DNA of 64,000 nucleotides from Nitrospirota bacterium (GTDB lineage Bacteria > Nitrospirota > Thermodesulfovibrionia > Thermodesulfovibrionales > JdFR-88): NCBI GenBank assembly GCA_021789215.1, contig JAJYJS010000006.1:25875-89874 (forward strand). Direction: 5' to 3'. Position numbers and translations under genes: made by a program. Of the stretch, positions 1 through 64,000 are shown piece by piece. The notes below the pieces were generated by a model. It searched no databases, had not been told where the DNA came from, and saw only the letters and a program-made list of their open reading frames with translations. Numbering within the stretch: the first letter of the stretch is position 1; the number at the start of each line of letters is the position of its first letter.

Positions 1-372
1 GGCGGCCCCCGTCGTGCCCATCACCGAGGCAAGAAACGTCCCGATGAGAAGGATGCCGGTGTTCACAGCCGGCGTACCCCGCAGCGTCCCTGTTATCAAT
101 ATCCCGCCGGACACAACAAAGAGCCCTCCCAGCAGGATTATAAAAGGGACGTAGTCCTCTGCGACAATGCGCAGAAAGACATCATAGGCAACACCTTTGT
201 ACATAAGGAGCAGGGGGATGACAACCGCCGCCGCCCAGAACGCGGAGACCTTGCCGAAATGGTCATGCCAGAACTTAGGGGCAAAAAGCGGGAAGAAGGC
301 AATTGAAAGCAGCATCCCCGCAAACGGCATGGCGCTCCATAAGGCAAGTCTTTCTCCAAGCTGCTCTATCAT
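1..372 (-). CDS. ArsB/NhaD-superfamily ion transporter (sodium:proton antiporter-like), N-terminal part; gene runs off the left edge
   Basis: Not in the ORF track because it is open at the window edge. The reverse frame is open from ATG at 372 to base 1: MIEQLGERLALWSAMPFAGMLLSIAFFPLFAPKFWHDHFGKVSAFWAAAVVIPLLL... It consists of consecutive hydrophobic helices typical of NhaD/citrate-transporter-like permeases. An alternative start at Met15 (base 330) has GGAG upstream. Confidence 0.55.
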   Translation of the reverse strand, partial: MIEQLGERLALWSAMPFAGMLLSIAFFPLFAPKFWHDHFGKVSAFWAAAVVIPLLLMYKGVAYDVFLRIVAEDYVPFIILLGGLFVVSGGILITGTLRGTPAVNTGILLIGTFLASVMGTTGAA

Positions 373-410
373 TGGTATTGGATGATTTTTTGTAAAATCC
401 GGTTTTGATG

Positions 411-448
411 AAAATCAGGGGGAGCCAAAAAAAGCTCCCCCTGATTTT
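411..448 (-). terminator. Rho-independent terminator after glnK
   Basis: Perfect 15-bp inverted repeat AAAATCAGGGGGAGC / GCTCCCCCTGATTTT with an 8-nt loop. The arm ends in a T run when read on the minus strand. It lies 10 nt downstream of the glnK stop. Confidence 0.75.
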
Positions 449-458
449 CTGACGGGCC

Positions 459-797
<339 letters not shown>

Positions 798-2519
798 TTA
801 TGCGTTCTCCCTGCGCGGCTTCAGCGCGGCGGCCGCCGCGGGAGCGCTGTTCAGCCCCGCATCCGGCATGCCGATGATGCCGCTCTGATAGACCTGCTGG
901 AAGTCGGGATAAGCGGGCACAGAGACCTCCGGCAAATCGAGCCCCCTCAACTCGTCCTCTTTCGGGACGCGCAGAGGCGTTATCACATTCAGCACCTTGA
1001 AGAAAACAAACATTACGGCAAACACGAAGATGAAGTTCGTAAGCACGCCCGCGCACTGGGCCGCGAACTGTGCGCCGTTGCCATAGAAAAGGCCTTTGAC
1101 CGCGCCGGAGACGCCGTTAAGCCCGTCGCCATAGGTGCCGTCGGCAAAGAGGCCCAGAGAGAGGAGCCCCCACGCGCCGTTCACGCCGTGGACGGAGATG
1201 GCGCCGACCGGGTCGTCTATCTTGAGCGTGCGCTCCACAAAGAAGACGCTCCAGCAAAGCAGCACTCCCGCCACAAGCCCGATGATGACGGCGGAGACTG
1301 AGTTTACGAACGCGCAGGGGGCGGTAATGGCCACAAGCGCGGCCAGAAGCCCGTTGGCCATCATGGAGACATCGGGTTTCCCGTACTTGAACCACATGTA
1401 AAGCATCGCCGAGAACGCCCCTGCGGCTGAGGCGAGCATCGTGTTCACGGCGATTACGCCTATCCTCAAATCCCCTCCGGCAAGCGAGGAGCCGGCGTTG
1501 AACCCGAACCAGCCGAACGCAAGGATGAAGCAGCCTACAAGCGCCATCGGGATGTGGTGGCCAGGAATGGCGTTCGGCGTGCCGTCCTCATTGAACTTGC
1601 CAAGCCTCGGGCCAAGCACCATGGCGCCTGCAAGCGCGGCCACTCCGCCGGTCATGTGGACGACGGAAGAGCCAGCGAAATCCAGCGTGCCGTGCGCCAG
1701 CCCGAAGTTCTTCCCGAGCTGGGAGAGCCATCCGCCGCCCCATACCCAGTTGGCGTAAAGGGGATAAACGATGGCCGAGATGAAGAAGGAGTAGATGACA
1801 AACGACTTGAACGTCCAGCGCTCTGCCATTGCGCCCGTGGGGATGGTCGCCGTCGTGTCCATGAAGACCATCTGGAACAGGAAAAGCGTGAATATCACCG
1901 CGTCATAGGTGGTCCCGGAGAGAAAAAACCCCTTTGTGCCAAACAGGCCGAAATCCTTTCCAAACAGATGTATGGCAAACTCGTTGTTGAGCGTGCCCGC
2001 GCCGCCCAGACTGGCGACGCCGCCCACGCCCCCCATCTGGAGCGCAAACCCGCAGACCCAGTAGCCCAGCATCCCCAGCCCGTAGACCATGAAGTTCATC
2101 GCCATGGTATGGCTCGCGTTCTTTGCCCTCGTGAAGCCGGTCTCGGCCATCGCAAACCCGGCCTGCATGAACATGACCAGAAAGCCGGCCACGAGCGTCC
2201 ATACTATGTTTATGGCAATCCTGTTATGGCCCACCACATCGGCCAGCTTGGCCGCCAGGGGCTCGCTTGCCGACATCTTCTTCATGTCATCGGCGGTCGG
2301 AGCCCCTGATGTGGCCCCTACCACGTCCGCCGCAGTGCCCGTATTGGCCCCTGAGGGGTCCGGCTTCACTTCGGGCGCAGGGGCTGGCGCCGGTGCGGGC
2401 GCGGCAGCAGACTGCTGCACCTGCTGCCCTGCCTCATCCGCAAGCGCGGGGAGCGCGGGCATGAGCAGCCCGGTTAGAAACATGAATACAAGAAAAACCC
2501 CTGAAAAAAACCTCTTCAT
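798..2519 (-). CDS. amtB: Ammonium transporter AmtB with signal peptide and long Ala/Pro-rich N-terminal extension
   Basis: Amt signature LDFAGSSVVHMTGG, 11 or more hydrophobic helices, and SD AAGGAGG upstream of the ATG. The N-terminus MKRFFSGVFLVFMFLTGLLMPALPALA is followed by roughly 80 low-complexity residues. Confidence 0.95.
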   Translation of the reverse strand: MKRFFSGVFLVFMFLTGLLMPALPALADEAGQQVQQSAAAPAPAPAPAPEVKPDPSGANTGTAADVVGATSGAPTADDMKKMSASEPLAAKLADVVGHNRIAINIVWTLVAGFLVMFMQAGFAMAETGFTRAKNASHTMAMNFMVYGLGMLGYWVCGFALQMGGVGGVASLGGAGTLNNEFAIHLFGKDFGLFGTKGFFLSGTTYDAVIFTLFLFQMVFMDTTATIPTGAMAERWTFKSFVIYSFFISAIVYPLYANWVWGGGWLSQLGKNFGLAHGTLDFAGSSVVHMTGGVAALAGAMVLGPRLGKFNEDGTPNAIPGHHIPMALVGCFILAFGWFGFNAGSSLAGGDLRIGVIAVNTMLASAAGAFSAMLYMWFKYGKPDVSMMANGLLAALVAITAPCAFVNSVSAVIIGLVAGVLLCWSVFFVERTLKIDDPVGAISVHGVNGAWGLLSLGLFADGTYGDGLNGVSGAVKGLFYGNGAQFAAQCAGVLTNFIFVFAVMFVFFKVLNVITPLRVPKEDELRGLDLPEVSVPAYPDFQQVYQSGIIGMPDAGLNSAPAAAAALKPRRENA

Positions 2520-2546
2520 CGTTTCCTCCTTAAAATAACTCTCTTC

Positions 2547-3683
2547 TTACCATGTATACATTACGCCAAGGGCAATAGTGTCCTGGCTCTTTGACCTGCC
2601 CGAATCGAAAGACTTTTCGTTGGACCAGTCATGCCTGTACTCGGGCCTGAGGAGAAGGTTTTTCGCAAGCGTGTACTGCCCTGTAACGGTTACCTCCTTC
2701 AGGTTCTGGGGCGTGCCCGTCCTTACGCCCTGGGGGTCCCTGAAAAGCTCTGCCCTTATGGTGCCGCTTATCCTTTCGGTAAAGACGTAGTTGACGTAGC
2801 CCGCTATCCCGTACCACTTGTCGTCTTCGCCTTTGCCCGCGAGATTCTTGTCCGTCGCGTAATCGGTGTTTACGACAAGCGTGAGGTCTTTTACCGGCTT
2901 CACCGTGCCCACCCAGTCGAAAAGGAACCTGTTGTCCGAATCGTTATGGTCCTGCTCCGGGCCGTACATCAGGTTGAAGACAAGGCTCGAATTGGCGCCC
3001 GGGGCGACTGTGGCGCTCAGTCCGTATGTCTTGCCGTTGTTGTTGTCGGAGGAGTTGTCCCAGCCGTTCACCACATAGGCATTGGCTGAAAGCATGCCGG
3101 AGAACGTGTAGGCCGCCATGAAGCCGGTGTGCGTGAAGGGGATGGCGTAATTGAAGAGGAACGAACGCGAGTAGTTATAGTCGTCCTTTGCCTCGATGAC
3201 CTCCGCCCCGTGCATCGTGACGAACTTCCCGAAGCGGAGTTTCAAGCCCTTGCCCACCGGGGCCACGTAATCGATGTAGGCCTCTGTCAGGTCAAACGGC
3301 TCGTCCGCATCGCTTGCGCCAAGCCCTCTCGAATGGATGAACTTGGCGGTCTCGCCCATCGAGACCTTTACCTTGTAGCCCACCCCTCCCACGGGCGCGT
3401 CCCTGAGGAACTGTATCTCCGCCAGGTCCAGCGTAAAGCTGTTCGCCTTGTGGTCAAAGACCCTCAGCTCGTTCTCGCCGTCTTTGGGGTCCTTGAAGTT
3501 GTACGTGTATCCCCCCTGGAGATAAACGCTCAGGCCGAGCGCCTTTTTTATGTCCTCCGGGGAAACGGGCGACGGTTTTTGCGCGTCTTCCGCGTGCGCC
3601 GGCCGCGCCAGAAACACCTGCGGCATCGCCAGGGCCAGTATGAACGTCAGGACGAATCCGAAATGCAACAACCTGTTTTTCAT
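2547..3683 (-). CDS. Outer-membrane beta-barrel porin (OmpL/porin-2-like) of the amtB operon
   Basis: I trimmed the start to MKNRLLHF, which is preceded by AAAGGAGG. It has a signal peptide ending AHA-ED, alternating beta-strand pattern and a C-terminal aromatic end ...GVMYTW. Confidence 0.7.
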   Translation of the reverse strand: MKNRLLHFGFVLTFILALAMPQVFLARPAHAEDAQKPSPVSPEDIKKALGLSVYLQGGYTYNFKDPKDGENELRVFDHKANSFTLDLAEIQFLRDAPVGGVGYKVKVSMGETAKFIHSRGLGASDADEPFDLTEAYIDYVAPVGKGLKLRFGKFVTMHGAEVIEAKDDYNYSRSFLFNYAIPFTHTGFMAAYTFSGMLSANAYVVNGWDNSSDNNNGKTYGLSATVAPGANSSLVFNLMYGPEQDHNDSDNRFLFDWVGTVKPVKDLTLVVNTDYATDKNLAGKGEDDKWYGIAGYVNYVFTERISGTIRAELFRDPQGVRTGTPQNLKEVTVTGQYTLAKNLLLRPEYRHDWSNEKSFDSGRSKSQDTIALGVMYTW

Positions 3684-3761
3684 TGCGCCTCCTTTTGGTA
3701 AATAAGCGGCCAACGGCCGGCCATAATTCAAAACGGAAATTCAGGATCAAAAGCTAGCAGA

Positions 3762-3947
3762 TTACATTTCCTCTGTCATTACCACCTCTTTTCTTATCCT
3801 GATACCATATTTCTTTATCCGGTAGTTGAACATCCGCTCCGAGAGCCCAAGCGCCCTGGCAGCCCTCGACTTGACCCATTTGGCCGCATTGAGGGCGCTC
3901 AGTATCTCCTGCTTTTCCAGTTCTTCAACCTTCTCTTTAAGCATCAT
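3762..3947 (-). CDS. Stand-alone Fis-type helix-turn-helix DNA-binding protein (61 aa)
   Basis: EKQEILSALNAAKWVKSRAARALGLSERMFNYRIKKYGI matches the Fis/NtrC C-terminal HTH pattern. The start is trimmed to ATG 3947, which has AAGGAGG 8 nt upstream; the track start at 3956 is GTG inside the SD. Confidence 0.7.
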   Translation of the reverse strand: MMLKEKVEELEKQEILSALNAAKWVKSRAARALGLSERMFNYRIKKYGIRIRKEVVMTEEM

Positions 3948-3975
3948 ATCCGGCACCTCCTTGCCCTCTCCTTAT

Positions 3976-3991
3976 TGGAAAAAGCGTGCCA
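3976..3991 (-). promoter_or_regulatory. Candidate sigma54 (-24/-12) promoter for the fis-like/porin/amtB/glnK operon
   Basis: The minus strand reads TGGCACGCTTTTTCCA against the consensus TGGCAC-N5-TTGCA. There is one mismatch, in the -12 GC. It lies about 30 nt upstream of the fis-like start. Confidence 0.35.
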
Positions 3992-4040
3992 GGCTGGAAT
4001 CTATTGATTTAGAAAGGAAAAGTGTTTACAGCCGGTTTTC

Positions 4041-4064
4041 AAAAATGTAGACCTCTACATTTTT
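4041..4064. promoter_or_regulatory. Perfect AT-rich palindrome; either a deoB terminator or an upstream activator site
   Basis: AAAAATGTAGA-CC-TCTACATTTTT has 11-bp arms. It is 50 nt downstream of the deoB stop and 50-70 nt upstream of the sigma54-like motif. Confidence 0.4.
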
Positions 4065-4113
4065 GGGATTTTTTACAAAACAGGTGGCAACGGTTATGGG
4101 AGAGTGTTCTTGC

Positions 4114-5271
4114 TCAGGAAAAGGGGAAAAAGCTTCTGCCTTTTGGGAAATCGAGGCCGAAGAGCCGGGCGACTGCCGCCCCGATGTCCATGAAGCCGTC
4201 TCTCATGCCGAGGTCCCTTCCGGGCTCGCCCCTGCGGTAAAAAAGCAGCGGCACAAGCTCCCGCGTGTGGTCGGTGCCCGGCATCGCCGGGTCGCAGCCG
4301 TGGTCCGCCGTGATGAAGAGGCTGTCATCATCTCCAAGGAGCGGCAGCATTTCCGCCAGGGCGGAATCGAACTCCTCAAGAGACCGGGCGTAGCCCGCCG
4401 GGTCTCTCCTGTGGCCGTACAGGGTGTCGAAATCGTTCAGGTTGGCAAAGATGAAGGCGTCTTCCTTTCCGCTCAAGTAGGACTTAAGTTTTTCCGCGCC
4501 CTCAAGGTTATTGCCGAACTTCACCTTCTCCCTGAAGCCGCGCATGGAGAACATCTCGCCCACCTTGCCGGCCGATATCACGGGTATGCCTTTTCCGGCA
4601 AGCGCGTCCACCGCCGTCTCTCCGGGGGGCTCAAGGGCGAAGTCCCTCCGCTTTTCGGATATCCGCGAAAACTGTCCGTTCATGCCTTTGAAAGGGCGGG
4701 CTATCACGCGGCAGACATTATTTGGATGGACTAGCATCTCCCTGGCCGCGGCGCACATCGAATAAAGCTCTTCCACGGCAATAACGTCCACGTGCGCGGC
4801 TATCTGGAAGACGCTGTCCGCCGAGGTGTAGACGATGGGGGAGCCGGTCTCCAGGTGCTTTCCACCAAGCTCCTTTATTATCTCCGTCCCGGAGGCGGGC
4901 CTGTTGCCAAGCACCTTTCTGCCTATGCGGGCCTCGAAGGCGGATATCACCTCAGGCGGGAACCCGTGCGGATACGTTGGGAAAGGCCGTCCGTTGACAA
5001 CGCCCATCATCTCCCAATGGCCCGTGATGGTGTCCTTGCCGGCGGAAAGCTCGCGCATCCTCCCCCAGGAGGCGAGCGGGGCCGGGTTCCTCTCCACCCC
5101 TTTTATCTCCTCTATATTGCCGAGCCCAAGCCTTTGGAGAGTGGGCAGGCGCAGTCCGCCAACGGCCCTGGCGACATGGCCAAGCGTATCGGAGCCCGCA
5201 TCGCCGTAAGCGGCTGAGTCCGGGGCCTCTCCCGCCCCGACGCCGTCAAGCACAATCAGCACCGCCTTCAA
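4114..5271 (-). CDS. deoB: Phosphopentomutase
   Basis: Motifs VLDGVGAGEAPD, GKDTITGHWEMMG and ITADHGCDP, collinear with B. subtilis Drm as I recall it. The start is trimmed to TTG 5271, which overlaps the marC stop (ATTGA). The track's 5418 start overlaps marC by 150 nt. Confidence 0.9.
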   Translation of the reverse strand: MKAVLIVLDGVGAGEAPDSAAYGDAGSDTLGHVARAVGGLRLPTLQRLGLGNIEEIKGVERNPAPLASWGRMRELSAGKDTITGHWEMMGVVNGRPFPTYPHGFPPEVISAFEARIGRKVLGNRPASGTEIIKELGGKHLETGSPIVYTSADSVFQIAAHVDVIAVEELYSMCAAAREMLVHPNNVCRVIARPFKGMNGQFSRISEKRRDFALEPPGETAVDALAGKGIPVISAGKVGEMFSMRGFREKVKFGNNLEGAEKLKSYLSGKEDAFIFANLNDFDTLYGHRRDPAGYARSLEEFDSALAEMLPLLGDDDSLFITADHGCDPAMPGTDHTRELVPLLFYRRGEPGRDLGMRDGFMDIGAAVARLFGLDFPKGRSFFPFS

Positions 5272-5855
5272 TGCGCCCCCGCCAGGAGCCCTTCCAGGCC
5301 CATGCGTATCATCATCACGGCTATCGCCGCAAGCATCAGGAGCATCAGTTTGGAAAGCACGAGCACGCTCTTGCCGAAGACCTTCACAACGGCCTCGGCC
5401 TTGTTGAACGAAAGCCACACGAAGGCCAGGTTGGCAATGAGGCTTATGATCGTATAGACCGCCCCGTAATGGTCGACAAGGACGATGAGCGTGGTGAGCA
5501 CGGCGGGGCCGACTATGAGCGGCACGCCGATGGGCACGATGCCGAAATTCCCGGAGGGCCTCCTACGCTCGGATTCGCCGAGCATGTCCCGCACGGAGAC
5601 AACCAGGAGCACAAGGCCGCCCGCTATCTTGAAATCGTTCGTCGTTATGCCAAGTATCCTGAACACGGCCTCGCCAACAGCTATGAACCCCAGGCTGACA
5701 AAAAGGCCCGTGAGGACGGAATCCCTGATTATGCCTTTTACCGCCTTCCGGTCCATCCCTTCGGTGAGCGATATGAAAATCCCCAGCGCGGCAAAAACAT
5801 CCATCGCCACAAAGAGCGGGATAAACGTATTAAGGAGCGAGTTGAAGAGGCTCAC
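5268..5855 (-). CDS. marC: MarC-family (UPF0056) integral membrane protein
   Basis: 195 aa with six hydrophobic segments. The N-terminus NTFIPLFVAMDVFAALGIF is typical of the MarC family. Confidence 0.8.
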   Translation of the reverse strand: MSLFNSLLNTFIPLFVAMDVFAALGIFISLTEGMDRKAVKGIIRDSVLTGLFVSLGFIAVGEAVFRILGITTNDFKIAGGLVLLVVSVRDMLGESERRRPSGNFGIVPIGVPLIVGPAVLTTLIVLVDHYGAVYTIISLIANLAFVWLSFNKAEAVVKVFGKSVLVLSKLMLLMLAAIAVMMIRMGLEGLLAGAH

Positions 5856-6451
5856 CGGGGGAAAAACCCCCTCTGCCTGAGGGCTTCGAGGACCGCCTTC
5901 ACCCTGTCCTCCAGGACAATCAAATCGCGCCGGACTACGACGAACGGCGAGCGGAGCCGCTCGTCATTGCAGAGCCCTATAACGAGCGTGTTCAGGTGTT
6001 CGAGATACGCCCCGTTCAACGCGGCCTTGCCCTCCTCGTACACAAGCGGTATGCCCGGCTGAATCACGACGATCAGGCCGAAAAACCTGTTTGCCGCCTC
6101 AAGGCAGCGGGAGATGTATACCTCAAGTTTACCGTAACCGGCGGGCGTTTGCCCCTGTATGTCGGCAAGCGTGTAGGCGATCATGTCTACCGGGGTCCTG
6201 TCCGTTATGAAAAGATTTTTTCCCGCCCCGGCGCCCTCCCATATACGGACCGCGGAGTCGAGCACCTTGTGCTGGATGCCGATGCGGGTCTCGAAGTCCA
6301 TCGGGCTTGCGGGGTCAAGGCCGGCGGATTTAAATACCTCCGTCGTGCTGGTCTTTACGAACGGGATGCCCGTTCTCTCAGACAGCGCAAGGGCAAGCGT
6401 CGTCTTTCCCGTGCGGTGGCTTCCGCAGAGCCCTATCGCGCGAGCAGGCAT
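5852..6451 (-). CDS. P-loop NTPase/kinase (AAA_28 / NadR-C-terminal-like)
   Basis: Walker A GSHRTGKTT near the N-terminus and a DRTP motif. About 200 aa, with a 4-nt overlap with marC. Confidence 0.6.
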   Translation of the reverse strand: MPARAIGLCGSHRTGKTTLALALSERTGIPFVKTSTTEVFKSAGLDPASPMDFETRIGIQHKVLDSAVRIWEGAGAGKNLFITDRTPVDMIAYTLADIQGQTPAGYGKLEVYISRCLEAANRFFGLIVVIQPGIPLVYEEGKAALNGAYLEHLNTLVIGLCNDERLRSPFVVVRRDLIVLEDRVKAVLEALRQRGFFPR

Positions 6452-6452
6452 C

Positions 6453-7457
6453 TCAGGCCAAGAGTTCCTTGAGGCTTACAAGGAGTTCGAAAACGGCAAC
6501 GGCCTCCTTCTTTGAAAGCGAACCCGTGCCGCACGAGGGCGTTAGGAGTATCCTTTCCCTGAGCAGGGATTCGGGCACCGGCTGCGAGAGCTTTTCCATC
6601 CGGCGCAGGAAGACGTCGCGGAGGGACCCGGGCGTCTCGCTGTTCACGGCCTCGGTTGTGGGCACTATCCCCCAGGCCAGCATGCCTCCCTTTTCAAGGA
6701 AAGCCTTCAGTTCGGACGGGAATATGGCCAGTGTCTCGCCATAGTCGTAGGCGTCGAAGTTAAGTATGTCCACGCCCGAGTCCATCAGCAGGGGCCACTC
6801 GGCCCGGCCGCAGCAGTGGATTCCAGCTATCGCCCCGGCGGACTTTACCGCCTGCACCGTCTCCCTGAGCAGCCTCAGAGATTCCTCCCTCTGCACCGTT
6901 ATGTAGACAGTCGAGCCAAGGGCCGAGGCTATCGGCTCATCAATAAAGATAATGACTTCCCGCGCCCTTGTCTTCAGGACGTCGACCTGCCAGCGGACCT
7001 TGGCCTTGAGGCCCATCAGATAGACCTCGCGGAGTTCCTCGTCGTAATAGACCGGCCTGCCCCTGGAGTCGTTCAGCCCGAGGGTGAACGTAAGCGGCCC
7101 TGTGACATGGCCCTTGAGGTAGTCGAACCGCCTGCCTTTCGTGAGCGCGAGAAACGCGTGGAGCCCCTCGGCATAGCCCTGCGAGATGGCTATCCTGGTG
7201 CCCTCGGTGTAGGACTCGTAAAACCTCTCCAGTTCGTCGCTGCCGCTCCTGTTCACCCAGACGTTTTTTTTCTCGTCGTCGACCCTTATGAAAGGCAGGC
7301 CCTCGGAATACTGTGGGATCATCTGCTCCCTGAAGGAGATGCGCGGCAGCTGCGGCCAGAATGGTATGTCGAACGTGCCGAGCACAAGCTCGACCGCCTC
7401 TTCGGCGCTCTCGTGCGGAAGGCTGCCTATGCCCGTCGTAAGGTATGGATAAAGCAT
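6453..7457 (-). CDS. MetE-C-terminal / UROD-like superfamily protein (cobalamin-independent methionine-synthase-like)
   Basis: N-terminal TGIGSLPH, plus IHCCG and TPSCGTG as putative Zn ligands. The size of 334 aa fits MetE-like single-domain proteins. Confidence 0.55.
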   Translation of the reverse strand: MLYPYLTTGIGSLPHESAEEAVELVLGTFDIPFWPQLPRISFREQMIPQYSEGLPFIRVDDEKKNVWVNRSGSDELERFYESYTEGTRIAISQGYAEGLHAFLALTKGRRFDYLKGHVTGPLTFTLGLNDSRGRPVYYDEELREVYLMGLKAKVRWQVDVLKTRAREVIIFIDEPIASALGSTVYITVQREESLRLLRETVQAVKSAGAIAGIHCCGRAEWPLLMDSGVDILNFDAYDYGETLAIFPSELKAFLEKGGMLAWGIVPTTEAVNSETPGSLRDVFLRRMEKLSQPVPESLLRERILLTPSCGTGSLSKKEAVAVFELLVSLKELLA

Positions 7458-7488
7458 TGGAAATGATAACCCATCCCGTCTGGTTGTT

Positions 7489-10143
7489 TCAAATAGAAGG
7501 TTTTTTTTCAGGGAAAAACCTTCGCGCCATGAGCTTCCTTAGTTCTTCGGCGAAAAACAGGAGGAGCGCAAAGGGCGCAAGCACCAGCCACACGTCCCAA
7601 CCCAGGGGAGCGGTCGAGAACACGCCGTTTCCAAAAGGCGTGTAGATTATGAACAGCAGGAGCAGTATCTCGAACGCTACCCCGGGAAATATCAGCCAGT
7701 TTGAGAAAAAGCCTATGCGGAAGACGGACTCCCTGAATGAGCGGCACTGGAACACGTTTGCCGCCTGGGCGACGGCGATACCCGCAAGGCATGCGGTGGT
7801 CGCCCGGATGTAGACAGGGTCGGATGCCGCCAGTTGCTCCCCCCATTTCCAGCCGGAGCTGTAAAGGACGTGGAAAAACCCGCTGAAACCGGAAGCGGAC
7901 TCTATCATCGCAAGGAAGAAAAACACCCTTGCGACCACCGGCAAGTCCAGAAGCCTTTTGCCCTCCGCCCTCGGGGGCGTCCTGCTCACCTCCGGCGTCG
8001 GCCTCTCGGCCCCCAGCGCAAGCGCGGGCAGCATGTCGGTGCCAAGGTCGATGGCAAGTATCTGGATTATGGTAAGGGCAAGCGGCAGCTTGAAGACTAT
8101 GAAAAAGATATAGGGCATGACCTCCGCCACGTTGGAAGTGAACACATAGCTTATGAACTTCCTTATGTTCTCGTAAACCGCCTTGCCCTCCTCTATCGCG
8201 TCCACAATGCTCACGAAGTTGTCGTCTATCAGGACCATGTCCGCGGCCTCCTTTGCCACGTCGGTGCCGGAGCCCATCGCTACGCCCATGTCCGCCCGTT
8301 TGAGGGCGGGGGCGTCGTTCACCCCGTCTCCGGTCATGGCCACCCTGTCGCCGCTGTCCTTGAGTATATTGACGACCCTCAGCTTGTGCTCCGGCGTCAT
8401 CCTTGAGAGTATGACCGCCCTGCCGGAGAGCACCGGGCGCAGGGCCTCGTCGGACATGTCCCTGAAGTCCGCATCGTCCAGTACGGGGATGCCCTCCTTT
8501 CCGGAAAAAAGGCCGACCTGTTTTGCCACGGCAACAGCGGTCCTCGCGCTGTCGCCGGTCATCATCACAATCCTTACGCCGGACTCCCCGCACTTTCCTA
8601 TCGCCTCTTTCACGCCGGGCCTCGGCGGATCTTCTATGCCCATGAAGCCGGCCAGCGTCATATCTCTTTCGGCCTCCTGCCGCGTCCGGGCCTCTTCCGG
8701 CGGCTTCAGTTCGCGGAACGCGAACGCCAGCACGCGCAGCCCCTCGTCCATGAGGGAATTGCAGACCGGCACGGCCTCCTCCAGCGGACGGGGGGTGGAC
8801 GGGTCTGCCGCGGAGCACTTGCGGCAGATGGAAAAGATGCTCTCGGGCGCTCCCTTTGAGAGGACGTATGTCCTGCCTCCCACGCTGCACACGGTGCTCA
8901 TCCGCTTTATTTCGGGCCCGAAGGGGAACTCCGCAAGCCTCACGCTTCCGGGCACGGCGGCGGACCTCACCGCCTCGTTGTATATGGCCGTTTCGGTGGG
9001 CTCGCCTTCCGGCCTGCCCTCTATTATCTCCACGTTGCTGCACAGCAGGGCGATTTCGTACAGCGATGGTTTTATGCCAAGCGCAAGCTCAACCGTTTTC
9101 CTCACGGACATCCTGTTTTCGGTGAGCGTGCCGGTTTTGTCGGTGCATATCACCGTGACGGAGCCAAGCGTTTCAACGGAGGTGAGCGTCTTCATCAGGG
9201 CCTTTTTCCTGGCCATCCTCTGGCTTGCCATGGCAAGAGAAAGCGTAACGGTAGGCAGCAGCCCCTCAGGCACAAGCGCCACTATTACGCCAATGCCAAA
9301 GATGAAGTTGTCCCAGAAGGGGACGCCGATGAAATAGCCAATGGTGAAAAAGACCGCGCCGATGCCCATCGCGAGCGCGGCAATGATGTGGGTGAGCCTG
9401 TTTATCTCCCTCTGGAGGGGGGTCTCCCCGGCCTGGACAGTCCCGGTCAGGCGGGCTATCCTGCCGAATTCGGTCCTTAGCCCCGTTGCGAATACCACCG
9501 CCTTGCCGGAGCCGTTCAAGACCGTTGCCCCCGCAAAGGCGATGTTGGGACTCCTGACAAGCTCGCCCGGAAAGGGCAGGGCCGTGCCCGCCACGGGCTC
9601 CGACTCGCCGGTGAGCGGGGCGTTGTTGAACCTGATTTCGCGGGCCTCGATAAGCCTCGCGTCCGCCGGGACCTTGTCGCCCGCCTTGAGCAGCACGACA
9701 TCCCCCACCGCTATTGCGCTTGCGGCCGCTTCCTTTTCCACCCCGCCCCTGAGCACCCACACATTGAAGGGCAGGAGCTTCCTCATCTCTTCCATGGCCT
9801 TTTCGGCCCGGTACTCCTGGGCGAAGGCGAAAACGGCGTTTATGAAGATGACGGCGATTATGGCCAGCGCCAGCTGGAGCATGCCCTGGCCGGGGTTCAG
9901 GTATTCCGAGACGAAGGACAGCAGGGCGGCCACCCAGAGCAGCACTGCGAGGAAATGGGTGAACTGCCGGAGGAATTTCCATATCAGCGGCTCGCCCGCT
10001 ATCAGCCCGATTTCGTTGGGGCCGGAGTCCCGCAGCCTCCTTTGGGCCTCATCCGGGCCCAGGCCATCTTCGGAGCTGACCAGCGAATTCAGGGCCTCCT
10101 GCGTGCTCAGGGCGTTAATGCTCATGCCTGGCAGTGAGGACAA
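7489..10143 (-). CDS. P-type (P2-like) cation-transporting ATPase
   Basis: Motifs PLTGESEP, ICTDKTGTLT and MTGDGVNDAPALK. It has the N-terminal cation-ATPase domain (ALSTQEALNSL...GLGPDEAQRRL) and 10 predicted TM helices. Confidence 0.95.
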   Translation of the reverse strand: MSSLPGMSINALSTQEALNSLVSSEDGLGPDEAQRRLRDSGPNEIGLIAGEPLIWKFLRQFTHFLAVLLWVAALLSFVSEYLNPGQGMLQLALAIIAVIFINAVFAFAQEYRAEKAMEEMRKLLPFNVWVLRGGVEKEAAASAIAVGDVVLLKAGDKVPADARLIEAREIRFNNAPLTGESEPVAGTALPFPGELVRSPNIAFAGATVLNGSGKAVVFATGLRTEFGRIARLTGTVQAGETPLQREINRLTHIIAALAMGIGAVFFTIGYFIGVPFWDNFIFGIGVIVALVPEGLLPTVTLSLAMASQRMARKKALMKTLTSVETLGSVTVICTDKTGTLTENRMSVRKTVELALGIKPSLYEIALLCSNVEIIEGRPEGEPTETAIYNEAVRSAAVPGSVRLAEFPFGPEIKRMSTVCSVGGRTYVLSKGAPESIFSICRKCSAADPSTPRPLEEAVPVCNSLMDEGLRVLAFAFRELKPPEEARTRQEAERDMTLAGFMGIEDPPRPGVKEAIGKCGESGVRIVMMTGDSARTAVAVAKQVGLFSGKEGIPVLDDADFRDMSDEALRPVLSGRAVILSRMTPEHKLRVVNILKDSGDRVAMTGDGVNDAPALKRADMGVAMGSGTDVAKEAADMVLIDDNFVSIVDAIEEGKAVYENIRKFISYVFTSNVAEVMPYIFFIVFKLPLALTIIQILAIDLGTDMLPALALGAERPTPEVSRTPPRAEGKRLLDLPVVARVFFFLAMIESASGFSGFFHVLYSSGWKWGEQLAASDPVYIRATTACLAGIAVAQAANVFQCRSFRESVFRIGFFSNWLIFPGVAFEILLLLFIIYTPFGNGVFSTAPLGWDVWLVLAPFALLLFFAEELRKLMARRFFPEKKPSI

Positions 10144-10963
10144 TCAGGTTGCAGGGGGTTTTCCTCATGGCCTCCTCCACGGGGTTCCCCCTGATGAGGG
10201 AACTGAGCAGGCTCCTTTCGCTGGCGCCCATTATAATGAGCCCGTAGCGCCTGGCCGCGGCCTCCATTGTGAGGCCCTCCCCCGCGGGCCCGGCCCGCAG
10301 CCTCTGCTCGTGCTTTACCTTGTAAATCTCAAGCTGCTCTATGAAATTGAGCACCATGGGGGGGAGTTCCACCTCCTGCTCTATCGGCCTTACTCCGGCA
10401 TCCCTCGGGAAAATTCCCGAAACGGCTTTTTTCTTTTCCGCGGCATGAAACAGGTACACGCGTGAATCGAACGCGCGCGCCATCATGGCAACAAAATAGG
10501 ACATCTCGGTGACGCGGCCCATCCTTTCCTTCAGCGGGACCAGTATCTCCCTGGGCTGGCCCCTTCCCATATGGACAACGCGCACCAGGGCCACCGAGCA
10601 GGGCAGCCCTATGGAAAGCGAGCGGGCCACCGTGCCAGCATAGAACCGCCTTTCCACATCCTTTCTCCTGGTTGCGGCAAATACCAGGCCGATCCCCTCT
10701 CTTTGGACAAGCCGGACGATCCCGGCAACCACATCGCCGGAGCCCGTTACCCCCTCCGCGGTCACGCCTTCCGATCTTGCACAACGCAGGAGCCTGTCCA
10801 CCGCGTCCAGTGAAAGGGCCCTGACCTCCTCCGCAGCCTCATGGGGCGTTATGTGGCAGAGGAAAAGCCTGCTTCCCGTCACCTTTGAAAGGTTTATCGC
10901 GTATCTTGCCGAGACCTCGGAATTTATGTGCTCGTTGACTGCGGCAAGGATTTTCCCGTACAT
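10115..10963 (-). CDS. Tandem universal stress protein (two UspA domains)
   Basis: MYGKILAAVNEH... followed by a second repeat ILVPLKERMG...IIMGASERS. The stop overlaps the ATPase start by 29 nt. Confidence 0.8.
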   Translation of the reverse strand: MYGKILAAVNEHINSEVSARYAINLSKVTGSRLFLCHITPHEAAEEVRALSLDAVDRLLRCARSEGVTAEGVTGSGDVVAGIVRLVQREGIGLVFAATRRKDVERRFYAGTVARSLSIGLPCSVALVRVVHMGRGQPREILVPLKERMGRVTEMSYFVAMMARAFDSRVYLFHAAEKKKAVSGIFPRDAGVRPIEQEVELPPMVLNFIEQLEIYKVKHEQRLRAGPAGEGLTMEAAARRYGLIIMGASERSLLSSLIRGNPVEEAMRKTPCNLIVLTARHEH

Positions 10964-11033
10964 AGAATCAGGATATCACAGGGAGAAAAGGGCATCAAAG
11001 GCCGGCAATCTTTTATTGCCGATGGCAGGGCGC

Positions 11034-11066
11034 AATAAAAAAGGCCCCTTCTTTCGAAGGGGCCCT
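11034..11066 (-). terminator. Rho-independent terminator after atpC
   Basis: GGCCCCTT-CTTTCG-AAGGGGCC hairpin followed on the minus strand by TTTTTTATT. It is 25 nt downstream of the atpC stop. Confidence 0.8.
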
Positions 11067-11089
11067 CCATGATTATTTTTGAATAAAAA

Positions 11090-11496
11090 TTATTTGGCGA
11101 CGTGCCTTTCGGCTATCTGTATCCTCGATGTGGCCCTCTCAAGCGCAGACTCGGCCCTGGCGAAATCCACATTCTCCTGCTTTTTGAGGCGTTCCTCGGC
11201 CCTCTGCCTGGCCGCAAGCGCCCTTTCCAGACTGATGTCCTCCGCGCGTTCGGCGCTGTCGGCCATGATCAGGACTTTGTCCGGGCCGGCCTCCGCATAC
11301 CCGCTGTTCACGAAGAAGTACTGCTGCTTGCCGCCCGTCTTCGCAACGAGGATGCCTATCTTCAGCGTCGCCATCAGCGGCGCATGCCCGGGCAGGACCC
11401 CGAACTCGCCCTCCGTGCCGGCAACCGTGACCTCGTCGGCCTCCCCGCTGAATACGAGGCCGTGTGGGGTGACTATCTCAAGCTTGAGCGAGTCCA

Positions 11497-11497
<1 letters not shown>
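11090..11497 (-). CDS. atpC: F1 ATP synthase subunit epsilon
   Basis: 135 aa, LKLEIVTP...VTVAGTEGEFGVLPGHAPL. There is a 1-nt overlap with atpD. Confidence 0.95.
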
Positions 11498-12945
<1,448 letters not shown>

Positions 12946-12965
12946 TTATTCGAATCTCTTTATTC

Positions 12966-13835
12966 CTACTTAAGGGCCTCGACACCGCCAACGATATCCA
13001 TGAGCTCCTTGGTGATGGTGGCCTGCCTGACCTTGTTGGCCACAAGCGTGAGCCTCTGGATCATCTCGTCGGCGTTCTTGGAGGCGTTCTCCATGGCGGT
13101 CATCCTGGCGGCCTCCTCCGAGGTCTGCGACTCCAGGAGCGCCCTGAAGACCTCTATCTCTATGGCCTTCGGGATGAGCTGACCGTATATCTGCTTCGCG
13201 GAGGGCTCATATATGAAGTCCACCGCGTCGGCGGAAGGCCCGGTCTTGCCCTCGCCGCCGGAAAGGGGCAGGAGCTTTTTCACCTGCACCTTCTGAATGA
13301 CGACGTTCACGAACTCGTTGTACACGAGGTGCACCTCGTCGAGGGTCTCGTTCCTGAAGTTCTCGATGAGATCGCCGGCAATCTCCCTGGCCTTGAGGTA
13401 GTCTATCTTGCCGGAGATACCCGCCCACCTGGAGCGCATCTGGACATCCCTGCGCCTGAAGTAATCTATGGCCTTCCTGCCCACCGCGCTTACGCTGACA
13501 TCAAACCCCTGAGACTTGAGGTCCGATATGAACGCTGCCGCCGCCTTCATTATATTTGTGTTGAAGGCGCCGCACAGGCCCCTGTCGCTGGTGAGCACGA
13601 GCACGCCGACGGTCTTCCGGGGCCTCACCGCCAGCAGCGGGTTAAGCTCCATGTCCCCCATCGCGCCCAGGTTTTCTATTACGCCGTACATCTTGTCGGC
13701 GTAGGGCCTCAGCTCCAGCATCCGCCCCTGGGCCCGGCGCAGCTTCGCGGCGGCGACCATCTTCATCGCCTTGGTGATCTGGCGCGTGTTCCTGACTGCC
13801 TTGATCCTTCTTCTTATGTCTCTTAGCGTTGCCAT
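12966..13835 (-). CDS. atpG: F1 ATP synthase subunit gamma
   Basis: MATLRDIRRRIKAVRNTRQITKAMKMVAAAKLRRAQ... and C-terminal ITKELMDIVGG. Confidence 0.97.
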   Translation of the reverse strand: MATLRDIRRRIKAVRNTRQITKAMKMVAAAKLRRAQGRMLELRPYADKMYGVIENLGAMGDMELNPLLAVRPRKTVGVLVLTSDRGLCGAFNTNIMKAAAAFISDLKSQGFDVSVSAVGRKAIDYFRRRDVQMRSRWAGISGKIDYLKAREIAGDLIENFRNETLDEVHLVYNEFVNVVIQKVQVKKLLPLSGGEGKTGPSADAVDFIYEPSAKQIYGQLIPKAIEIEVFRALLESQTSEEAARMTAMENASKNADEMIQRLTLVANKVRQATITKELMDIVGGVEALK

Positions 13836-13837
13836 CT

Positions 13838-15346
13838 TTAAGCCGCGAAGCCCTTCTTGAAGTCCTCAACGGCGGCAATGAGCTTCTGTTTTGTCCCTTC
13901 TTCTATGGTCTTCTTTTCCTTTATGTCGTTCTTGATGTCCGCCTTGTTCTGCCTCATGTAAGTGAGGAACTCGTTCTCGAACTTCCTTATCGCCTCGACC
14001 GGCAGGTCGTCGAGATAGCCCTGGGTGCCGGCAAAGAGCACCATGACCTGGTCCTCGAACGGAAGCGGTATGTACTGCCCCTGCTTGAGGAGTTCGACCA
14101 TCCTCTTGCCGCGCTCTATCTGGGCCAGGGTGGCCTTGTCCAGGTCGGAGCCGAACTGGGCGAACGCCGCAAGCTCCCTGAACTGCGCGAGGTCGAGCCT
14201 CAGCGTGCCTGCCACCTGCTTCATGGCCTTCGTCTGCGCCGCGCCGCCCACTCGGCTGACCGAGAGGCCGACGTTGACGGCGGGCCTGACGCCCGCGTAG
14301 AAAAGCTCGGGCTCCAGGTATATCTGGCCGTCGGTTATCGAAATGACGTTTGTCGGGATGTAGCCCGAAACGTCTCCGGCCTGGGTCTCGATTATCGGCA
14401 GGGCCGTAAGAGAGCCGCCTCCAAGCTCCGCGGAGACCTTCGCCGCCCTTTCAAGAAGCCTCGAGTGCAGGTAGAAAACGTCGCCCGGATAAGCCTCGCG
14501 GCCGGGCGGACGCCTGAGCAGCAGGGAGAGCTGCCTGTACGCGGCGGCCTGCTTGCTCAGATCATCGTATACTATGAGGGCGTGCCTCCCGTTGTCCCTG
14601 AAATACTCTCCTATGGCGCAGCCCGTATAGGGCGCTATGAACTGGAGCGGCGCGGGCTCGCTGGCCGACGAGGAGACGATGATCGTGTGCTCCATCGCGC
14701 CGTTTTCCTCCAGAATCTGCTGGGTCCTGGCGACGTTGGCCCTTTTCAGGCCGCATGCGACATATATGCAGATGACGTCCCCGCCCTTCTGGTTTATTAT
14801 CGCGTCTATGCCGATGGCGGTCTTTCCGGTCTGGCGGTCGCCGATTATCAGCTCCCTCTGGCCCCTGCCTATCGGTATCATGGAATCTATCGCCTTGAGG
14901 CCCGTCTGGAGCGGCTGCGTGACCGGCTGCCTCTCGACTATGCCGGGGGCAACGACGTCCACCATCCTTGTCAAATCCGTGTTTATCGGGCCCTTGCCGT
15001 CGATGGGCTGCCCGATGGCGTTCACGACCCTGCCGATGAGGGCGTCGCCGACGGGGGTCGACATGATGCGGCCCGTCCTCTTGACGACGTCGCCTTCCTT
15101 GACGAGCGAGTCCTCGCCGAACAGAACGGCCCCGACGGCGCCGTCCTCAAGGTTGAGCGCCATGCCGTAAATATTGTTCGGGAACTCCAGCAGCTCGGAC
15201 GCCATGCACTTGTCCAGGCCGTAAACCTTGGCGATTCCGTCGCCGATTGAGACAACCGTCCCGACCTCGCTCACGTCCACGCGCTTCTCGAAATCGGTTA
15301 TCTGCTTTTTCAGGTATTGACTTATTTCCTCAACCTTGATCTCCAT
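13838..15346 (-). CDS. atpA: F1 ATP synthase subunit alpha
   Basis: Walker A GDRQTGKT and the conserved alpha C-terminus. 502 aa. Confidence 0.98.
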
Positions 15347-15350
15347 AGAA

Positions 15351-15890
15351 TCACCCCTTTATAAGCTCTTCTTTTAAAAGCCTTAGCTGGCCCCTGACAC
15401 TCCCATCGAACATCATGCTGCCGACCTTGACCAGGACCCCGCCCAGCACTGAGGGGTCCTTCACGTACTTTATGTCAACATCCTTGCCCGTAATCCTCCC
15501 GAGCGCCGCCTTGAGCCTCTCAAGCATGCCCTTGTCCAGCTCCACGGGCGCGGCCACGACGGCCTCCGCCTTCCTGTGGCGCTCAAGATAAAGGGCCACC
15601 GCCGCGGACATTATCTCGTCGAGGCCGTCCATCGCATCGGCGTCTATGAGGTAATTGAGGAACTTGAGAACCGGGCCGGACAGCTTCACCTTGCCGTCAA
15701 GGTGTCCGAGGGCGGCCTTCTTTTCCTCTGCGGTAAACTGCGGCCCGGCGAAAAAGCCCCTGATCTCCCTGTTCGACTCCACAAGGGCCCTCACCGCCCC
15801 GAACTGCTCCAGGGCCTCAAAGCCGTGGTTGGCGCCTGCGTGATTAAGGAACATCTTCGCGTATTTTTTGTACTGATGCTTCTTTTTCAA
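15351..15890 (-). CDS. atpH: F1 ATP synthase subunit delta (OSCP)
   Basis: 179 aa with a C-terminal [24 protein letters not shown] pattern. Its position between b and alpha fits. Confidence 0.9.
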
Positions 15891-16462
15891 CTTTTTCCCT
15901 CTAGTTTGGCTATGGATTCCTCGAGGAGCTTTTTCTGCTCTTCCGGGGTCATCTTGGCGGCAAGCTTCTTCTCGGCGAGCGCAACGGCAAGCTCGGCCGC
16001 CTCTTTCTTTATCGCGTCCCTGGCTTTCTTGAGCTCGACCTCTATGTTGGCCTGGGCGTGCTCCCTTATCTTCTCGCTCATGCGCTCGGCCTCTTTTATG
16101 AGGGCGGCCTTCTCCCCCTCGCCCGACGCCTTCGCCGAGTTGATTATGGACTCTATCTCCTTGTCCTTGAGTTTCAGCCTCTCCTCAACGTCCCTGAGGG
16201 CCTGTTCCGCTATCTCTTTCGCCTTGCGGGCCTCATCGAGGCTCTTCTGTATTCCCTCCGTGCGGGCCTTGAGGTAGGAGCTCAGGGGCTTGCGCAGGAA
16301 GACCACAAGTATTACCACGAGAATGGCGAAATTGACTATCTTCCAGAGCCATTCCTTCCACTCGCCGCCGGCTTCCGGAGCGGCCTCCGCGGCATACGCG
16401 CACGCCGTCATGCCCATTACCAGAGAAAACGCGACCAGGTTTAAAAGTTTTTTGTTTTTCAT
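15887..16462 (-). CDS. atpF: Fo ATP synthase subunit b (with signal/lipobox-like N-terminal extension)
   Basis: One TM helix (IVNFAILVVILVVFL) plus a long charged coiled coil. The N-terminal LVMGMTACAYA segment precedes the TM helix. Confidence 0.85.
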   Translation of the reverse strand: MKNKKLLNLVAFSLVMGMTACAYAAEAAPEAGGEWKEWLWKIVNFAILVVILVVFLRKPLSSYLKARTEGIQKSLDEARKAKEIAEQALRDVEERLKLKDKEIESIINSAKASGEGEKAALIKEAERMSEKIREHAQANIEVELKKARDAIKKEAAELAVALAEKKLAAKMTPEEQKKLLEESIAKLEGKS

Positions 16463-16881
16463 GTCCTTACCAGTTTCTCCAGGATGCTGTCGGAGAATTT
16501 CTCCACCTCGGCCCTGAGCGCGCCGCGCGCCTTTTCGGTCTCCACCCTGAGTTCTTCCTTTATCTTTTCGGAAAGCTTCATGGCGTCCTCATTGGCCTTC
16601 GTAAGGGACTCCTTCTGGACGGCGAGCCCCTCGCCCCTGAGGGCGTCGAATGCCTGCTTCGCCTGAGACCTCGCATGCTCAAGGTCCCTCTTCATTATCG
16701 CCATCGCCTCTTCCTTGCGGGCCTGCATCTGCCTGGATTTCTCCATGGCCTCGTCTATGGTGCTCTTCCTCTGGCCGAAAACCTTCAGCATCGGCTTGAA
16801 CAGGATTATATTCAAAATCCAGACGAGGACAAGGAAATTCACAAGGAGAACAAAAAACCATTTAGCGGTGAACTGTAGCAT
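16459..16881 (-). CDS. atpF2: Fo ATP synthase subunit b'
   Basis: 140 aa with an N-terminal TM helix plus coiled coil. It overlaps atpF by 4 nt. Confidence 0.8.
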   Translation of the reverse strand: MLQFTAKWFFVLLVNFLVLVWILNIILFKPMLKVFGQRKSTIDEAMEKSRQMQARKEEAMAIMKRDLEHARSQAKQAFDALRGEGLAVQKESLTKANEDAMKLSEKIKEELRVETEKARGALRAEVEKFSDSILEKLVRT

Positions 16882-17012
16882 TCATGCCTCCTATTTTTAA
16901 ACGGGAAAACAGGATGAGACTATCACATAAGAAAAATGCTTGTCAAGGAACATATAAATAAATAAAAATTATAAATAACCTGCGAATCAGATTTAGATAT
17001 GGGAGCATAAAA

Positions 17013-18173
17013 ATGTTTGATAATGAAATGAAAAGACTGGCCGAAGCGGGGCTTCTGAGGACACCGGCCGACAGGCATTCCCGGCAGGGGGCGGAGGTTT
17101 TTTTAAACAAAAAACCTTTTATAAATTTCGCCTCTAACGATTACCTGGGGCTTTCGGGCGACGAAGAGTTGATACAGGCGGCCGTGAGGGCGGCCAGGGA
17201 TTACGGGGCGGGTGCCGGGGCGGCGAGGCTTCTGGCCGGGGGGACCCGGCTGCATGCCCTGCTGGAGGAGAAAACGGCCCGTTTTACGGGCAGGCGGAAG
17301 GCCCTGCTCTTCAACTCCGGCTATCACGCGAACCTGGGGGCCATACCCGCCCTCGCAACGGAAGGCGGCGCCATTTTCAGCGACGAGCTGAACCACGCAA
17401 GCATAATCGACGGTTGCAGGCTCTCCCGGGCCGAAGTCCATGTTTACAGGCACAGGGACATGGGGCACCTTGGCAGTCTGCTTGAGGGCTCGAAGGCAAA
17501 AGGGAAAAAACTCGTGATAACCGAGTCCGTCTTCAGCATGGACGGGGACCTTGCGCCCCTAAGGGACATCTGCGCGCTCGCCGGGGAGCACGGGGCGATG
17601 CTTTACGTGGACGAGGCCCATGCCATGGGCGTGTTCGGAAAGGAGGGGCGGGGCGGGCTCAGCCATTCCGGGCTTGATGCGGCCGGGGAAGAAAAATGCC
17701 CCGTATTGCAGATGGGGACGTTTTCCAAGGCGTTTGGCTCCTACGGGGCATTTATCGCGGGCAGCGGGGAAATAATCTCCTGGCTGCAAAACTCCGCGCG
17801 CACTTTCATCTTCTCCACCGCCCTTCCTCCGGCTGTGGCAGGGGCGTCGCTTGCCGCGCTCGAAATAATCGAAAGCGGGCGGGCCCCCATAAAAAAACTC
17901 TGGGAAAACAGGAGGATGCTTTTCGAGGGGATAAAGGCAATACCGGGCCTTGAGACCGGGCCGACGGAATCCCCGATAATACCCGTGCTGGCTGATTCGG
18001 TTGAGGAGGCCACGGGCCTTTCCCTCGCGCTTTCCGGAAAGGGCATATACGCCCCCGCCATCAGGCCGCCCGCCGTAAAAAGGCCGAGGCTCCGGCTTAC
18101 CGTTACGGCCTCCCACACGCCCCGGGACATATCCCGCCTTTTGGATGCTTTAAACGCAGCCAAAATTCTATAA
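17013..18173 (+). CDS. bioF: 8-amino-7-oxononanoate synthase (alpha-oxoamine synthase family)
   Basis: Motifs FASNDYLGL, SGYHANLG, DEAHAMG and the PLP lysine in TFSKAFGSYG. Confidence 0.85.
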   Translation: MFDNEMKRLAEAGLLRTPADRHSRQGAEVFLNKKPFINFASNDYLGLSGDEELIQAAVRAARDYGAGAGAARLLAGGTRLHALLEEKTARFTGRRKALLFNSGYHANLGAIPALATEGGAIFSDELNHASIIDGCRLSRAEVHVYRHRDMGHLGSLLEGSKAKGKKLVITESVFSMDGDLAPLRDICALAGEHGAMLYVDEAHAMGVFGKEGRGGLSHSGLDAAGEEKCPVLQMGTFSKAFGSYGAFIAGSGEIISWLQNSARTFIFSTALPPAVAGASLAALEIIESGRAPIKKLWENRRMLFEGIKAIPGLETGPTESPIIPVLADSVEEATGLSLALSGKGIYAPAIRPPAVKRPRLRLTVTASHTPRDISRLLDALNAAKIL

Positions 18174-18180
18174 TAAAATT

Positions 18181-20325
18181 ATGAACATCGAGGTAAAGAG
18201 CGTTGAAGACCTCCTCCAGAAGGTGCGCTCCTATAATCCGGGAGCGGACCTGGAGTTCATCAGGAGGGCCTATTTCTTCTCCTTCGAGGCCCACGGGGAG
18301 CAGAAAAGGCACGAGGGCTCCCCGTATATAGAGCACCCGCTCGCGGTGGCCTCCATCCTGGCCGACATGAAGATGGACACAGTGAGCATAGCGGCGGGGC
18401 TCCTGCACGACACCATCGAGGACACCCCGACGATAAAGGAGGACATCCAGAAGCGCTTCGGGTACGAGCTTGCGTTCCTTGTGGACTCGGTGACCAAGCT
18501 GGGGAAGATACAGTTCCAGTCCAAGGAGGAGGCGCAGGCGGAGAACTTCCGCAGGATGCTCCTGTCCATGGCCGAGGACATACGGGTGATAATGGTGAAG
18601 TTCGCCGACAGGCTGCACAACATGCGCACCCTCCAGTACCTGCCCCAGCACAAGAGGCTCCGCATCGCGCAGGAGACGCTCGAGATATACGCCCCTCTGG
18701 CCAACCGCCTTGGTATCGGATGGCTGAGGATAGAACTCGAGGACCTGAGCTTCAAGTACCTCCTTCCAAAGCTCTACGATGAGCTTGCGGCAAAGGTCGC
18801 CTCCCGCAAGGAGGAGCAGGAAGGCTACATCAGCAACATCATAGAGATGGTGAAAAAGAAGCTGGCCGAGGAGGGGCTTGAGGGCAGCGTAAAAGGCAGG
18901 ATAAAGCACTACTACGGCATATACCAGAAGATGCAGAGGCAGGGGATTCCGTTCGACCAGATATACGACGTCCTCGGCATCAGGATAATAACCGGCACCA
19001 AGGCAAGCTGCTACGCCATACTGGGGCTCATCCATTCCCTCTGGAAGCCGATACCGGGGAAGTTCAAGGACTATATCGGGGTGCCCAAGTCCAACATGTA
19101 CCAGTCCCTGCACACCACGGTCATCGGACCGGAGGGAAAGCGGGTGGAGTTCCAGATAAGGACCGAGGAGATGAACCAGGTTGCCGAGGAGGGCATCGCG
19201 GCACACTGGCGGTACAAGGAAAAGGGCCATATCAACCCCAGGGACGACCGCTACATCTCCTGGCTGAGGAATTTTATCGCCGAGCTTCAGGACGTGCGCC
19301 AGACGCCCAGGGAATTCATGGACGCGGTGAAGTCCGAGGTCGTCCCGGACACCATATACGTCTTCACGCCCAAGGGCGAGATAAAGGAACTGCCCATAGG
19401 CGCCACGCCCGTGGACTTTGCCTACAGCATACACACGCAGGTGGGCAACAGGTGCGTGGGGGCAAAGGTGAACGGCCGGATGGCGCCGCTCCGTTACAGG
19501 CTCAACAACGGGGACACCGTCGAGGTGATGACCCAGCAGAACCACACGCCAAGCCGCGACTGGCTTGGCTTTGTCGCCACCTCCAGGGCGAAGTCCAGGA
19601 TAAGGCAGTGGATAAAGGCCGAGGAGCGCAAGGAGTCCGTGGAGCTTGGGACGAGGCTCCTGGAATCGGAGCTTAAAAAGCGGGGGATCCCCGTCTCCGC
19701 GCTCAAGGGAGACGGCATCGGGCAGGCGTCGGAGGCGTTCAATTTCCAGAGCGTTGACGACATGCTCGTCGCGATAGGCTACGGGAAGATGTCCGCGCAG
19801 CAGGTGGCAAACAGGATAGCACCGGAATCCGCCCTCCCCGAGGCCCCGCCGCCCGTAAAGCACAAGGAGACCAGGGAGGCGGAGGAGGAGAAGGGCATAA
19901 CCATCACGGGCATGAGCAACATCCTCTACCACATATCCAGGTGCTGCTACCCGATACCCGGGGACAACCTCGTGGGCTTCATAACGAGGGGCAAGGGCGT
20001 GAGCATCCACAGGAGGAGCTGCCCCAACCTGCCAAAGCTCGCGGTGGACGAGGACAGGCTGATATCCGTGCAGTGGAAGCCCAACGAGGGCGCGATGAAC
20101 CACGCGAAGATCGTGGTGGACACGGTGGACAAGCCCGGCATCGTGGCGAACCTCTCATCGGCCATCTCCTCGATGAACATAAACATACATCACATGGAGG
20201 CCATAACGAGCCAGCTCCAGAAGGCCCGCATATCGTTTGTCCTGGAAGTGAAGGACCGCTCCCAACTCAACGTCGTGACCCACAAGCTCATGCAGGTGGA
20301 AGGCGTCACCAGCGTGAGGCGCTAG
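18181..20325 (+). CDS. rel: Bifunctional (p)ppGpp synthetase/hydrolase Rel/SpoT
   Basis: HD hydrolase domain (HPLAVASILA...LLHDTIEDT), synthetase motif (YQSLHTTV), then TGS and C-terminal ACT regions. 714 aa. Confidence 0.97.
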   Translation: MNIEVKSVEDLLQKVRSYNPGADLEFIRRAYFFSFEAHGEQKRHEGSPYIEHPLAVASILADMKMDTVSIAAGLLHDTIEDTPTIKEDIQKRFGYELAFLVDSVTKLGKIQFQSKEEAQAENFRRMLLSMAEDIRVIMVKFADRLHNMRTLQYLPQHKRLRIAQETLEIYAPLANRLGIGWLRIELEDLSFKYLLPKLYDELAAKVASRKEEQEGYISNIIEMVKKKLAEEGLEGSVKGRIKHYYGIYQKMQRQGIPFDQIYDVLGIRIITGTKASCYAILGLIHSLWKPIPGKFKDYIGVPKSNMYQSLHTTVIGPEGKRVEFQIRTEEMNQVAEEGIAAHWRYKEKGHINPRDDRYISWLRNFIAELQDVRQTPREFMDAVKSEVVPDTIYVFTPKGEIKELPIGATPVDFAYSIHTQVGNRCVGAKVNGRMAPLRYRLNNGDTVEVMTQQNHTPSRDWLGFVATSRAKSRIRQWIKAEERKESVELGTRLLESELKKRGIPVSALKGDGIGQASEAFNFQSVDDMLVAIGYGKMSAQQVANRIAPESALPEAPPPVKHKETREAEEEKGITITGMSNILYHISRCCYPIPGDNLVGFITRGKGVSIHRRSCPNLPKLAVDEDRLISVQWKPNEGAMNHAKIVVDTVDKPGIVANLSSAISSMNINIHHMEAITSQLQKARISFVLEVKDRSQLNVVTHKLMQVEGVTSVRR

Positions 20326-20326
20326 G

Positions 20327-20350
20327 CATACCGGCTTTCGCCGGTATGAC
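20327..20350. repeat. Palindromic repeat, hairpin type (ATACCGGC-N4-GCCGGTAT...ATGAC)
   Basis: CATACCGGCTTTCGCCGGTATGAC lies 2 nt after the rel stop. The same hairpin recurs at 31269 and 46958. Confidence 0.85.
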
Positions 20351-20397
20351 GGACTTTCAGCAAAATTGGCGATTTTAAGATAGGTCCTTATATCCCT

Positions 20398-20484
20398 AGC
20401 TGCAAGGGACAGGGCTTGCTCCGCCCTTTCCCCTCACAAAATTTTTGCTTCGCTTCGCGATATCATTGCTCCGCTCTCAATGAC
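20398..20484. repeat. Palindromic repeat, long type (degenerate copy ending TCAATGAC)
   Basis: GCTGCAAGGGACAGGGC...TTGCTTCGCTTCGCGATATCATTGCTCCGCTCTCAATGAC resembles the arms of the copies at 31369 and 49883. Confidence 0.6.
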
Positions 20485-20818
20485 AGTTCAAAACAGTTTT
20501 TCCCCTGGCGCCCCCTTCCCCCTGGGGGGCGGACACGGTTGCAATGTCTTATGTCACATAGACCGCTTCACGCCTCCCCGTTTATCCTCAGAGCATGATG
20601 AACACCAGGTTCAGCATATGGTCGTCAAAGAGGATAATGCGGCGCCTCCGGTGCACGGTGGAAAAGTCCTTCCGGTGCATACCCCTTGAGGACGACGAGA
20701 TATGCGCCCGCTGTTTCGGGGCCGATGGAGGCGGCGCGGCCGCGGTGGAAAAGGAAAAGGGAAGACGGGGCCCAAAAGGGAATTTTTTTTCAAACCAAAA
20801 AAGGAGGGTTTTCTGAAA

Positions 20819-20965
20819 ATGGTCTATGCAGGGCTGGCAGCGGCGTGTCTCATCGGTTTCGTGGCAGGCGTACTGGTCGAGCGCAGGAACAGGGCGCATA
20901 TGGAGTCCGCCATCGGGGACATCAAACAGGGCGTCCGGAAGCTTGGCGGCGGCAGCGGCAAATAA
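20819..20965 (+). CDS. Small single-pass membrane protein (48 aa), first gene of the cluster
   Basis: MVYAGLAAACLIGFVAGVLV... is preceded by AAGGAGGG. The track start at 20702 adds an Arg/Gly-rich non-genic extension. Confidence 0.5.
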   Translation: MVYAGLAAACLIGFVAGVLVERRNRAHMESAIGDIKQGVRKLGGGSGK

Positions 20966-20985
20966 GGGAGGAGGGATCAGGAAAA

Positions 20986-21378
20986 ATGGTTTTTCCGCTT
21001 GAGGCAGTCACGACGATTGGGGGGCTTATACTCCCGCCGGTATTCGACATCATAAAGAAAGCCTTCATAAAGAAGGGGGACGGCACGGCTGAGGCCACGC
21101 TCAACTGCCTGGCCGAGACGAAGCCCGATGCGCTTCCGGGCTACGTGGAGGCAAACGCGAAGCTGATGCAGGCCCGCACGGAGTGGTTCAACCGGGACGT
21201 GATAGGGCAGGCAAGCAGGTGGGTGGTCGACCTGAGGGCCGCGATACGGCCCGTGACGGTCTGCATGAGCATGTGCTTCCTGGGGATGGACGCCGGGAAG
21301 GCGCTCGCCATGGACCCCTCGACCAGGGCGGCGCTGCTTTTCATGGTGGCAAGCTGGTTTGGCGGAAGGCTCAAATGA
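20986..21378 (+). CDS. Putative holin-like membrane protein (130 aa, 2-3 hydrophobic segments)
   Basis: The start is preceded by GGGAGGAGGG. Hydrophobic segments are TTIGGLILPPVF, VTVCMSMCFLGM and ALLFMVASWFGG. The holin call rests on position and topology only. Confidence 0.4.
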   Translation: MVFPLEAVTTIGGLILPPVFDIIKKAFIKKGDGTAEATLNCLAETKPDALPGYVEANAKLMQARTEWFNRDVIGQASRWVVDLRAAIRPVTVCMSMCFLGMDAGKALAMDPSTRAALLFMVASWFGGRLK

Positions 21379-21722
21379 CGCCCGAATTCATAAAGACCTT
21401 CGTGAACGCGGGGGTCGGGGCCGCGATGGCCTTCGTGATACTGGTGGGGCTTTACAGGATAGCGGGCAGGCTGGGGCTGGAGTTCGTGAAGGCCCAGAAG
21501 GAGCAGGCCCAGGCCCTCGGCAGACAGGCGCAGAGCATGGAGGGGCTGAGGGACGCGATAGAGCTGTTCATAAAAAGGGACTATTCCGAGCACAGGGAGA
21601 TGCTCGTGATGCTCAGGTACATAGCCCAGAACCGGATGGGGCCTGAGCGCATAAGGCAGGAGCAGCCGGAAAAGACGGAGTTTTTTGCGAAAGGAGAAAT
21701 GGATGAGGTCAATCGACGCTGA
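21375..21722 (+). CDS. N-terminally anchored coiled-coil protein (i-spanin-like topology)
   Basis: ATGA overlap with the previous gene. A TM helix AGVGAAMAFVILVGLY is followed by the charged helical segment KAQKEQAQALGRQAQSMEGL. Confidence 0.4.
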   Translation: MTPEFIKTFVNAGVGAAMAFVILVGLYRIAGRLGLEFVKAQKEQAQALGRQAQSMEGLRDAIELFIKRDYSEHREMLVMLRYIAQNRMGPERIRQEQPEKTEFFAKGEMDEVNRR

Positions 21723-21996
21723 GAAGAACATGGCCGTGCGCCGGGCCATCCTCGACCTTCTGAAGACCGGGTATCCGGCGGCGCTCGACCTGAAGGTGCT
21801 GATGTTCTCGCTGGACAACCTGGGGTACCCGATGCCGGAAGAGGCCCTCCAGGCGCACCTCAGATACCTTCAGGAAAAGGGGCTCACAAGCTGCCGGACG
21901 AAAAGGGGCTACGGCTTCAGGTTCACCTATGCGTGCCTGACGGCCAAGGGGTGGGACTTCCTTGACGGCAACATCGAAGAGGAAGGCATAGGGTAG
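21703..21996 (+). CDS. Winged-helix DNA-binding protein (possible DNA-recognition component for packaging or a regulator)
   Basis: AAGGAG lies 6 nt upstream of the ATG. The pattern RRAILDLLK...LQAHLRYLQEKGL...YACLTAKGWDFLDG resembles a MarR/PadR-type wHTH. Confidence 0.45.
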   Translation: MRSIDAEKNMAVRRAILDLLKTGYPAALDLKVLMFSLDNLGYPMPEEALQAHLRYLQEKGLTSCRTKRGYGFRFTYACLTAKGWDFLDGNIEEEGIG

Positions 21997-22000
21997 GAAG

Positions 22001-22276
22001 ATGAGCGGGGCGATAACGGCAAAAAATAAAAACCTCGATATGAGGCTCATCAGGGACCTGCTCAGGCAGAAGAGGCGCTACGAGGCCTACTTCAAGGGGC
22101 GCGAGTCGGCGGGGCAGCAGATAGACAACTCCGCGCTCTCGGCCTACACGGGGGTCATCAAGACGGCGGCGGAGCTTTACAGGAAGGTGAAGACGGAGGA
22201 AAGGGGCGCAAGCCAGGAGGAGCTTGCTGCCATCGCGAGGGAGATACTTGAGAACGACTATGGAGTGCGGCGATAG
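22001..22276 (+). CDS. Hypothetical protein; positional candidate for the small terminase subunit
   Basis: 91 aa, basic and helical. Its stop is directly adjacent to the terminase large subunit start (TAGATG). Confidence 0.35.
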   Translation: MSGAITAKNKNLDMRLIRDLLRQKRRYEAYFKGRESAGQQIDNSALSAYTGVIKTAAELYRKVKTEERGASQEELAAIAREILENDYGVRR

Positions 22277-23650
22277 ATGAGCATACTGCTGCCGTACCAG
22301 AAAAGGTGGCTTGAGGACAGGAGCCCGCGCAAGATATGGCTTGCCGCGAGGCAGACCGGAAAGTCCTTCTCGCTGGCCCTTGAGGCCGTGATGGAGGCGC
22401 TTGAGAAAAGGCGCTCCACAAGCCTCGTCCTTTCTGCGTCGGAGAGGCAGTCCAGAGAGGTAATGGAAAAGGTGCTGACCCACCTCCGGTACCTCCACGC
22501 GCGGTCCGGGGAGAAAGTGTCCTCCGAGGATACCCGCGAGGAGGTGCGCCTGCCAAACGGTTCCCGCATAATATGCCTCCCGGCAAATCCGGACACGGTG
22601 CGCGGGTTTTCGGGCAACGTGTTCCTGGACGAGTTCGCCTTCCACAAGGATGCGGAGGAGATATGGCGCGCGATGTACCCCGCCGTGACCCGCGGCTTCA
22701 AGGTGCGCGTCTCCTCCACCCCAAACGGCAAAAACAGGAACCTTTTCCATGCCCTCTGGAGCCGTGAGGAAAAAAACGGTCTTTTCTCCCGCCACAGCAC
22801 CACCATTTACAAGGCCGTGGACGAGGGGCTCCCCATAAATGTGGACGAACTGCGGGCGGGGATAATGGATGCCGCCTCGTGGGCGCAGGAGTACGAGTGC
22901 AGGTTCCTTGACGAGGAGACCTCCTTCATCCCGTATGAACTGATAACGGCCTGCGAGGATGAAGGGGCGGCGAAAGACCTGAAGCCACTGGATACCGGTT
23001 TGCACCGGTATGACGGACAAAAAGATTTAAGCAGCCATTCCGGAGGCAGTAATCCGGAATCCAGCGGCTTTAAAGGTGACTTCTACCTTGGCCTGGACAT
23101 CGGACGCAGACACGACCTCACCGTCTTCTGGCTCTGGGAGAAAAAGGGAGACGTTTACTGGACGCGGATGGTGAGGGAGTTGAGGAACACCCCGTTTTCC
23201 ATACAGAGGGATTTTCTGTACGCGCTGATGGAGGGCTCCCTTGGCGTAAAGGTGAGGCGGGCGGCGATAGACGCAACGGGCATCGGGGCCCAGATGGCCG
23301 AGGAGGCGATTGACAGGTTCGGCCCCGTGGTCGAGCCCGTGCAGTTCACGCTCAATGTGAAGGAGGATTTGGCAGTGAGCCTCCGCAGGCTCATGGAGGA
23401 GCGCCGGGTGCGCATCCCCTCGCGGGCCGGCATACGGGAAGACTTCCACAGCATAAGGCGCGTCACGACCCCGGCGGGAAACACGCGCTTCAGCGCGGAA
23501 GGCAGTGATGACGGACATGCAGACAGGTTCTGGGCGGCGGCCCTGGGCATACACGCGGGCAAAAAGGCCCCCGCAACAGTCTTCGAGTACGAGGCCGCGG
23601 GGCGGAGGACATTTTTTCCAAGCAGCTTTAAAGGGCTTTTTTCTGACTGA
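22277..23650 (+). CDS. terL: Terminase large subunit
   Basis: N-terminal LLPYQKRWLED, Walker A AARQTGKS, Walker B VFLDEFAF, and a C-terminal nuclease-like region with acidic residues. 457 aa. Confidence 0.9.
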   Translation: MSILLPYQKRWLEDRSPRKIWLAARQTGKSFSLALEAVMEALEKRRSTSLVLSASERQSREVMEKVLTHLRYLHARSGEKVSSEDTREEVRLPNGSRIICLPANPDTVRGFSGNVFLDEFAFHKDAEEIWRAMYPAVTRGFKVRVSSTPNGKNRNLFHALWSREEKNGLFSRHSTTIYKAVDEGLPINVDELRAGIMDAASWAQEYECRFLDEETSFIPYELITACEDEGAAKDLKPLDTGLHRYDGQKDLSSHSGGSNPESSGFKGDFYLGLDIGRRHDLTVFWLWEKKGDVYWTRMVRELRNTPFSIQRDFLYALMEGSLGVKVRRAAIDATGIGAQMAEEAIDRFGPVVEPVQFTLNVKEDLAVSLRRLMEERRVRIPSRAGIREDFHSIRRVTTPAGNTRFSAEGSDDGHADRFWAAALGIHAGKKAPATVFEYEAAGRRTFFPSSFKGLFSD

Positions 23651-23665
23651 AAGGAGGCTGATAAA

Positions 23666-24847
23666 TTGAAGACCAGACCAGTCCTGGACGAGATAGCCGG
23701 AGCCAGGAACGACATATCGCTCTTTGGTGATTTCCTGCCGAAAAATGTTTTGCGGAACCCGGACAGGCTCCTGCGGTCAACCGGGAAGGGTATCGGGCTT
23801 TACGAGGAGCTTCTCTACGACCCCCAGGTGAGGGCATGCCTCCAGACCAGGAAGCTTGCGGTCGTGGGCAGGGAATGGGAGGTGGTGCCGGGGGGCGGAG
23901 CCCCGGAGGACGCCCGCATCGCGGACTTCGTGAAAGAGGCCCTGCTTGCCTTCGACTTTGACAGCGCAAGGACCGCGCTCCTTTCCGCCGTGGTGCTTGG
24001 CTTCAAGACGGCGGAGATAATGTGGGAGTATTCGGAGGGCTCCGTCTGGATAAGGGAGATGGCCGGAAGGGCCTCAAGCAGGTTCCGCTTCGACGCAGCG
24101 GGAAACCTGAGGCTCCTCACGCCCGGCAATATGTTTTACGGAGGCCCCGTGCCGGAAAGGAAGTTCCAGGTGTTCCGCTATGGGGGCGAAAACGGCTCGC
24201 CTTACGGCGACGGGCTTGGGGCAAGCCTCTACTGGCCCGTATGGTTCAAGAAGAACGCTCTCCGGTTCTGGATGGTGTTCGCGGAAAAGTTCGGCTCGCC
24301 CACCGTCATAGGCAAGTACCCGCCCGGCACGCCCAGGGAGCACCAGGACGCGCTGATGGGCGCGCTTGAGGCCATACAGCAGGAATCGGCGATAAAGATA
24401 CCGGAGACGATGCGGATAGAGCTGCTTGAGGCGCAGAGGAGCGGCGCCGTGAACACCTACGACACCCTTTGCGCGTTCCTCAACGGGGAGATCGCGAAGC
24501 TCCTCCTGGGGCAGACACTGACGACCGAAATCGGGCAGACGGGCTCCTACGCGGCAAGCAGGACGCACAACGAGGTGAGGATGGACTACATAAAGGCCGA
24601 TGCCGACCTGCTCTCGGGCGCGCTGAACAGGCAGCTTGTAAGATGGCTGGTCGATTTCAACTTCCCGGCCCCGAGGCCCGCCTCGCGCTACCCGAAACTC
24701 TGGATAAGACAATCGGGCGAGGAGGATTTAAAAGCCCTTGCCGAGAGGGACGCGCTGCTTCTCAAGATGGGGGTAAAGATCCCGGCCAGGTATTTTTACG
24801 GGACCTACGGCCTGCCCGAACCCGCGGACGGGGAGGAGACGCTTTGA
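23666..24847 (+). CDS. Portal protein, Mu gp29-like (DUF935 family)
   Basis: TTG start with AAGGAGG 8 nt upstream. LYEELLYDPQVRACLQTRKLAVVGREWEVVP fits the DUF935 pattern, and it sits right after terL. Confidence 0.8.
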   Translation: MKTRPVLDEIAGARNDISLFGDFLPKNVLRNPDRLLRSTGKGIGLYEELLYDPQVRACLQTRKLAVVGREWEVVPGGGAPEDARIADFVKEALLAFDFDSARTALLSAVVLGFKTAEIMWEYSEGSVWIREMAGRASSRFRFDAAGNLRLLTPGNMFYGGPVPERKFQVFRYGGENGSPYGDGLGASLYWPVWFKKNALRFWMVFAEKFGSPTVIGKYPPGTPREHQDALMGALEAIQQESAIKIPETMRIELLEAQRSGAVNTYDTLCAFLNGEIAKLLLGQTLTTEIGQTGSYAASRTHNEVRMDYIKADADLLSGALNRQLVRWLVDFNFPAPRPASRYPKLWIRQSGEEDLKALAERDALLLKMGVKIPARYFYGTYGLPEPADGEETL

Positions 24848-25239
24848 TAAGGATATCGATGAGCGGCGGGGAGATAGCGCGCTCCATCTCCCAAAGGGCT
24901 GGAGACCTTGGCCCGGCGCTGGAGCAGATAGGCGCAATGCTTGCCGGGTCCGTGCGGAGAAACTTTGACGAGGGCGGAAGGCCCGAAAAGTGGGAGCCGC
25001 TTAAAGGGAAAAACGCGGCGAGGACGCCGCTGGTCAAAACGGGCGGCCTCAGGGACTCCATACGGGCGGCGCTGGAAAACGGGGCCATAGAACTTCAAAG
25101 CCCCCTGCCCTATGCGTCTTTTCAGCAGGAGGGGACAAGGACGATACCCGCGAGGCCGTTTCTCGTGGTGCAGGAGGAGGACTACGAAAAGGCGGGGCGG
25201 ATAATAGCGGGATACCTTATGAAAGGAGGGGACGAGTGA
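24844..25239 (+). CDS. Virion morphogenesis protein, Mu gpG / P2 gpS-like
   Basis: WEPLKG...LVKTGGLRDSI...LPYASFQQEGTRTIPARPFL matches the tail_comp_S/gpG family pattern. TTGA overlap with the portal; ATG 24859 is an alternative start. Confidence 0.8.
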   Translation: MIRISMSGGEIARSISQRAGDLGPALEQIGAMLAGSVRRNFDEGGRPEKWEPLKGKNAARTPLVKTGGLRDSIRAALENGAIELQSPLPYASFQQEGTRTIPARPFLVVQEEDYEKAGRIIAGYLMKGGDE

Positions 25240-26114
25240 TGTGGACGGCGGTTTTCAAGTCAGGCACTCACACGGATTCGGAGGGCAGGACGAGGCACTG
25301 GAGCGACGAGGACCTGGACAGGATCGCCTCGCGGTACGACCCGGCGCGGCACGAGGCCCCGGTGGTCATCGGCCACCCAAGGGACAACGCGCCCGCATGG
25401 GGCTGGGTGGAGGGGCTGAAGAGAGAAGGCGGCCTGCTCTTTGCGAAGCTCAGGCTTGTGCCGGAGTTCGCGGAGATGCTAAGGAAGGGGCTTTTCAGGA
25501 AGCGCTCCATCTCGCTCTATCCGGATATGGGCCTGAGGCACATAGGCTTTCTGGGCGCGGCCGCGCCCGCCGTAAAGGGGCTGCCGGATGTCAGTTTCTC
25601 CGCCGGGGAAGACGCGACCGGCGTGGAAGTCGAATTCAAGGGAAAGGAGGCGAAAGAGATGAACGGCTTTATCGAGAGGCTTAAAAAATTTTTAAAAGAG
25701 GAGCTTGGCATCGAGACTGCCGATTTGAGGCAGAAGGAAAAAGAACTGGCGGACAGACAGGGCGCGCTCCGCAAGGCGGAAGCGGCGGCCTTCTGCGAAG
25801 GGCTCCTGAAAGAGGGCAGGGTCACGCCGGCCATGTTGAAGCAGGGGCTCCCAGGCTTCATCGAGGTGGTCTCAGGCATCCAGACCAGCCACGAGTTTGC
25901 CGGGGGCGAAGAGGCCCGGAGCCCGCTGGATTTCCTTAAAGGCTTTCTGAAGGCCCTGCCCGTGTGCGTGAGCTACCAGGAACACACGCCCGCACAGGAA
26001 GAACCCGATGAAAAAAGAAAGAGGCTCATCAGCCGGTACATGGAAGACCACGGCAGGCACACCTACAGGGACGCGCTCATCGCGGTATCGAAGGAACACC
26101 CGGAACTTTTTTAA
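25236..26114 (+). CDS. Capsid scaffolding / maturation protease protein (P2 gpO- / Mu gpI-like)
   Basis: The N-terminus FKSGTHTDSEGRTRHWSDEDLDRIASRYDP...VVIGHP...GWVEGLKREGGLLFAKL parallels the P2 gpO N-terminus as I recall it. The C-terminal half is a charged coiled coil. Confidence 0.7.
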   Translation: MMWTAVFKSGTHTDSEGRTRHWSDEDLDRIASRYDPARHEAPVVIGHPRDNAPAWGWVEGLKREGGLLFAKLRLVPEFAEMLRKGLFRKRSISLYPDMGLRHIGFLGAAAPAVKGLPDVSFSAGEDATGVEVEFKGKEAKEMNGFIERLKKFLKEELGIETADLRQKEKELADRQGALRKAEAAAFCEGLLKEGRVTPAMLKQGLPGFIEVVSGIQTSHEFAGGEEARSPLDFLKGFLKALPVCVSYQEHTPAQEEPDEKRKRLISRYMEDHGRHTYRDALIAVSKEHPELF

Positions 26115-26149
26115 GGAACGCGGGGGAGTTAAAAAACAAGGAGGGAAAA

Positions 26150-26578
26150 ATGATAGGACAGACATCTGGGATTGAGAAGGCGGCAAGGTGCGCCGCTCCC
26201 GTTGCCACCGCGTACACGATAGCGGCGTTCGGCGCGGATGACGACACGCTGGCCATCGCACAGGCCGGAACCGGCGCGCTGGTGGGAGTGTTCCAGCACA
26301 CGACCTCAACCGCCGGAGAGACCGTGAGGGTGATGCTCACGGGCATCTCCCGCGTAGTGCTCGGCGGGGCGGTGACGAGGGGCGACAGTGTCACCTCCGG
26401 CGCAAGCGGCATGGGGGTGGCCGCGACAAGGCACGCCCATACGGAAAACACCGCGGCGGCTTACACGCAGAACGCGGCCACACAGGCCGCGCCCGCCGTC
26501 AACACCCTGGGCGTCGCGCTTGCAAGCGGGGCCGCAGGGGACATCATACCCGTGCTGCTTTCCCAGGGCATGGTCTAA
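26150..26578 (+). CDS. Head decoration protein (DUF2190-like)
   Basis: 142 aa, Ala/Gly/Thr-rich, with GD.V motifs (VTRGDSVTSGASG). It lies immediately upstream of the major capsid gene, the usual DUF2190 position. Confidence 0.6.
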   Translation: MIGQTSGIEKAARCAAPVATAYTIAAFGADDDTLAIAQAGTGALVGVFQHTTSTAGETVRVMLTGISRVVLGGAVTRGDSVTSGASGMGVAATRHAHTENTAAAYTQNAATQAAPAVNTLGVALASGAAGDIIPVLLSQGMV

Positions 26579-26609
26579 AAACCCGGAAAGAAAGGAGGCG
26601 CGAATAAAA

Positions 26610-27539
26610 ATGCCTGAAACGAAATCGCTTCACGTGGACGCAATACTTTCAGAGATGTCCGTAAAGTACAGGAACGAGGCTATGATATGGCCGCTCCTCA
26701 TGCCAGTTGTGAAGGTGCAGAAGCGCTCTGACAAGTTCTTCGTCTATCAGAAGGAGGACAGCTACCGCCTGGCCGATGACGCCGTTGCGCCAAAGGGCCT
26801 GCCCAACGAGATAACATGGGGGGTGCTGGAGGACAACTACTCGGTGGTCGACCACGCCCTTGGCGACTGGCTCCCGCAGGAGGTGATAGACAACGCCGAC
26901 GGCCCCATCCAGCCCGAGGCCGACACGGTGGACTTCCTTAACATGCTCCTGGACGTGAGGCAGGAAAAGAGGGTGGCCGATATCGTCTTTTCCCAGGCTA
27001 CCTACCCGGCGGGCAACCAGACCGCCCTCTCCGGCACCGCCCAGTGGGGCGGCACGACGGACGACCCCGTGGGCGACGTTATGAACGCCGTCGAGGGGTG
27101 TTTCATAAGGGCCAACACGCTGGTGTTCGGGGCCGAGGCGTGGGCCGCGTTCAGGAAGCTTCCGGAGGTGCTTGAGGCCGTCAAGTCCGTGAACACGGGC
27201 GCAAACGGGTTCGCCACGGCCGGCGAGGTCGCCGCCCTCTTCGAGGTGGAGCACGTGCTTGTTGGGAGGGCGCGCTACATCACATCCAAAGAGGGGCAGC
27301 CGTCCGCTTACACAAGGCTCTGGGGCAAACATTGCGCCGCGCTCTACACGGCCAGTAACCCCGGCCTGAGGAGCATCACCTTCGGGCTCACCTTCTCCGA
27401 GATGGCGCGCGAGGTCCAGAGGGACTTCGACCCCAAGCGCGGCGTGAAGGGCGCTCACTATATAAAGGCCGCCTGGAACTCCGACGAAAAGGCCGTCGCG
27501 CCGGAGCTGGGCTGCCTGATAAGAAACGCCGTGGCGTAA
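26610..27539 (+). CDS. Major capsid protein (HK97-fold, gpE-like family)
   Basis: The start is trimmed to MPETKSLHVDAIL... with AAAGGAGG upstream. 309 aa. The position after scaffold and decoration fits, and it is followed by a strong stem-loop. Confidence 0.8.
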   Translation: MPETKSLHVDAILSEMSVKYRNEAMIWPLLMPVVKVQKRSDKFFVYQKEDSYRLADDAVAPKGLPNEITWGVLEDNYSVVDHALGDWLPQEVIDNADGPIQPEADTVDFLNMLLDVRQEKRVADIVFSQATYPAGNQTALSGTAQWGGTTDDPVGDVMNAVEGCFIRANTLVFGAEAWAAFRKLPEVLEAVKSVNTGANGFATAGEVAALFEVEHVLVGRARYITSKEGQPSAYTRLWGKHCAALYTASNPGLRSITFGLTFSEMAREVQRDFDPKRGVKGAHYIKAAWNSDEKAVAPELGCLIRNAVA

Positions 27540-27559
27540 AAAAACAAAAAAACTTCCGG

Positions 27560-27588
27560 GCGGGGCGGTTTTTTAATCGCCGCCCCGC
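27560..27588. other. GC-rich stem-loop downstream of the capsid gene
   Basis: GCGGGGCGG-N11-CCGCCCCGC. On the plus strand it is flanked by A-runs, and the T-tract is on the minus strand. Confidence 0.6.
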
Positions 27589-27628
27589 ACTCTCAAAAAA
27601 AACTCAAAAAGGGGAAAAAAGAAAAAAG

Positions 27629-28036
27629 ATGGCATACTGCACGCACTCCGATATCGCAAAGACAGCCCCGGAGGAAGACCTCATCGCCCTCACCGACGAC
27701 GAGAAACTGGGTGTGGCAAACGAGGAGCGCATCACCGGCGCAATCGAAAGGGCGGATTCGCTGATAGACGCCTACTGCAGGCAGGCCTATGGCGTGCCGT
27801 TTACGCCCGTGCCCGAGCTGATAAAATCCCTCTCGGCCGACATCGCCCTTTACAACCTATACACAAGAAAGGTGGACGCGGTGCCCGAGGCGCGCTCCCA
27901 AAGGTACAGGGACGCCCTCTCCGTCCTCGATGCAATCGCAAAGGGCACCATGCCGCTTCCCCTGGCCGGAAACGGCGGCCCGGAAAGCAGCGCCGCGGAA
28001 AAGGTCTTCACGGACGAGGGCCTCGGAGGGTACTGA
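27629..28036 (+). CDS. Head-tail connector protein, Mu gp36-like (DUF1320)
   Basis: MAYCTHSDIAK...LIALTDDE...RADSLIDAYCRQAYGVPFTPVPELIKSLSADIALYNLY parallels the FluMu gp36 pattern. Confidence 0.75.
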   Translation: MAYCTHSDIAKTAPEEDLIALTDDEKLGVANEERITGAIERADSLIDAYCRQAYGVPFTPVPELIKSLSADIALYNLYTRKVDAVPEARSQRYRDALSVLDAIAKGTMPLPLAGNGGPESSAAEKVFTDEGLGGY

Positions 28037-28362
28037 TGCTTACGATAATCGAGGGGGACCGGGTGCTGCTTGAGTACCAGCTCCTTAAAGACAGGAAGCC
28101 CGTAAACATCAAAGGATGCACCTTCATGCTCCGGGTTAAGCGGAGGCCGGAGGCGCGGGCAAAGGCGCTCCTGCCGCCGGTCAGGGGCTCAATCAGAAAC
28201 GCGAGGGCGGGGAGGTTCGCGTTCCTCCTGGAAGGGGCGGCCCCCGCAAGCGGGTTCATGGAGATAACGATGGAAAGGCCCGGCAGAAAGATAAGGCTCA
28301 CCCCGCCGGGGGGCGTTGAGATAAAAATAACCGGAAAAGAGGGGCAAGGGAGAGGGGAATGA
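28036..28362 (+). CDS. Hypothetical head-tail joining protein
   Basis: 108 aa. The start overlaps the previous stop (TGATG), and there is an ATGA overlap with the next gene. Confidence 0.4.
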   Translation: MLTIIEGDRVLLEYQLLKDRKPVNIKGCTFMLRVKRRPEARAKALLPPVRGSIRNARAGRFAFLLEGAAPASGFMEITMERPGRKIRLTPPGGVEIKITGKEGQGRGE

Positions 28363-28787
28363 AATTCGGGGACATGGAGGAAAAAATCCTCGCGGCGCTT
28401 GAGGGCGGCCTGCCGTATCTGAAAACCGTCGGCACATACGCGGGGCAGTTCGAGGCGGACGTAAAGACGATGCCCGCACCGTTTCCCGCGGCATATGTGG
28501 TCTACAGGGGCTCCTCTTTCGAGCCGGTGGACTCGGCAAACCATATGGAGACGGCGGACTTCACGGTGCTTGCGGCCGCAAGAGGTTTTTCAGGGGGGGA
28601 AGACCTCAGAAAATCGGGATACGGCATCTACCGGATGACGGACGACATCATCCTCACGCTCACCAACCAGAGGTTCGGCCTGGATATCGCGCCGGTAAGG
28701 CCGCTCAGGCTCTCGCTGGTCTTCGCCTCGAAGACCGTTGCCGTTTACGCGGTGGACTTCCGCACAAGCTTCGACAGGACATTTTAA
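28359..28787 (+). CDS. Mu gp37-like protein (DUF1834), head-tail joining / tail completion
   Basis: 142 aa. LPYLKTVGTYAGQFE...PAAYVVYRGSSF...FTVLAAAR fits the gp37 family as recalled. Its position after gp36-like also fits. Confidence 0.6.
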   Translation: MKFGDMEEKILAALEGGLPYLKTVGTYAGQFEADVKTMPAPFPAAYVVYRGSSFEPVDSANHMETADFTVLAAARGFSGGEDLRKSGYGIYRMTDDIILTLTNQRFGLDIAPVRPLRLSLVFASKTVAVYAVDFRTSFDRTF

Positions 28788-28807
28788 TCAGGAGGTGAAA
28801 TAAAAAC

Positions 28808-29851
28808 ATGGGCGCAACAGGCACCGAATCAAGGGCGGCATTCCGCAGGGCGGCCTCGTGGGGCACGCCATCGGCAGCGGGCGCGAATGACGGACTGCTG
28901 GTCCTGCCGCACACGCTGAAGAAGGAAAGGCCCGTCCTGCCGGACGACTCCCTCGGCATCTGTTTTCAGACCGATGCGGCGGACGGCGGCATCAAGGTCG
29001 AGGGGGACATCCCGGCATATCTCAGGTACGACTCCCTGGACCTTCTGCTTGCGCTTGCGATGGGGCAGACGGCGGGCACTCCGGTACAGCAGGGCGCAGC
29101 GGAGGCGTATCTCCAGAGCCTCAAACTGAAGGAGAACACGGACGGGCTTTTCGGCACGTTTTGCGTCAGCAACGGCGTGAACATAGACGAATACGGCTCC
29201 GTGAAGATAACAGGGTTCACGATAAAGGGAGAGGCGGGGAAACCGGTCGAGATAAGCTTCCACTCGGTCGCAAACGACAGGACAACAAATTCGGCCCTCA
29301 ACACAACGGCCTCGTTCGCGGCAGTAAGCCTCTTCGAAAAGGCCAACCGGGTGCTATTCAGCCAGGGCGTCTTCCGGCTGAACCCGCAGGCGGACGCGGC
29401 GCTCGCGGACCCGGACAAAATCTACCCCTCCGCATTCGAGCTTTCCTTCAAGAGAAAAATGAAAGGGATATACGGCGCGGGCGCGCAGGCGGACAGGGTA
29501 GACGAGCCCTCCAACGACGGCCAGCCGGACATAAGGCTAAAGCTAACGTTCCCCAGGTATACCCAGGCGGCAAAGGGGTATTTCGAGGACTGGGACACGC
29601 AGAGGAACAAAAAAATGGACGCCGTCTTCACGGGCGCGCAGATAGCGGCCCCGTACAACAGGTTTATGAGGCTCCAGCTTCCGAACCTCAAGTTCTCGCA
29701 GGTGGAGCTGCCAATGGAAAGGGGCATCCTGAAAAGTCCGGTGGAGTTTGTCTGCCTCGGGTGCGATACAGCACCCGCGGGCATGGCGGGCATAACGATG
29801 CCCTTCCAGATAGACCTCATGAACCGCCAGGGCACGGACGTGCTGGGGTAA
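28808..29851 (+). CDS. Major tail (tube) protein, non-contractile type
   Basis: 347 aa with AGGAGG upstream. It is the first large ORF after the connectors and directly precedes the frameshifting chaperone pair. There is no separate sheath plus tube pair. Confidence 0.55.
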   Translation: MGATGTESRAAFRRAASWGTPSAAGANDGLLVLPHTLKKERPVLPDDSLGICFQTDAADGGIKVEGDIPAYLRYDSLDLLLALAMGQTAGTPVQQGAAEAYLQSLKLKENTDGLFGTFCVSNGVNIDEYGSVKITGFTIKGEAGKPVEISFHSVANDRTTNSALNTTASFAAVSLFEKANRVLFSQGVFRLNPQADAALADPDKIYPSAFELSFKRKMKGIYGAGAQADRVDEPSNDGQPDIRLKLTFPRYTQAAKGYFEDWDTQRNKKMDAVFTGAQIAAPYNRFMRLQLPNLKFSQVELPMERGILKSPVEFVCLGCDTAPAGMAGITMPFQIDLMNRQGTDVLG

Positions 29852-29956
29852 AGGTGTGGACAGGGGGCTGCGCCTCCAATCCCCCTCGTTTAACGGCGGA
29901 AAGGCGGTACGAAAAATCCAAAAAGACAGGGCGCAGCAAGCGGCGCCCCTACGGAA

Positions 29957-29992
29957 CCCCTCGCCCTTAAAGGCCGGGGGTGAGGGAATGAC
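29957..29992. repeat. GC-rich palindromic repeat ending GGAATGAC inside the tube-chaperone gap
   Basis: CCCCTCGCCC-TTAAAGGCC-GGGGGTGAGGG-AATGAC. The 175-nt non-coding gap is unusual in an otherwise overlapping gene array. Confidence 0.6.
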
Positions 29993-30026
29993 AGGGCCAA
30001 GGCAATAAAAAGGAGGTCTTTCTTTA

Positions 30027-30404
30027 ATGGAGATAGGAGGGTTGCAGCGCGGCGATTTCGCGGTATGGATGCCCTTCGGCCAGGACGCCGAGGTGCTGAT
30101 ACGCTACGTGGACCGCGAGGAGCTTGAGGAGATAAGGAGAAAATCGGCCACAACAAGATGGGACGGCAGGGGCAGCGTGGAGCATACGCTTGACTATTTG
30201 CAGGCGGACATCCTGCTTGGACGCGCTTCAGTGCGGGGCTGGAAAGGTTTTACCGCAAACGGCGAGCCCTTTCCCTACAGCGGGGAAAACCGCGATTTCC
30301 TCATGAGAAAAAGCGTGGAGTTCGCCCGCTTCGTGAACTCCGCCTGCATGGACATGCAAAGACTTGCCGGACAGGAGCGGGCGCAGAAGAGAAAAAACTC
30401 CTGA
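30027..30404 (+). CDS. Tail assembly chaperone (lambda gpG analogue)
   Basis: 125 aa with AAGGAGG upstream. It ends 4 nt after a slippery heptamer, and a second frame continues to the tape-measure start. Confidence 0.7.
   Translation: MEIGGLQRGDFAVWMPFGQDAEVLIRYVDREELEEIRRKSATTRWDGRGSVEHTLDYLQADILLGRASVRGWKGFTANGEPFPYSGENRDFLMRKSVEFARFVNSACMDMQRLAGQERAQKRKNS
30392..30398 (+). promoter_or_regulatory. Programmed -1 ribosomal frameshift slippery heptamer A_AAA_AAC
   Basis: The zero frame reads AGA AAA AAC TCC TGA. The -1 frame from 30392 is open (KKLLSHIRARLDYPGVACANC...) through to the stop at 30704-30706. Confidence 0.7.
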
Positions 30405-30706
30405 GCCACATCAGGGCGAGGCTCGATTACCCTGGTGTGGCGTGCGCGAACTGCATGGACATGGAGGAAAAGGACGGGGCTGTGCCCCCGTGCAGGGGCG
30501 AAGGAGGCTGCCCGGTGCCTGCCGTCTCACCCGGCGAGGAGCGCATCCTCCAGATGAGGTCCACGCTTATAAGGCTGAAGGGGCTTGCGTGCGCCGGGGC
30601 CATACTGGGCGCATACGGGGCGGCAAGGGAGGATTTGGAATTCCTGGCATTTATCGAATCGGAGCTGAGAGAGATGAAAAAGGAGGACAAACAGCAAAAT
30701 GGCTGA
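30392..30706 (+). CDS. T-extension of the chaperone (gpGT analogue), reached only by -1 frameshift
   Basis: The -1 frame has no stop between 30392 and 30706. Its end overlaps the start of the tape-measure-position gene by 8 nt. It contains CX2C-X12-C-X5-C. Confidence 0.6.
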   Translation, partial: KKLLSHIRARLDYPGVACANCMDMEEKDGAVPPCRGEGGCPVPAVSPGEERILQMRSTLIRLKGLACAGAILGAYGAAREDLEFLAFIESELREMKKEDKQQNG

Positions 30707-31250
30707 AATAAAGCTCACCATAGAGGCCGAGGACAGGGCGTCGGACGTCTTTATGGCGGTAGCGGGCGCGGTGGACAACATAGGCTCCGCCGTCTCCGAC
30801 GCCGCCCTGAGGACTGGTTCTCTGGGAGACGCGCTCGACGCACTGCCGCTCTCGAAAACCCTTTACCTGGACGTCTCGGAGGCGGTGCAGGCGGCAAGCG
30901 CGGTCTCCGCCGCGCTGGAGTCCATCCCGGACATCTCCTACAAGGACGTAATCCTCAGGTACTTCACGCAGGCCTCCCCGGTGATGCCGTTTTCGGAGGG
31001 AATGGAGATGATCGGCCTCAAGATGAAATCGCTTCCGGTGGAGACAACCCACACGGTAAGGTTTTTTACCGGCCTTGACGGCGGCGCACAGCCAACGGTA
31101 AAAGGCGGCGGCAATATCAGCATCGGCCCGTTTTACTTTAACGGCAAAAATCCGCCTGAAGCCTTGCAGATAGAGGCCCAGATCGCGGACTCGATAAAAT
31201 CGGGGCGGAGCCCGATCGTGGCGGCCTTGGCGAAAGCGGGAATAAAATGA
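30699..31250 (+). CDS. Tape-measure-position protein, unusually short (183 aa)
   Basis: It lies immediately after the G/GT pair and has an Ala-rich helical N-terminal half (AVAGAVDNIGSAVSDAALRTGSLGDALDAL...AVQAASAVSAALESI). Confidence 0.5.
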   Translation: MAEIKLTIEAEDRASDVFMAVAGAVDNIGSAVSDAALRTGSLGDALDALPLSKTLYLDVSEAVQAASAVSAALESIPDISYKDVILRYFTQASPVMPFSEGMEMIGLKMKSLPVETTHTVRFFTGLDGGAQPTVKGGGNISIGPFYFNGKNPPEALQIEAQIADSIKSGRSPIVAALAKAGIK

Positions 31251-31268
31251 AGAGGATTTTTTTCACGG

Positions 31269-31295
31269 GTCATACCGGCGAAGGCCGGTATCCAG
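31269..31295. repeat. Palindromic repeat, hairpin type (GTCATACCGGC-GAAG-GCCGGTATCCAG)
   Basis: The same hairpin occurs at 20327 and 46958. It translates to the pseudo-peptide VIPAKAGIQ and generates the spurious ORF 31247..31441. Confidence 0.85.
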
Positions 31296-31368
31296 TGATG
31301 TTGAGGCATGCCGGAATGACCGGAAAAATTATACTCAGGGGCGCTGCTTGCTGCGCCCGGTCTTTGCA

Positions 31369-31442
31369 GTCATTGCGAGGAGCGGAGCGACAAAGCAATC
31401 TGAAGGCCTGGGGCCGGATTGCTTCGCTTTGCTCGCAATGAC
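31369..31442. repeat. Palindromic repeat, long type (GTCATTGCGAGG...GCAATC // GATTGC...CTCGCAATGAC)
   Basis: 74-bp inverted-repeat element. A related copy lies at 49879..49963. Confidence 0.85.
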
Positions 31443-31458
31443 GGGGAGAAAAACACAT

Positions 31459-32835
31459 ATGAAATCCTGCTATCAAAACATTTTGGAGACCTCGGCCGTC
31501 ACGCTTTCCTCCGGGGCGGCGGACCTCTCGTACCCGCTCTACAGGCTCTGGGACAGGGACATAGGGCGGCCCTTCAAGGCGGCGGACACGGGCACCCTTG
31601 AGATAAAAATAGACCAGGGCGCGGCCCCGCTTGCCATAGACAGGCTCATTATTCCGGCGGGGCACAACCTCTCCGGCGCAAGGCTCAAGGTGAGCGGCTC
31701 CGACGACGATATAACGTACAGGACCCTGCTTGACGCCTCTCTGCCGGACAACTCTCTTATAAACAGGGAACTTGCCGCAGCGGACGATTTCAACAACAGC
31801 TCGCTGGATGCAAACCTGTGGGGCCTGCTCCTGGGGGGCGGCGCAGGGGCCGTGGCGAGCGAGACCACATCACTTGATTTAAAGACGGCCCAGGCGGCCG
31901 AATACTCCGCCATATGCCTTAAGACCGCATTCGCCAGGGCGGCGGGCCAGTCCCCGCAGACAATAACAAATACGCTTGGCGTGGGAGCCAACGCGCTGTA
32001 TTCGCTTAGCCTCGTGCGCTCCGCCGCCCTGCCCTCAGCCGCCTTCGACAGCTGGGCGCAAAGGGTGGTGCTCACACGGGTAACCTCGGCCGGAAACCTC
32101 CAGTTCGTGTACTACGGCGCAAACGGGACGACATATTACTTCAACGGCGCAAGCGGCCAATGGGGCACCCCCATGAACGATGCTTACACGGCAGCCCTTA
32201 ACAGGCGGCTGCGAATCCGCCTTGAAAACAGCGGCTCCGCGTGGAGGCTCACTCTCCGCGACAACTCCAATGCGGACGCCCTCCTCAGGCAGACCCCGTG
32301 GGTGGGCTGGGCGGACACTTACGCGGACGGCACACCGGAGTGGCTCATAGCCGGCGACCCTTCGAACTCATTCAACTTTGGCGAGATGAACGTTTATCTT
32401 TTCGACACGGGGCTTTCCGCGCCCGCGACAAAAAGATACATGAAGGTTGCCGTGACGGCCTCCCCTGCCACCCCGCAGATGCCGGAGCTTTTTTTAAGCC
32501 CCACCTATATCTGGGAAAAACTCCCCGCGCGTCCGGCAGGGCCGCTTGAGGACGTCTTTAACGTGGAGGCCCAGACGGCCACGAGCGGGCGCGACCACTT
32601 CCTCGTCCACGGCAGCCCCAAGCGGCAGCGGGTCTACCATGTGACAAACGCCGGTTCCGCGCAGTACGCAAGCATAAAGGCGCTCTGGGGCGCGTGGGGC
32701 GGAGCAAAACCCTTCTGGCTCTGCGACCATGAGGGAGACTGGATTTTCGGGAAGCTCTCCCGCCCCCTAAACCTGAAGGAAGAAGGAAGCAACAAATACA
32801 GCTTCGATTTTGAATTTCTGGAGGTCCTGCCATGA
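31459..32835 (+). CDS. Distal tail / baseplate-type protein (458 aa)
   Basis: The start is trimmed to MKSCYQNILE, because the track start at 31348 reads through the repeat element. It follows the tape-measure-position gene and has an ATGA overlap with the next gene. Confidence 0.5.
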   Translation: MKSCYQNILETSAVTLSSGAADLSYPLYRLWDRDIGRPFKAADTGTLEIKIDQGAAPLAIDRLIIPAGHNLSGARLKVSGSDDDITYRTLLDASLPDNSLINRELAAADDFNNSSLDANLWGLLLGGGAGAVASETTSLDLKTAQAAEYSAICLKTAFARAAGQSPQTITNTLGVGANALYSLSLVRSAALPSAAFDSWAQRVVLTRVTSAGNLQFVYYGANGTTYYFNGASGQWGTPMNDAYTAALNRRLRIRLENSGSAWRLTLRDNSNADALLRQTPWVGWADTYADGTPEWLIAGDPSNSFNFGEMNVYLFDTGLSAPATKRYMKVAVTASPATPQMPELFLSPTYIWEKLPARPAGPLEDVFNVEAQTATSGRDHFLVHGSPKRQRVYHVTNAGSAQYASIKALWGAWGGAKPFWLCDHEGDWIFGKLSRPLNLKEEGSNKYSFDFEFLEVLP

Positions 32836-35183
32836 CCACCGTCTCTCAGGCGCGGGACTCCTCGCGCATAAGGCCCGTCTACCTGGTGGAGATAACGCTG
32901 GGGAACTCCGGCCCCACGCTCTATTTCTCCGACCGGAACCTGACCGTGGCCGGGCAGATATACGAGGACTACCTGGCGGACCTCTCGGGCCTGGGCGACG
33001 AGGTGCACCGCGCGGACTCAAGCGCCCTGAACTCTGACATCACCCTCACGTTCAAAAACGGCAGGATAAGCCGCCTGGGCACGGACTACAACTACCTCAT
33101 CGAGCTGGGCGGCACCTACCCCTTCGAGGCCGCCATCTGCCAGATATCGGAGACATACCTTGACGACGCGGGCACCCCCTCGGACACGGCCCTTATCTTC
33201 AAGGGGGCGCTCGATTCGCCCTCCGATATAGACCTGATGGGTTTCAAGTGCAAGGTAAGCTCGATGGCCTTCCTCATGGACAAGCGATGGGCGCAGTCCC
33301 AGATAAACCTGACGGACTACCCCAACGCTTACGAGGACGTGGGCAAGTACGAGCCCATAGTCTACGGCCGGAACATCCTCATGCCCGCCCTCCGGACGGA
33401 CTGGGGCGCGAAGACAACCTTGGTTGCCGACATCACGGCCGCGCAGATGACGCTGGAGCTTTCGGACGCCTCGCGCTTCCCCGCCTCGGGCGACATCGTG
33501 ATAGACAGCGAGCAGATACACTACACATCGAAGACGGGCAACGTCCTCAATATCTACCAGAGGGGTGCGGGGGGCACAACGGCCCAGCCCCATGGGGCCG
33601 GGGCCGACGCCTGGCAGTACCAGGCGGCCTACGACAGCCTGCTTGCGGGCCACCCGCTGGCAAGTGTGGGGGACGTCTTCGCGGAGATAGCGGGCAAGTT
33701 CTGGAGGGTGACAAGCGGGGTGACCTCCGTGGTGGTGAACGGCAAGCAGGTCCTCCGGGCCACGGATGTCCTCAGCGTGAGGGGCGCGATAGACAACATG
33801 AGCATCACGGACGGGATAACGATAAACGACGGGATATCGGTCTCCCAGGGCTCCCACAGCCACAATATCGGCGGGCTCACGAGCACCATCTATGGCAATA
33901 ACGCCTCCAGTTACGGCCAGCACAACACGGCCGTCCAGGGGGCCCTCACGAACCTCTATGACACAAACCAGGGCACATACTGCTATTCGGGCAAGGCCGA
34001 CAGCTTCACAGGCTGGTTTACCGTGACGGTGAACTTCCCAGCCTATTCCGGCCCGGCCCCCTCTGCCGTGAGGGTGTGCATCACGCACCAGAGCTGGAAT
34101 AACGGCAGCACGGGCAATGACTATGTACGGCTGACCTATCCGCAGACGATAAACCTGGACAAGTCCAACACCAAGGTCACGCAAAAGTTCAACGTGGGGA
34201 CCACGGTGCCCGCGGCCGCCACCTATATCGTCGACTGGGACGGCTCGACAAGCCAGGCCTGGGGCTATGTCTTTGAGATTTGGCTGGAGATAGACACGGC
34301 CGCCACGACGTCGAACCCGGCCGCGGGGGTTGCCAAGAGCGGCACGGTCTCGAAATCGGGCACGGTCTCGATGAGCGGCGAGGTCGTCTCCACCCACACG
34401 GTGGAGCGCCTCCATGCCGTGGTGAGCGGGTACCAGGACGACGCCCTGGGCACCTACACCGGCACGCCCTTAGCCGTCATCGAGCAGCCCAATCACGTGT
34501 TCAGGCACTTCCTCGCGGCCCTCACCGGGCTCTTTCCCACGACGGACATAGACTTCCACGTGGCCGGGGCGCTCTATGCCTCATGGGGCTACAAGTTCGC
34601 CTTCGTGATAGACGGCCAGATAAGGCCGTGGGACTTCCTGAAAAAACTCGCCTTCGAGTGCCGGAGCACGCTCTCCTATCAGGCGGGCCTCTGGAGCCTT
34701 GAGGCCATACCGGACGCGGCCCCCGCCCCGGTGAAGACCGTCTCGAAGGATGATTTGGCCGGGCAGTTCGCCAAGTTCAAGTTCGCGAAGATGCCCTGGA
34801 CGGAGCTTGCCAACAGCCTCCAGGCGAGCTTCGCCGTCCTCTACTCCCGGATACCGCAGAAGAGCGAGTCCCCGTGGCTTGGCACGGTAAAGGCCGATGA
34901 CGCGGCCTCCCAGGCCAAATACGGCAAGTACCAAAAGACATTCGAGTTCGAGGCTGTGCGCGACCAGGCGATGGCCCAGAGTGTGCTTGGCCACATCCTC
35001 ACCGAGCTTAAAACCCCGCTCATGACCGTGGAGTTCCCCGTCTTCTGGGAGGACTTCGGCCTGAACGTGGGCGACACTGTGCAGATAGACAACCCGCTCT
35101 ACGGCGGCAGGCTCTTCTTCATCGAGAAGATGGCCCGCCAGAGCCCCTCCACCGCCCTCATCACGGCAATGGAGTGGTGGTAG
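32832..35183 (+). CDS. Large tail tip / host-specificity-type protein (783 aa)
   Basis: It is the last and largest ORF. The N-terminus is RIRPVYLVEITLGNSGPTLYFSDRNLTVAGQIYEDYL, there is an internal Ser/Thr/Gly/Asn-rich beta region, and a triple (K/M)SG(T/E)VS micro-repeat. Confidence 0.55.
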   Translation: MTTVSQARDSSRIRPVYLVEITLGNSGPTLYFSDRNLTVAGQIYEDYLADLSGLGDEVHRADSSALNSDITLTFKNGRISRLGTDYNYLIELGGTYPFEAAICQISETYLDDAGTPSDTALIFKGALDSPSDIDLMGFKCKVSSMAFLMDKRWAQSQINLTDYPNAYEDVGKYEPIVYGRNILMPALRTDWGAKTTLVADITAAQMTLELSDASRFPASGDIVIDSEQIHYTSKTGNVLNIYQRGAGGTTAQPHGAGADAWQYQAAYDSLLAGHPLASVGDVFAEIAGKFWRVTSGVTSVVVNGKQVLRATDVLSVRGAIDNMSITDGITINDGISVSQGSHSHNIGGLTSTIYGNNASSYGQHNTAVQGALTNLYDTNQGTYCYSGKADSFTGWFTVTVNFPAYSGPAPSAVRVCITHQSWNNGSTGNDYVRLTYPQTINLDKSNTKVTQKFNVGTTVPAAATYIVDWDGSTSQAWGYVFEIWLEIDTAATTSNPAAGVAKSGTVSKSGTVSMSGEVVSTHTVERLHAVVSGYQDDALGTYTGTPLAVIEQPNHVFRHFLAALTGLFPTTDIDFHVAGALYASWGYKFAFVIDGQIRPWDFLKKLAFECRSTLSYQAGLWSLEAIPDAAPAPVKTVSKDDLAGQFAKFKFAKMPWTELANSLQASFAVLYSRIPQKSESPWLGTVKADDAASQAKYGKYQKTFEFEAVRDQAMAQSVLGHILTELKTPLMTVEFPVFWEDFGLNVGDTVQIDNPLYGGRLFFIEKMARQSPSTALITAMEWW

Positions 35184-35245
35184 GCTTAGTGCTATTTTAA
35201 AAGGTATGTTTTCCGCCATCGGGGAACATATCTTTAATTGAAGAA

Positions 35246-35273
35246 CCCCGCGGCAGAGACCGCGGGGATTCTT
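35246..35273 (+). terminator. Terminator-like hairpin at the right end of the cluster
   Basis: CCCCGCGG-CAGAGA-CCGCGGGG followed by ATTCTT. It is 63 nt after the last stop, at the start of an AT-rich 300-bp spacer. Confidence 0.5.
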
Positions 35274-35490
35274 AATGCAAGGAGTTTTTTATATTCTCAT
35301 TCGCTCGCTTGCCCCTGTGGCAAACCACAGGGAATACGCTCGCTATCCATTTATGATTATCATGAAAGTTTGAAACTCCCCGTTCAGGCTTTTCTCAAGC
35401 TTAAAATCACAGCCTAAACGTATTCAAGGTTATAAGGACAAATTTCATAAGTGGTTGTATACTTTGGGAGAGAAACCTGGGGAGGTAAGA

Positions 35491-35964
35491 ATGAGTCATA
35501 CGTGGAAACCGGTGTTCGTCGTTCTCGCTATTCTGGCGGCTATTTTTATTGCCAGAACAATCATCGTACCGCCTAAGTTCGGCATCTGGGAAAGCGGGTA
35601 TATGTACGGCTGGCACAACAAGGCAAACGAGCAGTTCTGGCTGAACTACAAGGCAAAATACAAGGGCCGGGACTACTGCAACGGGTGCCATCCGGACAAG
35701 TATTCGGCCATCATGAACTCTCCGCACGCGATAATCCAGTGCGAAGACTGCCACGGGCCCGCCATCGACCACCCGGACAACCCGCCCAAGCTCGCAATCG
35801 ACAAAAGCAGGGCGTTGTGCCTGAGGTGCCATGTCAAGCTCCCGTACCCGACTTCCCACAGAAACGATCTTCCGGGCTTTCTGAACCCGGACGAGCACAA
35901 CCCGGGCATCGAATGCGTTTCCTGCCACAACCCGCACAGCCCGGTGCTAGGAGGCATGCGATGA
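35491..35964 (+). CDS. Membrane-anchored tetraheme cytochrome c
   Basis: Four CXXCH motifs (CNGCH, CEDCH, CLRCH, CVSCH) and an N-terminal TM helix VFVVLAILAAIFIA. The start is trimmed to MSHTWKP, which has GGGGAGG upstream. Confidence 0.85.
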   Translation: MSHTWKPVFVVLAILAAIFIARTIIVPPKFGIWESGYMYGWHNKANEQFWLNYKAKYKGRDYCNGCHPDKYSAIMNSPHAIIQCEDCHGPAIDHPDNPPKLAIDKSRALCLRCHVKLPYPTSHRNDLPGFLNPDEHNPGIECVSCHNPHSPVLGGMR

Positions 35965-36722
35965 ACAGAAGAAAGTTCCTGAAGATAATTGGCGGCATGG
36001 CCGCGGGCGCCGGCGCTATCGGGACGTTCAGGTTCCTGGCCCCCGGAGAGGCGGAGGCGCTCATCAAGTCGAGCAACATCAGGTGGGCGTTCCTTGTGGA
36101 CACGTACAAGTGCGTGGGATGCGGCATGTGCGTCAAGGCCTGCAAGCTGGAAAACGGCATCCCCTACGACGCCCCCGTCACGCGCACCTGGGTGGAGCGC
36201 TACGTCATCCTCAAGGACGGCGACGTGCTGGCCGACACCCCCAAGGGCGCAAGGGACGGTTTCACGTCCCCGGTCACCGAGGGCAGACAGGTAAACCCGG
36301 CCGACATCGACAAGGCGTTTTTCGTCCCCAAGCTCTGCAACCAGTGCGACAAGCCCCCCTGCGTCCAGGTCTGCCCGGTGGGCGCGACCTACCGCACGGC
36401 CCAGGGCATTGTCCTCGTGGACCGCACATGGTGCATAGGGTGCGGCTACTGCATCATGGCCTGCCCCTACGGCGTCAGGTTTTTCCACCCCGTCTACCAC
36501 ACGGCGGAAAAATGCACCTTCTGCTATCACAGGATAAACCACGGCATGACGACGGCCTGCGTCCAGGCCTGTCCGTTCGACGCCAGGAAGATAGGCAACC
36601 TGAAAGACCCCAACGACCCGGTCACAAAGGTGATAATGACAGAGAGGGTTGCCGTGCTGAAGGACGAATACGGAACGAAGCCCCAGGTCTATTACATCGG
36701 GCTCGACAGGAATGTGAGGTAA
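35961..36722 (+). CDS. Periplasmic 4x[4Fe-4S] ferredoxin-type subunit (NrfC/PsrB/HmcB-like) with Tat signal
   Basis: ATGA overlap with the cytochrome gene. Twin-arginine signal MNRRKFLKIIGG. Four Cys clusters: CVGCGMCVKAC, CNQCDKPPCVQVCP, CIGCGYCIMACP and CTFC...CVQACP. Confidence 0.9.
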   Translation: MNRRKFLKIIGGMAAGAGAIGTFRFLAPGEAEALIKSSNIRWAFLVDTYKCVGCGMCVKACKLENGIPYDAPVTRTWVERYVILKDGDVLADTPKGARDGFTSPVTEGRQVNPADIDKAFFVPKLCNQCDKPPCVQVCPVGATYRTAQGIVLVDRTWCIGCGYCIMACPYGVRFFHPVYHTAEKCTFCYHRINHGMTTACVQACPFDARKIGNLKDPNDPVTKVIMTERVAVLKDEYGTKPQVYYIGLDRNVR

Positions 36723-36729
36723 CGGAAAA

Positions 36730-37995
36730 ATGCACACTTGGTATGTACACGGCTTAGAATGGACCAGAAAAGAGCTGTTCGTCTATCCAAACGAGTATAT
36801 CTACTGGAGCATACAGATTGTGATGTACCCTCTGATGACCGGTCTCGTGGCGGGGGCCTTCGTGCTCAGCTCCCTCTATCATGTCTTCGGCCAGAAGGAC
36901 CTGAAGGACATGGCCAAGTTCGCCCTGGTGTTCTCCTTCGCCCTGCTGCTTGGCGCGCCCATACCGCTGATGCTGCACCTTCAGCACCCGCTCCGGGGGT
37001 TCTTCATCTTCTTCACGCCGCACTTCACGTCGGCCATATCGGCCTTCGGCATCGTCTACATGACCTACGCGCTCATCGTGGCCTTCGAGATATGGTTCGT
37101 CTACCGGGTGTTCTTCGTGCAACAGGTGCACGCGCTTGAAAAGAAGGAGGGCATGGGGGCCTTCCTGAAGAGGCTCATGTACAGGGTATTCACCCTGGGC
37201 GCCTACGACCTGAGCGAGAAGGCCGTGGCCAAGGACAAGAAGGTGATCAAGATACTGGCGGGGGTCGGCGTGCCCGTGGCCGCCTTCCTGCACGGCTACG
37301 CGGGCTTCATCTTCGGCTCCGTCAAGGCCAACGCCCTGTGGATGACCCCGCTGATGCCAGTCATATTCATAATGAGCGCGGTCGTCTCCGGCGTGGCGCT
37401 GTGCATGCTCACCTACATAGTCATAATGGAGTGGAAGAAGTTCCGCGCGGTCAAGGCCAGGAGCACCACCCCCGGCATGGCCCGCTACGAGCAGCTCAAG
37501 GGCGCGGAGGCGGACCTCATAAGGAAGACCTCGCGCTACCTGATATTCTTCATGATATTCGCCTTCTCGCTGGAGCTGCTGGACCTCATATTCCGTGGCT
37601 ACACCGCAGTCAAGAACTGGGACATCCTGCGCTCGGTCATCTACCAGCGGGACTATGTGGACATCTTCGTAAAGCAGTACCTCATCGGCAACATCATCCC
37701 GTTTCTGCTGCTCATCTGGCCCAGGCTCACGGTGCGCAGGGCCGCCTTCGCCACCGCGCTGGTGCTGTTTGGCGTTTACATGATGAGGTACAACGTCGTC
37801 ATCGGCGGCCAGTCCTTCTCTCTCACGTTCGCGGGCTTCATGGACTATGTGATGCCTGTCATCCCGCATAATATGGAGACGTTCAAGGAAGGGCTCCTCG
37901 GGGCGCTGACGGTGGCGATACTGCCGTTCATCTTCTTCTACTTCATAAACAAGGTCATTCCCGCAGTGCCCCAGTCCGGAGGGGAAAAGGCATAG
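36730..37995 (+). CDS. NrfD/PsrC/HmcC-family quinone-interacting integral membrane subunit
   Basis: 421 aa and highly hydrophobic, with about 10 helices. The gene order cytochrome / FeS / NrfD fits. Confidence 0.85.
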   Translation: MHTWYVHGLEWTRKELFVYPNEYIYWSIQIVMYPLMTGLVAGAFVLSSLYHVFGQKDLKDMAKFALVFSFALLLGAPIPLMLHLQHPLRGFFIFFTPHFTSAISAFGIVYMTYALIVAFEIWFVYRVFFVQQVHALEKKEGMGAFLKRLMYRVFTLGAYDLSEKAVAKDKKVIKILAGVGVPVAAFLHGYAGFIFGSVKANALWMTPLMPVIFIMSAVVSGVALCMLTYIVIMEWKKFRAVKARSTTPGMARYEQLKGAEADLIRKTSRYLIFFMIFAFSLELLDLIFRGYTAVKNWDILRSVIYQRDYVDIFVKQYLIGNIIPFLLLIWPRLTVRRAAFATALVLFGVYMMRYNVVIGGQSFSLTFAGFMDYVMPVIPHNMETFKEGLLGALTVAILPFIFFYFINKVIPAVPQSGGEKA

Positions 37996-38008
37996 ATGCG
38001 GGGGCCGG

Positions 38009-38038
38009 GGCGCCGGGCGGAAAAAACCGCCCGGCGCC
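38009..38038. terminator. Bidirectional terminator-like hairpin between the convergent NrfD and Smr genes
   Basis: Perfect 12-bp stem GGCGCCGGGCGG-AAAAAA-CCGCCCGGCGCC. Confidence 0.6.
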
Positions 38039-38740
38039 TCAGCCTTTTTTCCCAGACCTCAACAATATATATGTTGCCCCGAGCCCCCCGTCGGAGCCCT
38101 TCGCCGTTGAATAGGCCCATATCCTTTTCTTGAACGGCCCTTCAAGGAGCCTCCTTACCGACTCCTTGAGCACCGGGCCGTTTGGGGAGCGCAGCCCCCT
38201 GCCGTGTATCACCTTCACGCAGAAAAGCCTGTTCCTCATCGCCCCGTGCAGAAAGTCCCGCACCGCCTCCTCGGCCTCCGGGGCGGTAAAGCCGTGCAGG
38301 TCTATCGTCTCCTGGACGGCGAACTCGCCGGCGTGGAGCCTCCGGGCCAGGTCCCTCCTGCCCGTGCGGGGGCTCGTCCATTCGATATATTCCGCCGTCT
38401 GCGTGAGGTCTATGCCTTCCTTGCCCTCCACAATCTTTTTGAGCGCATCCATGCTGTTGTCAGGGCGTCTCCTGCCCGGAGGCATTTTTGCCCTTGACGC
38501 GCGGGGCGCGTCCATGTCCCTGAACTCCTTTATCTCCCGCACGCCGGACATGGCATCGAGGAATACCTCCTCGTCCGTCCTGAAATCCTCAGCGGTCTTT
38601 TTCGCGGGCTGAATGGCTTTTTTATTTTTGTTTTTCAGTCCCGACGCGGGCTTTTTTTCCCCTATCTTCAGGTCCTTCAGGACCCCGAAGGGGCTGAAAG
38701 TAAGACGGGATGAAGGTGTTTTCATTGCACGGCTCCTCAC
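38039..38740 (-). CDS. Smr-domain protein
   Basis: C-terminal Smr pattern IDLHGFTAPEAEEAV...VKVIHGRGLRSPNGPVLKESV. Confidence 0.85.
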   Translation of the reverse strand: MRSRAMKTPSSRLTFSPFGVLKDLKIGEKKPASGLKNKNKKAIQPAKKTAEDFRTDEEVFLDAMSGVREIKEFRDMDAPRASRAKMPPGRRRPDNSMDALKKIVEGKEGIDLTQTAEYIEWTSPRTGRRDLARRLHAGEFAVQETIDLHGFTAPEAEEAVRDFLHGAMRNRLFCVKVIHGRGLRSPNGPVLKESVRRLLEGPFKKRIWAYSTAKGSDGGLGATYILLRSGKKG

Positions 38741-38829
38741 TTAGTATAACAACCCGCATGCCGCGTTTTCAAAAAACGGGAAGCCAGAAAGCGGTTTCCT
38801 TCCGGCCCCCGAACCGATAAAATAACCTG

Positions 38830-40227
38830 ATGGACTACTCCTCCATAGTGGACTATCTCAGGCGCGTAACGGACATCCTCGGCAACTGGGCATACATGAT
38901 AATCTTCCTTGCCGCCTTCCTGGAAAGCTCGGCCTTCCTCGGCCTGCTGGTGCCGGGGGAAACGGCGGTGGTGGTGGCCGGGTTCCTTTCGGCGCAGGGC
39001 TACCTGGGGCTTGCGGACTGCCTCGCCGCCGTCTCCCTCGGCGCGGTGCTTGGCGACAGCGTGGGCTACGTCCTCGGCAAAAAGGTGGGCAGGGGGTATT
39101 TCGAAAGGCACGAGAAACTCGTCCTCATAAAGAGAAAACACCTGGACAAGGTGGACTCCTATTTCAGGGCCCACGGCGGCAAGACCATCTTTTTCGGCCG
39201 CTTCATAGGCATCCTCCGGGCGCTGGCCCCCTTCGTGGCGGGCATGGGCGGGATGCACTACGGCAGGTTCGCCTCATACAATGTGGCAGGCGGCATCCTC
39301 TGGGCGGTCTCATTCACCCTGCTGGGGTATTTTTTCGGCCAGAGCTGGCATCTCGTGGAAAAATGGGCCGGGCGGGCGGGCCTCCTCATTCTCGTCTTTT
39401 TCCTCGTCCTCCTGGGCTTCAGCTACCTGTTCAAGCTGCTTGCCAGAAGGCAGAAGGAGTTCTTCGGGTGGTTCCGGGCGCGTTACGCGCGCTTCATGGC
39501 CCGCGAGGACGTCCGGGGATTCCTGGCCCGCCACCCGGCGGCGGTCTCTTTTTTCCGCGAAAGGCTCACTCCCGGCAGGTATCTCCTTTACCATTTCCCG
39601 GCCGGTTTTGTCCTGAGCGCCGTCTCCGTGTGGATATTCGAGACCTTTTTCACGGAGGGCCTGGTCCGGAGCAGCTTTTTCATCGCCGTTAACCGTTTCA
39701 TGCAGGCGCAGGTGCTTTATTTCGAGACCCCGGCTGTCACCCGGATAATGGAGGCGGTAAACCGGATAGGCGGCGGATGGATTGTGACGGCGGGAAGCCT
39801 CCTGCTTATATCCTATCTGCTTCTGGCGCGAAAGTTCGTGTTCATCACGGGATACGTGACGGCGCTTGCCGGGGGCAACATGCTGGCCATCATATCCAGA
39901 TACGTCCTTGGCAGGAAAACAGGCCCTTCCCTCTGGGTGCTTCACAGGGTGCTGCTGCCGGGCAGCTACATCATGACATCCCTTATTTTTTACGGCATGG
40001 CGGCCTATATAATAATCCGCAGCATAAGGAGATGGGAATTCCGCCTGCTGGCCGCCTTTTCCGCCGTGTTTGTTGCCCTGTGCGTGGGCGTGAGCAGGAT
40101 ATACCTGAGGATGGCCTCCCCGCTGGAATTGCTGGTCACGATGGCCAACGGCCTTTTTTTCCTGTTCGTCTGGATAACGGGGCTGGAGATTTACGTCCTC
40201 AAATCCAGAAGGAAGCCGGAGGCGTAG
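38830..40227 (+). CDS. DedA-family membrane protein fused to a PAP2-like membrane domain
   Basis: The N-terminal half is DedA-like (FLESSAFLGLLVPGETAVVVAGF...GRFIGILRALAPFVAG). The C-terminal half has PAP2-like spacing but altered motifs (GRKTGP / PGSY / SRIYLRMASPLE). Confidence 0.7.
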   Translation: MDYSSIVDYLRRVTDILGNWAYMIIFLAAFLESSAFLGLLVPGETAVVVAGFLSAQGYLGLADCLAAVSLGAVLGDSVGYVLGKKVGRGYFERHEKLVLIKRKHLDKVDSYFRAHGGKTIFFGRFIGILRALAPFVAGMGGMHYGRFASYNVAGGILWAVSFTLLGYFFGQSWHLVEKWAGRAGLLILVFFLVLLGFSYLFKLLARRQKEFFGWFRARYARFMAREDVRGFLARHPAAVSFFRERLTPGRYLLYHFPAGFVLSAVSVWIFETFFTEGLVRSSFFIAVNRFMQAQVLYFETPAVTRIMEAVNRIGGGWIVTAGSLLLISYLLLARKFVFITGYVTALAGGNMLAIISRYVLGRKTGPSLWVLHRVLLPGSYIMTSLIFYGMAAYIIIRSIRRWEFRLLAAFSAVFVALCVGVSRIYLRMASPLELLVTMANGLFFLFVWITGLEIYVLKSRRKPEA

Positions 40228-40313
40228 GGAGGCGGGATTTTTCTTAAAAGGGCGTCATTGGCCGCTTTCCCGGCCCTCGCCTGCCGGTTGGCTCCGCCGC
40301 GGATAAAGGGGCA

Positions 40314-41765
40314 TCACGAAATTTTTTCCTGCTGTTCCTTTTCGAGCTTTGTCTCCCCGCCATTGTTGGCGACGGCGGAGGTCCTCAGGTGAAATGGCTC
40401 GCCGCTGGGCAATATCGTCCGGCGCACGGCGGCGGCTGCGGCAGGACCGTGTTCCCCCAGACCCAGGGCCTCCGTATAGACGGAATGGTGATGCAGCAGG
40501 CTGCCGATAACGGAGGCGATAACGCACGCAGGCATCGCCGCCAGCACCACATGGTAGTTGTGCGTGACCTCGAAAACCATGATGGCGGACATCGCGGGGG
40601 CATGGGTGGTGGCAGCGAGCAGGCTGCCCGCACCGACCAGTATCCAGAGCGTCTGGGAATGGTCGGCCCACGGCGTCAGCATCGTGTGGCCGATGAGCAG
40701 CCCCAGGGAGGCGCCGGTCACCAGGGTCGGGGTCAGCACGCCGCCGGGTATGCCCGCGGCGCTGGCGAACGTGACGGCGGCCAGCCGCAGCAGGAACACG
40801 GCTACTATCGCGCTCAATGCCCAATGAGCGGACAGGAAGGACTGCATCACGCTGAAACCGTTGCCCCAGACCTCGGGCCGCGCGACGGACAAGAGCCCGA
40901 TGGCAAGCCCGGCCACGCCCATGCGCACAGGCAAAAAGGTGAACAGCGGCTGGTAGCGGCGGTTTGACGTATGCAGCAGCCACAGAAACACCGGGCCGAA
41001 CAGGCCGGCCGCCAGCCCCACGAGGGACGCGTCAAAGAGGTCGTTGAACCCTACCGGGGGCACGGTGTGCGCAATATAGAGCGGACCGGAAGCGAAGAAC
41101 GCCACAGTGGTGAGCTGGGCGATCACGGCCGAGACCAGGACCGCGCTTATTTCGCGGAGGGCCAGTCCGCCGAGAATGATTTCCGCGACGAACAGGGTGC
41201 CTGCGATCGGGGCATGATACGCGCCCGCAAAGCCGGCCGCCGCGCCGCACGCGACAATCAGCCTGCGGTGGGATTCATCGGCGTGAAAGATCCGCCCAAG
41301 GAGCGAGGAGGCCACGGACGCAAACTGGATCATGGTCCCTTCGCGGCCGATCGTAATGCCTCCGCTCACGCCGATGAGCGAGGAACCTGTCCGGACGAGG
41401 TTCGGGCCAAGCGGCAAAATGCCGTCTCCCACGTGCACCGCCTCCATGTATTCCGGTCCGCGCGGCCGTTTGATCCAGCGATGGCCCGCCCACATTGCCA
41501 GTCCGCTTGCGATGCCGGCGATCGTCGGCACCACAACGCGCGCCCATAACGGCAACGAGCGCGCGGCCGCCACCAGATGCTCCTGCGAGGAATAGAGGCG
41601 GACAATCGCGTACATCGCCGCGCGGAACAGTTCAACGGCAAGGGAACCGACAAAGCCGACCGCCGCCGCGACCAGAAGCATTGGGACCATCGGATCAAGA
41701 TCCAGACTGAATGGGGTTTCGGGATGCTCCAGCCGGAGGCACTTTTTTACAAACTTAAAAGTCAT
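40314..41765 (-). CDS. ClC-family anion channel / H+ antiporter with non-canonical filter motifs
   Basis: GITIGREGTMIQ, GIPGGVLTP and 10 or more TM helices. 483 aa. Confidence 0.85.
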   Translation of the reverse strand: MTFKFVKKCLRLEHPETPFSLDLDPMVPMLLVAAAVGFVGSLAVELFRAAMYAIVRLYSSQEHLVAAARSLPLWARVVVPTIAGIASGLAMWAGHRWIKRPRGPEYMEAVHVGDGILPLGPNLVRTGSSLIGVSGGITIGREGTMIQFASVASSLLGRIFHADESHRRLIVACGAAAGFAGAYHAPIAGTLFVAEIILGGLALREISAVLVSAVIAQLTTVAFFASGPLYIAHTVPPVGFNDLFDASLVGLAAGLFGPVFLWLLHTSNRRYQPLFTFLPVRMGVAGLAIGLLSVARPEVWGNGFSVMQSFLSAHWALSAIVAVFLLRLAAVTFASAAGIPGGVLTPTLVTGASLGLLIGHTMLTPWADHSQTLWILVGAGSLLAATTHAPAMSAIMVFEVTHNYHVVLAAMPACVIASVIGSLLHHHSVYTEALGLGEHGPAAAAAVRRTILPSGEPFHLRTSAVANNGGETKLEKEQQEKIS

Positions 41766-41935
41766 GTTTTTTCCCTCAGCCCGCAGGCCGGAACCGGCCC
41801 CCCCTCGCGCGGGTTTCTTTCTTAATAAATTCTAAAAGATATGCGGTTTCGCAGCACTACCGTGATGCAGCGAACGCCTGAACGGCCATTACCGAGGCCG
41901 AACCGTGGCCGAAGTTCTTTTTCGGGCCGACCGTA

Positions 41936-41965
41936 ATTATACTTTTTGCACTTTTTAAATTGCAA
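41936..41965 (-). promoter_or_regulatory. Candidate sigma70 promoter for the ClC gene
   Basis: The minus strand reads TTGCAA-N18-TATAAT, with a perfect -10. It would give a leader of about 160 nt. Confidence 0.45.
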
Positions 41966-42116
41966 CAGGGTTGAGGGCAAGTGTCTTTCACTGCGCACAC
42001 TGCGCATTTTTTCTCGAGGAATGAAAAGTTTTTTGCCGGAAGCGCCATGCAAGGGTAAAAAACCCCTTTGAAATGGGCAGGACGAAGAAAATCCGGATCG
42101 CATTAGACAATAAGAC

Positions 42117-42142
42117 AAAACAGGGCAGAGCAAGCCCTGCCC
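42117..42142 (-). terminator. Rho-independent terminator after bfr
   Basis: CAGGGC-AGAGCAA-GCCCTG hairpin followed on the minus strand by TTTTGTCTTATT. Confidence 0.6.
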
Positions 42143-42207
42143 TTGATGAGGCCGCATGCCGCGATTTTCAGCCCCTTGCGGCCAGAAGCGATTTTGAGGG
42201 ACAGGTC

Positions 42208-42627
42208 CTAATCGGCCTCAAGCAGGGTCGTGAACTTGTTATGGTGGTCTTCCTCCTGGCTCAGGATGCCCTCGAAAAGGGTCCTGGTGGTCACGTCGCC
42301 CTCGCCGTCGGCCTTTTTTATTATCCTCTTATAGAGTCCAATCGCGTCTTCTTCGGCCTTTTTGTCGAGCGTGAGCATGTCCTTGATGTGCTCGCCAACG
42401 GTAATGGCGGTGGGCTTCGTCGTCGGCACCCCGCCCAGGTAATCAAGCCTGTCGGCAATCGCCTCGGCGTGTTTCATCTCGGCCACGGCGATCTCCTTGA
42501 AGACCTTCCCGACCGGTTCGGAGTTCACCCCCCTTGCCACCACGTGCTGCCACATGTACTGGATGCCTACCTGCAACTCGTTGGCTATAGCCTCGTTCAG
42601 CATGTCAAGAAGCTCTTTGCTTGCCAT
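42208..42627 (-). CDS. bfr: Bacterioferritin-like ferritin-family protein
   Basis: 139 aa with di-iron ligand pattern NEAIANELQ...EMKHAEA...EEDH. Met in AEMKHAE is at the heme-ligand position. Confidence 0.8.
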   Translation of the reverse strand: MASKELLDMLNEAIANELQVGIQYMWQHVVARGVNSEPVGKVFKEIAVAEMKHAEAIADRLDYLGGVPTTKPTAITVGEHIKDMLTLDKKAEEDAIGLYKRIIKKADGEGDVTTRTLFEGILSQEEDHHNKFTTLLEAD

Positions 42628-42746
42628 TTTCGTGATTTGTCCTCCCTTTTTCTTTTTAAGTCAATTTTATTTGAGTCTGCGGGCTTGTCAAGATGGTTTT
42701 TTTTGATGCACGAAAGACGGAGGGCTTGAAAATACCCCCATGGTAG

Positions 42747-42929
42747 TGTATTGTAATCTGGCAAACGCTGTCAATTTCGCGGGACCCGGACGACGGCAAT
42801 ATCCTGGCATGTGCCCTTGCGGCGAAGGCGGACTATATTGTCACGGGGGATGCCGGGGTGCTTGAAATCGGAAGTTTCCAGGGAATAAAAATAGTTTCTC
42901 CCAGGGATTTTGAACTGCTGTTCGTTTAA
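42747..42929 (+). pseudogene. Remnant (C-terminal ~50 aa) of a PIN-domain toxin
   Basis: The plus-strand frame reads ...ISRDPDDGNILACALAAKADYIVTGDAGVLEIGSFQGIKIVSPRDFELLFV*. This is the classic C-terminus of TIGR00305-type PIN toxins. The frame is closed by TAG at 42744 and has no start, so it is absent from the ORF track. Confidence 0.7.
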
Positions 42930-43016
42930 AACCCGCTTCTCCACTTGAATTGATTCCATAATTATGGTACATTCTTTACATTAAATTTTTAGATTACCTG
43001 GAAAGGAGGAATTGGG

Positions 43017-43352
43017 ATGAAGAAAGCCGCGATTTTGATGTTTGCCTTTATCTTTGCCTTATCGATTGCAGCCATGGCCATTGCCGCCGACAAGACGGTA
43101 AAGGGCACTATCAGGGGTGTGAACGTAAAGGCCGGAAAGATAACCTTCTGTCCTGAAGGCAGCACCAAGAATGAGGTCTTCAAGGTCGAGAAGCACGTGA
43201 ACCTGAAGGCCGTCAAGGCCAACGAAAAGGCAGAACTGGTCCTCACTCCCAAGAATGAAGTGAAGGAGATCAAGGCTGTCACGGAAGCCGCTCCTGCCGC
43301 GCCTGCCGCAAAGCCGGCGCCTAAGAAGAGGAAAATGATCGAGGGCTGCTAG
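43017..43352 (+). CDS. Small secreted protein (signal peptide, Lys-rich, Ala/Pro tail, C-terminal Cys)
   Basis: MKKAAILMFAFIFALSIAAMAIA-ADK, with GGAAAGGAGG upstream and a strong terminator downstream. Confidence 0.7.
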   Translation: MKKAAILMFAFIFALSIAAMAIAADKTVKGTIRGVNVKAGKITFCPEGSTKNEVFKVEKHVNLKAVKANEKAELVLTPKNEVKEIKAVTEAAPAAPAAKPAPKKRKMIEGC

Positions 43353-43376
43353 CAGCAAATTTTTTTACCTCATGCG

Positions 43377-43405
43377 ACGCCGGGTCCTCCGACCCGGCGT
43401 TTTTC
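43377..43405 (+). terminator. Rho-independent terminator
   Basis: 10-bp stem ACGCCGGGTC-CTCC-GACCCGGCGT followed by TTTTC. Confidence 0.8.
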
Positions 43406-43553
43406 ATTTCCGGCACTCTGCAATGCAGGGGGAAAAAACCATCTTCCCTCTCCCCGCGTCTTTTGATACAATCTTTGGGCGGGAAAAAACACTAAAATCC
43501 CTTTCAGTCGGGAGGGCTGGACAATCAAACCCGGAAACCGGTACTGTTTTGTC

Positions 43554-45275
43554 TTGCTTTTAAAGGGGGCGTATGCCGGCCGGCTGCACCTGGCGGTCCT
43601 GGCGTTCGCGCTCCTGTATGCGGCAACGCTCGCAAGCCTCTCCCTCAGGCAGCACCATGCCTTCCTCACGCAGATGTGCGACCTGGGCAACGCCGACCAG
43701 GCCGTCTGGTCCGCCGCCAACAACGACTGGGAAATGCCCCAGACAAATACGGCCGACGGCGTACCGAGGAGCCGTCTCGCGGTGCATTTCAACCTCATTT
43801 TCCTGCCGGTCTCGCTCCTCTACCGCCTGTTCCCAAGGCCGGAGTCCCTTATCCTGCTGAACACCATCGCCTGCGTCCTGGCCGGGCTCGGCCTTTATGC
43901 CTTTGCACGGAACAGGCTGGGCGGCTCCGCATGGGCGCTGGTGGCGCCGCTTGCGTTCTGGGCAAGCCCCGTGGTGCATGACGCGAACCTGTTCGACTTC
44001 CATGAGATAACCATCACCACGGCGCTCATCGTGTGGATGGCATGGGCGTTCGATACCGGACGCCGCCGCGCGGGCTGGGTGCTGCTCGTCCTTGCCCTCG
44101 CGTGCAAGGAGGACGTCCCCCTCGTCACATTCATGTACGGCGTTTATCTCTTCCTTTCGGGCAGGGAAAACCGCCGCACCGGGGCGGCGATATGCATCCT
44201 GAGCATAAGCTGGTTTGTCCTGCTCCTGAGTATCGTGCCCCTGATCAGCGGCGGCATGACCTTGGAAAAACTTGGCGCGGGCGAACGCTTCGGCTGGCTC
44301 GGAAACGGCCCGGCTGACATATTGAAGAACATCCTGCTTTCGCCAGACAGGGTGCTGCGGCATATCTTCAGGCCGGACCATATACGGATAGCCCTGTACC
44401 TGATGCTGGCTGGCGGCATCGCGGCCATTCGCCAGTGGCGCATGCTCCTGCTCATAATCCCGCCGCTTGCCGTCGCCCTGCTTTCATACGACAGCTGGAT
44501 GACCAGGATTACAAGCACGTATTACTGGATTACTTCGGAGGCCGTCATCATAATGGCCTGCGTGCTGGCCTGCGGGAGGGCCGGAACCGGGCCAGTCCGG
44601 GGCAGGGGCCCGCTTTTATACCTTGGGCTTGCGACACTCATCGCAAGCATTGTGCTCACCCCGCTTCCCTACGGCGTGTTCGCAAGCGCGGCGGATTTCC
44701 CGTCAGTGTCCGAAACGGCCGATATTACGGTGATAAAAGACCTCCTTCCGCCGGACGCCCCTCTTTCCGTGCAGAACAACCTGGGGCCGCACTTTTCCCA
44801 GAGGCCGGAGGTCGCGTATTTCCCGGTAAACGAGAAAAAGGCGGATTACGTCCTGCTGCACCTCCGGTACCTGGGCGGCCCGGACGCGGGCTTTTCCGCC
44901 CACACCGACCCGCAAATGCTCTTTGCGTTAAGCCCGCCCCGTCTGTATGAAAGCGCCAAACGGCTTCTCACCAGCCCGCAATGGTGCCTGGAATACCAGA
45001 ATGACGGTTTTTACCTGTTCCGGCGCTCCGCCAGAGCGGCAGCGGGCGGCGCGGAGGCCAAAAAAATCGCCCACCTGGAGCGGGACTACCTCGTATTGCT
45101 AAACCAGTGCCAGAGGGGAGCGGGAAGGAGCACCCTGGCCAACCTGGCCACCGGGGACGTAAAAAGCTGGGGCCACGCGATAGGAAAAATGATGGAACGG
45201 CTCCGGAGGCCCGCCGTTTCCGGGCGGTTTGAGCAGCCCCAGGCAGACCTGCGGGCGCCGGACCGCTCCCGGTAA
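43554..45275 (+). CDS. DUF2079-family polytopic membrane protein (putative glycosyl/arabinosyl-transferase-like)
   Basis: The N-terminal pattern LSLRQHHAFLTQMCDLGNADQAVW...HFNLIFLPVSLLYRLFP is typical of DUF2079. The non-ATG start is uncertain. Confidence 0.7.
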   Translation: MLLKGAYAGRLHLAVLAFALLYAATLASLSLRQHHAFLTQMCDLGNADQAVWSAANNDWEMPQTNTADGVPRSRLAVHFNLIFLPVSLLYRLFPRPESLILLNTIACVLAGLGLYAFARNRLGGSAWALVAPLAFWASPVVHDANLFDFHEITITTALIVWMAWAFDTGRRRAGWVLLVLALACKEDVPLVTFMYGVYLFLSGRENRRTGAAICILSISWFVLLLSIVPLISGGMTLEKLGAGERFGWLGNGPADILKNILLSPDRVLRHIFRPDHIRIALYLMLAGGIAAIRQWRMLLLIIPPLAVALLSYDSWMTRITSTYYWITSEAVIIMACVLACGRAGTGPVRGRGPLLYLGLATLIASIVLTPLPYGVFASAADFPSVSETADITVIKDLLPPDAPLSVQNNLGPHFSQRPEVAYFPVNEKKADYVLLHLRYLGGPDAGFSAHTDPQMLFALSPPRLYESAKRLLTSPQWCLEYQNDGFYLFRRSARAAAGGAEAKKIAHLERDYLVLLNQCQRGAGRSTLANLATGDVKSWGHAIGKMMERLRRPAVSGRFEQPQADLRAPDRSR

Positions 45276-45340
45276 AAAATGCGGCCTTGTCTGATATCTC
45301 TTAACCTTCATGCAAGTATCTGTTATAATTTTACTTCCTG

Positions 45341-46900
45341 ATGAAAAAAAGGATTCTGATAAACGCCAAGTACCCGGAGGAAAAACGGGTTGCCATAGTC
45401 GAGGCGGACCGCCTCGTGGATTTCTACGTGGAGGTCGCCACAAAGGAACACCTCAAGGGCAACATCTATAAGGGCGCGGTGGCAAGGGTGGAGCCCTCGC
45501 TCCAGGCCGCCTTCGTCGATTTCGGCCCGAAAAAACACGGTTTTCTCCAGATACGGGAGCTAACGCCAAACCATTTCCCGGAGAGTACGAAAGGGAAAAA
45601 GAAGCGGATACAGGACATCCTCCAGAAGGGCCAGGAGCTTATCGTACAGGTAGAAAAGGATGAAAGGGACACCAAGGGGGCAAGCCTTACGACCTACATC
45701 TCCCTGCCCGGCAGGTACGTTGTGATGATGCCGGGGGAGGAACGGGTCGGGATATCCCGAAAGATAGAGGACAAGAACGACAGGCAGAGGCTCAAGGAGA
45801 TATTCAGCACCCTGGAGCTGCCCCCGAAAATGGGCTTCATCCTCCGCACCGCGGGCATCGACAAGACAGCCGAAGACCTCTCAAACGACCTCAAATACCT
45901 CATGAAGCTCTGGGACAGGATACAGACGGACGCGAAGGAGGCCCCGGCCCCGGCCCTCATCTACAAGGAGCACGACATCGCCGTGAGGACAGTGAGGGAC
46001 TACCTGACCTCAGATGTGAGCGAGGTCCTGGTTGACGACCAGGAGGCGTACCGGAACGTCAAGTCCTTCCTCAGGCGCACAGTGCCCTGGCGGAAGATAA
46101 ACATCAAGTATTACAGGGAAAAAAGGCCCATATTCGACCTCCATAACATAGAAGACCAGATATCGAAGATAAACGACCGGTTCGTGAACCTTCCTTCGAG
46201 GGGCTATCTCGTATTCGACAAGACCGAGGCCCTCACGGCCATAGACGTCAACTCGGGCAGGAGCAGGAAGGAAAAGAACGTGGAGCAGACCGCGCTTGCC
46301 ACCAACCTTGAGGCCGCGGACGAGGCGGCCAGACAGCTCCGGCTTAGGGACATCGGCGGGCTCGTGGTAATAGACTTCATCGACATGGAGTCCTCCAAGA
46401 ACCGCAGGGAGGTCGAGGCGCGGCTCAAGGCCGCCCTGAGCGCGGACAAGGCCCACACGGACATCACCGGCATATCGAGGTTCGGCATCATCGAGATGAC
46501 GAGGGAGCGGATGCGGACCGCCTATTTCGAGTCGATATACCGGAAATGCGCGGCCTGCGACGGGGCCGGGGTGGTCAGGACTGAAGACACTCTCGCCCTT
46601 GCGGCCTTCAGGGACATACACCTGAAGGCGTCAAAAGGCGGCCTGAAGGGCATCACATGCCACCTGCCCGTGGCGTGCGCAAACCAGCTGGCCAACTTAA
46701 AGAGAGACGAACTCATCAAGATGGAAAAGGCATTCAAGCTGAAGATAAGCATCATTGGAGACCCCGGCGTCCCTCAGGGGCAATTCGTGATGGACCTCGA
46801 AAAGGCGGAGCCGGAGCCGCCAAAACCCCAGCACCAGAAACAGGAACCGCAGCAGCCCCAGCCGGAACACCCGGAAAACAAGACCACTGAAAAAAGCTAG
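45341..46900 (+). CDS. rng: Ribonuclease G/E family endoribonuclease
   Basis: S1 domain (GNIYKGAVARVEPSLQAAFVDFG), catalytic region ...ALTAIDVNSGR..., and a C-terminal Pro/Gln/Glu-rich tail. Confidence 0.9.
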   Translation: MKKRILINAKYPEEKRVAIVEADRLVDFYVEVATKEHLKGNIYKGAVARVEPSLQAAFVDFGPKKHGFLQIRELTPNHFPESTKGKKKRIQDILQKGQELIVQVEKDERDTKGASLTTYISLPGRYVVMMPGEERVGISRKIEDKNDRQRLKEIFSTLELPPKMGFILRTAGIDKTAEDLSNDLKYLMKLWDRIQTDAKEAPAPALIYKEHDIAVRTVRDYLTSDVSEVLVDDQEAYRNVKSFLRRTVPWRKINIKYYREKRPIFDLHNIEDQISKINDRFVNLPSRGYLVFDKTEALTAIDVNSGRSRKEKNVEQTALATNLEAADEAARQLRLRDIGGLVVIDFIDMESSKNRREVEARLKAALSADKAHTDITGISRFGIIEMTRERMRTAYFESIYRKCAACDGAGVVRTEDTLALAAFRDIHLKASKGGLKGITCHLPVACANQLANLKRDELIKMEKAFKLKISIIGDPGVPQGQFVMDLEKAEPEPPKPQHQKQEPQQPQPEHPENKTTEKS

Positions 46901-46957
46901 CAGGACGCTGAAAAACTGTTTTGGCTTTACCGGGTATCCAGTGGGTCCCCAAAAGCC

Positions 46958-46983
46958 GTCATACCGGCAAAAGCCGGTATGAC
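46958..46983. repeat. Palindromic repeat, hairpin type, perfect copy
   Basis: GTCATACCGGC-AAAA-GCCGGTATGAC with an 11-bp stem. A half copy, TACCGGGTATCCAGTGG, lies 20 nt upstream. Confidence 0.9.
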
Positions 46984-47128
46984 TTACAAAAAAAACCTCT
47001 GCACGCAAAAGGTGGCACTCGAACCTGATTACCACTGGTTTGACAACAAGCGCCCATCGTATAACATTTAATCAGGAGATGTAATCAGAGGCGGGTGTTA
47101 TATTTTCACCCCGCGGAAGGAGGCCAAG

Positions 47129-47644
47129 ATGAAGGTTCTGATCCTTAGTGATGACGGTTTTGAGGACCTTGAACTGATGGTCCCGTACTACAGGTTCAAG
47201 GAAGAGGGTTTCCAGGTGGACATCGCCTCTAAAAAGAGGGGCAAGATAGAGGGCAAGCACGATTACAAGCTGGAGGCTAACAAGAGCTACGAGGAGATAA
47301 ACCCGGACGACTACGACATGCTGTTCCTGCCGGGCGGCAAGGCCCCGGCCAAGGTGCGGAAGTCCGACGAGGCCCTCTCGATAGCAAAACATTTCATAGA
47401 GAAGGAAAAACCCGTGGCCGCCATCTGCCACGGCCCGCAGATACTCATCAGCGCCGGGGTGGTCAGGAACAGGCACATGACCTGCTGGCCGGAGGTGGCC
47501 AAGGAGCTGAAGGAGGCCGGGGCGATTTACGAGGACAAGGATGTCATCGTGGACGGCAACCTGGTGACATCAAGGATGCCGGACGACCTTCCGGCATTCA
47601 CCACCGAGGTCCTTAAGAAGGCCAAGGCCGGAGCGGCCGTCTGA
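47129..47644 (+). CDS. pfpI: DJ-1/PfpI-family intracellular protease/glyoxalase
   Basis: 171 aa with nucleophile elbow AICHGPQIL and GGAAGGAGG upstream. Confidence 0.9.
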   Translation: MKVLILSDDGFEDLELMVPYYRFKEEGFQVDIASKKRGKIEGKHDYKLEANKSYEEINPDDYDMLFLPGGKAPAKVRKSDEALSIAKHFIEKEKPVAAICHGPQILISAGVVRNRHMTCWPEVAKELKEAGAIYEDKDVIVDGNLVTSRMPDDLPAFTTEVLKKAKAGAAV

Positions 47645-47657
47645 AAAAACATCAAAA

Positions 47658-47681
47658 GCCCCGCGGCAAAGGCCGCGGGGC
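47658..47681. terminator. Bidirectional terminator between the convergent pfpI and CBS genes
   Basis: 10-bp stem GCCCCGCGGC-AAAG-GCCGCGGGGC. Confidence 0.7.
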
Positions 47682-47688
47682 CTTATGC

Positions 47689-48090
47689 TTACATGTAGGT
47701 CACGAATTCCGGTTCTATGTAGGCCCTCAGGATGTCGCACCGTGCGATGATGCCCGCAAGCTGTCCCTCATCGGTAACAGGAAGCCTGATGATATTGTGC
47801 TCCGTCATTATCTTCAGGACCTCTTCGACCGGGGTGTTCAAGTCCACTGTCATGGGGGCCTTCGACATTACGTCCGCCGCCGTCAGTTTCACCAGTTCCT
47901 TCCCTTCGCGTATCTGCTTCAGGAGGTCGAATTCCGTGACAACGCCTATGACCTTGCCCGTGTCATCGGTGACCGGCATCCCGCTGTACAGGCCCGAAAG
48001 TATCTGCATGGCTATGTCCCTGGCCGATGCGTTCTGCCTTGCGGAGACGACCGGCCTCGTCATTACGTCCCTTGCCTTAAGGTCTGCCAT
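47689..48090 (-). CDS. CBS-domain pair protein
   Basis: 133 aa with two CBS repeats (VMTRPVVSAR..., VMSKAPMTVD...IIRLPV). Confidence 0.85.
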   Translation of the reverse strand: MADLKARDVMTRPVVSARQNASARDIAMQILSGLYSGMPVTDDTGKVIGVVTEFDLLKQIREGKELVKLTAADVMSKAPMTVDLNTPVEEVLKIMTEHNIIRLPVTDEGQLAGIIARCDILRAYIEPEFVTYM

Positions 48091-48126
48091 ATGGCACCTC
48101 CTTTTTCGTTAAAGACAATACGCCGT

Positions 48127-48603
48127 TTATCTCCCCATATGCCCTCTTCCACGTTCCATAGGCCCTCTTTCATGTTCCTCGCGCTCATGCCTGTCCCAGT
48201 ACCTGTCCCTTTCCCATGTCCTCCAATCCCTTCTCAGCTGCCAGTAAGGTATGCGCAGATGGCCCGGGGGCGGCAGATGGCGGAAGTCCGGCGGGAGCCC
48301 GGCGAACACGCCGGGGGGCCGCCGGATATGGGCCCACGGCCCGTTATAGAAGTGCGCCCTGAACCACCAGCCCCGGTAGGGGCGGTACCAGTAGCCGTGG
48401 TAAAAAAATATGTCCGCCTCTATGCCGGGAACGAAGTAGACGTAGTACGTCCCGGGTATCAGGACCACCACCGGCGGGGCGGAAAACACGTAGGGTGGAG
48501 GCGGGGAAACCCTCACATATGTCTGCCCGGCATTGGCCGTGCCCGCCAAGAGCAGGAAAAGGAAAAAGGCGGCCGCAAACAGGTACAGTCTCCTTATCTT
48601 CAT
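48127..48603 (-). CDS. Secreted Tyr/Trp/Arg/Pro-rich protein of unknown function
   Basis: Signal peptide MKIRRLYLFAAAFFLFLLLAGTANA, then PPPPYVF...YHGYWYRPYRGWWFRAHFYNGPW...RDWRTWERDRYWDRHE. Confidence 0.6.
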   Translation of the reverse strand: MKIRRLYLFAAAFFLFLLLAGTANAGQTYVRVSPPPPYVFSAPPVVVLIPGTYYVYFVPGIEADIFFYHGYWYRPYRGWWFRAHFYNGPWAHIRRPPGVFAGLPPDFRHLPPPGHLRIPYWQLRRDWRTWERDRYWDRHEREEHERGPMERGRGHMGR

Positions 48604-48754
48604 GGGAAAACCTCTCCTTTCAAATCAATGGACTGCTTCTGATTAAATGATATCACCTTGGCACAGGCGTGGCTAATCGGAGGGGGCCTTATGGGAAGCT
48701 ATTGACGGGAAAGTCCTTGATTGACGCGGCCCTGGTTGCCCATGTGGTCCGGAG

Positions 48755-49822
48755 CTATATCGGGCGGGAGTCTTCCGGATGATTTTCTTCCTGGAACCGC
48801 CCATGCGGCGCAAAGAAATAAAAATCCTTTCCGGCTTTTTTAATCCCCGCGGCCGCAAGCAGGGCCAGTATCAAAAGACCGGCGGCAACCAGAAAAATCC
48901 ACTTCCCGCGCCCTGCCCCGGCCTGGGCGGCCTCACCGGGAAAAACATCCTGCCCGGCTTTCCCGGCCATTTCCCTGGAGCGCTTCAGTTCCACGTAAAG
49001 CACATAGACATAGGCCGCCATGAAGGGCGTGAAAAGGAGCGAAAGCACAGAGCCAAGCAGCGGGATGAGCCCGAAGAAGAAGGAAACGGCCCATACGGCA
49101 AGGAGCCTCCAGAAAACCATCCACCACCTGCCCTTTACCTGTCTTCTGCTTTCAAGGAGTGCTGCCAGCCCCTTCGCCTCCCCCCCGGCGACCACGAACA
49201 CGGAGAAGGCAAACCATACGAGGAAAACGATCCCCGGAATGATGAAAAATACAAACCCGGCGGTTACAGCCGCGGCGAAAAGGATGCTCACCCACAGATA
49301 AGAAAACAGGCTTTTAAGGGCCTTTCTTACGGCCCCGCTCAGGGTGAGGCCGCTGTCCGACACAAGGATGAGGAGCGTCCAGAAGGAAAGGGTGTAAACA
49401 AACGCGCCCACAAGCGCTCCGGGCGCCACAAGCATGGCCCCGCCAAGCGGGAAAGAACCCTCGTTGGGCCAGGAGTCCAGCCCGGCCGCGAAGACCAGGG
49501 CAGCCGTAATCCCGGCAATCACAAGGAGCGGCAGGAGCGTAAGGAAAAAAAGCAGGAGAAAATCAGGGAACCTTTCCCTGTATATCCTCCATGCCCCGCC
49601 GAAAAGGGCGTTTATATGGGCATGATTATGCCCTTCGGGACCACGCCCGGAATCCGGGGGCCGGGCTTCCGTTTCCTCCGGCCCGGGCCGGGACTGGCCC
49701 CCGGCGCCTTCCTGCCCTCCCCGGAGGCACTTGCGGATTTCCACTCCGCAGGCGGGACAGAAGGTGTTTACCTCGGGCTGCTCAAGTCCGCACTCGGGGC
49801 ATAACATCCTGCCCTCTCCCAT
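48755..49822 (-). CDS. Zinc-ribbon plus polytopic membrane protein (paralog A)
   Basis: N-terminal CPECG...CPACG zinc ribbon followed by a multi-TM domain. It shares ESRRQVKGRWWMVFWRLLAVW...LYVELK with paralog B. Confidence 0.65.
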   Translation of the reverse strand: MGEGRMLCPECGLEQPEVNTFCPACGVEIRKCLRGGQEGAGGQSRPGPEETEARPPDSGRGPEGHNHAHINALFGGAWRIYRERFPDFLLLFFLTLLPLLVIAGITAALVFAAGLDSWPNEGSFPLGGAMLVAPGALVGAFVYTLSFWTLLILVSDSGLTLSGAVRKALKSLFSYLWVSILFAAAVTAGFVFFIIPGIVFLVWFAFSVFVVAGGEAKGLAALLESRRQVKGRWWMVFWRLLAVWAVSFFFGLIPLLGSVLSLLFTPFMAAYVYVLYVELKRSREMAGKAGQDVFPGEAAQAGAGRGKWIFLVAAGLLILALLAAAGIKKAGKDFYFFAPHGRFQEENHPEDSRPI

Positions 49823-49878
49823 CAGTCTCCTCCCTGTTAAGTTTTTTCCCGGCTAGCGGTGTCCCGTAAATTTACATC

Positions 49879-49963
49879 ATAAGTCATTGCGAGGGACAAG
49901 GCCCCGGAGCAATCTCACGGCCGGGTTCTTCGCTTCGCTCTGAATGACTTATTGATGACTTAT
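49879..49963. repeat. Palindromic repeat, long type, with extended ATAAGTCAT / ATGACTTAT termini and duplicated right end
   Basis: ATAAGTCATTGCGAGGGACAAGG...CTTCGCTTCGCTCTGAATGACTTATTGATGACTTAT. It is related to 31369..31442. Confidence 0.8.
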
Positions 49964-49987
49964 TAAGGTCATTTGTGAGACTCCACA

Positions 49988-50845
49988 CTAGATGGAGCCC
50001 GGCAGAGTGGAATTCAGTATCTTTGCCGGTTCTCCCCTGAGCTTGCTCAATGTCTTGAAATCGAAGCCCTTGAACGTATGCACGGCAACCGCGGAAGCTA
50101 TCGTCAGGCCGACCAGAAAGACCAGTATCCATTTCTTCCGCTCCGCGGCCGTGGGGGCCGGAAGCTCCCCCTTTATCTTTTTCAGGTCCTCATATATGAG
50201 GAACGTGAAAATCATCATGTAAGGCATGAAGAAGATGGAAAGCGCCGAGCCCACAAAGGGCACGAAGCTAAGCAGAAAGGATATCGACCAGACGGCAAAG
50301 AGCCTGGCGAACACCTCCCACCACAGCCCCTTCACATGCCGCCTGCTTTCAATCAGCGCGTTCAGGCCGCGCGCATTGCCTCTTGCCAGCACGAAAAAGG
50401 AGAACGAGAACCAGACCATCGCCACAACACCCGGTATGATGAACAGCACCAGGCCGGCAACCGTTGCGACGCCGAAAAGGATGTAAACCCATACGAACCT
50501 GAAGAGTTTTTCCGATGCTGTTTTTGCAATTTCCTTTATCCCCTCCGTGCCCGAGACCGCGTAAACGAACGCCACCTGGCCCCACATGGATATGAGCACG
50601 CCCATTAACGCCCCGGCGGCTATCCATGCGATGACGAAAGGGTTCAGCGGGTGCGGCAGCATTTTGGCGACCGAAAAGCCCAGTGTGGATATCAGGAGTA
50701 TCGGCAGGAGATAAAGCATGAAGATGAGCGAAAAGATGTTGAACCTGGCCCTGTATATCTCCCAGGCCCTTCTGAAAAGCGTACCGAAGCCCGAGAGGGC
50801 CGCCGCTTTTCCAGTGGACTCCATTACGCTTTCCTTATCCATCAA
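49988..50845 (-). CDS. Polytopic membrane protein (paralog B, no zinc ribbon)
   Basis: ESRRHVKGLWWEVFARLFAVWSISFLLSFVPFVGSALSIFFMPYMMIFTFLIYEDLK aligns by eye with paralog A. Confidence 0.65.
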   Translation of the reverse strand: MMDKESVMESTGKAAALSGFGTLFRRAWEIYRARFNIFSLIFMLYLLPILLISTLGFSVAKMLPHPLNPFVIAWIAAGALMGVLISMWGQVAFVYAVSGTEGIKEIAKTASEKLFRFVWVYILFGVATVAGLVLFIIPGVVAMVWFSFSFFVLARGNARGLNALIESRRHVKGLWWEVFARLFAVWSISFLLSFVPFVGSALSIFFMPYMMIFTFLIYEDLKKIKGELPAPTAAERKKWILVFLVGLTIASAVAVHTFKGFDFKTLSKLRGEPAKILNSTLPGSI

Positions 50846-50980
50846 GATTTGGCGAGGGGAGGTCTTTTTTCAGTCTTTCCCCTCCAGAATATAAGGGTAT
50901 ACGAATGCTTTTGCAGAAGTCAAATAAAGGCGGGCCTTCGCAATGGCTTATGATGGAAATTTACGGGGACGCCACACCAG

Positions 50981-52222
50981 CTAGGTCGAAGGCTGCCCGG
51001 TCCCTCTGCCGGCCACGCTCACGTGCCTTTTCTTCCGGTGATAATGCCTGACGACCTTTTTGGCAATCTTGTGCCTGTGGATGTTCTTCGCGACCACGCG
51101 GGCCTTTTCCTTATGCCTGTTTGCCAGCGCCCTGTGCACTTTTTTGTGCACCTCGTGCCTGAGCTTTTTAGCCTTCAGCACCCTGTGCGCCTTGCGTACC
51201 CTGTAATAAACCCTGTGCCTGTATTTATGAGGGGTGTAGGAGGCAAGCACAACAGGGCTCTTCGAGGTGTCGCTCACATATATCTCGGGCTGCTCGGAGC
51301 CGTTCACCACCTGGGCGCTCCTTTCAAGCAGCCTTTCCCCATCCAGCCAGAGGCCGTCCCTCACGTGCTCGCCAAGGAGCGCGGTGACAATCGTGTTGTC
51401 CCCTTTTGACGCGGCAAACACCAGGCAGTGCCTGGCCGCCCTCGTATAGCCGGTCTTCCCGCCTATGAGGTCGTCATCGCTCCAGAGCAGATGGTTCGTG
51501 TTCCGCAGGTAGAGGCTCCTCCTGTTGGTGCATACGGAGGTCTCCTTGGTATTTATGATTTCCTTTATGAGCGGGTATTTGAGGGCCGCAGCCATGATCA
51601 TCGTCAGGTCGCGGGCGGTTATGTATTGCCCCCCGGCGGGCAGGCCCGTCGCGTTGACGAACCTCGTGTCTTTGGCGCCGACGGTCTGAGCTTTCCTGTT
51701 CATCAGGACGGTGAATGCGTTTTCAGAGCCCGATGCCGCCTCGGCAAGGGCCACGGCGGCACCGTTTATCGACCTCATCAGCGCAAGGTACAAAAGGTTC
51801 CTTACCGTTATCTTTTCGCCCGGCCGGAGCCTTGGCGCCACGGAAGGCGTATAGGCGGCGTCCCTGCTCACGGTGACGACCGTGTCAGGATTAAGGGAGT
51901 CAAGCGTGCACATGGCGGTCACAAGCTTGGTCGTGCTCGCAGGCATCAGTTTCAAATCAGGGTTCTTGGCATAGAGCACCTTCTGCGTCTGGCTGTCTAT
52001 CACAAATGCGGCCTTCGCGCCGATGCCCTCCGCGCTTGCGGAACTTGCGTAAATAATGGAAGAAATCAAAACAACGGAAAGGACGGAATTAAGGATGCCG
52101 GTTCTCAAGAAGAACGATTTTGCCAATCTCAACCTCAACCCCTTCTGGATCAGCGTTTTAATACAAACCAGCTTTACCCCAAACCAGCTACTTACGCGAA
52201 AAATTTTAAACGAAAAAGACAA
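50981..52222 (-). CDS. D-alanyl-D-alanine carboxypeptidase (peptidase S11 / PBP5-like) with long His/Lys/Arg-rich C-terminal tail
   Basis: Motifs SxxK (ASTTK), SxN (RSINGA) and KTG (GGKTGYT). The exact start is uncertain. Confidence 0.85.
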   Translation of the reverse strand: MSFSFKIFRVSSWFGVKLVCIKTLIQKGLRLRLAKSFFLRTGILNSVLSVVLISSIIYASSASAEGIGAKAAFVIDSQTQKVLYAKNPDLKLMPASTTKLVTAMCTLDSLNPDTVVTVSRDAAYTPSVAPRLRPGEKITVRNLLYLALMRSINGAAVALAEAASGSENAFTVLMNRKAQTVGAKDTRFVNATGLPAGGQYITARDLTMIMAAALKYPLIKEIINTKETSVCTNRRSLYLRNTNHLLWSDDDLIGGKTGYTRAARHCLVFAASKGDNTIVTALLGEHVRDGLWLDGERLLERSAQVVNGSEQPEIYVSDTSKSPVVLASYTPHKYRHRVYYRVRKAHRVLKAKKLRHEVHKKVHRALANRHKEKARVVAKNIHRHKIAKKVVRHYHRKKRHVSVAGRGTGQPST

Positions 52223-52322
52223 AAAAATAAAGAATTAATTTTTGGGTTTAAAAAATAAACCTAAAGGCCTTGAAATTAAAAGAAAAATTTTTTCTGATTC
52301 TCCACTTTGCTCCTCTTTCGGC

Positions 52323-52365
52323 CGTCATCCCTGACCAAATATTCCGGCAACGCCCCCGGCATGAC
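52323..52365. repeat. Palindromic repeat with GTCAT...ATGAC termini
   Basis: GTCATCCCTGACCAAATATTCCGGCAACGCCCCCGGCATGAC lies in the lysA upstream spacer. A further GC-rich palindromic block follows at 52431..52475. Confidence 0.6.
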
Positions 52366-52542
52366 CGGATGCGCGGCATAATGTCTATTCTATTTTAGGA
52401 AGATTAATATGTGGCTCCTCCCGCTATCTTGCCCTCACCCCCGGCCCCTTTCCCAAAGGGCGGGGGGAGGAGAGCCCCAAAACCCCTCTTTCTGCCTTGT
52501 TTTTTTGACTTTCCCCTGCTTCATGTGTTAAAAAAATCAACT

Positions 52543-53790
52543 ATGCACTATTTTTCCTATAAGGGGGGCGAACTCCATGCGGAGGACGTCCCTTTCTCCA
52601 CCCTTGCAAAGGCCTACGGCACCCCCCTTTATGTCTACAGCAGGCGCACGCTCACAAGGCACATAAGGGCTTACAAAGAGGCCTTTGACGGTGTCCCGAA
52701 CATAATCTGCTTCGCCCTGAAGGCGAACTCAAACGGGGCAATCATAAAACTACTCGCCTCGGAGGGCGCCGGTGCGGACATCGTCTCCGGCGGCGAGCTT
52801 TTCCGGGCTCTCCGGGCCGGGGTGCCAGCAAAAAAAATCGTTTATGCCGGCGTTGGGAAAACGGAAGAAGAGATAGCCTTCGCGCTCAGGAAAAAAATTC
52901 TCATGTTCAACGTGGAGTCCGGCGAGGAGCTTGCAAAAATAAACCAGGTGGCGGGCACGCTTGGGGTCAAGGCCCCAATCGCCCTCAGGGTCAACCCGGA
53001 CATAAACCCCAAGACCCACCCGTACATAACCACCGGCATGAAGAAATACAAGTTCGGCATCCCCATAGAGGACGCGCTGGAGTCTTACCGCAGGGCCTCA
53101 AAAATGGAGAACATCGAGGTCGTCGGGGTCCACAAGCACATAGGCTCCCAGCTCACGGAGACAGGCCCCTTCGAGGACGCCCTGAAAAAGGTCCTTGCCC
53201 TGATAGACGCGCTCAGGCAGAGCGGCATGGAACTGAAATACCTGGACATGGGCGGCGGGCTGGGCATCCGCTACAGCGAGGAAGACAACCCGCCGGAGCC
53301 AAAGGAGCTTGCCGCAAGGCTTCTGCCCCTGCTGGGCAAAAGCAACAGGGACCTCACGGTCGTCATAGAGCCGGGCCGCTCGATTGTGGGCAACGCCGGG
53401 GTGCTCGTCACAAAATGTCTCTATGTGAAAAAGACCCCTAAGAAGAAATTCCTTATCGTTGACGCCGGGATGAACGACCTCATAAGGCCCTCGCTCTACG
53501 GCGCCTGGCATGAGATACTGCCCGTCAGGAAAAGCAGGCGAGCCAGGGAGAAGGCCGACGTTGTGGGCCCCATATGCGAAAGCGGGGATTTTCTTGCAAG
53601 GGGCAGGGAACTTCCGGCCATAAACCAGGGCGAATATCTCGCCGTTATGAGCGCCGGAGCCTACGGGTTCAGCATGGGCTCCAGTTACAACTCGCGTCCG
53701 CGCCCGGCGGAGGTGCTCGTGGACGGCGCAAAACACACCCTTATCCGCAGGCGCGAGACGTATGCGGACCTGGTAAAAGGGGAGCTGTGA
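52543..53790 (+). CDS. lysA: Diaminopimelate decarboxylase
   Basis: The start is trimmed to MHYFSYKGGELHAEDV, because the track start at 52411 reads through a repeat. PLP-Lys motif FALKANSN, plus GPICESGD. Confidence 0.93.
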   Translation: MHYFSYKGGELHAEDVPFSTLAKAYGTPLYVYSRRTLTRHIRAYKEAFDGVPNIICFALKANSNGAIIKLLASEGAGADIVSGGELFRALRAGVPAKKIVYAGVGKTEEEIAFALRKKILMFNVESGEELAKINQVAGTLGVKAPIALRVNPDINPKTHPYITTGMKKYKFGIPIEDALESYRRASKMENIEVVGVHKHIGSQLTETGPFEDALKKVLALIDALRQSGMELKYLDMGGGLGIRYSEEDNPPEPKELAARLLPLLGKSNRDLTVVIEPGRSIVGNAGVLVTKCLYVKKTPKKKFLIVDAGMNDLIRPSLYGAWHEILPVRKSRRAREKADVVGPICESGDFLARGRELPAINQGEYLAVMSAGAYGFSMGSSYNSRPRPAEVLVDGAKHTLIRRRETYADLVKGEL

Positions 53791-54632
53791 GCAGGGAAAG
53801 GCGCTCTTTCCCCCTGCCCTTTGCAAAGATGCAGGGCACGGGCAACGATTTCGTCCTGCTTGACGGGATAAAAAATAACCTGGACGACCTCGATTTGACG
53901 GCCACCGCAAAAAAGCTCTGCGACAGGAGGTTTGGCATCGGGGCGGACCAGCTCCTCATCCTGCTGCCCTCGCAGAAGGCGGACTTCCGCATGCTGATAT
54001 TCAACGCGGACGGCTCCCAGGTGCAGATGTGCGGAAACGGCATCCGCTGCCTGGCAAAATACATCTGGGACGGCGGGCTTTCCGGCAAGGAAACGCTTGA
54101 GATAGAGACCCTTGCGGGTATAATTAAACCTATGAGGAAAGACGGGCAGGTCCGGGTGGATATGGGGGTGCCCCAGCTTGAGGGAAGAAAAATCCCCGTG
54201 GACCTCGACGGCAGGGTCATCGACTACCCCCTCAAGGTGGAAGACGCAGTGTTCCCGGTCACCTGCGTCTCGATGGGCAACCCGCACGCGGTGATATTCA
54301 TAGAGGGCGTGGACGGCTTCCCGCTTGCCCATTACGGCCCGCTCATCGAGAACAACCCGCTGTTTCCGGAAAGGACAAACGTGGAATTCGTGGAAGTCCT
54401 CGGCCCCCGCGAGATAAAGATGCGGGTATGGGAAAGGGGCTCCGGCGAGACGCTTGCCTGCGGCACGGGGGCGTCCGCCTCCGGCGTGGCCTCCGCGCTC
54501 AAGGGGCTCACGGAAAGGAGCGTAAAAGTCCGCCTGAGGGGGGGCGGGCTTGACATAGACTGGGCCGGAGACGGGCACCTGTATATGACCGGCCCCGCGG
54601 AAGAGGTATTCAGGGGAGAAATCCTCATATAA
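53787..54632 (+). CDS. dapF: Diaminopimelate epimerase
   Basis: GTG start overlaps the lysA stop (GTGA). Motif FAKMQGTGNDFVLLDG, and catalytic Cys motifs MCGNGIRC and LACGTGASA. Confidence 0.93.
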   Translation: MSRERRSFPLPFAKMQGTGNDFVLLDGIKNNLDDLDLTATAKKLCDRRFGIGADQLLILLPSQKADFRMLIFNADGSQVQMCGNGIRCLAKYIWDGGLSGKETLEIETLAGIIKPMRKDGQVRVDMGVPQLEGRKIPVDLDGRVIDYPLKVEDAVFPVTCVSMGNPHAVIFIEGVDGFPLAHYGPLIENNPLFPERTNVEFVEVLGPREIKMRVWERGSGETLACGTGASASGVASALKGLTERSVKVRLRGGGLDIDWAGDGHLYMTGPAEEVFRGEILI

Positions 54633-54650
54633 AAAGGAGGTCTTTAGCCG

Positions 54651-55535
54651 ATGGCTGCATTTGAAGGCTCGATGGTGGCGATAGTAACGCCGTTCAGGAA
54701 GGGAAAGCTCGACGAGAAGGCGCTTCAAAGCCTCGTGAACTGGCAGATAGAGGAAGGCACCGACGCCATAATACCCTGCGGCACAACTGGCGAGTCCGCC
54801 ACGCTGGACTACGACGAGCACTACCGCGTGATAGAGTTGACGGTGAAAACCGCAAAGGGCCGCGTGCCCATTATCGCGGGCACTGGCGCGAACTCCACTG
54901 ACGAGGCCATTGAAATCACTAAAAAGGCAATGGAGCTTGGGGCCGACGGCGCGCTGCTCGTCTCCCCGTATTACAACAAGCCCACACAGCAGGGCATTTA
55001 CCTCCACTACAAGGCCGTTGCCGCCGCAGTAAAGGGCTTCCCCCTCATCCTCTACAACGTACCCGGCAGGACTTCATCCAACATCCTGCCCGAGACCGTC
55101 GCACGCCTCGCGGAGATAAAGAACATCGTGGGCATCAAGGAGGCCACCGGGGACATGAAGCAGGCAAGCGAGGTCATCCGCCTCTGCGGTAAAAACGGCT
55201 TCACCGTCCTCTCGGGCGACGACTTCACGACGCTCCCCCTCTATGCCCTTGGCGGCAAGGGGGCCATCTCCGTAAGCGCAAACATCGTCCCCCGCATGCA
55301 GGCGGAGCTTTGGGACGCCTGGAAGGCCGGAGACATCGAAAAGGCAAGAAAACTCCACTTCGCCCTGGAGCCCTTAAACAAGGGGATGTTCATAGAGACA
55401 AACCCCATCCCCGTCAAGACCGCGCTTGCACTGATGGGCAGGATAAAAGAGGAGTTCAGGCTCCCCCTCTGCCAGATGGCCGCCGGCAACAAGCAGAAAC
55501 TCGCTGGCATGCTCAAGGCCGCTAAGCTGATATAA
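54651..55535 (+). CDS. dapA: 4-hydroxy-tetrahydrodipicolinate synthase
   Basis: 294 aa with GTTGES and YNVPGRT, typical DapA collinearity, and AAGGAGG upstream. Confidence 0.95.
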   Translation: MAAFEGSMVAIVTPFRKGKLDEKALQSLVNWQIEEGTDAIIPCGTTGESATLDYDEHYRVIELTVKTAKGRVPIIAGTGANSTDEAIEITKKAMELGADGALLVSPYYNKPTQQGIYLHYKAVAAAVKGFPLILYNVPGRTSSNILPETVARLAEIKNIVGIKEATGDMKQASEVIRLCGKNGFTVLSGDDFTTLPLYALGGKGAISVSANIVPRMQAELWDAWKAGDIEKARKLHFALEPLNKGMFIETNPIPVKTALALMGRIKEEFRLPLCQMAAGNKQKLAGMLKAAKLI

Positions 55536-55576
55536 GAAGCAAATATTTAGAAGCAAAAAATAAAAAGATTTCCCAT

Positions 55577-55602
55577 TTAAGGGGGGCGATTGCCCCCCTT
55601 AA
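55577..55602 (+). terminator. Terminator-like hairpin after dapA
   Basis: 11-bp stem TTAAGGGGGGC-GATT-GCCCCCCTTAA. There is no clear T-tract. Confidence 0.45.
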
Positions 55603-55627
55603 TATCCCCTTCGTTAAACATAAAAAC

Positions 55628-56083
55628 ATGAAAAACATTATAAAAGCGGTCCTCCTTGCATTCCTGATTTTTTCCGCGTCCGCATCGGCCGCGGACAAAA
55701 AATCCTTCCCTCCCAATGCCGTAGCGGGCACGTGGCTTACTCAAAACAGGGGCGCAAAGATAGAGATATACAAGGCAGGGAAAAACGTTTACATGGGCCG
55801 GATGGTATGGCTCAGGGAACCCTTCGACGAAAAAGGCAGGCCCCTTACAGACGCCAAAAACCCCGACCCGGCCCTGCGGGGCCGGCCTTATCTTGGCATG
55901 GTGATAATAAAAACCCTTTCGCCAGCCGGAGAGAACAGGTGGGAAGGCAGGATATACGACCCGGAAAGCGGCAAGACCTACAACTGCACCGTCTCGCTTG
56001 AAAACGAAGACACACTCAGGCTGCGCGGCTACCTGGGGATACCGCTCCTTGGCAGGACAGAGACGTGGCGGAGGGTGTCTTAA
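55628..56083 (+). CDS. DUF2147-family secreted protein
   Basis: Signal peptide ending SASA-ADK. GTWLTQNRGAKIEIY...GRIYDPESGKTYNCTVSLENEDTLRLRGY is the DUF2147 pattern. Confidence 0.8.
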   Translation: MKNIIKAVLLAFLIFSASASAADKKSFPPNAVAGTWLTQNRGAKIEIYKAGKNVYMGRMVWLREPFDEKGRPLTDAKNPDPALRGRPYLGMVIIKTLSPAGENRWEGRIYDPESGKTYNCTVSLENEDTLRLRGYLGIPLLGRTETWRRVS

Positions 56084-56805
56084 GAAATATCCCCCAGCTC
56101 GTACTGGATGAGCGCAAGGGCCGCGATCGCCGCCGTCTCCGCCCGCAGTATGCGCGGGCCAAGCGAGCAGACTGAAAAACCCGCACCCCTGGCGGCCTGC
56201 ACTTCTTCCTCCGCAAACCCGCCCTCAGGCCCGACCGCAACCGCAATCCCCCCCGCAACCGCGTTGCCCCCTCGCAGCTTGCCGGAGGCGTCTTTCAGGC
56301 CCGAGCCCCCTTCCTCCCAGAAGATGATGCCCGCGCCCCTGTAGTGTTTAAGGAAATCCGCAAGGGGGGCAGGCTCCGCTATCAGCGGCACCACGGCCCT
56401 GCCGCACTGCCTTGCCGCCTCCCGGGCAATCTTCCTCCATCTTCCGGTCTTCCTCGTTTCGCGCACCTCCGCGCGCCGGGTGATCAACGGGATTATTTCT
56501 GAGACGCCAAGCTCTGTCGCCTTCTGGACGACCACATCCATCTTCTGCCCCTTGAGCATCCCCTGGAGGAGGACCGTTTTCAGGCCGGATTCCGTCTTTT
56601 TCGAAGGGAAAACGTCCCCGGTGCGGGCGGTTATGCGCTCTGAGGATATCCCGGTAATTATTGCCGTGGCGGAGTTGCCTTTGCCGTCGAAAAGCATTAC
56701 CTCCGCGCCTTCCCTGGCGCGGAGGACGTTTTTCAGGTAGTTGAAATCCTCTCCGGTGAGGCTGATTTCAGAGTTGGCTGAAAGGCCGGGGTAAAAGAGG
56801 CGCAT
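56080..56805 (-). CDS. rsmE: 16S rRNA (uracil1498-N3)-methyltransferase
   Basis: The start is trimmed to MRLFYPG, overlapping the dnaJ stop (TGATG). It has a C-terminal GPEGGFAEEE SPOUT motif. The track ORF to 57474 is an out-of-frame shadow of dnaJ. Confidence 0.9.
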   Translation of the reverse strand: MRLFYPGLSANSEISLTGEDFNYLKNVLRAREGAEVMLFDGKGNSATAIITGISSERITARTGDVFPSKKTESGLKTVLLQGMLKGQKMDVVVQKATELGVSEIIPLITRRAEVRETRKTGRWRKIAREAARQCGRAVVPLIAEPAPLADFLKHYRGAGIIFWEEGGSGLKDASGKLRGGNAVAGGIAVAVGPEGGFAEEEVQAARGAGFSVCSLGPRILRAETAAIAALALIQYELGDIS

Positions 56806-57908
56806 CAACTGCCGGCGGCGAATATGCCGCGCAGCTTGTCCCTGATGCCGTGCTTGGGAATGGCCTCGCCGGTTTCCCTTGCGTACTCCTCTATTATCTC
56901 GCGCTGCCGGTCGGTGAGCTTTGTGGGCACCATCACCCTGGCAACCACGACCTGGTCGCCTTTGGACTTCCTGCCCAGCCGCGGCATCCCCTTGCCCCGG
57001 AGCTTGAACGTCTGCCCGGGCTGGGTGCCTGGGGGCACATGGAGCCTCTCCACGCCCCAAAGGGTGTTTATCTCCACCTCGGTCCCAAGCGCGGCCTGCA
57101 CAAAGGACAGCGGCATTTCGAGGAAGATGTCGTCCCCGTTCCGCTTGAATTCGGCGTGCTCCTTTACCTCGACGACAACATAAAGGTCTCCGGGCGGCCC
57201 TCCGTGGGAACCGGCCTCGCCCTCTCCGGTCACCCTGAACCTCATCCCGGTCTCGACCCCGGCAGGGATGTTGATGGTAAGCTCCCTTTCCACCTTCACC
57301 TTGCCGGTGCCCCTGCACCTTTCGCAAGGGTCGGTGACAACTTGACCCGTGCCCTGACATTTCCCGCAGGTGCGGCTTACGGTGAAAAAGCCCTGCTGGT
57401 AGCGGATGCTGCCGGTGCCCCGGCAGCCGGGGCATGGGGTGGTCTTGCCGGTGCGCGAGCCCGTGCCCCTGCACTCGGCGCAGTTCACGGTGCGCGGTAT
57501 CTTTATCGGCCTTTTTACGCCCTCCGCGGCCTCCTCAAGGGTGATATCCACGTCGTATCTCAGGTCGGAGCCCCTTTCGGGCCTTGGCCCCCGGCGTCCG
57601 CCAAACGCCCCGCCGAAAATGCCCCCGAAGAGGTCCTCGAAGACCTCGCCGAAGTCCGAAAACCCTCCGAACCCGCCAAACCCCTGGCCCGCCCCGGCGG
57701 AAAAACCGCCCCCGTCGTACTGCGCCCTCTTGTCCGGGTCCGAAAGGCAGCTGTACGCCTCGTTTATCTCCTTGAACTTCTCCTCCGCCTCCTTGTTGCC
57801 GTGGTTGCGGTCAGGATGAAACTTGAGCGCAAGCTGCCTGTAAGCCTTCTTTATCTCCTCCTGGGTAGCATCCTTTGAAACTCCCAGTGTCTCGTAGTAA
57901 TCCCTCAT
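56805..57908 (-). CDS. dnaJ: Chaperone DnaJ
   Basis: J-domain HPD motif (FHPDRN), G/F-rich linker, and four CxxCxGxG repeats ([32 protein letters not shown]). Confidence 0.98.
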
Positions 57909-57930
57909 CCGGATATTTTAGCGGTTTTTA

Positions 57931-59847
57931 TTATTTTTTGTCCTCTTCCTCGAACTCCGCCTCCATTACCTTCTCCTCGCCGGGGGCTTCCGCGCCCTTG
58001 GCCTCTGCCGGCCCGGCCCCGGCGGCTCCCGCTCCGGCGCCCGCAGCCTTGTAAACGTGCTCCGCTATCTTGTGAGAGGCATGGGTAAGCCTGTCAACCG
58101 CGGCGCGGAGGGTTTCGGCATCTGTGGCCTCGTCCTTGGCCTTCTTGCAGTCCTCAAGCGCCTTTTCCAGGTCTTTCTTTTCGGACTCGGAAAGCTTGTC
58201 TCCAAACTCCTTCATGCTCTTCTCGACCGAATAGATGAGCGTGTCGGCGTTGTTTTTCGCCTCGGCAAGCGCGCGCCTCTTCTTGTCCTCCTCGGCGTGG
58301 GACTCCGCGTCGCGCGTCATGTTCTTTATCTCGTTCTCGGAGAGGCCGCTGGAAGCGGTTATCCTTATGGACTGCTCCTTGCCCGTGCCAAGGTCCTTGG
58401 CCGAGACATGCAGTATGCCGTTTGCGTCAATATCGAACCCGACCTCTATCTGGGGCACGCCCCTCGGGGCGGGCGGAATGCCCACAAGCTCGAAGACGCC
58501 GAGCAGCTTGTTGTCGGCGGCCATCTCCCTCTCGCCCTGGTGTATCTTTATGGTGACGGCGGGCTGGCTGTCCGATGCCGTGGAGAATATCTGGCTCTTC
58601 CTCGTGGGGATGGTCGTGTTCCTGTCGATTATCTTTGTGAAAATGCCGCCAAGCGTCTCGATGCCAAGCGAAAGCGGCGTGACGTCCAGCAGGAGCACTT
58701 CCTTGACCTCGCCCTTGAGCACCGCGCCCTGTATGCCCGCGCCGACCGCGACGACCTCGTCGGGGTTCACGGTCTTGTTGGGCTCCTTGCCGAAGAAAGA
58801 CTGCACCGTCTGCTGCACCTTGGGCGTCCTCGTCTGCCCGCCGACGAGTATCACCTCGTCGATCTTGCCCGCGTCCATGCCCGCGTCCTTCAGCGCCAGC
58901 TTGCAGGGCTCGATGGACCTCTCTATAAGGCCGCCCGTGAGCTGTTCCAGCTTGGCCCTGGAGAGCTTCATAAGCAGGTGCTTGGGCCCGGTGGCGTCAG
59001 CCGTGACAAAGGGAAGGTTTATCTCCGTCTCCATCGCGTTGGAAAGCTCTATCTTAGCTCTCTCAGCCGCCTCCTTGAGCCTCTGGAGGGCCATCCTGTC
59101 CTGCTTGAGGTCTATGCCGCTGTCCCTCTTGAACTCCTCCACAAGCCAGTCCATTATCTTCATGTCGAAGTCGTCGCCGCCCAGGTAGGTGTCGCCGTTT
59201 GTGGACTTCACCTCTATGACGCCCTCGCCTATCTCCAGGATGGAGATGTCGAAGGTGCCGCCGCCCAGGTCGTAAACGGCTATCTTCTCTTCCTTCTTCT
59301 TTTCCAGCCCGTAGGCCAGCGCCGCCGCCGTGGGCTCGTTTATAATCCTCAGCACGTTAAGGCCCGCTATCTTCCCGGCGTCTTTGGTCGCCTGCCTCTG
59401 GCTGTCGTCAAAGTACGCGGGCACGGTGATCACCGCGTCGGTGACGGGCTCGCCAAGATAGTCCTCCGCGGCCTGTTTCAGCTTCTGGAGTATCATGGCC
59501 GATATCTCCGGGGGCGAATACTTCTTCCCCCTCACCTCCACGTGCGCGTCGCCGTTTGAGGCCTCCACTATCTTGTACGGAAGGCGCTCCTTCGCGTGCC
59601 TCGCCTCAGGCGAGTCGTACTTCCTGCCCATCAGCCTCTTTATGGAAAAAATAGTGTTCTCGGGGTTGGTTATCGCCTGCCTCTTGGCTATCTGCCCTAC
59701 AAGCCTTTCCCCTTTGTCCGTGAAGGCCACAACCGACGGCGTCGTCCTGCTGCCTTCCTGGTTCGGTATGACAACCGGCTCCCCTCCAACCACCACGGCC
59801 ACGACCGAGTTGGTTGTCCCCAGGTCTATGCCAATAGCCTTTGCCAT
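57931..59847 (-). CDS. dnaK: Chaperone DnaK (Hsp70)
   Basis: GIDLGTTNS and DLGGGTFD, with full-length Hsp70 collinearity. 638 aa. Confidence 0.99.
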
Positions 59848-59884
59848 TCTATGATTCCTCCTTGAATGTATTCACTTTTTATTT

Positions 59885-60415
59885 TTATTCCGCCTTTTGG
59901 GGCTTCCGCGATACGGCAACGAGAGTCGCCCGGAGCACCTTGCCATTGTACATGTAGCCCGTGCGGAGCTCCTCCACAACGGTCATTTCCGGGTAATCGC
60001 CAGTCTCCACCTGGGTTATCGCGTGGTGGAACTCCGGGTTGAACGGCTGCCAGAGCGCCTCTATCGTCTTGAGCCCGAATTTTTCGAGTATCCTTTTAAG
60101 CTCCCTCAATGTCATCTCCACGCCCTGAGCCAGCGCCTCGGACTTTTCCACAGTGTGCCTGAGCGCGGTCTCCAGGTTGTCGAGCGAGGGCAGCAGCGCC
60201 TCTATAATCCCTTCGTTGGCGTGCTTTATTATGTCTTCCTTTTCCCTTGCCGCCATCCGCTTGAAGTTCTCGAATTCGGCATAGAGCCTCATGTACTTTT
60301 CCTTCTGGCCCTCTATCTCCTGTTCAAGCAGGGGCACTATCTGCTCCTTCCTGGCCTCTTCGACAAACTCTTCAGTCTCCAGCCCCTCAGGTTTTGCCGT
60401 TTTCTCTTCGCTCAT
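59885..60415 (-). CDS. grpE: Nucleotide exchange factor GrpE
   Basis: 176 aa with the coiled-coil KYMRLYAEFENFKRM motif. Confidence 0.95.
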   Translation of the reverse strand: MSEEKTAKPEGLETEEFVEEARKEQIVPLLEQEIEGQKEKYMRLYAEFENFKRMAAREKEDIIKHANEGIIEALLPSLDNLETALRHTVEKSEALAQGVEMTLRELKRILEKFGLKTIEALWQPFNPEFHHAITQVETGDYPEMTVVEELRTGYMYNGKVLRATLVAVSRKPQKAE

Positions 60416-60484
60416 CTTCCGCTCCTTTATTTAAAGTCTTAGCCCTCTTGCCTGCAAAAAGGAAAAAAATAAATAAAAACCCCC

Positions 60485-61513
60485 TCAGGCGCCATCTGAG
60501 AGGAAATCCGTGATGAACCTGGCTGTGGCCTCCACCATGGTTATGGCCCTGTTATAGTCCATCCTCGTAGGCCCGATTATCCCCACAGTCCCCGCAGGCC
60601 GCCCTCCCTGTCCGTAAGGCGCAAGCACCATGCTCAGGCCCCTCATCTCCTTTACCGGGTTTTCGGAGCCGATAAGCACGGAGGCGCCGCCCGGCTCCTG
60701 GCAGACCTTTTCGAGGAGCCTCACCATGAGGTGCTTGTCTTCAATCGCCCTGGCTATTTCCTTTATCCTGTCGGAGAAGTCCGGCAGGCCTATGAATTCC
60801 GGAAGGCCATACATGTAGATGTCGCCCGCAGGGAACGTCAGGGCCTCGCGGCATATCTCCATGGCCTTGGTAATAAGGATATCACAAAACGCTTTTTCCT
60901 TCGACATTTCCCGCACCAGCCGCAGCCTTATGTCGTCTATCCCGTACCCGGCGAACTCCTGGTTCAGGTAGTCCGATATCCTCCTCAGGGTGCGCGGCGA
61001 CACCTCCTGCTCCATCCTTATGAGCTTGTGCTTGATGATGCCTTCGTTGGTAAGGAGCATCACCGCGATGTGCCTGCCCTTGTAGCTGAAAAGCTCCACC
61101 CTGTTGAGGGTCGTCTTTTCGGGCTTCAGGGGGGCGGAAACCCCTATATAGCTTGAGTTCTCGGAGAGCGTCTTTGCCGCACCCTCGATGACCCCGTTCA
61201 GGTCCTCCTTGAGCGACTCAAGCCGCGTCATATAGGCGGTCAGAAAATTTTTTTCCTCCACGGCCGCCATATGCTCCGGGAGGTAATCGACATAGAACCG
61301 GTATCCCCTGTCCGTCGGCACCCTGCCCGCCGAGGTGTGCGGCTGGATGAGAAACCCAAGCTCCTCCAGGTCCGCCATGATGTTGCGTATCGTCGCGGGC
61401 GAGAGGTTGAAGGAATATTTTTTCGTCACGAACCGCGAGCCCACCGGCTCATGGCTCGCTATATAGCTCTGGACTATCGCGAAAAGCACCTGCTCGGTGC
61501 GCTTGTTGAGCAT
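60485..61513 (-). CDS. hrcA: Heat-inducible transcription repressor HrcA
   Basis: N-terminal wHTH LNKRTEQVLFAIVQSYIASHEPVGSRFV. 342 aa, with a CIRCE operator directly upstream. Confidence 0.97.
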   Translation of the reverse strand: MLNKRTEQVLFAIVQSYIASHEPVGSRFVTKKYSFNLSPATIRNIMADLEELGFLIQPHTSAGRVPTDRGYRFYVDYLPEHMAAVEEKNFLTAYMTRLESLKEDLNGVIEGAAKTLSENSSYIGVSAPLKPEKTTLNRVELFSYKGRHIAVMLLTNEGIIKHKLIRMEQEVSPRTLRRISDYLNQEFAGYGIDDIRLRLVREMSKEKAFCDILITKAMEICREALTFPAGDIYMYGLPEFIGLPDFSDRIKEIARAIEDKHLMVRLLEKVCQEPGGASVLIGSENPVKEMRGLSMVLAPYGQGGRPAGTVGIIGPTRMDYNRAITMVEATARFITDFLSDGA

Positions 61514-61525
61514 CCCGCCACTCCT

Positions 61526-61552
61526 TTAGCACTCTAATACCGAGAGTGCTAA
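61526..61552. promoter_or_regulatory. CIRCE operator (HrcA binding site)
   Basis: TTAGCACTC-TAATACCGA-GAGTGCTAA is a perfect match to the consensus TTAGCACTC-N9-GAGTGCTAA. It abuts the hrcA SD. Confidence 0.95.
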
Positions 61553-61555
61553 ATT

Positions 61556-61585
61556 ACTTTAGCAACTATAAACGGGGGTTGTCAA
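61556..61585 (-). promoter_or_regulatory. Candidate sigma70 promoter of the hrcA-grpE-dnaK-dnaJ-rsmE operon
   Basis: The minus strand reads TTGACA-N18-TAAAGT, just upstream of CIRCE. Confidence 0.5.
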
Positions 61586-61651
61586 TATGGAATACCGGGG
61601 AGCGTCCGCCAGTCCAGGCGGCCGCGTTATAACAGGGCCTTATTCACCAGC

Positions 61652-62518
61652 TTATTCGAAGTTGAAGGCCCCTTTTATCCCCCAGCCCAGCTTGTTTTCC
61701 ATCAGCTTGCCGTAAAGCTTCCTGGTCGCGAAGCACTGGGCGTGTATCTCGTCGTCGTAGTATTTCGTCTGTATCTTGAAGGGCCGCCTCATCTGCCTGG
61801 GGTCAAGCGACATGGAGCCGATGGCATACGTCCACCAGAAGCCGGGATATGTGGGCACTATGCCCGTGTAGAGGTCGACCACGGGGAAGGCCCTTTTGAG
61901 CGTCTGCTGGACCTTTACGACCGTGTCCCTGTGGTACGCAAGGGATTCCGAATGCGTGACGAACATCCCGTCGGGCGAGAGGCACCTCTTGAGGGCGGCA
62001 AAGAACTCCTTCGTGTACAGGGAGCGGGCAAAGCCTATGATGTCCGTGGAGTCCACTATTATGGCGTCTATCCTGCCTTTGGGGGCCTTCTTTACAAACT
62101 CCGCCCCGTCCATCGCGCTTATCTCCACGCGCCGGTCGGCGCAGCCGGAGGCGATCTGGGGAAAGAACTTTTTCGAGACCTCGATGACATCCTTGTCAAT
62201 CTCCACGAAGTGCACCTTTTTGACGGACTTGTGTTTGAGCACCTCGCGCACGATGCCCCCGTCTCCGCCGCCTATGACGATTACGTTTTTCGGGTCCGGA
62301 TGGGCGTGGAGGGCGACGTGCGTCATCATCTCGTGGTAGAAGAACTCGTCGGACTCCGTTACCTGCACGACGCCGTCCAGTATCAGCATCCTGCCGAAGT
62401 CAGGGTTTTCAATGACCATTATCTCCTGGAACCTGCTCCTGCTCCTGTGGAGCACCGTCCCGACCTCGTAGCCGCACTCCACAGGCACGAAAGGCGCCTT
62501 CTCCAAAAACTTGAGCAT
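61652..62518 (-). CDS. speE: Spermidine synthase (polyamine aminopropyltransferase)
   Basis: The start is trimmed to MLKFLEKAP. Motifs LDGVVQVTESDEFFYHEMMTH and VIGGGDGG. Confidence 0.92.
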   Translation of the reverse strand: MLKFLEKAPFVPVECGYEVGTVLHRSRSRFQEIMVIENPDFGRMLILDGVVQVTESDEFFYHEMMTHVALHAHPDPKNVIVIGGGDGGIVREVLKHKSVKKVHFVEIDKDVIEVSKKFFPQIASGCADRRVEISAMDGAEFVKKAPKGRIDAIIVDSTDIIGFARSLYTKEFFAALKRCLSPDGMFVTHSESLAYHRDTVVKVQQTLKRAFPVVDLYTGIVPTYPGFWWTYAIGSMSLDPRQMRRPFKIQTKYYDDEIHAQCFATRKLYGKLMENKLGWGIKGAFNFE

Positions 62519-62522
62519 CTCT

Positions 62523-63692
62523 TCACACCCCCCGTATGACAATCGTTTCAGGTATCGAAAACCCGTTGAACTCCGATGCGTAGGAAATCGTGTACGCCCC
62601 GCACGACAGCACAAGGACCAGCCCCCCGATGCGGGGCTCCTTCAGCGCCACGTTCGTGTCTATCACGTCGAAGCTGTCGCAGCTGGGCCCGGCTATCGTC
62701 CACTGTTTTACCTGCCCCTCCGGGTTGTCCTCGACGATGTAGCTGTATTTTATGCCCCCGACGCTCTCCATGAGGCCGTTGAACACGCCCACATCCAGGT
62801 GGAGCCAGTTCTCGTCGCCGCGCACGGACTTTCCGATTACGGAGCTGACAAACACCCCTGTGTCGCCGACGACCGCCCTGCCCGGCTCTATGAAGACCTC
62901 GATGTCCTTTGGGAAAAGCTCATAGATCAGGCCGTCTATGTTCTTCTCTATGTCCTCTATGTCCACTACGTTCCTCGTATACTTCACCGGATAGCCGCCC
63001 CCGATGTTCAGCACCCTGAAGGCTATGCCCTTTTTGGCGGCCAGGTCCCAAAGCACCTTGGCCTTGTAGAGCGCGTTGTTCCAGTTATACTTGTTTGTGC
63101 ACTGGGAGCCCACGTGGAAGGTTATCCCAACTGGGTTCAGCCCCTTCTGCTTCGCATAGGAGGCAAGGAACGCGCCCTCGTCTATCTCCACGCCGAACTT
63201 CCTGCTGAGGGGCCACTCGCTGCCCTCGTTGGGCACGGAGAGCCGCAGGTAAACGTTCGCGCCGGGGATTATGGAGGCTATCTTGTCCACCTCGTCCCTC
63301 GAATCGAACGCGAAATACCGCACGCCGTATTTTTCCGCCGCGCGGAGGAACTTGAACGTCTTTACCGGGTTGCTCGTGATTATCCTTTCCGGCCCCACGC
63401 CGGCCCGGGCCAGTATCTCAAGCTCCCCCTCCGATGCGATCTCGAAATTCAGCCCAAGCCCGTCCAGAAGCTTTATCACGTCCGGGGCCGGGTTGGCCTT
63501 GACCGCGTAAAACACCTTCGAGTTCCTGATGTTCCTGCCCATGGCGAGCGCCTTTTTTTCCATCTTGTCGGCATCCATCAGGAGCACCGGAAGCTCAACG
63601 CCGTTGCTGTCAAGAAACGTGAGGAAATTAAGGAGGTCCGGCTTGGAAATTATCTTCCTGTGCGCCGCCTCTATCCTGAATACCCTGGTCAT
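62523..63692 (-). CDS. Orn/DAP/Arg decarboxylase family-2 enzyme (ornithine decarboxylase-like)
   Basis: PLP-Lys motif VFYAVKANP, plus GGGYP and a CDSFD-type C-terminal motif (GPSCDSFD). It lies 4 nt upstream of speE. Confidence 0.85.
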   Translation of the reverse strand: MTRVFRIEAAHRKIISKPDLLNFLTFLDSNGVELPVLLMDADKMEKKALAMGRNIRNSKVFYAVKANPAPDVIKLLDGLGLNFEIASEGELEILARAGVGPERIITSNPVKTFKFLRAAEKYGVRYFAFDSRDEVDKIASIIPGANVYLRLSVPNEGSEWPLSRKFGVEIDEGAFLASYAKQKGLNPVGITFHVGSQCTNKYNWNNALYKAKVLWDLAAKKGIAFRVLNIGGGYPVKYTRNVVDIEDIEKNIDGLIYELFPKDIEVFIEPGRAVVGDTGVFVSSVIGKSVRGDENWLHLDVGVFNGLMESVGGIKYSYIVEDNPEGQVKQWTIAGPSCDSFDVIDTNVALKEPRIGGLVLVLSCGAYTISYASEFNGFSIPETIVIRGV

Positions 63693-63783
63693 GCTGTAAA
63701 CACCTCTCTGTTGGTTAACCCCCCTGTTTAGTCAAGCCAGACATTATACCCGTCCGGCAAATTTTTATCAATAATCCGGATGC

Positions 63784-64000
63784 CTACCCGTTTTTCTTCC
63801 TCGCGGCCACAAGCTTCCTGGCCCCGGCGCGCAGGGCGTCCGGCACGTTTTTGTTTTTTTGGAGCAGTTGAAGGTCCCTGGGCTTGAGCGACGGCAGATA
63901 ACCCATGGCGATCCCCGCCGGGGTCTTGGCATTGGTGACCAGGCTATACAGCACGCCGTAATTCTTCATCCACTCCCTGTTTCTGGATATGGACCGGAGC
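63784..64000 (-). CDS. Hypothetical protein, C-terminal part; gene runs off the right edge
   Basis: The frame is open to the window end (...LRSISRNREWMKNYGVLYSLVTNAKTPAGIAMGYLPSLKPRDLQLLQKNKNVPDALR...). It looks like a helical repeat, but the function is unknown. Confidence 0.4.
   Translation of the reverse strand, partial: LRSISRNREWMKNYGVLYSLVTNAKTPAGIAMGYLPSLKPRDLQLLQKNKNVPDALRAGARKLVAARKKNG

Follow-up and report, generated by a model that had tools for sequence, protein, structure and literature searches.

Do the phage structural genes that lie between rel and a cytochrome operon of a Nitrospirota bacterium represent the dead late half of a prophage, or a particle locus domesticated by the host? 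We analysed a 64-kb stretch of DNA from this organism, hereafter the window. ORF listing and translation showed that the cluster reported at 20819-35183 is real, with small corrections: the interval contains 20 plus-strand ORFs instead of the 19 in the preliminary description (the one missed is a 108-aa ORF at 28036-28362), and one more conserved ORF, g00, lies 5' of the claimed start at 20595-20816. The plus-strand operon comprises 21 ORFs over ~14.7 kb (20595-35267), running from a lysis remnant through the large terminase, the Mu-type portal, the protease/scaffold protein, the capsid protein, the connectors and the tube to the frameshifted chaperones and the tail tip, and its flanks are housekeeping genes, as described before. 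No tRNA, integrase or transposase and no homologue of MuA, MuB, Mor, GemA, MuF or a repressor was found in the 64-kb window, in agreement with the earlier claim for tRNA, integrase and Mu transposase. The claim that a regulator is missing held for a repressor within the 64 kb but not for the genome, because a regulator pair is present elsewhere in the same MAG. Lacking genes for transposase, integrase, replication and lysogeny, the element would therefore be passed on only with the chromosome. Its codon style is indeed host-like (RSCU r = 0.97 between operon and host, vs 0.98 when the host gene set was split in two and its halves were compared).

Left end of the operon

The zone where rel and the element meet (20326..20485) contains a REP-like hairpin near rel, ATACCGGC-n4-GCCGGTAT, and REP-like sequence. 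Homology of the window to the regulator-promoter spacer of L005, a Nitrospirae relative, begins near 20485, and we infer that the zone is an inversion breakpoint. Next to it on the plus strand is a conserved promoter/operator region (20486..20594). In a five-way DNA alignment (window, L005, L007, L010 and L016), this region and the g00 ORF aligned across all five loci, with the motifs GACAC, TGTCAyATrGAC and TTTATCCTC right before the first ATG. Because a motif scan of the region gave no sigma-70 -35/-10 match, the operon promoter is probably activator-dependent.

g00 (20595..20816), the first gene of the operon, encodes a 73-aa Cys4 (zinc-ribbon-like) protein with no match in Pfam or NCBIfam. 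By BLASTP, it is similar to the N-terminus of the M15 peptidase of L005 (50% identity, E 7e-10), where the g00 counterpart is fused or adjacent to the peptidase; the peptidase domain is missing in the window. The endolysin is thus absent here, as previously noted, but this absence is lineage-specific: L005, L007, L016 and L272 possess an M15 peptidase at that position. The product of g01 (20819..20965; 48 aa), with one hydrophobic helix in its translation and a weak match to phrog_3879, is putatively holin-like. g02 (20986..21378) encodes a 130-aa membrane protein 64-66% identical to its homologues in L005 and L007, for which searches of Pfam, PHROGs and NCBIfam gave nothing; as relatives carry it downstream of the M15 endolysin, it presumably belongs to a lysis cassette. 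g03 (21375..21722; 115 aa, N-terminal transmembrane helix) is conserved in both GerE-type and Mor-type relatives.

Packaging, head and tail genes

Two genes together take the position of a small terminase: g04 (21703..21996), encoding a winged-helix protein (phrog_436, 1e-10; NCBIfam VpaChn25_0724, 3e-7; HTH_12, weak), and g05 (22001..22276), encoding a basic 91-aa protein with no family match, which directly abuts the large terminase gene and keeps this position in relatives. The large terminase (22277..23650; Terminase_6N, 8e-21; Terminase_6C, 1e-17; phrog_5909, 5e-50) possesses the Walker motifs AARQTGKS and VFLDEFAF. It is followed by a Mu-type (DUF935) portal (23666..24847; Portal_Mu, 1e-112) in a short form of 393 aa which, judged from homologue lengths, is without the ~100-aa N-terminal extension seen in prophage relatives, and by a Mu gpG-like neck/tail-completion protein (24844..25239; Phage_tail_S, 1e-9; phrog_26, 2e-20), with no Mu F (gp30) gene between the two. 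Further downstream are genes for a head maturation protease with a scaffold-like C-terminal part (25236..26114; phrog_976, 4e-72; Mu-like_Pro, weak), a small head protein (26150..26578) and the major capsid protein (26610..27539; phrog_1005, 8e-72; PDB 3bjq, 2e-20). The small head protein had been taken for a DUF2190 decoration protein; Pfam gave no such match, and the protein instead matched phrog_673 ('head scaffolding', 1e-12), so that it may be a scaffold or a decoration protein. The connectors are a Mu gp36-like head-tail adaptor (27629..28036; Phage_Mu_Gp36, 2e-33), the 108-aa g13 protein (28036..28362; phrog_1084, 5e-5), conserved in L005 and L010, and a Mu gp37-like tail terminator (28359..28787; Phage_Mu_Gp37, 1e-20; Phage_tail_terminator, 2e-5).

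The tail region begins with the tube protein (28808..29851; Phage_tube_2, 5e-15) and the assembly chaperones G (30027-30404) and G-T (30027..30706; phrog_313 and frame analysis). As claimed, the programmed site is intact: G-T is made via a -1 frameshift at A_AAA_AAC (30392-30398) and runs to 30706, the -1 frame being open over 30191-30706, and the slippery site is kept in four relatives (L010, L174, L175 and L176). Employing Pfam and PHROGs, we thereby confirmed the proposed families of terminase, portal, gpG-like protein, protease, gp36, gp37, major capsid protein, tube and chaperone, as well as that of the last gene. The tape-measure role proposed for the 183-aa product of g18 (30699..31250) is putative and based on position; the protein has no match in Pfam, PHROGs or NCBIfam, and in L174 and L175 the same position is held by homologues of 245-262 aa. 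A repeat search located REP-like hairpins of host type between g18 and g19 (31268..31445), and the same repeat types also occur at 20328, 46958 and 49882; the presence of host REP-like elements inside the operon was counted toward vertical inheritance.

g19 (31459..32835) encodes a 458-aa distal tail protein with no family or PDB sequence match; tblastx to L010 and gene tables showed that it contains a central insert absent from homologues of 243-245 aa. g20 (32832..35183; Phage-tail_3, 1e-6) encodes a baseplate hub/tail-tip protein, whose AF2 model (pLDDT 82) matched the folds of the T5/DT57C hub (1e-16 to 9e-18), lambda gpJ (7e-14) and RcGTA 6tba_8A (1e-8); the JBD30 baseplate was also matched by this tail hub fold. 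Every relative examined has a g20 homologue as the last gene of its element, and in the window a terminator scan found an intrinsic terminator-like hairpin (35246..35267, plus strand) that closes the operon. Searches of the operon proteins with Pfam and PHROGs revealed neither a toxin nor a bacteriocin-like domain.

Recurrence of the unit and its split in this genome

At least six other genomes carry a structural unit with identical left and right ends. The left end consists of a divergent PAS-LuxR (GerE-type) regulator, sometimes together with a receiver protein, the conserved promoter and the small Cys4 ORF; at the right end stands the tail-hub gene. The unit is seen whole, with housekeeping genes on either side, in L005+L173 (Nitrospirae B_NIT_04), and the GerE-type regulator stands at the start of L007/L008/L012 (JdFR-88), L010, L016 and L272. 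In L173, L174 and L175, the g20 homologue is last and is followed by host genes; L176, located in a 5.5-Mb Syntrophorhabdaceae chromosome, is likewise structural-only. The relatives are found in Nitrospirota (Thermodesulfovibrionia-type MAGs) and also in at least one Syntrophorhabdaceae genome. All 21 operon ORFs of the window are full length relative to homologues 60-77% identical.

Transposition genes are missing from the recurrent units too, in contrast to the 36-39 kb IMG/VR phage relatives with MuB/Mor/GemA/MuF, none of which carries the regulator. These Mu-like phages are the nearest relatives of the element, in support of the independent origin from a Mu-type lineage suggested in the preliminary description. 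In an NJ tree, the portals of the window, L005, L010, L007 and L267 clustered together, and searches of the loci in this clade revealed none of Mor, GemA, MuA, MuB and MuF (the L267 sequence is truncated upstream of g04). The regulator-linked units as a whole fell into two portal sub-clades with Mor-type prophages between them, so the units may have recombined with infecting phages or have arisen more than once.

The regulator is predicted to have a PAS-like N-terminal domain and a LuxR-type (GerE-type) HTH, and its sequence similarity to other proteins is limited to the HTH. Its predicted structure resembles phage VqmA, LasR/RhlR and EL222; the best match was the phage VqmA-DPO complex 7dwm (E 4e-6), with low TM-scores of ~0.33. 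This architecture is like that of VqmA, from vibriophage VP882, and of other PAS/ligand-binding LuxR-HTH regulators; the regulator of the element also adjoins the lysis/morphogenesis operon that it presumably controls. The conserved divergent linkage suggests that it acts on the promoter of this operon.

In the organism studied here, the regulator pair is on another contig (L179), at the isc (Rrf2-TusA-NifS-NifU) locus. The two contigs are assigned to the same MAG because both carry M0Z59 locus tags (M0Z59_106xx in L179, M0Z59_031xx in the window), and their co-residence in one organism rests on metagenomic binning. In L093, rel is followed by IspF-IspD-PIN-HtrA-KdsB-PyrG, and the identical block is present 3' of the receiver gene in L179. 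Comparison of these loci showed that a single inversion of the chromosome, with a break that parted the receiver gene from the promoter, accounts for both junctions; on this comparison the isc locus is the ancestral site. The operon was therefore separated from its regulators; it did not reach its place between rel and the cytochrome operon by insertion. It now follows rel, and the regulator pair remains intact at isc; any regulation must therefore now act in trans.

Orthologous isc-GerE loci are found in L007, L010 and L179 (NifS 72-77% identical, AAA protein 80%), and a cyt-Fer4-NrfD neighbourhood is common to the units of the window, L005, L016 and L272. Five concatenated cluster proteins of the window showed 69% identity to those of L010 and 62-64% to those of L007, vs 77-82% and 68-82%, respectively, for host proteins of the same pairs, with the same topology. 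Synteny and dN/dS, both proposed earlier as checks, pointed in the same direction: sites are orthologous among relatives, and cluster genes gave dN/dS of 0.12-0.41 at dS similar to that of host genes, in a comparison of four to six genomes with saturated dS. By these measures, the cluster proteins diverge in step with adjoining host genes and the cluster is under purifying selection. Our reading is that the element is vertically inherited.

Nature of the element

Recurrent boundaries, a promoter and regulator, orthologous sites, host-paced divergence and purifying selection favour a domesticated particle locus over simple decay, as the preliminary description had held. We consider it reasonably probable that the cluster is the structural operon of a GTA-like element that is non-autonomous, inherited with the chromosome and derived from a Mu-like siphophage. 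A dead remnant, the functionless late half of such a phage, intact only through short time, is rather unlikely. Regulator, endolysin, transposase and Mor are all absent from the window; the M15 catalytic domain is gone, with its N-terminal Cys4 part left as g00; REP-like hairpins have entered the operon, and a canonical promoter is not detectable. The loss of adjacent regulators and the lack of an M15 endolysin may just as well mark the onset of decay. However, all 21 ORFs are full length and their dN/dS is low, the frameshift site and promoter motifs are kept, an intact regulator pair persists in this MAG, and the same boundaries at both ends in at least six diverged genomes cannot be the outcome of independent random deletions.

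The conservation and host linkage would be shared by a particle domesticated for something other than gene transfer, with packaged DNA incidental; it might kill in the manner of PBSX or benefit the host in another way, for example through kin discrimination or as a defence decoy. PBSX-type defective prophages likewise retain terminase, head and tail genes controlled by a dedicated regulator. On the other side, the sequence offers nothing that separates killing from transfer, the tail is of a simple siphophage kind whose hub is gpJ/pb3-like, and no toxin or bacteriocin-like domain accompanies it; we regard this explanation as unlikely. Very improbable is a helper-dependent mobile element, moved by functions supplied in trans by Mu-like prophages, whose recurrence would reflect transfer instead of descent. 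Mu-like prophages with closely related modules do occur in the same phyla, a prophage of this kind and a structural-only cluster share one chromosome (L013/L176 and L014), the portal sub-clades are interleaved with Mor-type prophages, and two phyla hold related units. Against this stand the orthologous isc and cyt-Fer4-NrfD sites, divergence parallel to host genes and codon usage equal to that of the host; moreover, the location in the window is explained by host inversion, not transposition, and Mu-type ends or target duplications were not identified.

The GTA-like element shares gene order and the genes for portal, gpG, protease/scaffold, capsid, gp36 and gp37 with Mu-like transposable siphophages (Pseudomonas B3, the JBD30/D3112 group) and the Nitrospirae Mu-like prophages L018-L021 and L026; portal identity to Nitrospirae prophages and IMG/VR phages is 57-61%. 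It differs from them in size (15-18 kb vs 36-39 kb), in the unextended portal, and in lacking MuA/MuB, Mor/C, GemA, repressor, Mu F (gp30) and the gp26/gp27 small terminase. The parallel drawn earlier to RcGTA (Rhodobacter capsulatus, Rhodogtaviriformidae) extends to organisation only: both are ~15-kb head-tail operons that pass on with the chromosome, have no genes for replication or integration and have regulators at other loci, and both have a short siphophage-type tail, the hub fold of the element matching an RcGTA tail protein. The head/packaging module is Mu-type in the element but of another type in RcGTA, the host phyla differ, and no sequence-level homology between their proteins was detected. 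Inputs to RcGTA include LuxR-family and response-regulator proteins. The RcGTA 'genome' is multilocus (PMC5026251).

Chromosomal structural and lysis gene sets without self-propagation genes are also found in VSH-1 (Brachyspira hyodysenteriae) and PBSX (Bacillus subtilis), both of them host-DNA-packaging prophages that are domesticated or defective. Their proteins are unrelated to those of the element, and their regulators differ from its PAS-LuxR protein with a receiver. The VSH-1 genome is divided (cited in PMC11841831), resembling the split of the element in this MAG.

In relatives, the full unit consists of a divergent PAS-like/LuxR-HTH regulator, often a stand-alone receiver protein, an activator-type promoter and a single operon whose genes serve lysis, DNA packaging and the building of head, connector and non-contractile tail, ending with the tail-hub gene. 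Upon some signal, the regulator pair would turn the operon on; particles would assemble, the terminase would load heads with available (host) DNA, and cell lysis would follow, in GTA-like or PBSX-like behaviour. A Mu-type capsid that has kept its scaffold might have room for more DNA than the element's own 15-18 kb; the classic GTA criterion, a capacity below the element's own length, may then fail. The operon is a credible candidate gene transfer agent of a new kind.

Gene content of the operon

ORF listing and translation confirmed a plus-strand cluster at 20819-35183 of the window but gave 20 ORFs, not the 19 of the preliminary description; the one missing from that count encodes 108 aa (28036-28362). 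A further small Cys4 ORF, g00 (20595-20816), belongs to the operon, because it lies 3' of conserved upstream motifs. This conserved first ORF gave no NCBI protein accession on look-up and is apparently unannotated in the deposited MAG (locus-tag prefix M0Z59; GC of the window ~59%). The operon ends at a terminator-like hairpin (35246-35267).

Based on HMM searches with Pfam and PHROGs, most of the proposed family assignments stood: the large terminase (Terminase_6N/6C), the portal (Portal_Mu, 1e-112), the gpG-like neck protein, the gp36 adaptor, the gp37 terminator, the chaperone, the head protease (phrog_976, 4e-72), the capsid (phrog_1005, 8e-72) and the tube (Phage_tube_2), with a Phage-tail_3 domain in the last gene. 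Two labels were not confirmed: the protein called DUF2190 had no Pfam support and is a member of phrog_673, and family searches with the 183-aa protein assigned a tape-measure role gave no match. The window therefore holds a Mu-type morphogenesis module, comprising the gp29 portal, gpG, the I/Z protease-scaffold, gp36 and gp37. The predicted programmed -1 frameshift was also borne out, with A_AAA_AAC at 30392-30398, just 5' of the chaperone stop, and the -1 frame open over 30191-30706; a site of this type is retained in four relatives. No TerS was recognisable in the window, and the Mu gp26/gp27 type is absent; the candidates are g04, in which a winged helix is present, and g05. In known GTAs, the small terminase lacks a sequence-specific DNA-binding domain (PMC11841831). 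A proposed homology of g02 to GTA_holin_3TM was dropped, as Pfam returned no match, and an Rfam search of 19500-36000 also gave none.

PDB sequence searches with the distal tail protein g19 and the tail hub protein g20 returned nothing. The AlphaFold model of g20 (pLDDT 82) matched baseplate hub or tail-tip folds of the siphophages T5 and DT57C (E 1e-16 to 9e-18), as well as lambda gpJ (7e-14), T1, the Mu-like JBD30 and the RcGTA tail protein 6tba_8A (1e-8). In g19 (458 aa; 31459-32835), a central segment of ~215 aa is absent from homologues of 243-245 aa in two loci of other genomes (L010, 20200-20931; L173, 9267-10004), and this segment may be a variable, receptor-facing domain.

Using tblastn with early proteins of phages B3 and BcepMu, we found no homologue of MuA, MuB, Mor, GemA, Mu F (gp30), the repressor or gp26/27 in the 64-kb window, in agreement with the reported lack of transposase and repressor genes. 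The window likewise has no tRNA. One flank consists of ATP synthase, aminotransferase and rel genes, the other of genes for cytochrome c, a 4Fe-4S protein, NrfD, Smr and further housekeeping functions. Codon usage is host-like, as described (r = 0.97 between cluster and host genes; 0.98 between two halves of the host set). A search for att sites or target duplications at the borders gave short REP-type repeats only. These REP-like palindromes are intergenic and form at least three families, ATACCGGC-n4-GCCGGTAT, CATTGCGAGG...CTCGCAATG and CCCCTGTGG-caaa-CCACAGGG, with copies at 20328-20348, 31270-31290 and 46958-46980; at 31368-31445 and 49882-49945; and at 35311-35331. Two of these host-type elements are located within the phage-derived operon, in the g18-g19 intergenic space.

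The lack of an endolysin is not an original feature of the element. In four related loci (L005, L007, L016 and L272), the homologues of g00 and g02 are separated by an M15 peptidase; at this site the window has only the Cys4 N-terminal part (g00) and a 48-aa membrane protein, and L010 is also without the peptidase. The endolysin gene may lie at another locus, as it does for RcGTA, or particle release may be impaired.

Promoter, regulators and an inversion at rel

About 230 nt 5' of the first gene align across the window, L005, L007, L010 and L016. This upstream region contains the motifs GACAC, TGTCAyATrGAC and TTTATCCTC and is followed by the small Cys4 ORF. A sigma-70 promoter scan of the region found no consensus site, which fits an activator-dependent promoter. 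In relatives, conserved genes for a PAS-LuxR regulator and a receiver protein lie beside the unit; in the window's MAG they occupy a separate locus. A profile of the regulator detected more than 110 relatives, mostly in Nitrospirae, and a scan of IMG/VR gave unrelated HTH matches only. The regulator MDA8170134 (P0230/P0282, P0282 being the longer cluster member) is 53% identical to that of L005. Its neighbours bear the locus tags M0Z59_10605 and M0Z59_10650 and the window bears M0Z59_031xx; with M0Z59 tags on both contigs, this regulator therefore belongs to the window's MAG. The regulator model (pLDDT 85) combines an N-terminal PAS-like domain with a LuxR HTH. The best fold matches were the VqmA-DPO complex of phage VP882 (E 4e-6), LasR/RhlR/SdiA and EL222; because the TM-scores were low, these may be taken as a lead and not as an assignment.

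The same MAG has, on a third contig (L177/L178, M0Z59_0578x-0580x; GC 51%), another PAS-LuxR regulator paired with a divergent receiver, next to two unknown proteins of the 200-aa class, a T7_gp14-like protein, a serine resolvase and a tyrosine integrase. The locus may represent a further mobile or phage-derived element with the same regulator type.

The regulator pair of the window's MAG lies at an isc locus on another contig, L179, in the order PyrG(-) KdsB(-) HtrA(+) PIN-TRAM(+) IspD(+) IspF(+) M17(+) o75(-) receiver(-) regulator(+) Rrf2 TusA NifS NifU TPR AAA. The regulator side of L179 is orthologous to L007 and L010, and no structural operon follows the receiver. In L093, the closest relative of the rel locus (rel 74% identical), rel is followed by IspF(-) IspD(-) PIN-TRAM(-) HtrA(-) KdsB(+) PyrG(+). 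Homology of the window to the relatives' spacer starts near 20485. A single inversion, with one breakpoint directly 3' of rel and the other between the stop codon of the receiver gene and the promoter, yields both present junctions in the observed orientations, and the ancestral layout is inferred to have been isc operon - regulator / receiver - promoter - operon - cytochrome block. Insertion between rel and the cytochrome genes, as first proposed, is therefore not how the operon arrived there; one host inversion, seen from L179 versus L093, split it from its regulators. Nor is the element without a regulator: subject to binning, regulator and receiver remain intact in the window's MAG, at L179.

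The two closest rel loci in JGI metagenomes, L093 (74%) and L094 (66%), both share atp-bioF-rel; downstream of rel neither has the operon or the cytochrome genes, so that no empty site is definable. The region after rel varies between genomes, and in L093 a nucleotidyltransferase/HEPN-type toxin-antitoxin pair (5889-6516) lies directly 3' of rel. In L179, a 75-aa membrane-anchored protein with two CxxCH motifs (8142-8369, minus strand) directly follows the receiver, at the site of the operon promoter in relatives. A Logan contig (L001, SRR33270670, 15,025 bp) corresponds exactly to 20330-35354 of the window and breaks at both intergenic borders of the operon. Excision or strain polymorphism was set aside as its explanation, both ends lying in REP-bearing intergenic DNA; the ends are likely repeat-induced assembly breaks and may, less probably, reflect strain polymorphism for the inversion.

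Structural-only units in related genomes

A portal identical to that of the window was confined to the window's organism, in which four other contigs (L001-L004) were identical to the window over up to 14.5 kb; the next relatives were at most 73% identical. Context look-ups and a scan of species-representative genomes distinguished two kinds of relatives. Mu-like prophages and phages carry Mor, GemA, MuA/B, Mu F and gp26/27 and measure 36-39 kb in IMG/VR. Structural-only units start with a divergent regulator of ~175 aa (GerE/LuxR HTH), often with a receiver protein next and sometimes an M15 peptidase, and continue with g02-g05 homologues, TerL, a short portal and then the rest of the gene set. 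They include L005/L011 (Nitrospirae B_NIT_04), L007/L008/L012 (Nitrospirae JdFR-88), L010, L016 and L272; two further regulator-portal or regulator-hub pairs are apparently on one contig each. With the B3 and BcepMu proteins, tblastn found MuA/MuB in L039, L050, L084, L193-L203 and others, and neither MuA/MuB nor Mor/C or GemA in the loci beginning with the GerE-type regulator. The g20 homologue is the final gene, with host genes directly after it, in L173, L174 and L175. L005 and L173 together make one complete unit, flanked on either side by housekeeping genes and free of recombinases; this whole unit and the window both combine phage-like structural genes with a lack of replication, integration or transposition genes. 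A structural-only cluster, L176, is also present in a closed 5.5-Mb Syntrophorhabdaceae chromosome.

That chromosome (OY762209.1) holds two related elements, whose portals are 63-64% identical to that of the window: the structural-only cluster (L013/L176), with a GH108 endolysin first and housekeeping genes upstream, and a Mu-like prophage (L014) with Mor, gp26/gp27 and Mu F. In L175 (Thermodesulfovibrionales Kow0025), a 986-aa SASA-domain protein (1486-4446) lies between gp36 and gp37 and the capsid is of the Mu gpT type, and this shows that modules have been exchanged within the family. The 3' flank of this cluster (MoCF_biosynth-HNH) corresponds to genes that lie ~5 kb upstream of the unit in L007.

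In a neighbour-joining tree of portals, the window, L005, L010, L007 and L267 formed one clade. None of these five loci showed Mor, GemA, MuA, MuB or Mu F, the L267 sequence being truncated upstream of g04. L007, L010 and L179 are orthologous loci, each adjoining Rrf2-TusA-NifS-NifU, and the window, L005, L016 and L272 each adjoin the cytochrome/4Fe-4S/NrfD/Smr block. Five concatenated cluster proteins shared 69% identity across the window, L005 and L010, and 62-64% with L007. At the shared locus, the identity of host proteins was 77-82% for L179 versus L010 and 68-82% for comparison with L007. Cluster and host gave the same topology, the cluster evolving ~1.3-1.4 times faster. The proposed dN/dS comparison gave 0.12-0.41, indicating purifying selection, with dS of 0.85-1.9 against 0.9-1.35 for host genes; dS is near saturation and the ratios are rough. 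In a small sample of four to six genomes, orthologous loci, matching divergence and host-like dS and codon usage indicate that the unit is inherited with the chromosome and co-evolves with its host.

A candidate gene transfer agent with a Mu-type head

The unit is intact and non-autonomous, has host-like composition and fixed boundaries, diverges in step with the host and is under purifying selection. A review (PMC9662315) describes GTAs and other viriforms as non-self-propagating structural genes that are transmitted vertically and co-evolve with the host, with induction in a small subpopulation under cellular regulatory control and particles that package host DNA and, of their own genome, a part at most; GTAs are there classified into three clades. 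No head-tail homology of the window to RcGTA (Rhodogtaviriformidae) was detected, its portal, connectors and capsid being of Mu-type families; PDB sequence searches recovered no RcGTA protein, and the single link is the distant fold match of the tail hub. A GTA encoded here would, like RcGTA and VSH-1, have a divided, multi-locus 'genome'. Transposable Mu-like phages share the Mu-type morphogenesis module, but MuA/MuB, Mor/C, GemA and Mu F are lacking in the window. A domesticated element independent of RcGTA, as the preliminary description proposed, is thus supported as a candidate, with particles and packaging of host DNA being predicted features. In such an element, the regulator pair would activate the promoter, the operon products would assemble into particles, and the terminase would package host DNA, the step that would make the element a GTA.

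A non-transfer role like that of PBSX fits the sequence equally well. A capsid-forming PICI or satellite was rejected, since tails are encoded and there is no integrase or replication module. Random independent deletions of dead prophages would not give the same boundaries together with conservation of both promoter and regulator. This particular copy could nevertheless be at the start of decay, as its regulators can act only in trans and its endolysin is absent. Weighing these, we regard the element as a candidate GTA-like domesticated head-tail element, of high specialist interest if particles and host-DNA packaging are demonstrated. More tentatively, and with somewhat more doubt than confidence, we propose that the units may constitute a previously unrecognised GTA family of anaerobic Nitrospirota and neighbours, exapted independently from transposable Mu-like siphophages by loss of the entire early/transposition region, with a switch made of a receiver and a PAS-LuxR regulator that senses small molecules and, in the window's genome, a divided multi-locus 'genome'.

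To our knowledge, few independently domesticated GTAs have been described, all of them found by experiment in cultivated bacteria. Our literature search turned up no published GTA or similar element from Nitrospirota, nor any with a Mu-type head. If the proposal is true, the element would be a candidate GTA descended from another kind of virus, a transposable Mu-type phage, and exaptation of head-tail modules would be a recurrent process. By parting the regulators from the operon, the inversion cleanly illustrates one way in which a multi-locus GTA 'genome' can come about. The host belongs to an uncultivated, environmentally important anaerobic phylum, and the element has a recognisable regulator and promoter; these, together with a short portal and a lack of Mu F and Mor, would provide a signature for metagenome searches, and gene exchange in Thermodesulfovibrionia-type communities would become testable by sequencing of capsid-protected DNA.

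Follow-up and report, generated by a model that had tools for sequence, protein, structure and literature searches.

Programmed -1 frameshifting in the tail assembly chaperone gene, as in lambda gpG/gpGT, is reportedly conserved in long-tailed double-stranded DNA phages, its description being credited to Levin et al. in 1993 and to Xu, Hendrix and Duda in 2004, with a review in PMC5009743. In this arrangement, the tail tube and tape measure genes are separated by two overlapping open reading frames (ORFs), the first of which carries a slippery heptamer close to its 3′ end. The second, which has no start of its own, follows in the -1 frame, and the long product has its N-terminal part in common with the short one. 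The lambda heptamer is G_GGA_AAG and, to our knowledge, the lambda site needs no downstream structure of the kind described below. Other bacterial -1 frameshift cassettes, namely those of E. coli dnaX (A_AAA_AAG) and of IS elements, combine an A-rich heptamer with a downstream hairpin at a spacing of 5-6 nt, and the IS1 frameshift site is an A6C run. The ratio of G to GT in lambda is 30:1 (PMC5009743), and the g-t gene of the haloarchaeal siphovirus HCTV-2 carries A_AAA_AAC (Sencilo et al. 2013, cited in PMC5009743).

The gene layout described for lambda recurs in the window, the 64,000-nucleotide stretch of DNA from a Nitrospirota bacterium (GCA_021789215.1 JAJYJS010000006.1:25875-89874) that was analyzed here, although the gene in the tape measure position encodes only 183 amino acids. 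The two ORFs, G and T, very probably form a tail assembly chaperone gene of the siphovirus style that is expressed by programmed -1 ribosomal frameshifting of the lambda G/GT type (Table 1). The initial annotation had likened the pair to lambda gpG/gpGT, and this likeness is now supported by a conserved heptamer, a covarying hairpin, conservation of the -1 frame, and natural in-frame fusions; the anatomy of the signal, the coding character of the -1 frame, and the lack of an independent start for T can likewise be read from sequence. Unlike lambda, the locus uses A_AAA_AAC, has a strong covarying 12-bp hairpin 6 nt downstream of it, and encodes a four-cysteine motif in T, and sequence similarity to the lambda proteins was not detected for G or T. 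The heptamer is that of the HCTV-2 tail chaperone pair, whose host is archaeal and whose proteins are unrelated in sequence. The A-rich heptamer and the hairpin spacing are those of the dnaX and IS cassettes, but the last base of the heptamer is C rather than the G of dnaX, and both the gene context and the product differ.

Table 1. Features of the G/T locus and its immediate neighbors, in coordinates of the window.
Feature	Coordinates	Strand	Description and basis
Tail tube (major tail) protein gene	28808..29851	+	347 aa; Pfam PF18906 Phage_tube_2, E 4.9e-15
Shine-Dalgarno AGGAGG of gene G	30011..30016	+	10 nt 5′ of ATG; read from sequence
Gene G (tail assembly / tape measure chaperone, zero-frame product)	30027..30404	+	125 aa, 14.4 kDa; phrog_313, PF27119 in homologues, AF2/BFVD matches
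Slippery heptamer A_AAA_AAC, X_XXY_YYZ register	30392..30398	+	Sequence reading; AAAAAAC in 18/19 related loci
T segment, -1 frame extension	30398..30706	+	102 codons + TGA; GC pattern, conservation from first codon, P0069 collinearity
Spacer TCCTGA	30399..30404	+	6 nt, includes zero-frame stop TGA (30402-30404); sequence reading and folding
Stem-loop, frameshift-stimulating (predicted)	30405..30441	+	RNAfold, RNAalifold, covariation
Tape-measure-position gene (miniature tape measure)	30699..31250	+	183 aa; start overlaps T stop by 8 nt; partial match to L002 TMP_3

The genes on either side had been named initially as tube and tape measure, and only the first of these names stands without modification. 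Judged by its Pfam match, the gene upstream of G is a tail tube gene of the siphovirus type, and tube homologues lie directly 5′ of G in five related loci (L002, L008, L010, L013, and L026). The downstream gene, in contrast, is not an ordinary tape measure gene. Its short product matches the 1114-aa TMP_3 protein that follows G and T in L002 in two separate parts, with residues 1-21 corresponding to residues 1-21 (62% identity) and residues 25-123 to residues 744-846 (33%, E 5e-14). On these alignments it is a drastically shortened, tape-measure-derived gene, and L026 has a counterpart in the same place, encoded by a 172-aa ORF.

G resembles known tail assembly chaperones in PHROGs, in predicted structure, and by synteny, and its assignment as a chaperone draws on these three lines. 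It matches phrog_313, 'tail assembly chaperone', with an E value of 4.1e-6, and its AlphaFold (AF2) model (pLDDT 74.5) matches BFVD models named 'tape measure chaperone' or 'tail assembly chaperone' (E 6.9e-6 to 5e-3, probability 1.0, TM about 0.5). These fold matches include proteins of Vibrio phage JSF10 (E 6.9e-6), Salmonella phage Shivani, Proteus phage PM135, Bacillus phages, and Mu FS-gp41, with a weak match to the tail assembly chaperone of the haloarchaeal virus HHTV-2 (E 0.013). Foldseek searches of the PDB returned nothing significant for the models of G (best E 0.33) or T (best E 4.4), the latter helical in its C-terminal half, and the only PHROGs hit of T was non-significant (phrog_33860, E 0.042). 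From the PDB searches, accordingly, no link to the solved 'spiral' chaperone fold emerged. Precomputed hits to PF27119 Phage_YdaY, some marked weak, exist for the G homologues P0002-P0006. Scans of the window's G and T against Pfam-A and NCBIfam gave no match (for G, no Pfam-A family at E <= 0.1), and a tblastn search with G found no match in 50,697 GenBank phage records. The locus is a textbook phage arrangement in a protein family without a match among the GenBank phage records searched, of modest further interest for its covarying hairpin, its invariant AAC site, a T domain with cysteines, and the miniature tape measure next to it.

Codon reading from the ATG of gene G at 30027 through its 125 codons agrees with the initial annotation as to where G ends and how the heptamer is phased. 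The last codons are AGA (30390-30392), AAA (30393-30395), AAC (30396-30398), TCC (30399-30401), and the stop TGA, which places 3 nt (TCC) between heptamer and stop. The heptamer is in register with the G frame, which would let both tRNAs re-pair in the -1 frame. From 30398 that frame reads LLSHIRARLDYPGVACANC..., a stretch also given as LLSHIRARLDYPGVACANCMDMEEKDG..., and translation bears out the claim that it is open from the slip site to the TGA at 30704-30706, 8 nt of overlap with the next gene being counted from the ATG of the latter at 30699. All three frames are partly open at the junction, but only the -1 frame has the GC pattern of the neighboring genes, with values by codon position of 0.63/0.46/0.75 compared with 0.58/0.45/0.79 in the tube gene, including the GC3 expected of coding sequence. 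An ORF of 115 codons in the +1 frame (30364..30711) was considered as coding and rejected; its GC content by position is 0.76/0.63/0.46, and its translation is rich in Arg and Gly, as in off-frame reads.

The predicted product of frameshifting, GT, has 226 amino acids and a mass of 25.3 kDa, and T is, by this reading, reached solely through frameshifting. The junction had been noted as KRKK/LLSH, and this detail needs correction. Canonical tandem slippage would retain the asparagine and give ...QKRKN-LLSHIR..., so a KN-L junction is more probable than KK-L.

By itself, the combination of a heptamer and an open -1 frame says little. Among the 2001 ORFs called in the window's own genome, 205 have an in-register XXXYYYZ within their last 15 codons, and 48 (2.4%) combine the heptamer with a -1 frame that stays open for 80 codons or more, in most cases owing to an abutting next gene. 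The bare pattern is therefore weak evidence, hardly above chance, and the case must rest on other evidence, for which comparative data are decisive.

These data come from 19 related loci in which G is 31-62% identical to that of the window. Five metagenome contigs found via protein search, four GTDB genomes, three IMG/VR sequences, and eight genomes related to the window's own gave 20 hits, of which L017 is a duplicate of L008; the GTDB loci are from MAGs of Thermodesulfovibrio, Nitrospirae, Thermodesulfobacteriota, and Geobacteraceae. At this divergence the arrangement is kept throughout, with a slippery run at the same aligned codon of G in all 19 loci (A9G, AAAAAAAAAG, in L009 and AAAAAAC in the others) and with open -1 frames. 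Even L018, in which G contains a nonsense codon, has an intact heptamer. Across 16 distinct G genes, the window's included, the lysine codon of the heptamer is AAA in 16 of 16 and the asparagine codon AAC in 15 of 15, whereas 22 other conserved residues use their commonest codon with a mean share of just 0.63. Immediately 5′ of the heptamer, the codon in the related loci may specify R, V, T, A, E, I, or L, but its third base is invariably A. Invariant AAA and AAC codons and an unvarying third-base A, set against mixed codons elsewhere, point to selection on nucleotides rather than amino acids.

Beyond the heptamer, conservation passes to the -1 frame. The zero-frame stop lies 0, 3, 24, 27, or 39 nt 3′ of the heptamer across relatives, and the zero-frame tails differ in both length and sequence. 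The -1 peptide L-x-x-H-I-R-x-R-x-D-x-P-G-V-x-C-x-x-C, in contrast, is conserved in the alignment of relatives from the first codon after the heptamer, 5′ of any start codon; T carries a conserved CxxC...C...C motif of four cysteines. In L008, L010, L015, L017, and L020 the -1 frame opens just 0-6 nt 5′ of the heptamer, which makes an upstream start impossible there. From these sequence comparisons, a chance origin of the G/T signal can be excluded.

A stable RNA structure with covariation stands downstream of 30398 within the 5-9 nt spacing of canonical -1 frameshift cassettes. Its 5′ arm (30405-30416, GCCACATCAGGG) and 3′ arm (30430-30441, CCCTGGTGTGGC) enclose a 13-nt loop (30417-30429) and form a stem of 12 bp, including one G-U, that begins 6 nt after the heptamer. 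In RNAfold, the 69-nt segment with the hairpin has a folding energy of -27.1 kcal/mol and a z-score of -2.86 against shuffles. An equivalent helix was folded in most of 16 distinct relatives, for example GCUCACAUCCGGG/CCCGGGUGUGAGC and GCGCACAUCCGG/CCGGGUGUGCGC; it is weaker in the L002/L007 lineage, and in L009 the structure at this distance from the heptamer is a short hairpin of a different kind.

In an alignment of 14 sequences, standard pairs fill 87.5% of the stem cells, compared with 30-56% in controls with the 3′ partners displaced by 1-3 columns, and compensatory double changes number 13 cells compared with 2-7 in these controls. The observed covariation was reached by none of 500 shuffles, a statistic that is indicative and not a probability, as the sequences are related and independence is overstated. 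RNAalifold independently predicted the same helix. Some compensatory pairs alter the amino acid on both arms, as where the third T residue is Ala-GCU paired with Ser-AGC after the Val, or Ala-GCG paired with Arg-CGC, which argues that constraint runs from RNA to protein rather than in the other direction. At a permissive threshold, Rfam gave no family match over 29800-31500, with a single chance miRNA hit. An upstream Shine-Dalgarno-like stimulator, as in the dnaX and IS cassettes, was also considered and rejected; every locus has GGAG-like purine-rich stretches 8-20 nt upstream, but at variable positions and within the codons of an E/R/K-rich helix.

Nature has also produced G and T as one uninterrupted protein. 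A profile search of 1.84 billion representative proteins returned 502 relatives of G at E <= 1e-3. Among the best 149 of these, four distant ones are single ORFs of 203-240 amino acids that contain both G and T. In P0069, the fusion compared in detail, residues 13-112 align with G 19-119 at 50% identity (E 1e-28) and residues 118-218 with T 1-101 at 56% identity (E 2e-38), and the five residues between the two matches equal the gap in the predicted 226-aa fusion. These single-ORF proteins indicate that T is a C-terminal extension of G and not a free-standing protein. The last 22 residues of the same 149 relatives contain KN in 93, KK in 28, and GN or GK in 13 (134 of 149 in total), which is consistent, as a protein-level inference, with A_AAA_AAC, A_AAA_AAR, and G_GGA_AAY sites.

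G and T could still be two separate proteins, with an 89-aa T initiated at the GTG at 30437 and an incidental heptamer, and several observations lean this way. Gene calls in L002, L003, L004, and L005 show a distinct downstream ORF, the GTG serves as the codon for the Val of 'PGV' in most relatives, and the chance frequency given above applies to the heptamer and open frame alone. This reading is nevertheless very improbable. T has no translation start of its own that resembles those of its neighbors, as the GTG is without a Shine-Dalgarno sequence, whereas gene G has AGGAGG and the next gene AAGGAGG, and it is buried within the 3′ arm of the 12-bp stem. Thirteen residues upstream of it are conserved in the -1 frame, and no ATG, GTG, or TTG occurs in that frame between 30194 and 30437, the preceding stop being at 30191-30193. 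L009 lacks a GTG at the position altogether, and both the single-ORF fusions and the invariance of the heptamer at synonymous sites speak against two free-standing proteins. Independent translation from this codon, which the initial annotation had named among the findings that would refute its interpretation, is therefore unlikely, and the annotation that G and GT call for is a single gene with ribosomal slippage, join(30027..30398, 30398..30706). A family of about 500 representative clusters, which gene callers now split at the hairpin-buried GTG, calls for the same treatment.

A fusion of G to T could also arise during transcription. RNA polymerase would add one A in the A6 run, and the resulting fused mRNAs would be read normally, with the junction ...KRKK-LLSH.... 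The site is indeed a homopolymeric A run, and the nine A's of L009 are a length associated with known polymerase slippage. Efficient slippage, however, typically takes a run of about nine or more A/T, for which six A's are short, and A6 is what the window and 18 relatives have, L009 alone having A9. In 18 of 19 relatives both the final C and the codon register are kept, neither of which a polymerase would need, and the covarying hairpin at the canonical 6-nt spacing is a classic stimulator of ribosomes, with no role in polymerase slippage known to us. Thermus, which has two tRNA-Lys like the host of the window, uses polymerase slippage rather than ribosomal frameshifting for dnaX (PMC5009743). 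On balance, transcriptional slippage is quite improbable for the locus and plausible only for L009, and ribosomal frameshifting is the preferred mechanism.

The choice of heptamer may relate to the tRNAs of the host, which encodes both tRNA-Lys(CUU) and tRNA-Lys(UUU); the 89%-complete assembly yielded 32 tRNAs, with no tRNA-Asn. In E. coli, A_AAA_AAG is far shiftier than A_AAA_AAC, the shiftiness of A_AAG is linked to the presence of just one tRNA-Lys there, and tRNA-Asn takes part in double slippage only (PMC5009743). Two host tRNA-Lys would plausibly remove the advantage of AAG, which fits the reliance of the family on AAC and a strong hairpin. An invariant A_AAA_AAC with a covarying 12-bp hairpin in hosts with two tRNA-Lys genes would be a clean natural example for recoding biology, and with the rare in-frame G-T fusions as natural controls, the system is suited to testing how the choice of shift site depends on the tRNA set of the host.

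From these elements we infer actual slippage and its efficiency, and the binding partners of GT. Most ribosomes would translate G, stop at its TGA, and release the 125-aa chaperone. A minority would slip with AAA (Lys) in the P site and AAC (Asn) in the A site, as the 12-bp hairpin reaches the ribosome at its mRNA entrance. As the hairpin resists unwinding there, tRNA-Lys and tRNA-Asn would both re-pair one base back, on AAA and AAA, and decoding would continue in the -1 frame with CTC CTG AGC... to give the 226-aa GT (...QKRKN-LLSHIRARLDYPGV...). If the parallel with lambda holds, the G portion common to both products would bind the tape measure protein encoded just downstream, the T part with its four-cysteine motif would recruit the tube protein encoded just upstream, and neither G nor GT would end up in the particle.

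The G/T pair belongs to a cluster of 13.5 kb (~21685-35183) flanked by relA/spoT and by a cytochrome/FeS/NrfD operon. The cluster begins with genes for a wHTH protein, a 91-aa protein, the large terminase, a Mu-type portal, a protease, a scaffold or decoration protein, and the capsid, and continues with a Gp36 adaptor, a Gp37-like terminator, the tube, G/GT, the mini tape measure, a 495-aa protein, and a 783-aa Phage-tail_3 protein. It has no genes for integrase, replication, or endolysin. A scan of the + strand between G and the next gene found no promoter or terminator signal, which is consistent with co-transcription and otherwise uninformative.

This gene content bears on a further reading, that the pair has decayed: a 1-nt deletion in an A run would have split an ancestral single G-T gene, and the element would be a dead prophage remnant. 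The missing genes, the drastic shortening of the tape measure, the existence of single-ORF G-T versions, and the nonsense codon in G of L018 could all be taken as signs of decay. Such an origin is extremely improbable, as the same 'break', codon, and heptamer would have to be shared by 19 loci diverged to 31% identity. Amino acid conservation persists in both frames, the structural ORFs in the window are all intact, and another bacterial family has a collinear orthologous cluster built in the same way (L026). Even taken together, decay, transcriptional slippage, and initiation at the GTG are unlikely, and a programmed ribosomal frameshift remains the preferred explanation.

An intact frameshift cassette beside a miniature tape measure shows that the tail module is not simple debris, and it bears on the question of whether the cluster makes short-tailed particles. 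The initial annotation had held that the tail module is still under selection; for the lineage, this is shown by the intact signal and the orthologous cluster in another bacterial family, and for this particular host it may hold. A rather doubtful idea is that the structural-only cluster is a domesticated locus for a GTA-like or tailocin-like particle, in which the frameshift cassette would be kept by selection at the level of the host and not of the phage. GT, made only by frameshifting and carrying a zinc-binding four-cysteine module, could then be an assembly switch for a very short tail. Among related genomes, G is present in 8 of 41, the window's own counted, a patchy distribution like that of prophages.

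The tape-measure position directly after T, the −1 frame extension of G, the gene for the tail assembly chaperone, is occupied by a miniature protein of 183 amino acids, whose match to a 1114-aa relative is confined to that protein's residues 1-21 and 744-846. This shortening is no one-off deletion, because short ORFs also occupy the same position in related loci: the matching protein in L026, a collinear cluster from another bacterial family, lies in an ORF of 172 amino acids, and the corresponding ORF in L008 has 279. A segment of about 100 amino acids of the miniature protein (residues about 28-132) occurs in four copies in one viral contig, L013, among other places upstream of the Gp37-like gene, and thus behaves like a repeated module.

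Features of the tail chaperone region, related loci and the genome of origin
Feature	Source	Coordinates
Compact head-and-tail gene cluster	window	about 21685-35183
Gap between tube gene and G, 175 nt, with GC-rich palindromes	window	29852-30026
Cysteine motif, T residues 16-39	window	30443-30514
Tape-measure-position protein, 183 aa	window	30699-31250
ORF with the counterpart of the miniature tape measure, 172 aa	L026	8766-9284
ORF in tape-measure position, 279 aa	L008	2594-3433
Copies of the ~100-aa segment	L013	124-399, 1039-1614, 5803-6102, 7280-7510
Examples of ORFs ending near in-register AAAAAAC	own genome	C15:45292-45774, C36:200949-202028, C45:174474-175451

Three cysteines of T (C16, C19, and C32) are invariant in the alignment of T-segment relatives (A3), and a fourth, C39, is present in most of its sequences. 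Their spacing in the window is CxxC-x12-C-x6-C, and insertions of 20-45 amino acids separate the third from the fourth in L004, L005, L013, and L016. The motif may form a zinc site, one that would be produced only in the frameshift product. In four distant relatives of G (P0022, P0037, P0069, and P0072), a single uninterrupted ORF of 203-240 amino acids spans both G and T, with neither a KN nor a KK slippery dipeptide at the junction; these proteins are natural constitutive G-T fusions. In a further related locus, L018 (G005:C18), a chaperone copy nearly identical to that of L008/L017 has a TAA nonsense codon within G but retains both the AAAAAAC heptamer and the downstream hairpin. Either the gene was inactivated recently or the codon is an error of the assembly.

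The head-and-tail cluster contains no integrase, replication, or endolysin genes, and its GC3 equals that of host genes. It is flanked by relA/spoT (18181-20325) on one side and by a cytochrome/4Fe-4S/NrfD operon (35455-37995) on the other. In the collinear cluster of genome G013, the HTH gene is preceded by an M15 peptidase, and the tail genes are followed by a PilZ gene of the host. In the tube-G gap, one palindrome (29949-29928) reads in a promoter and terminator scan as a minus-strand hairpin resembling a terminator. Elsewhere in the window's own genome, three further ORFs end close to an in-register AAAAAAC with the −1 frame open for 175-521 codons, and most of these cases are probably just abutting genes.

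Follow-up and report, generated by a model that had tools for sequence, protein, structure and literature searches.

The 183-aa protein encoded at positions 30699-31250 on the plus strand of the window (by which we mean the whole stretch of 64,000 nucleotides analysed here) can be recognised from profile homology as a true member of a tape measure protein (TMP) family, reduced to the two conserved ends of that family. That a protein ruler governs how long a tail becomes is a textbook principle. Natural examples close to the lower limit are, to our knowledge, almost unknown, the 216-aa protein of RcGTA being the one case with a solved structure. We consider it probable that the gene in the window encodes a maintained, minimal TMP that retains only the two functional ends, and that it serves a tail of a few rings, specified by a cluster restricted to head and tail genes. 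The most interesting aspect of this locus and its relatives is a graded series of TMP lengths with a hard floor.

The gene sits directly behind a frameshifted pair of tail assembly chaperone genes, whose products hold the TMP during tube polymerisation. Chaperone G (30027-30404, plus strand) is a 125-aa protein matching phrog_313 (E 4e-6), and the 3′ end of its gene, ...AGA AAA AAC TCC TGA, carries the in-frame heptamer A_AAA_AAC at 30392-30398. After G, the -1 frame stays open to a TGA at 30704-30706, and this stop overlaps the TMP start codon, an ATG at 30699 (ATGGCTGA). The -1 frame thus provides the T extension of a GT fusion (30392-30706, plus strand). Because the TMP start overlaps the stop of the T frame and follows G/GT, the gene occupies the usual position of a tape measure, confirming what the original prediction had proposed from gene order. 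It also lies 5′ of the homologues of a distal tail protein and a tail hub, as a TMP gene should. Its GC content by codon position (0.58/0.46/0.76, with a GC3 of 0.76) matches that of the neighbouring genes and identifies it as the coding frame. An antisense ORF at 30651-31052 has the inverse codon-position pattern and was rejected as a shadow ORF. Searches by tblastn with the T frame gave matches in every syntenic locus. The slippery heptamer (AAAAAAC or GGGAAAC) is kept in 10 related loci, hence in 11 of the 11 examined when the window is counted, regardless of whether the TMP is short or long. The T extension, which is reached only by frameshifting, contains a cysteine cluster (CxxC-x12-C-x5-C; 30437-30520) that recurs in the form CxxC-x12-C-x4-6-C in the related loci L012, L015 and L016. 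Since relatives with short and long TMPs alike possess this cluster, it is a feature of the family and not a peculiarity of the window.

The structural gene cluster covers about 14.5 kb of the plus strand, between a host relA/spoT gene (18181-20325) and a host ferredoxin/NrfD module (from 35685). It includes, in order, a large terminase (22277-23650), a Mu-type portal (23666-24847), a tail completion protein of the family of Mu G, P2 S and HK97 gp10 (24850-25239; PF05069, Phage_tail_S, E 1e-9, above the cut-off), a Mu-like protease/scaffold (25236-26114) and a major capsid protein (26610-27539). A Gp36 adaptor and then a 108-aa protein stand between the capsid protein and a tail terminator of the Mu Gp37 family (28359-28787; PF08873, E 1.3e-20; PF23840, E 1.6e-5). 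This is followed by a 347-aa tail tube protein of the Phage_tube_2 type (28808-29851; PF18906, E 4.9e-15), the only copy in the genome. Downstream of the chaperones and the TMP come a distal-tail-like protein (31459-32835), whose start at MKSCYQNIL was set by homology, and the last gene of the cluster, encoding a 783-aa tail hub or tip protein with a C-terminal Phage-tail_3 domain (32832-35183; PF13550, E 1.2e-6). Homologues of the hub likewise form the end of the cluster in loci L002 and L012.

Several genes around the TMP vary in layout among the related loci. Residues 1-95 and 328-465 of the distal-tail-like protein are homologous to proteins of 243-250 aa that follow the TMP in all related loci. 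The intervening insertion of about 230 aa (residues ~95-327), relative to the homologues in most loci, is also present in L001, and a similar domain is found in L014 in a separate 370-aa ORF (2165-3277) of the head-tail joining region. The tail completion gene has two alternative positions. In the window, L032, L039 and L038 it is of the Phage_tail_S type and follows the portal; in L002 (9552-9995), L005 (889-1341), L012 (9580-9987) and L010 it is of the HK97-gp10 type and separates the T frame from the TMP. The completion protein of the window shares the motif RDSI..PYASF..EGT with the product of the HK97-gp10-like gene directly before the short TMP of L002. In the gap between the TMP and distal tail genes of the window is an unstranded palindromic element (31369-31442) with perfect 11-nt arms, GTCATTGCGAG and CTCGCAATGAC. 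Two copies of these exact arms exist in the genome, the other being on contig C24. A 64-aa ORF at 31247-31441 is probably not a gene, given that it overlaps this palindrome and has no family match in Pfam or PHROGs and no tblastn match in any locus.

Direct searches with the 183-aa protein found no family in Pfam (to E 0.1), PHROGs or NCBIfam (to 0.01), and tblastn against 50,697 phage records found no match. Sequence searches of the PDB with two profiles returned spurious coiled-coil matches only. The curated TMP cores (PF10145, PF20155 and PF06791) are absent from the protein itself; the core sits in the segment that it is missing. Its relationships became visible with a profile seeded from the window protein and two homologues, one of 308 aa from a metagenome and one of 172 aa from a Nitrospirae MAG. 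Word-indexed protein searches, with a single sequence or a profile, gave few members, and the family was revealed by an exhaustive search of representatives. Run against 1.84 billion of these, the three-sequence profile recovered 126 proteins of 72-2431 aa, nearly all falling into two length groups, 157-399 aa and 600-1465 aa. Pfam TMP domains are present in 19 of the 45 long members (PhageMin_Tail in 10, TMP_3 in 8 and TMP_2 in 1), and the profile matches the C-terminal 130-200 aa of these PhageMin_Tail, TMP_3 and TMP_2 proteins. In P0049 (950 aa) and P0083 (1142 aa), PhageMin_Tail lies near residue 100 and the shared module at the C-terminus. Annotation would gain from a family model, because those members that have source names in the protein database are either called 'hypothetical protein' or wrongly named (YhgE, chemotaxis protein).

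Short and long members have three elements in common: an N-terminal motif, MAEVKIxIxAxDxAT; a core, IPDVTYKxVVVxYxTQASPVxPFxEG...SLP; and C-terminal helices, LARxIDxELAxxWRxNRSELRRAM. The N-terminal motif and the C-terminal module were found in members ranging from 169 to 1014 aa. When the window TMP is aligned with the 723-aa P0041, its residues 1-35 correspond to residues 1-35, and its residues 55-178 to residues 595-722. An hhalign comparison between the alignments of short and of long members gave a probability of 100% and an E value of 3e-47, over the last ~200 columns of the long profile. The window protein therefore keeps the N-terminal motif and a C-terminal module of ~130 residues, and is without the ruler segment of ~400-900 residues that separates them in its relatives of 600-1465 aa. 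The profile similarity to TMP families that the original prediction had proposed looking for is thus present. So is the pattern that it had named as the sign of a deletion remnant, in that long homologues align with this protein, quite literally, at their ends only.

Along the 183-aa chain, an N-terminal beta-strand motif, MAEIKLTIEAED, is followed by helices between residues 14 and 75, then by the core IPDISYKDVILRYFTQASPVMPFSEGMEM...SLP, which is conserved, and finally by C-terminal helices (residues 153-179). AlphaFold2, using a 34-sequence alignment, predicted three helices in the N-terminal part (14-37, 39-48 and 60-75) and three more beyond them (98-111, 153-168 and 172-179), with extended linkers in between. 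This model has a pLDDT of 70.7, a low pTM of 0.27 and no globular fold. About 88 of the 183 residues are helical in this low-pTM model, and the chain looks extended, not long. The description of the N-terminal half as Ala-rich and helical agrees with the three predicted helices there; Ala makes up 14% of the whole protein. A model from a 3-sequence alignment was unusable overall (pLDDT 38.6); it placed a strand at residues 4-8. Foldseek found no match to the 34-sequence model in the PDB (E about 8 or worse). No transmembrane-like segment is present in the protein. Since the shortest forms are without the hydrophobic segment of some mid-length members, a role as DNA conduit may have been lost.

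The related loci, gathered by TMP profile and tube alignment, share the gene order tube, G, T, TMP, distal tail and hub. About 45 loci whose tail tube is of the same family have an ORF of 537-1483 aa behind G/GT. The window gene is drastically short by this measure too, as had been claimed against the usual 600 to more than 1000 aa. The shortest TMPs are those of L002 (= G013; 172 aa), L012 (= G412; 177 aa), the window (183 aa), L010 (186 aa) and L005 (207 aa). Above these come L035 and L099 (279 aa each), L001 (313 aa), L032 and L039 (311-376 aa, in two paralogous copies), L014 (364 + 453 aa) and L038 (483 aa). Long forms are interleaved with them on the tube tree (L013, 1095 aa; L103, 1113 aa; L104, 878 aa; L037, 665 aa), and the family has further long TMPs in L016 (754 aa) and L015 (683 aa) and in P0041. 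Short and mid-length TMPs are confined to the part of the tube tree that is associated with Nitrospirota. On the tree, parsimony assigns 7 changes to the short state, at least two of them forced (the starred branches).

At least five syntenic clusters contain TMPs of ~170-210 aa, which are 34-45% identical to one another. The short forms (172-207 aa) reside in host-flanked, syntenic, head-tail-only clusters of about 14 kb in other Nitrospirota. Among complete members, defined as those with N-end, core and C-end (50 cluster representatives), the shortest lengths are 169, 170, 172, 177, 183, 183 and 187 aa. From 169 aa, lengths rise continuously (169 to 382 aa and onward), and no complete member is shorter than 169. 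The length floor of 169-187 aa corresponds to the N-end plus the C-module. Because this floor equals exactly two end modules, it defines the indispensable parts of a TMP.

Copy number and gene order also vary within this group. The relatives closest to the window cluster contain at least two paralogous, mid-length TMP-like genes per locus (308-376 aa), together with short N-terminal fragments. Loci with paralogous TMP-like genes are L001 (184-3831), L032 (8394-14083), L039 (8459-13789) and L014 (4322-12077). L032 and L039 each have chaperone G in duplicate, with one TMP-like gene placed between the tube gene and G; in L014 a TMP-like copy lies between adaptor and terminator. The tube proteins of L014, L015, L016, L113, L151 and L158 measure 416-430 aa owing to an insertion of ~70-80 aa after residue 90, and all loci with tube proteins of this size have long or mid-length TMPs. 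In L040 (contig JAEHJW020001499.1, 6995-8949) the tube gene is followed directly by the distal tail gene, and neither a TMP nor G/GT was found in the whole 15-kb locus, which groups close to L037 and L038. Three extra genes in L040 (125, 409 and 575 aa) lie between terminator and tube. That TMP and G/GT are missing together fits the short protein being the client of the chaperone.

A possible, though to us doubtful, alternative is that the gene is a deletion remnant in a decaying cryptic prophage, left by a recent in-frame loss from a TMP of ~700-1100 aa and no longer part of a working tail. Since the alignment to long homologues is confined to their ends, the short form does derive from loss of the middle. 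The early region, the Mu transposase and the lysis genes are missing from the cluster, and the palindromic element has inserted into the gap next to the gene. The family is also sporadic, being present in 8 of 401 genomes sampled in the phylum and in none of the 4 other sampled members of the window's family. Independent changes in TMP length have been repeated, and one relative has lost the gene completely; such scattered shortening and loss would also be expected from relaxed selection or decay. Against this, those structural ORFs of the cluster that were examined are intact and show translational coupling, and the frameshift site is conserved. The state of ~170-210 aa recurs in at least five divergent clusters with a sharp floor, which random deletions would not respect. 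Short TMPs from different hosts are all intact despite their divergence. Between close pairs of related short and mid-length TMPs, the window gene itself having no close relative, dN/dS is 0.36 (279-aa TMP) and 0.22 (311-376-aa TMPs), compared with 0.21 for chaperone G and 0.11-0.16 for the tube. The original prediction had also offered the alternative that most of the tape measure was deleted and the tail module non-functional. Its first half agrees with our alignments; the second seems less likely, as the recurrence of the short form, its length floor, the kept frameshift and the dN/dS of 0.22-0.36 do not look like fresh decay.

The cluster consists of head and tail genes without replication, integration or lysis genes, and is flanked by host genes, which is the gene content expected of a gene transfer agent (GTA). 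In those ORFs of the cluster that were scanned, we noticed neither an integrase nor a lysis gene. The C-terminal domain of Mu transposase had no match in the genome of the window or in G412, a weak negative given that control genomes also had no match. No long TMP was found elsewhere in the genome (89% complete), where there was no PhageMin_Tail match and TMP_3 matched below threshold only. In L002, host genes follow the hub, and in L012 (G412) they lie on both sides, ~1.7 kb upstream of the terminase and immediately behind the hub. With a head-tail-only cluster, host flanks and no transposase match in the genome, the proposal of a reduced or domesticated particle, rather than a normal Mu-like siphophage, finds partial support. 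The long-TMP relative L104 (878 aa) has a Mu transposase 13 kb upstream of its tube gene and is a Mu-like prophage. Two long-TMP relatives from IMG/VR, of 40.9 kb and 42.3 kb, are 100% complete by CheckV, one of them with terminal repeats, and the C-domain of Mu transposase had no match in these ~40-kb genomes. Phages of this family with long TMPs are thus not necessarily transposable. Among 14 control genomes, Phage_tube_2 matched in Caulobacter vibrioides only, which is known to have a GTA.

A further hallmark of GTAs, vertical inheritance at one conserved locus across a host clade, was not found. The family has the sporadic presence described above, and the three host-flanked clusters (window, L002 and G412) lie at different genomic sites with different flanking genes. 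This combination argues against an old, vertically inherited GTA. The gene content fits a GTA and the inheritance does not, and the cluster is a candidate GTA. It would represent a GTA-like particle that has been domesticated, or else a defective prophage of long residence in which the structural genes continue to be maintained.

By analogy with solved tails, a plausible assembly pathway can be proposed. The G/GT chaperones would hold a trimer of the TMP, and its C-terminal helices would dock in an initiator complex, which the distal tail protein (31459-32835) would build together with the hub (32832-35183). Around the short helical rod of residues 14-75, tube hexamers (28808-29851) would then polymerise. 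The N-terminal beta-strand of the TMP would pair with the tail completion protein (24850-25239) as its likely partner, and the Gp37 terminator would cap the tube last. The outcome would be a non-contractile tail whose tube has roughly 2-6 rings and measures 10-25 nm, and in which the TMP acts mainly as an assembly nucleator and channel plug. Any such particle would come from a ~14.5-kb, head-tail-only cluster that is unable to propagate itself.

The number of rings depends on how the scaling is done, and each estimate is an extrapolation that draws on unrelated systems. Scaling by nothing but the helical rod (about 60 residues) would give roughly 2-3 discs, the overall ratio of RcGTA about 4-5, and the 1.4-1.5 Å per residue of long tails about 6. 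Judged by these analogies, a tail of roughly 2-6 tube rings is most likely for the window cluster. The original prediction had applied 0.15 nm per residue and arrived at a tail of 25-30 nm. A very short tail is indeed to be expected, but this rule provides an upper bound, since the N-terminal helical rod makes up only about a third of the chain.

At so short a length, the protein might be functional without being a ruler. It could be a channel plug or an ejection (pilot) protein like the P22 gp26 needle, with tube length set in another way, or with the tube protein making one adaptor-like ring and hence a podovirus-like nozzle. The short TMP of RcGTA has been said to combine features of a TMP with those of the P22 tail needle (PMC7296036). 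At the length floor, essentially no ruler segment is left. The adjacency of tube and distal tail genes in L040, with neither TMP nor chaperone, hints at tube assembly without a ruler in this lineage, although L040 may be defective or may encode both outside the 15 kb seen. The retention of the G/GT pair with its frameshift points the other way, as does the continuum of intermediate lengths, which is what a length-setting ruler would produce. We regard a non-ruler role as unlikely. That the gene encodes a different tail protein, such as a terminator (as once suggested), a completion protein or a chaperone, merely standing in the tape measure position, would accord with its having no Pfam, PHROGs, NCBIfam or PDB match of its own, but is highly implausible in view of its strong profile homology to the ends of proteins with Pfam TMP domains and the separate identification in the cluster of a Gp37 terminator (28359-28787), a Phage_tail_S completion protein and the G/GT chaperones.

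The maintained minimal TMP that we favour belongs to a TMP family without annotation, in which related tail modules use rulers of ~170, 280, 310-380, 480 or 540-1100 aa, or none. Such a family represents a natural allelic series for asking what number of tube rings is needed by a minimal initiator. Should particles be made, they would extend GTA-like, short-tailed particles to the Nitrospirota. More tentatively, and with some doubt, we speculate that a lineage with a Mu-type head and a siphovirus-type tail in the Nitrospirota (Thermodesulfovibrionales) has repeatedly shrunk its TMP to a hard minimum of ~170 aa, made up of the N-terminal strand and a C-terminal module that docks to the hub, with complete loss of the gene in one relative, giving few-ring particles and an unrecognised, independently evolved GTA-like system. 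If this is true, its members would be natural intermediates from long-tailed towards short-tailed morphology, and a GTA-like system would exist in an anaerobic phylum.

Known systems offer partial counterparts to this protein. The TMP of RcGTA has 216 aa, comprising a helix of 113 aa, 83 aa of beta structure and loops, and a helix of 20 aa; it fills five tube discs, at a pitch of 38.3 Å, and the distal tail disc of a 49-nm tail (PMC7296036). The window protein resembles this protein (g11, Rcc01694, of Rhodobacter capsulatus) in being a very short TMP, 183 against 216 aa. Its predicted order of N-terminal helix, extended region (beta/loop in g11) and C-terminal helix, within ~200 aa, is the same, and in both cases the gene comes after the chaperone pair and belongs to a cluster of about 15 kb with head and tail genes only. 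By analogy, the predicted tail of the window cluster would be as short as the five-disc tail of RcGTA, or shorter. The two differ in the N-terminal helical part, with 113 residues in RcGTA and about 60 here, and in the surrounding machinery, which in the window comprises a Phage_tube_2 tube and a Mu-type portal, adaptor and terminator in another phylum. Moreover, RcGTA is a gene transfer agent, whereas the window cluster is known from its genes alone. Pfam, NCBIfam, PHROG, profile and PDB searches gave no sequence link to g11, which is not modelled in the PDB entries. The suggested fit to an RcGTA-type shortened tape measure extends to architecture, with no homology found in these searches. 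In view of this, and of neighbouring genes that belong to Mu and Phage_tube_2 types, the window TMP appears to be an instance independent of the RcGTA TMP and not a member of its family.

The long TMPs of the same family (L013, L016, L015 and P0041) share the N-terminal motif and the C-terminal module with the window protein. Their neighbours are also the same, namely the tube, G/GT with the same slippery site, the distal tail protein and the hub. They differ in possessing a middle of 400-900 aa, often with a PhageMin_Tail or TMP_3 core, and some come from complete ~40-kb phage genomes or from a prophage that encodes a Mu transposase. The natural TMP family described here resembles a series of the in-frame internal deletions that Katsura made in lambda gene H in 1987, which, as cited in PMC9022992, kept both ends and gave a shorter tail. 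In contrast to those deletions, the variants seen here are natural, are known from sequence alone and are taken to the extreme at which no ruler segment is left.

Staphylococcus phage 80alpha supplies a structural rationale for the conserved ends, through its TMP gp56, its completion protein gp51 and Tal. In 80alpha, the TMP pairs through its N-terminal strand with the tail completion protein and binds Tal through its C-terminal helices (doi 10.1101/2024.12.10.627806). The likeness is structural and by analogy. In 80alpha, gp56 spans 39-40 tube rings. The gene for a completion protein is present in the window and adjoins the short TMP gene in L002, L005 and L012. Contacts of the 80alpha kind, between strand and completion protein at one end and between helices and Tal at the other, would explain why a TMP keeps both of its ends.
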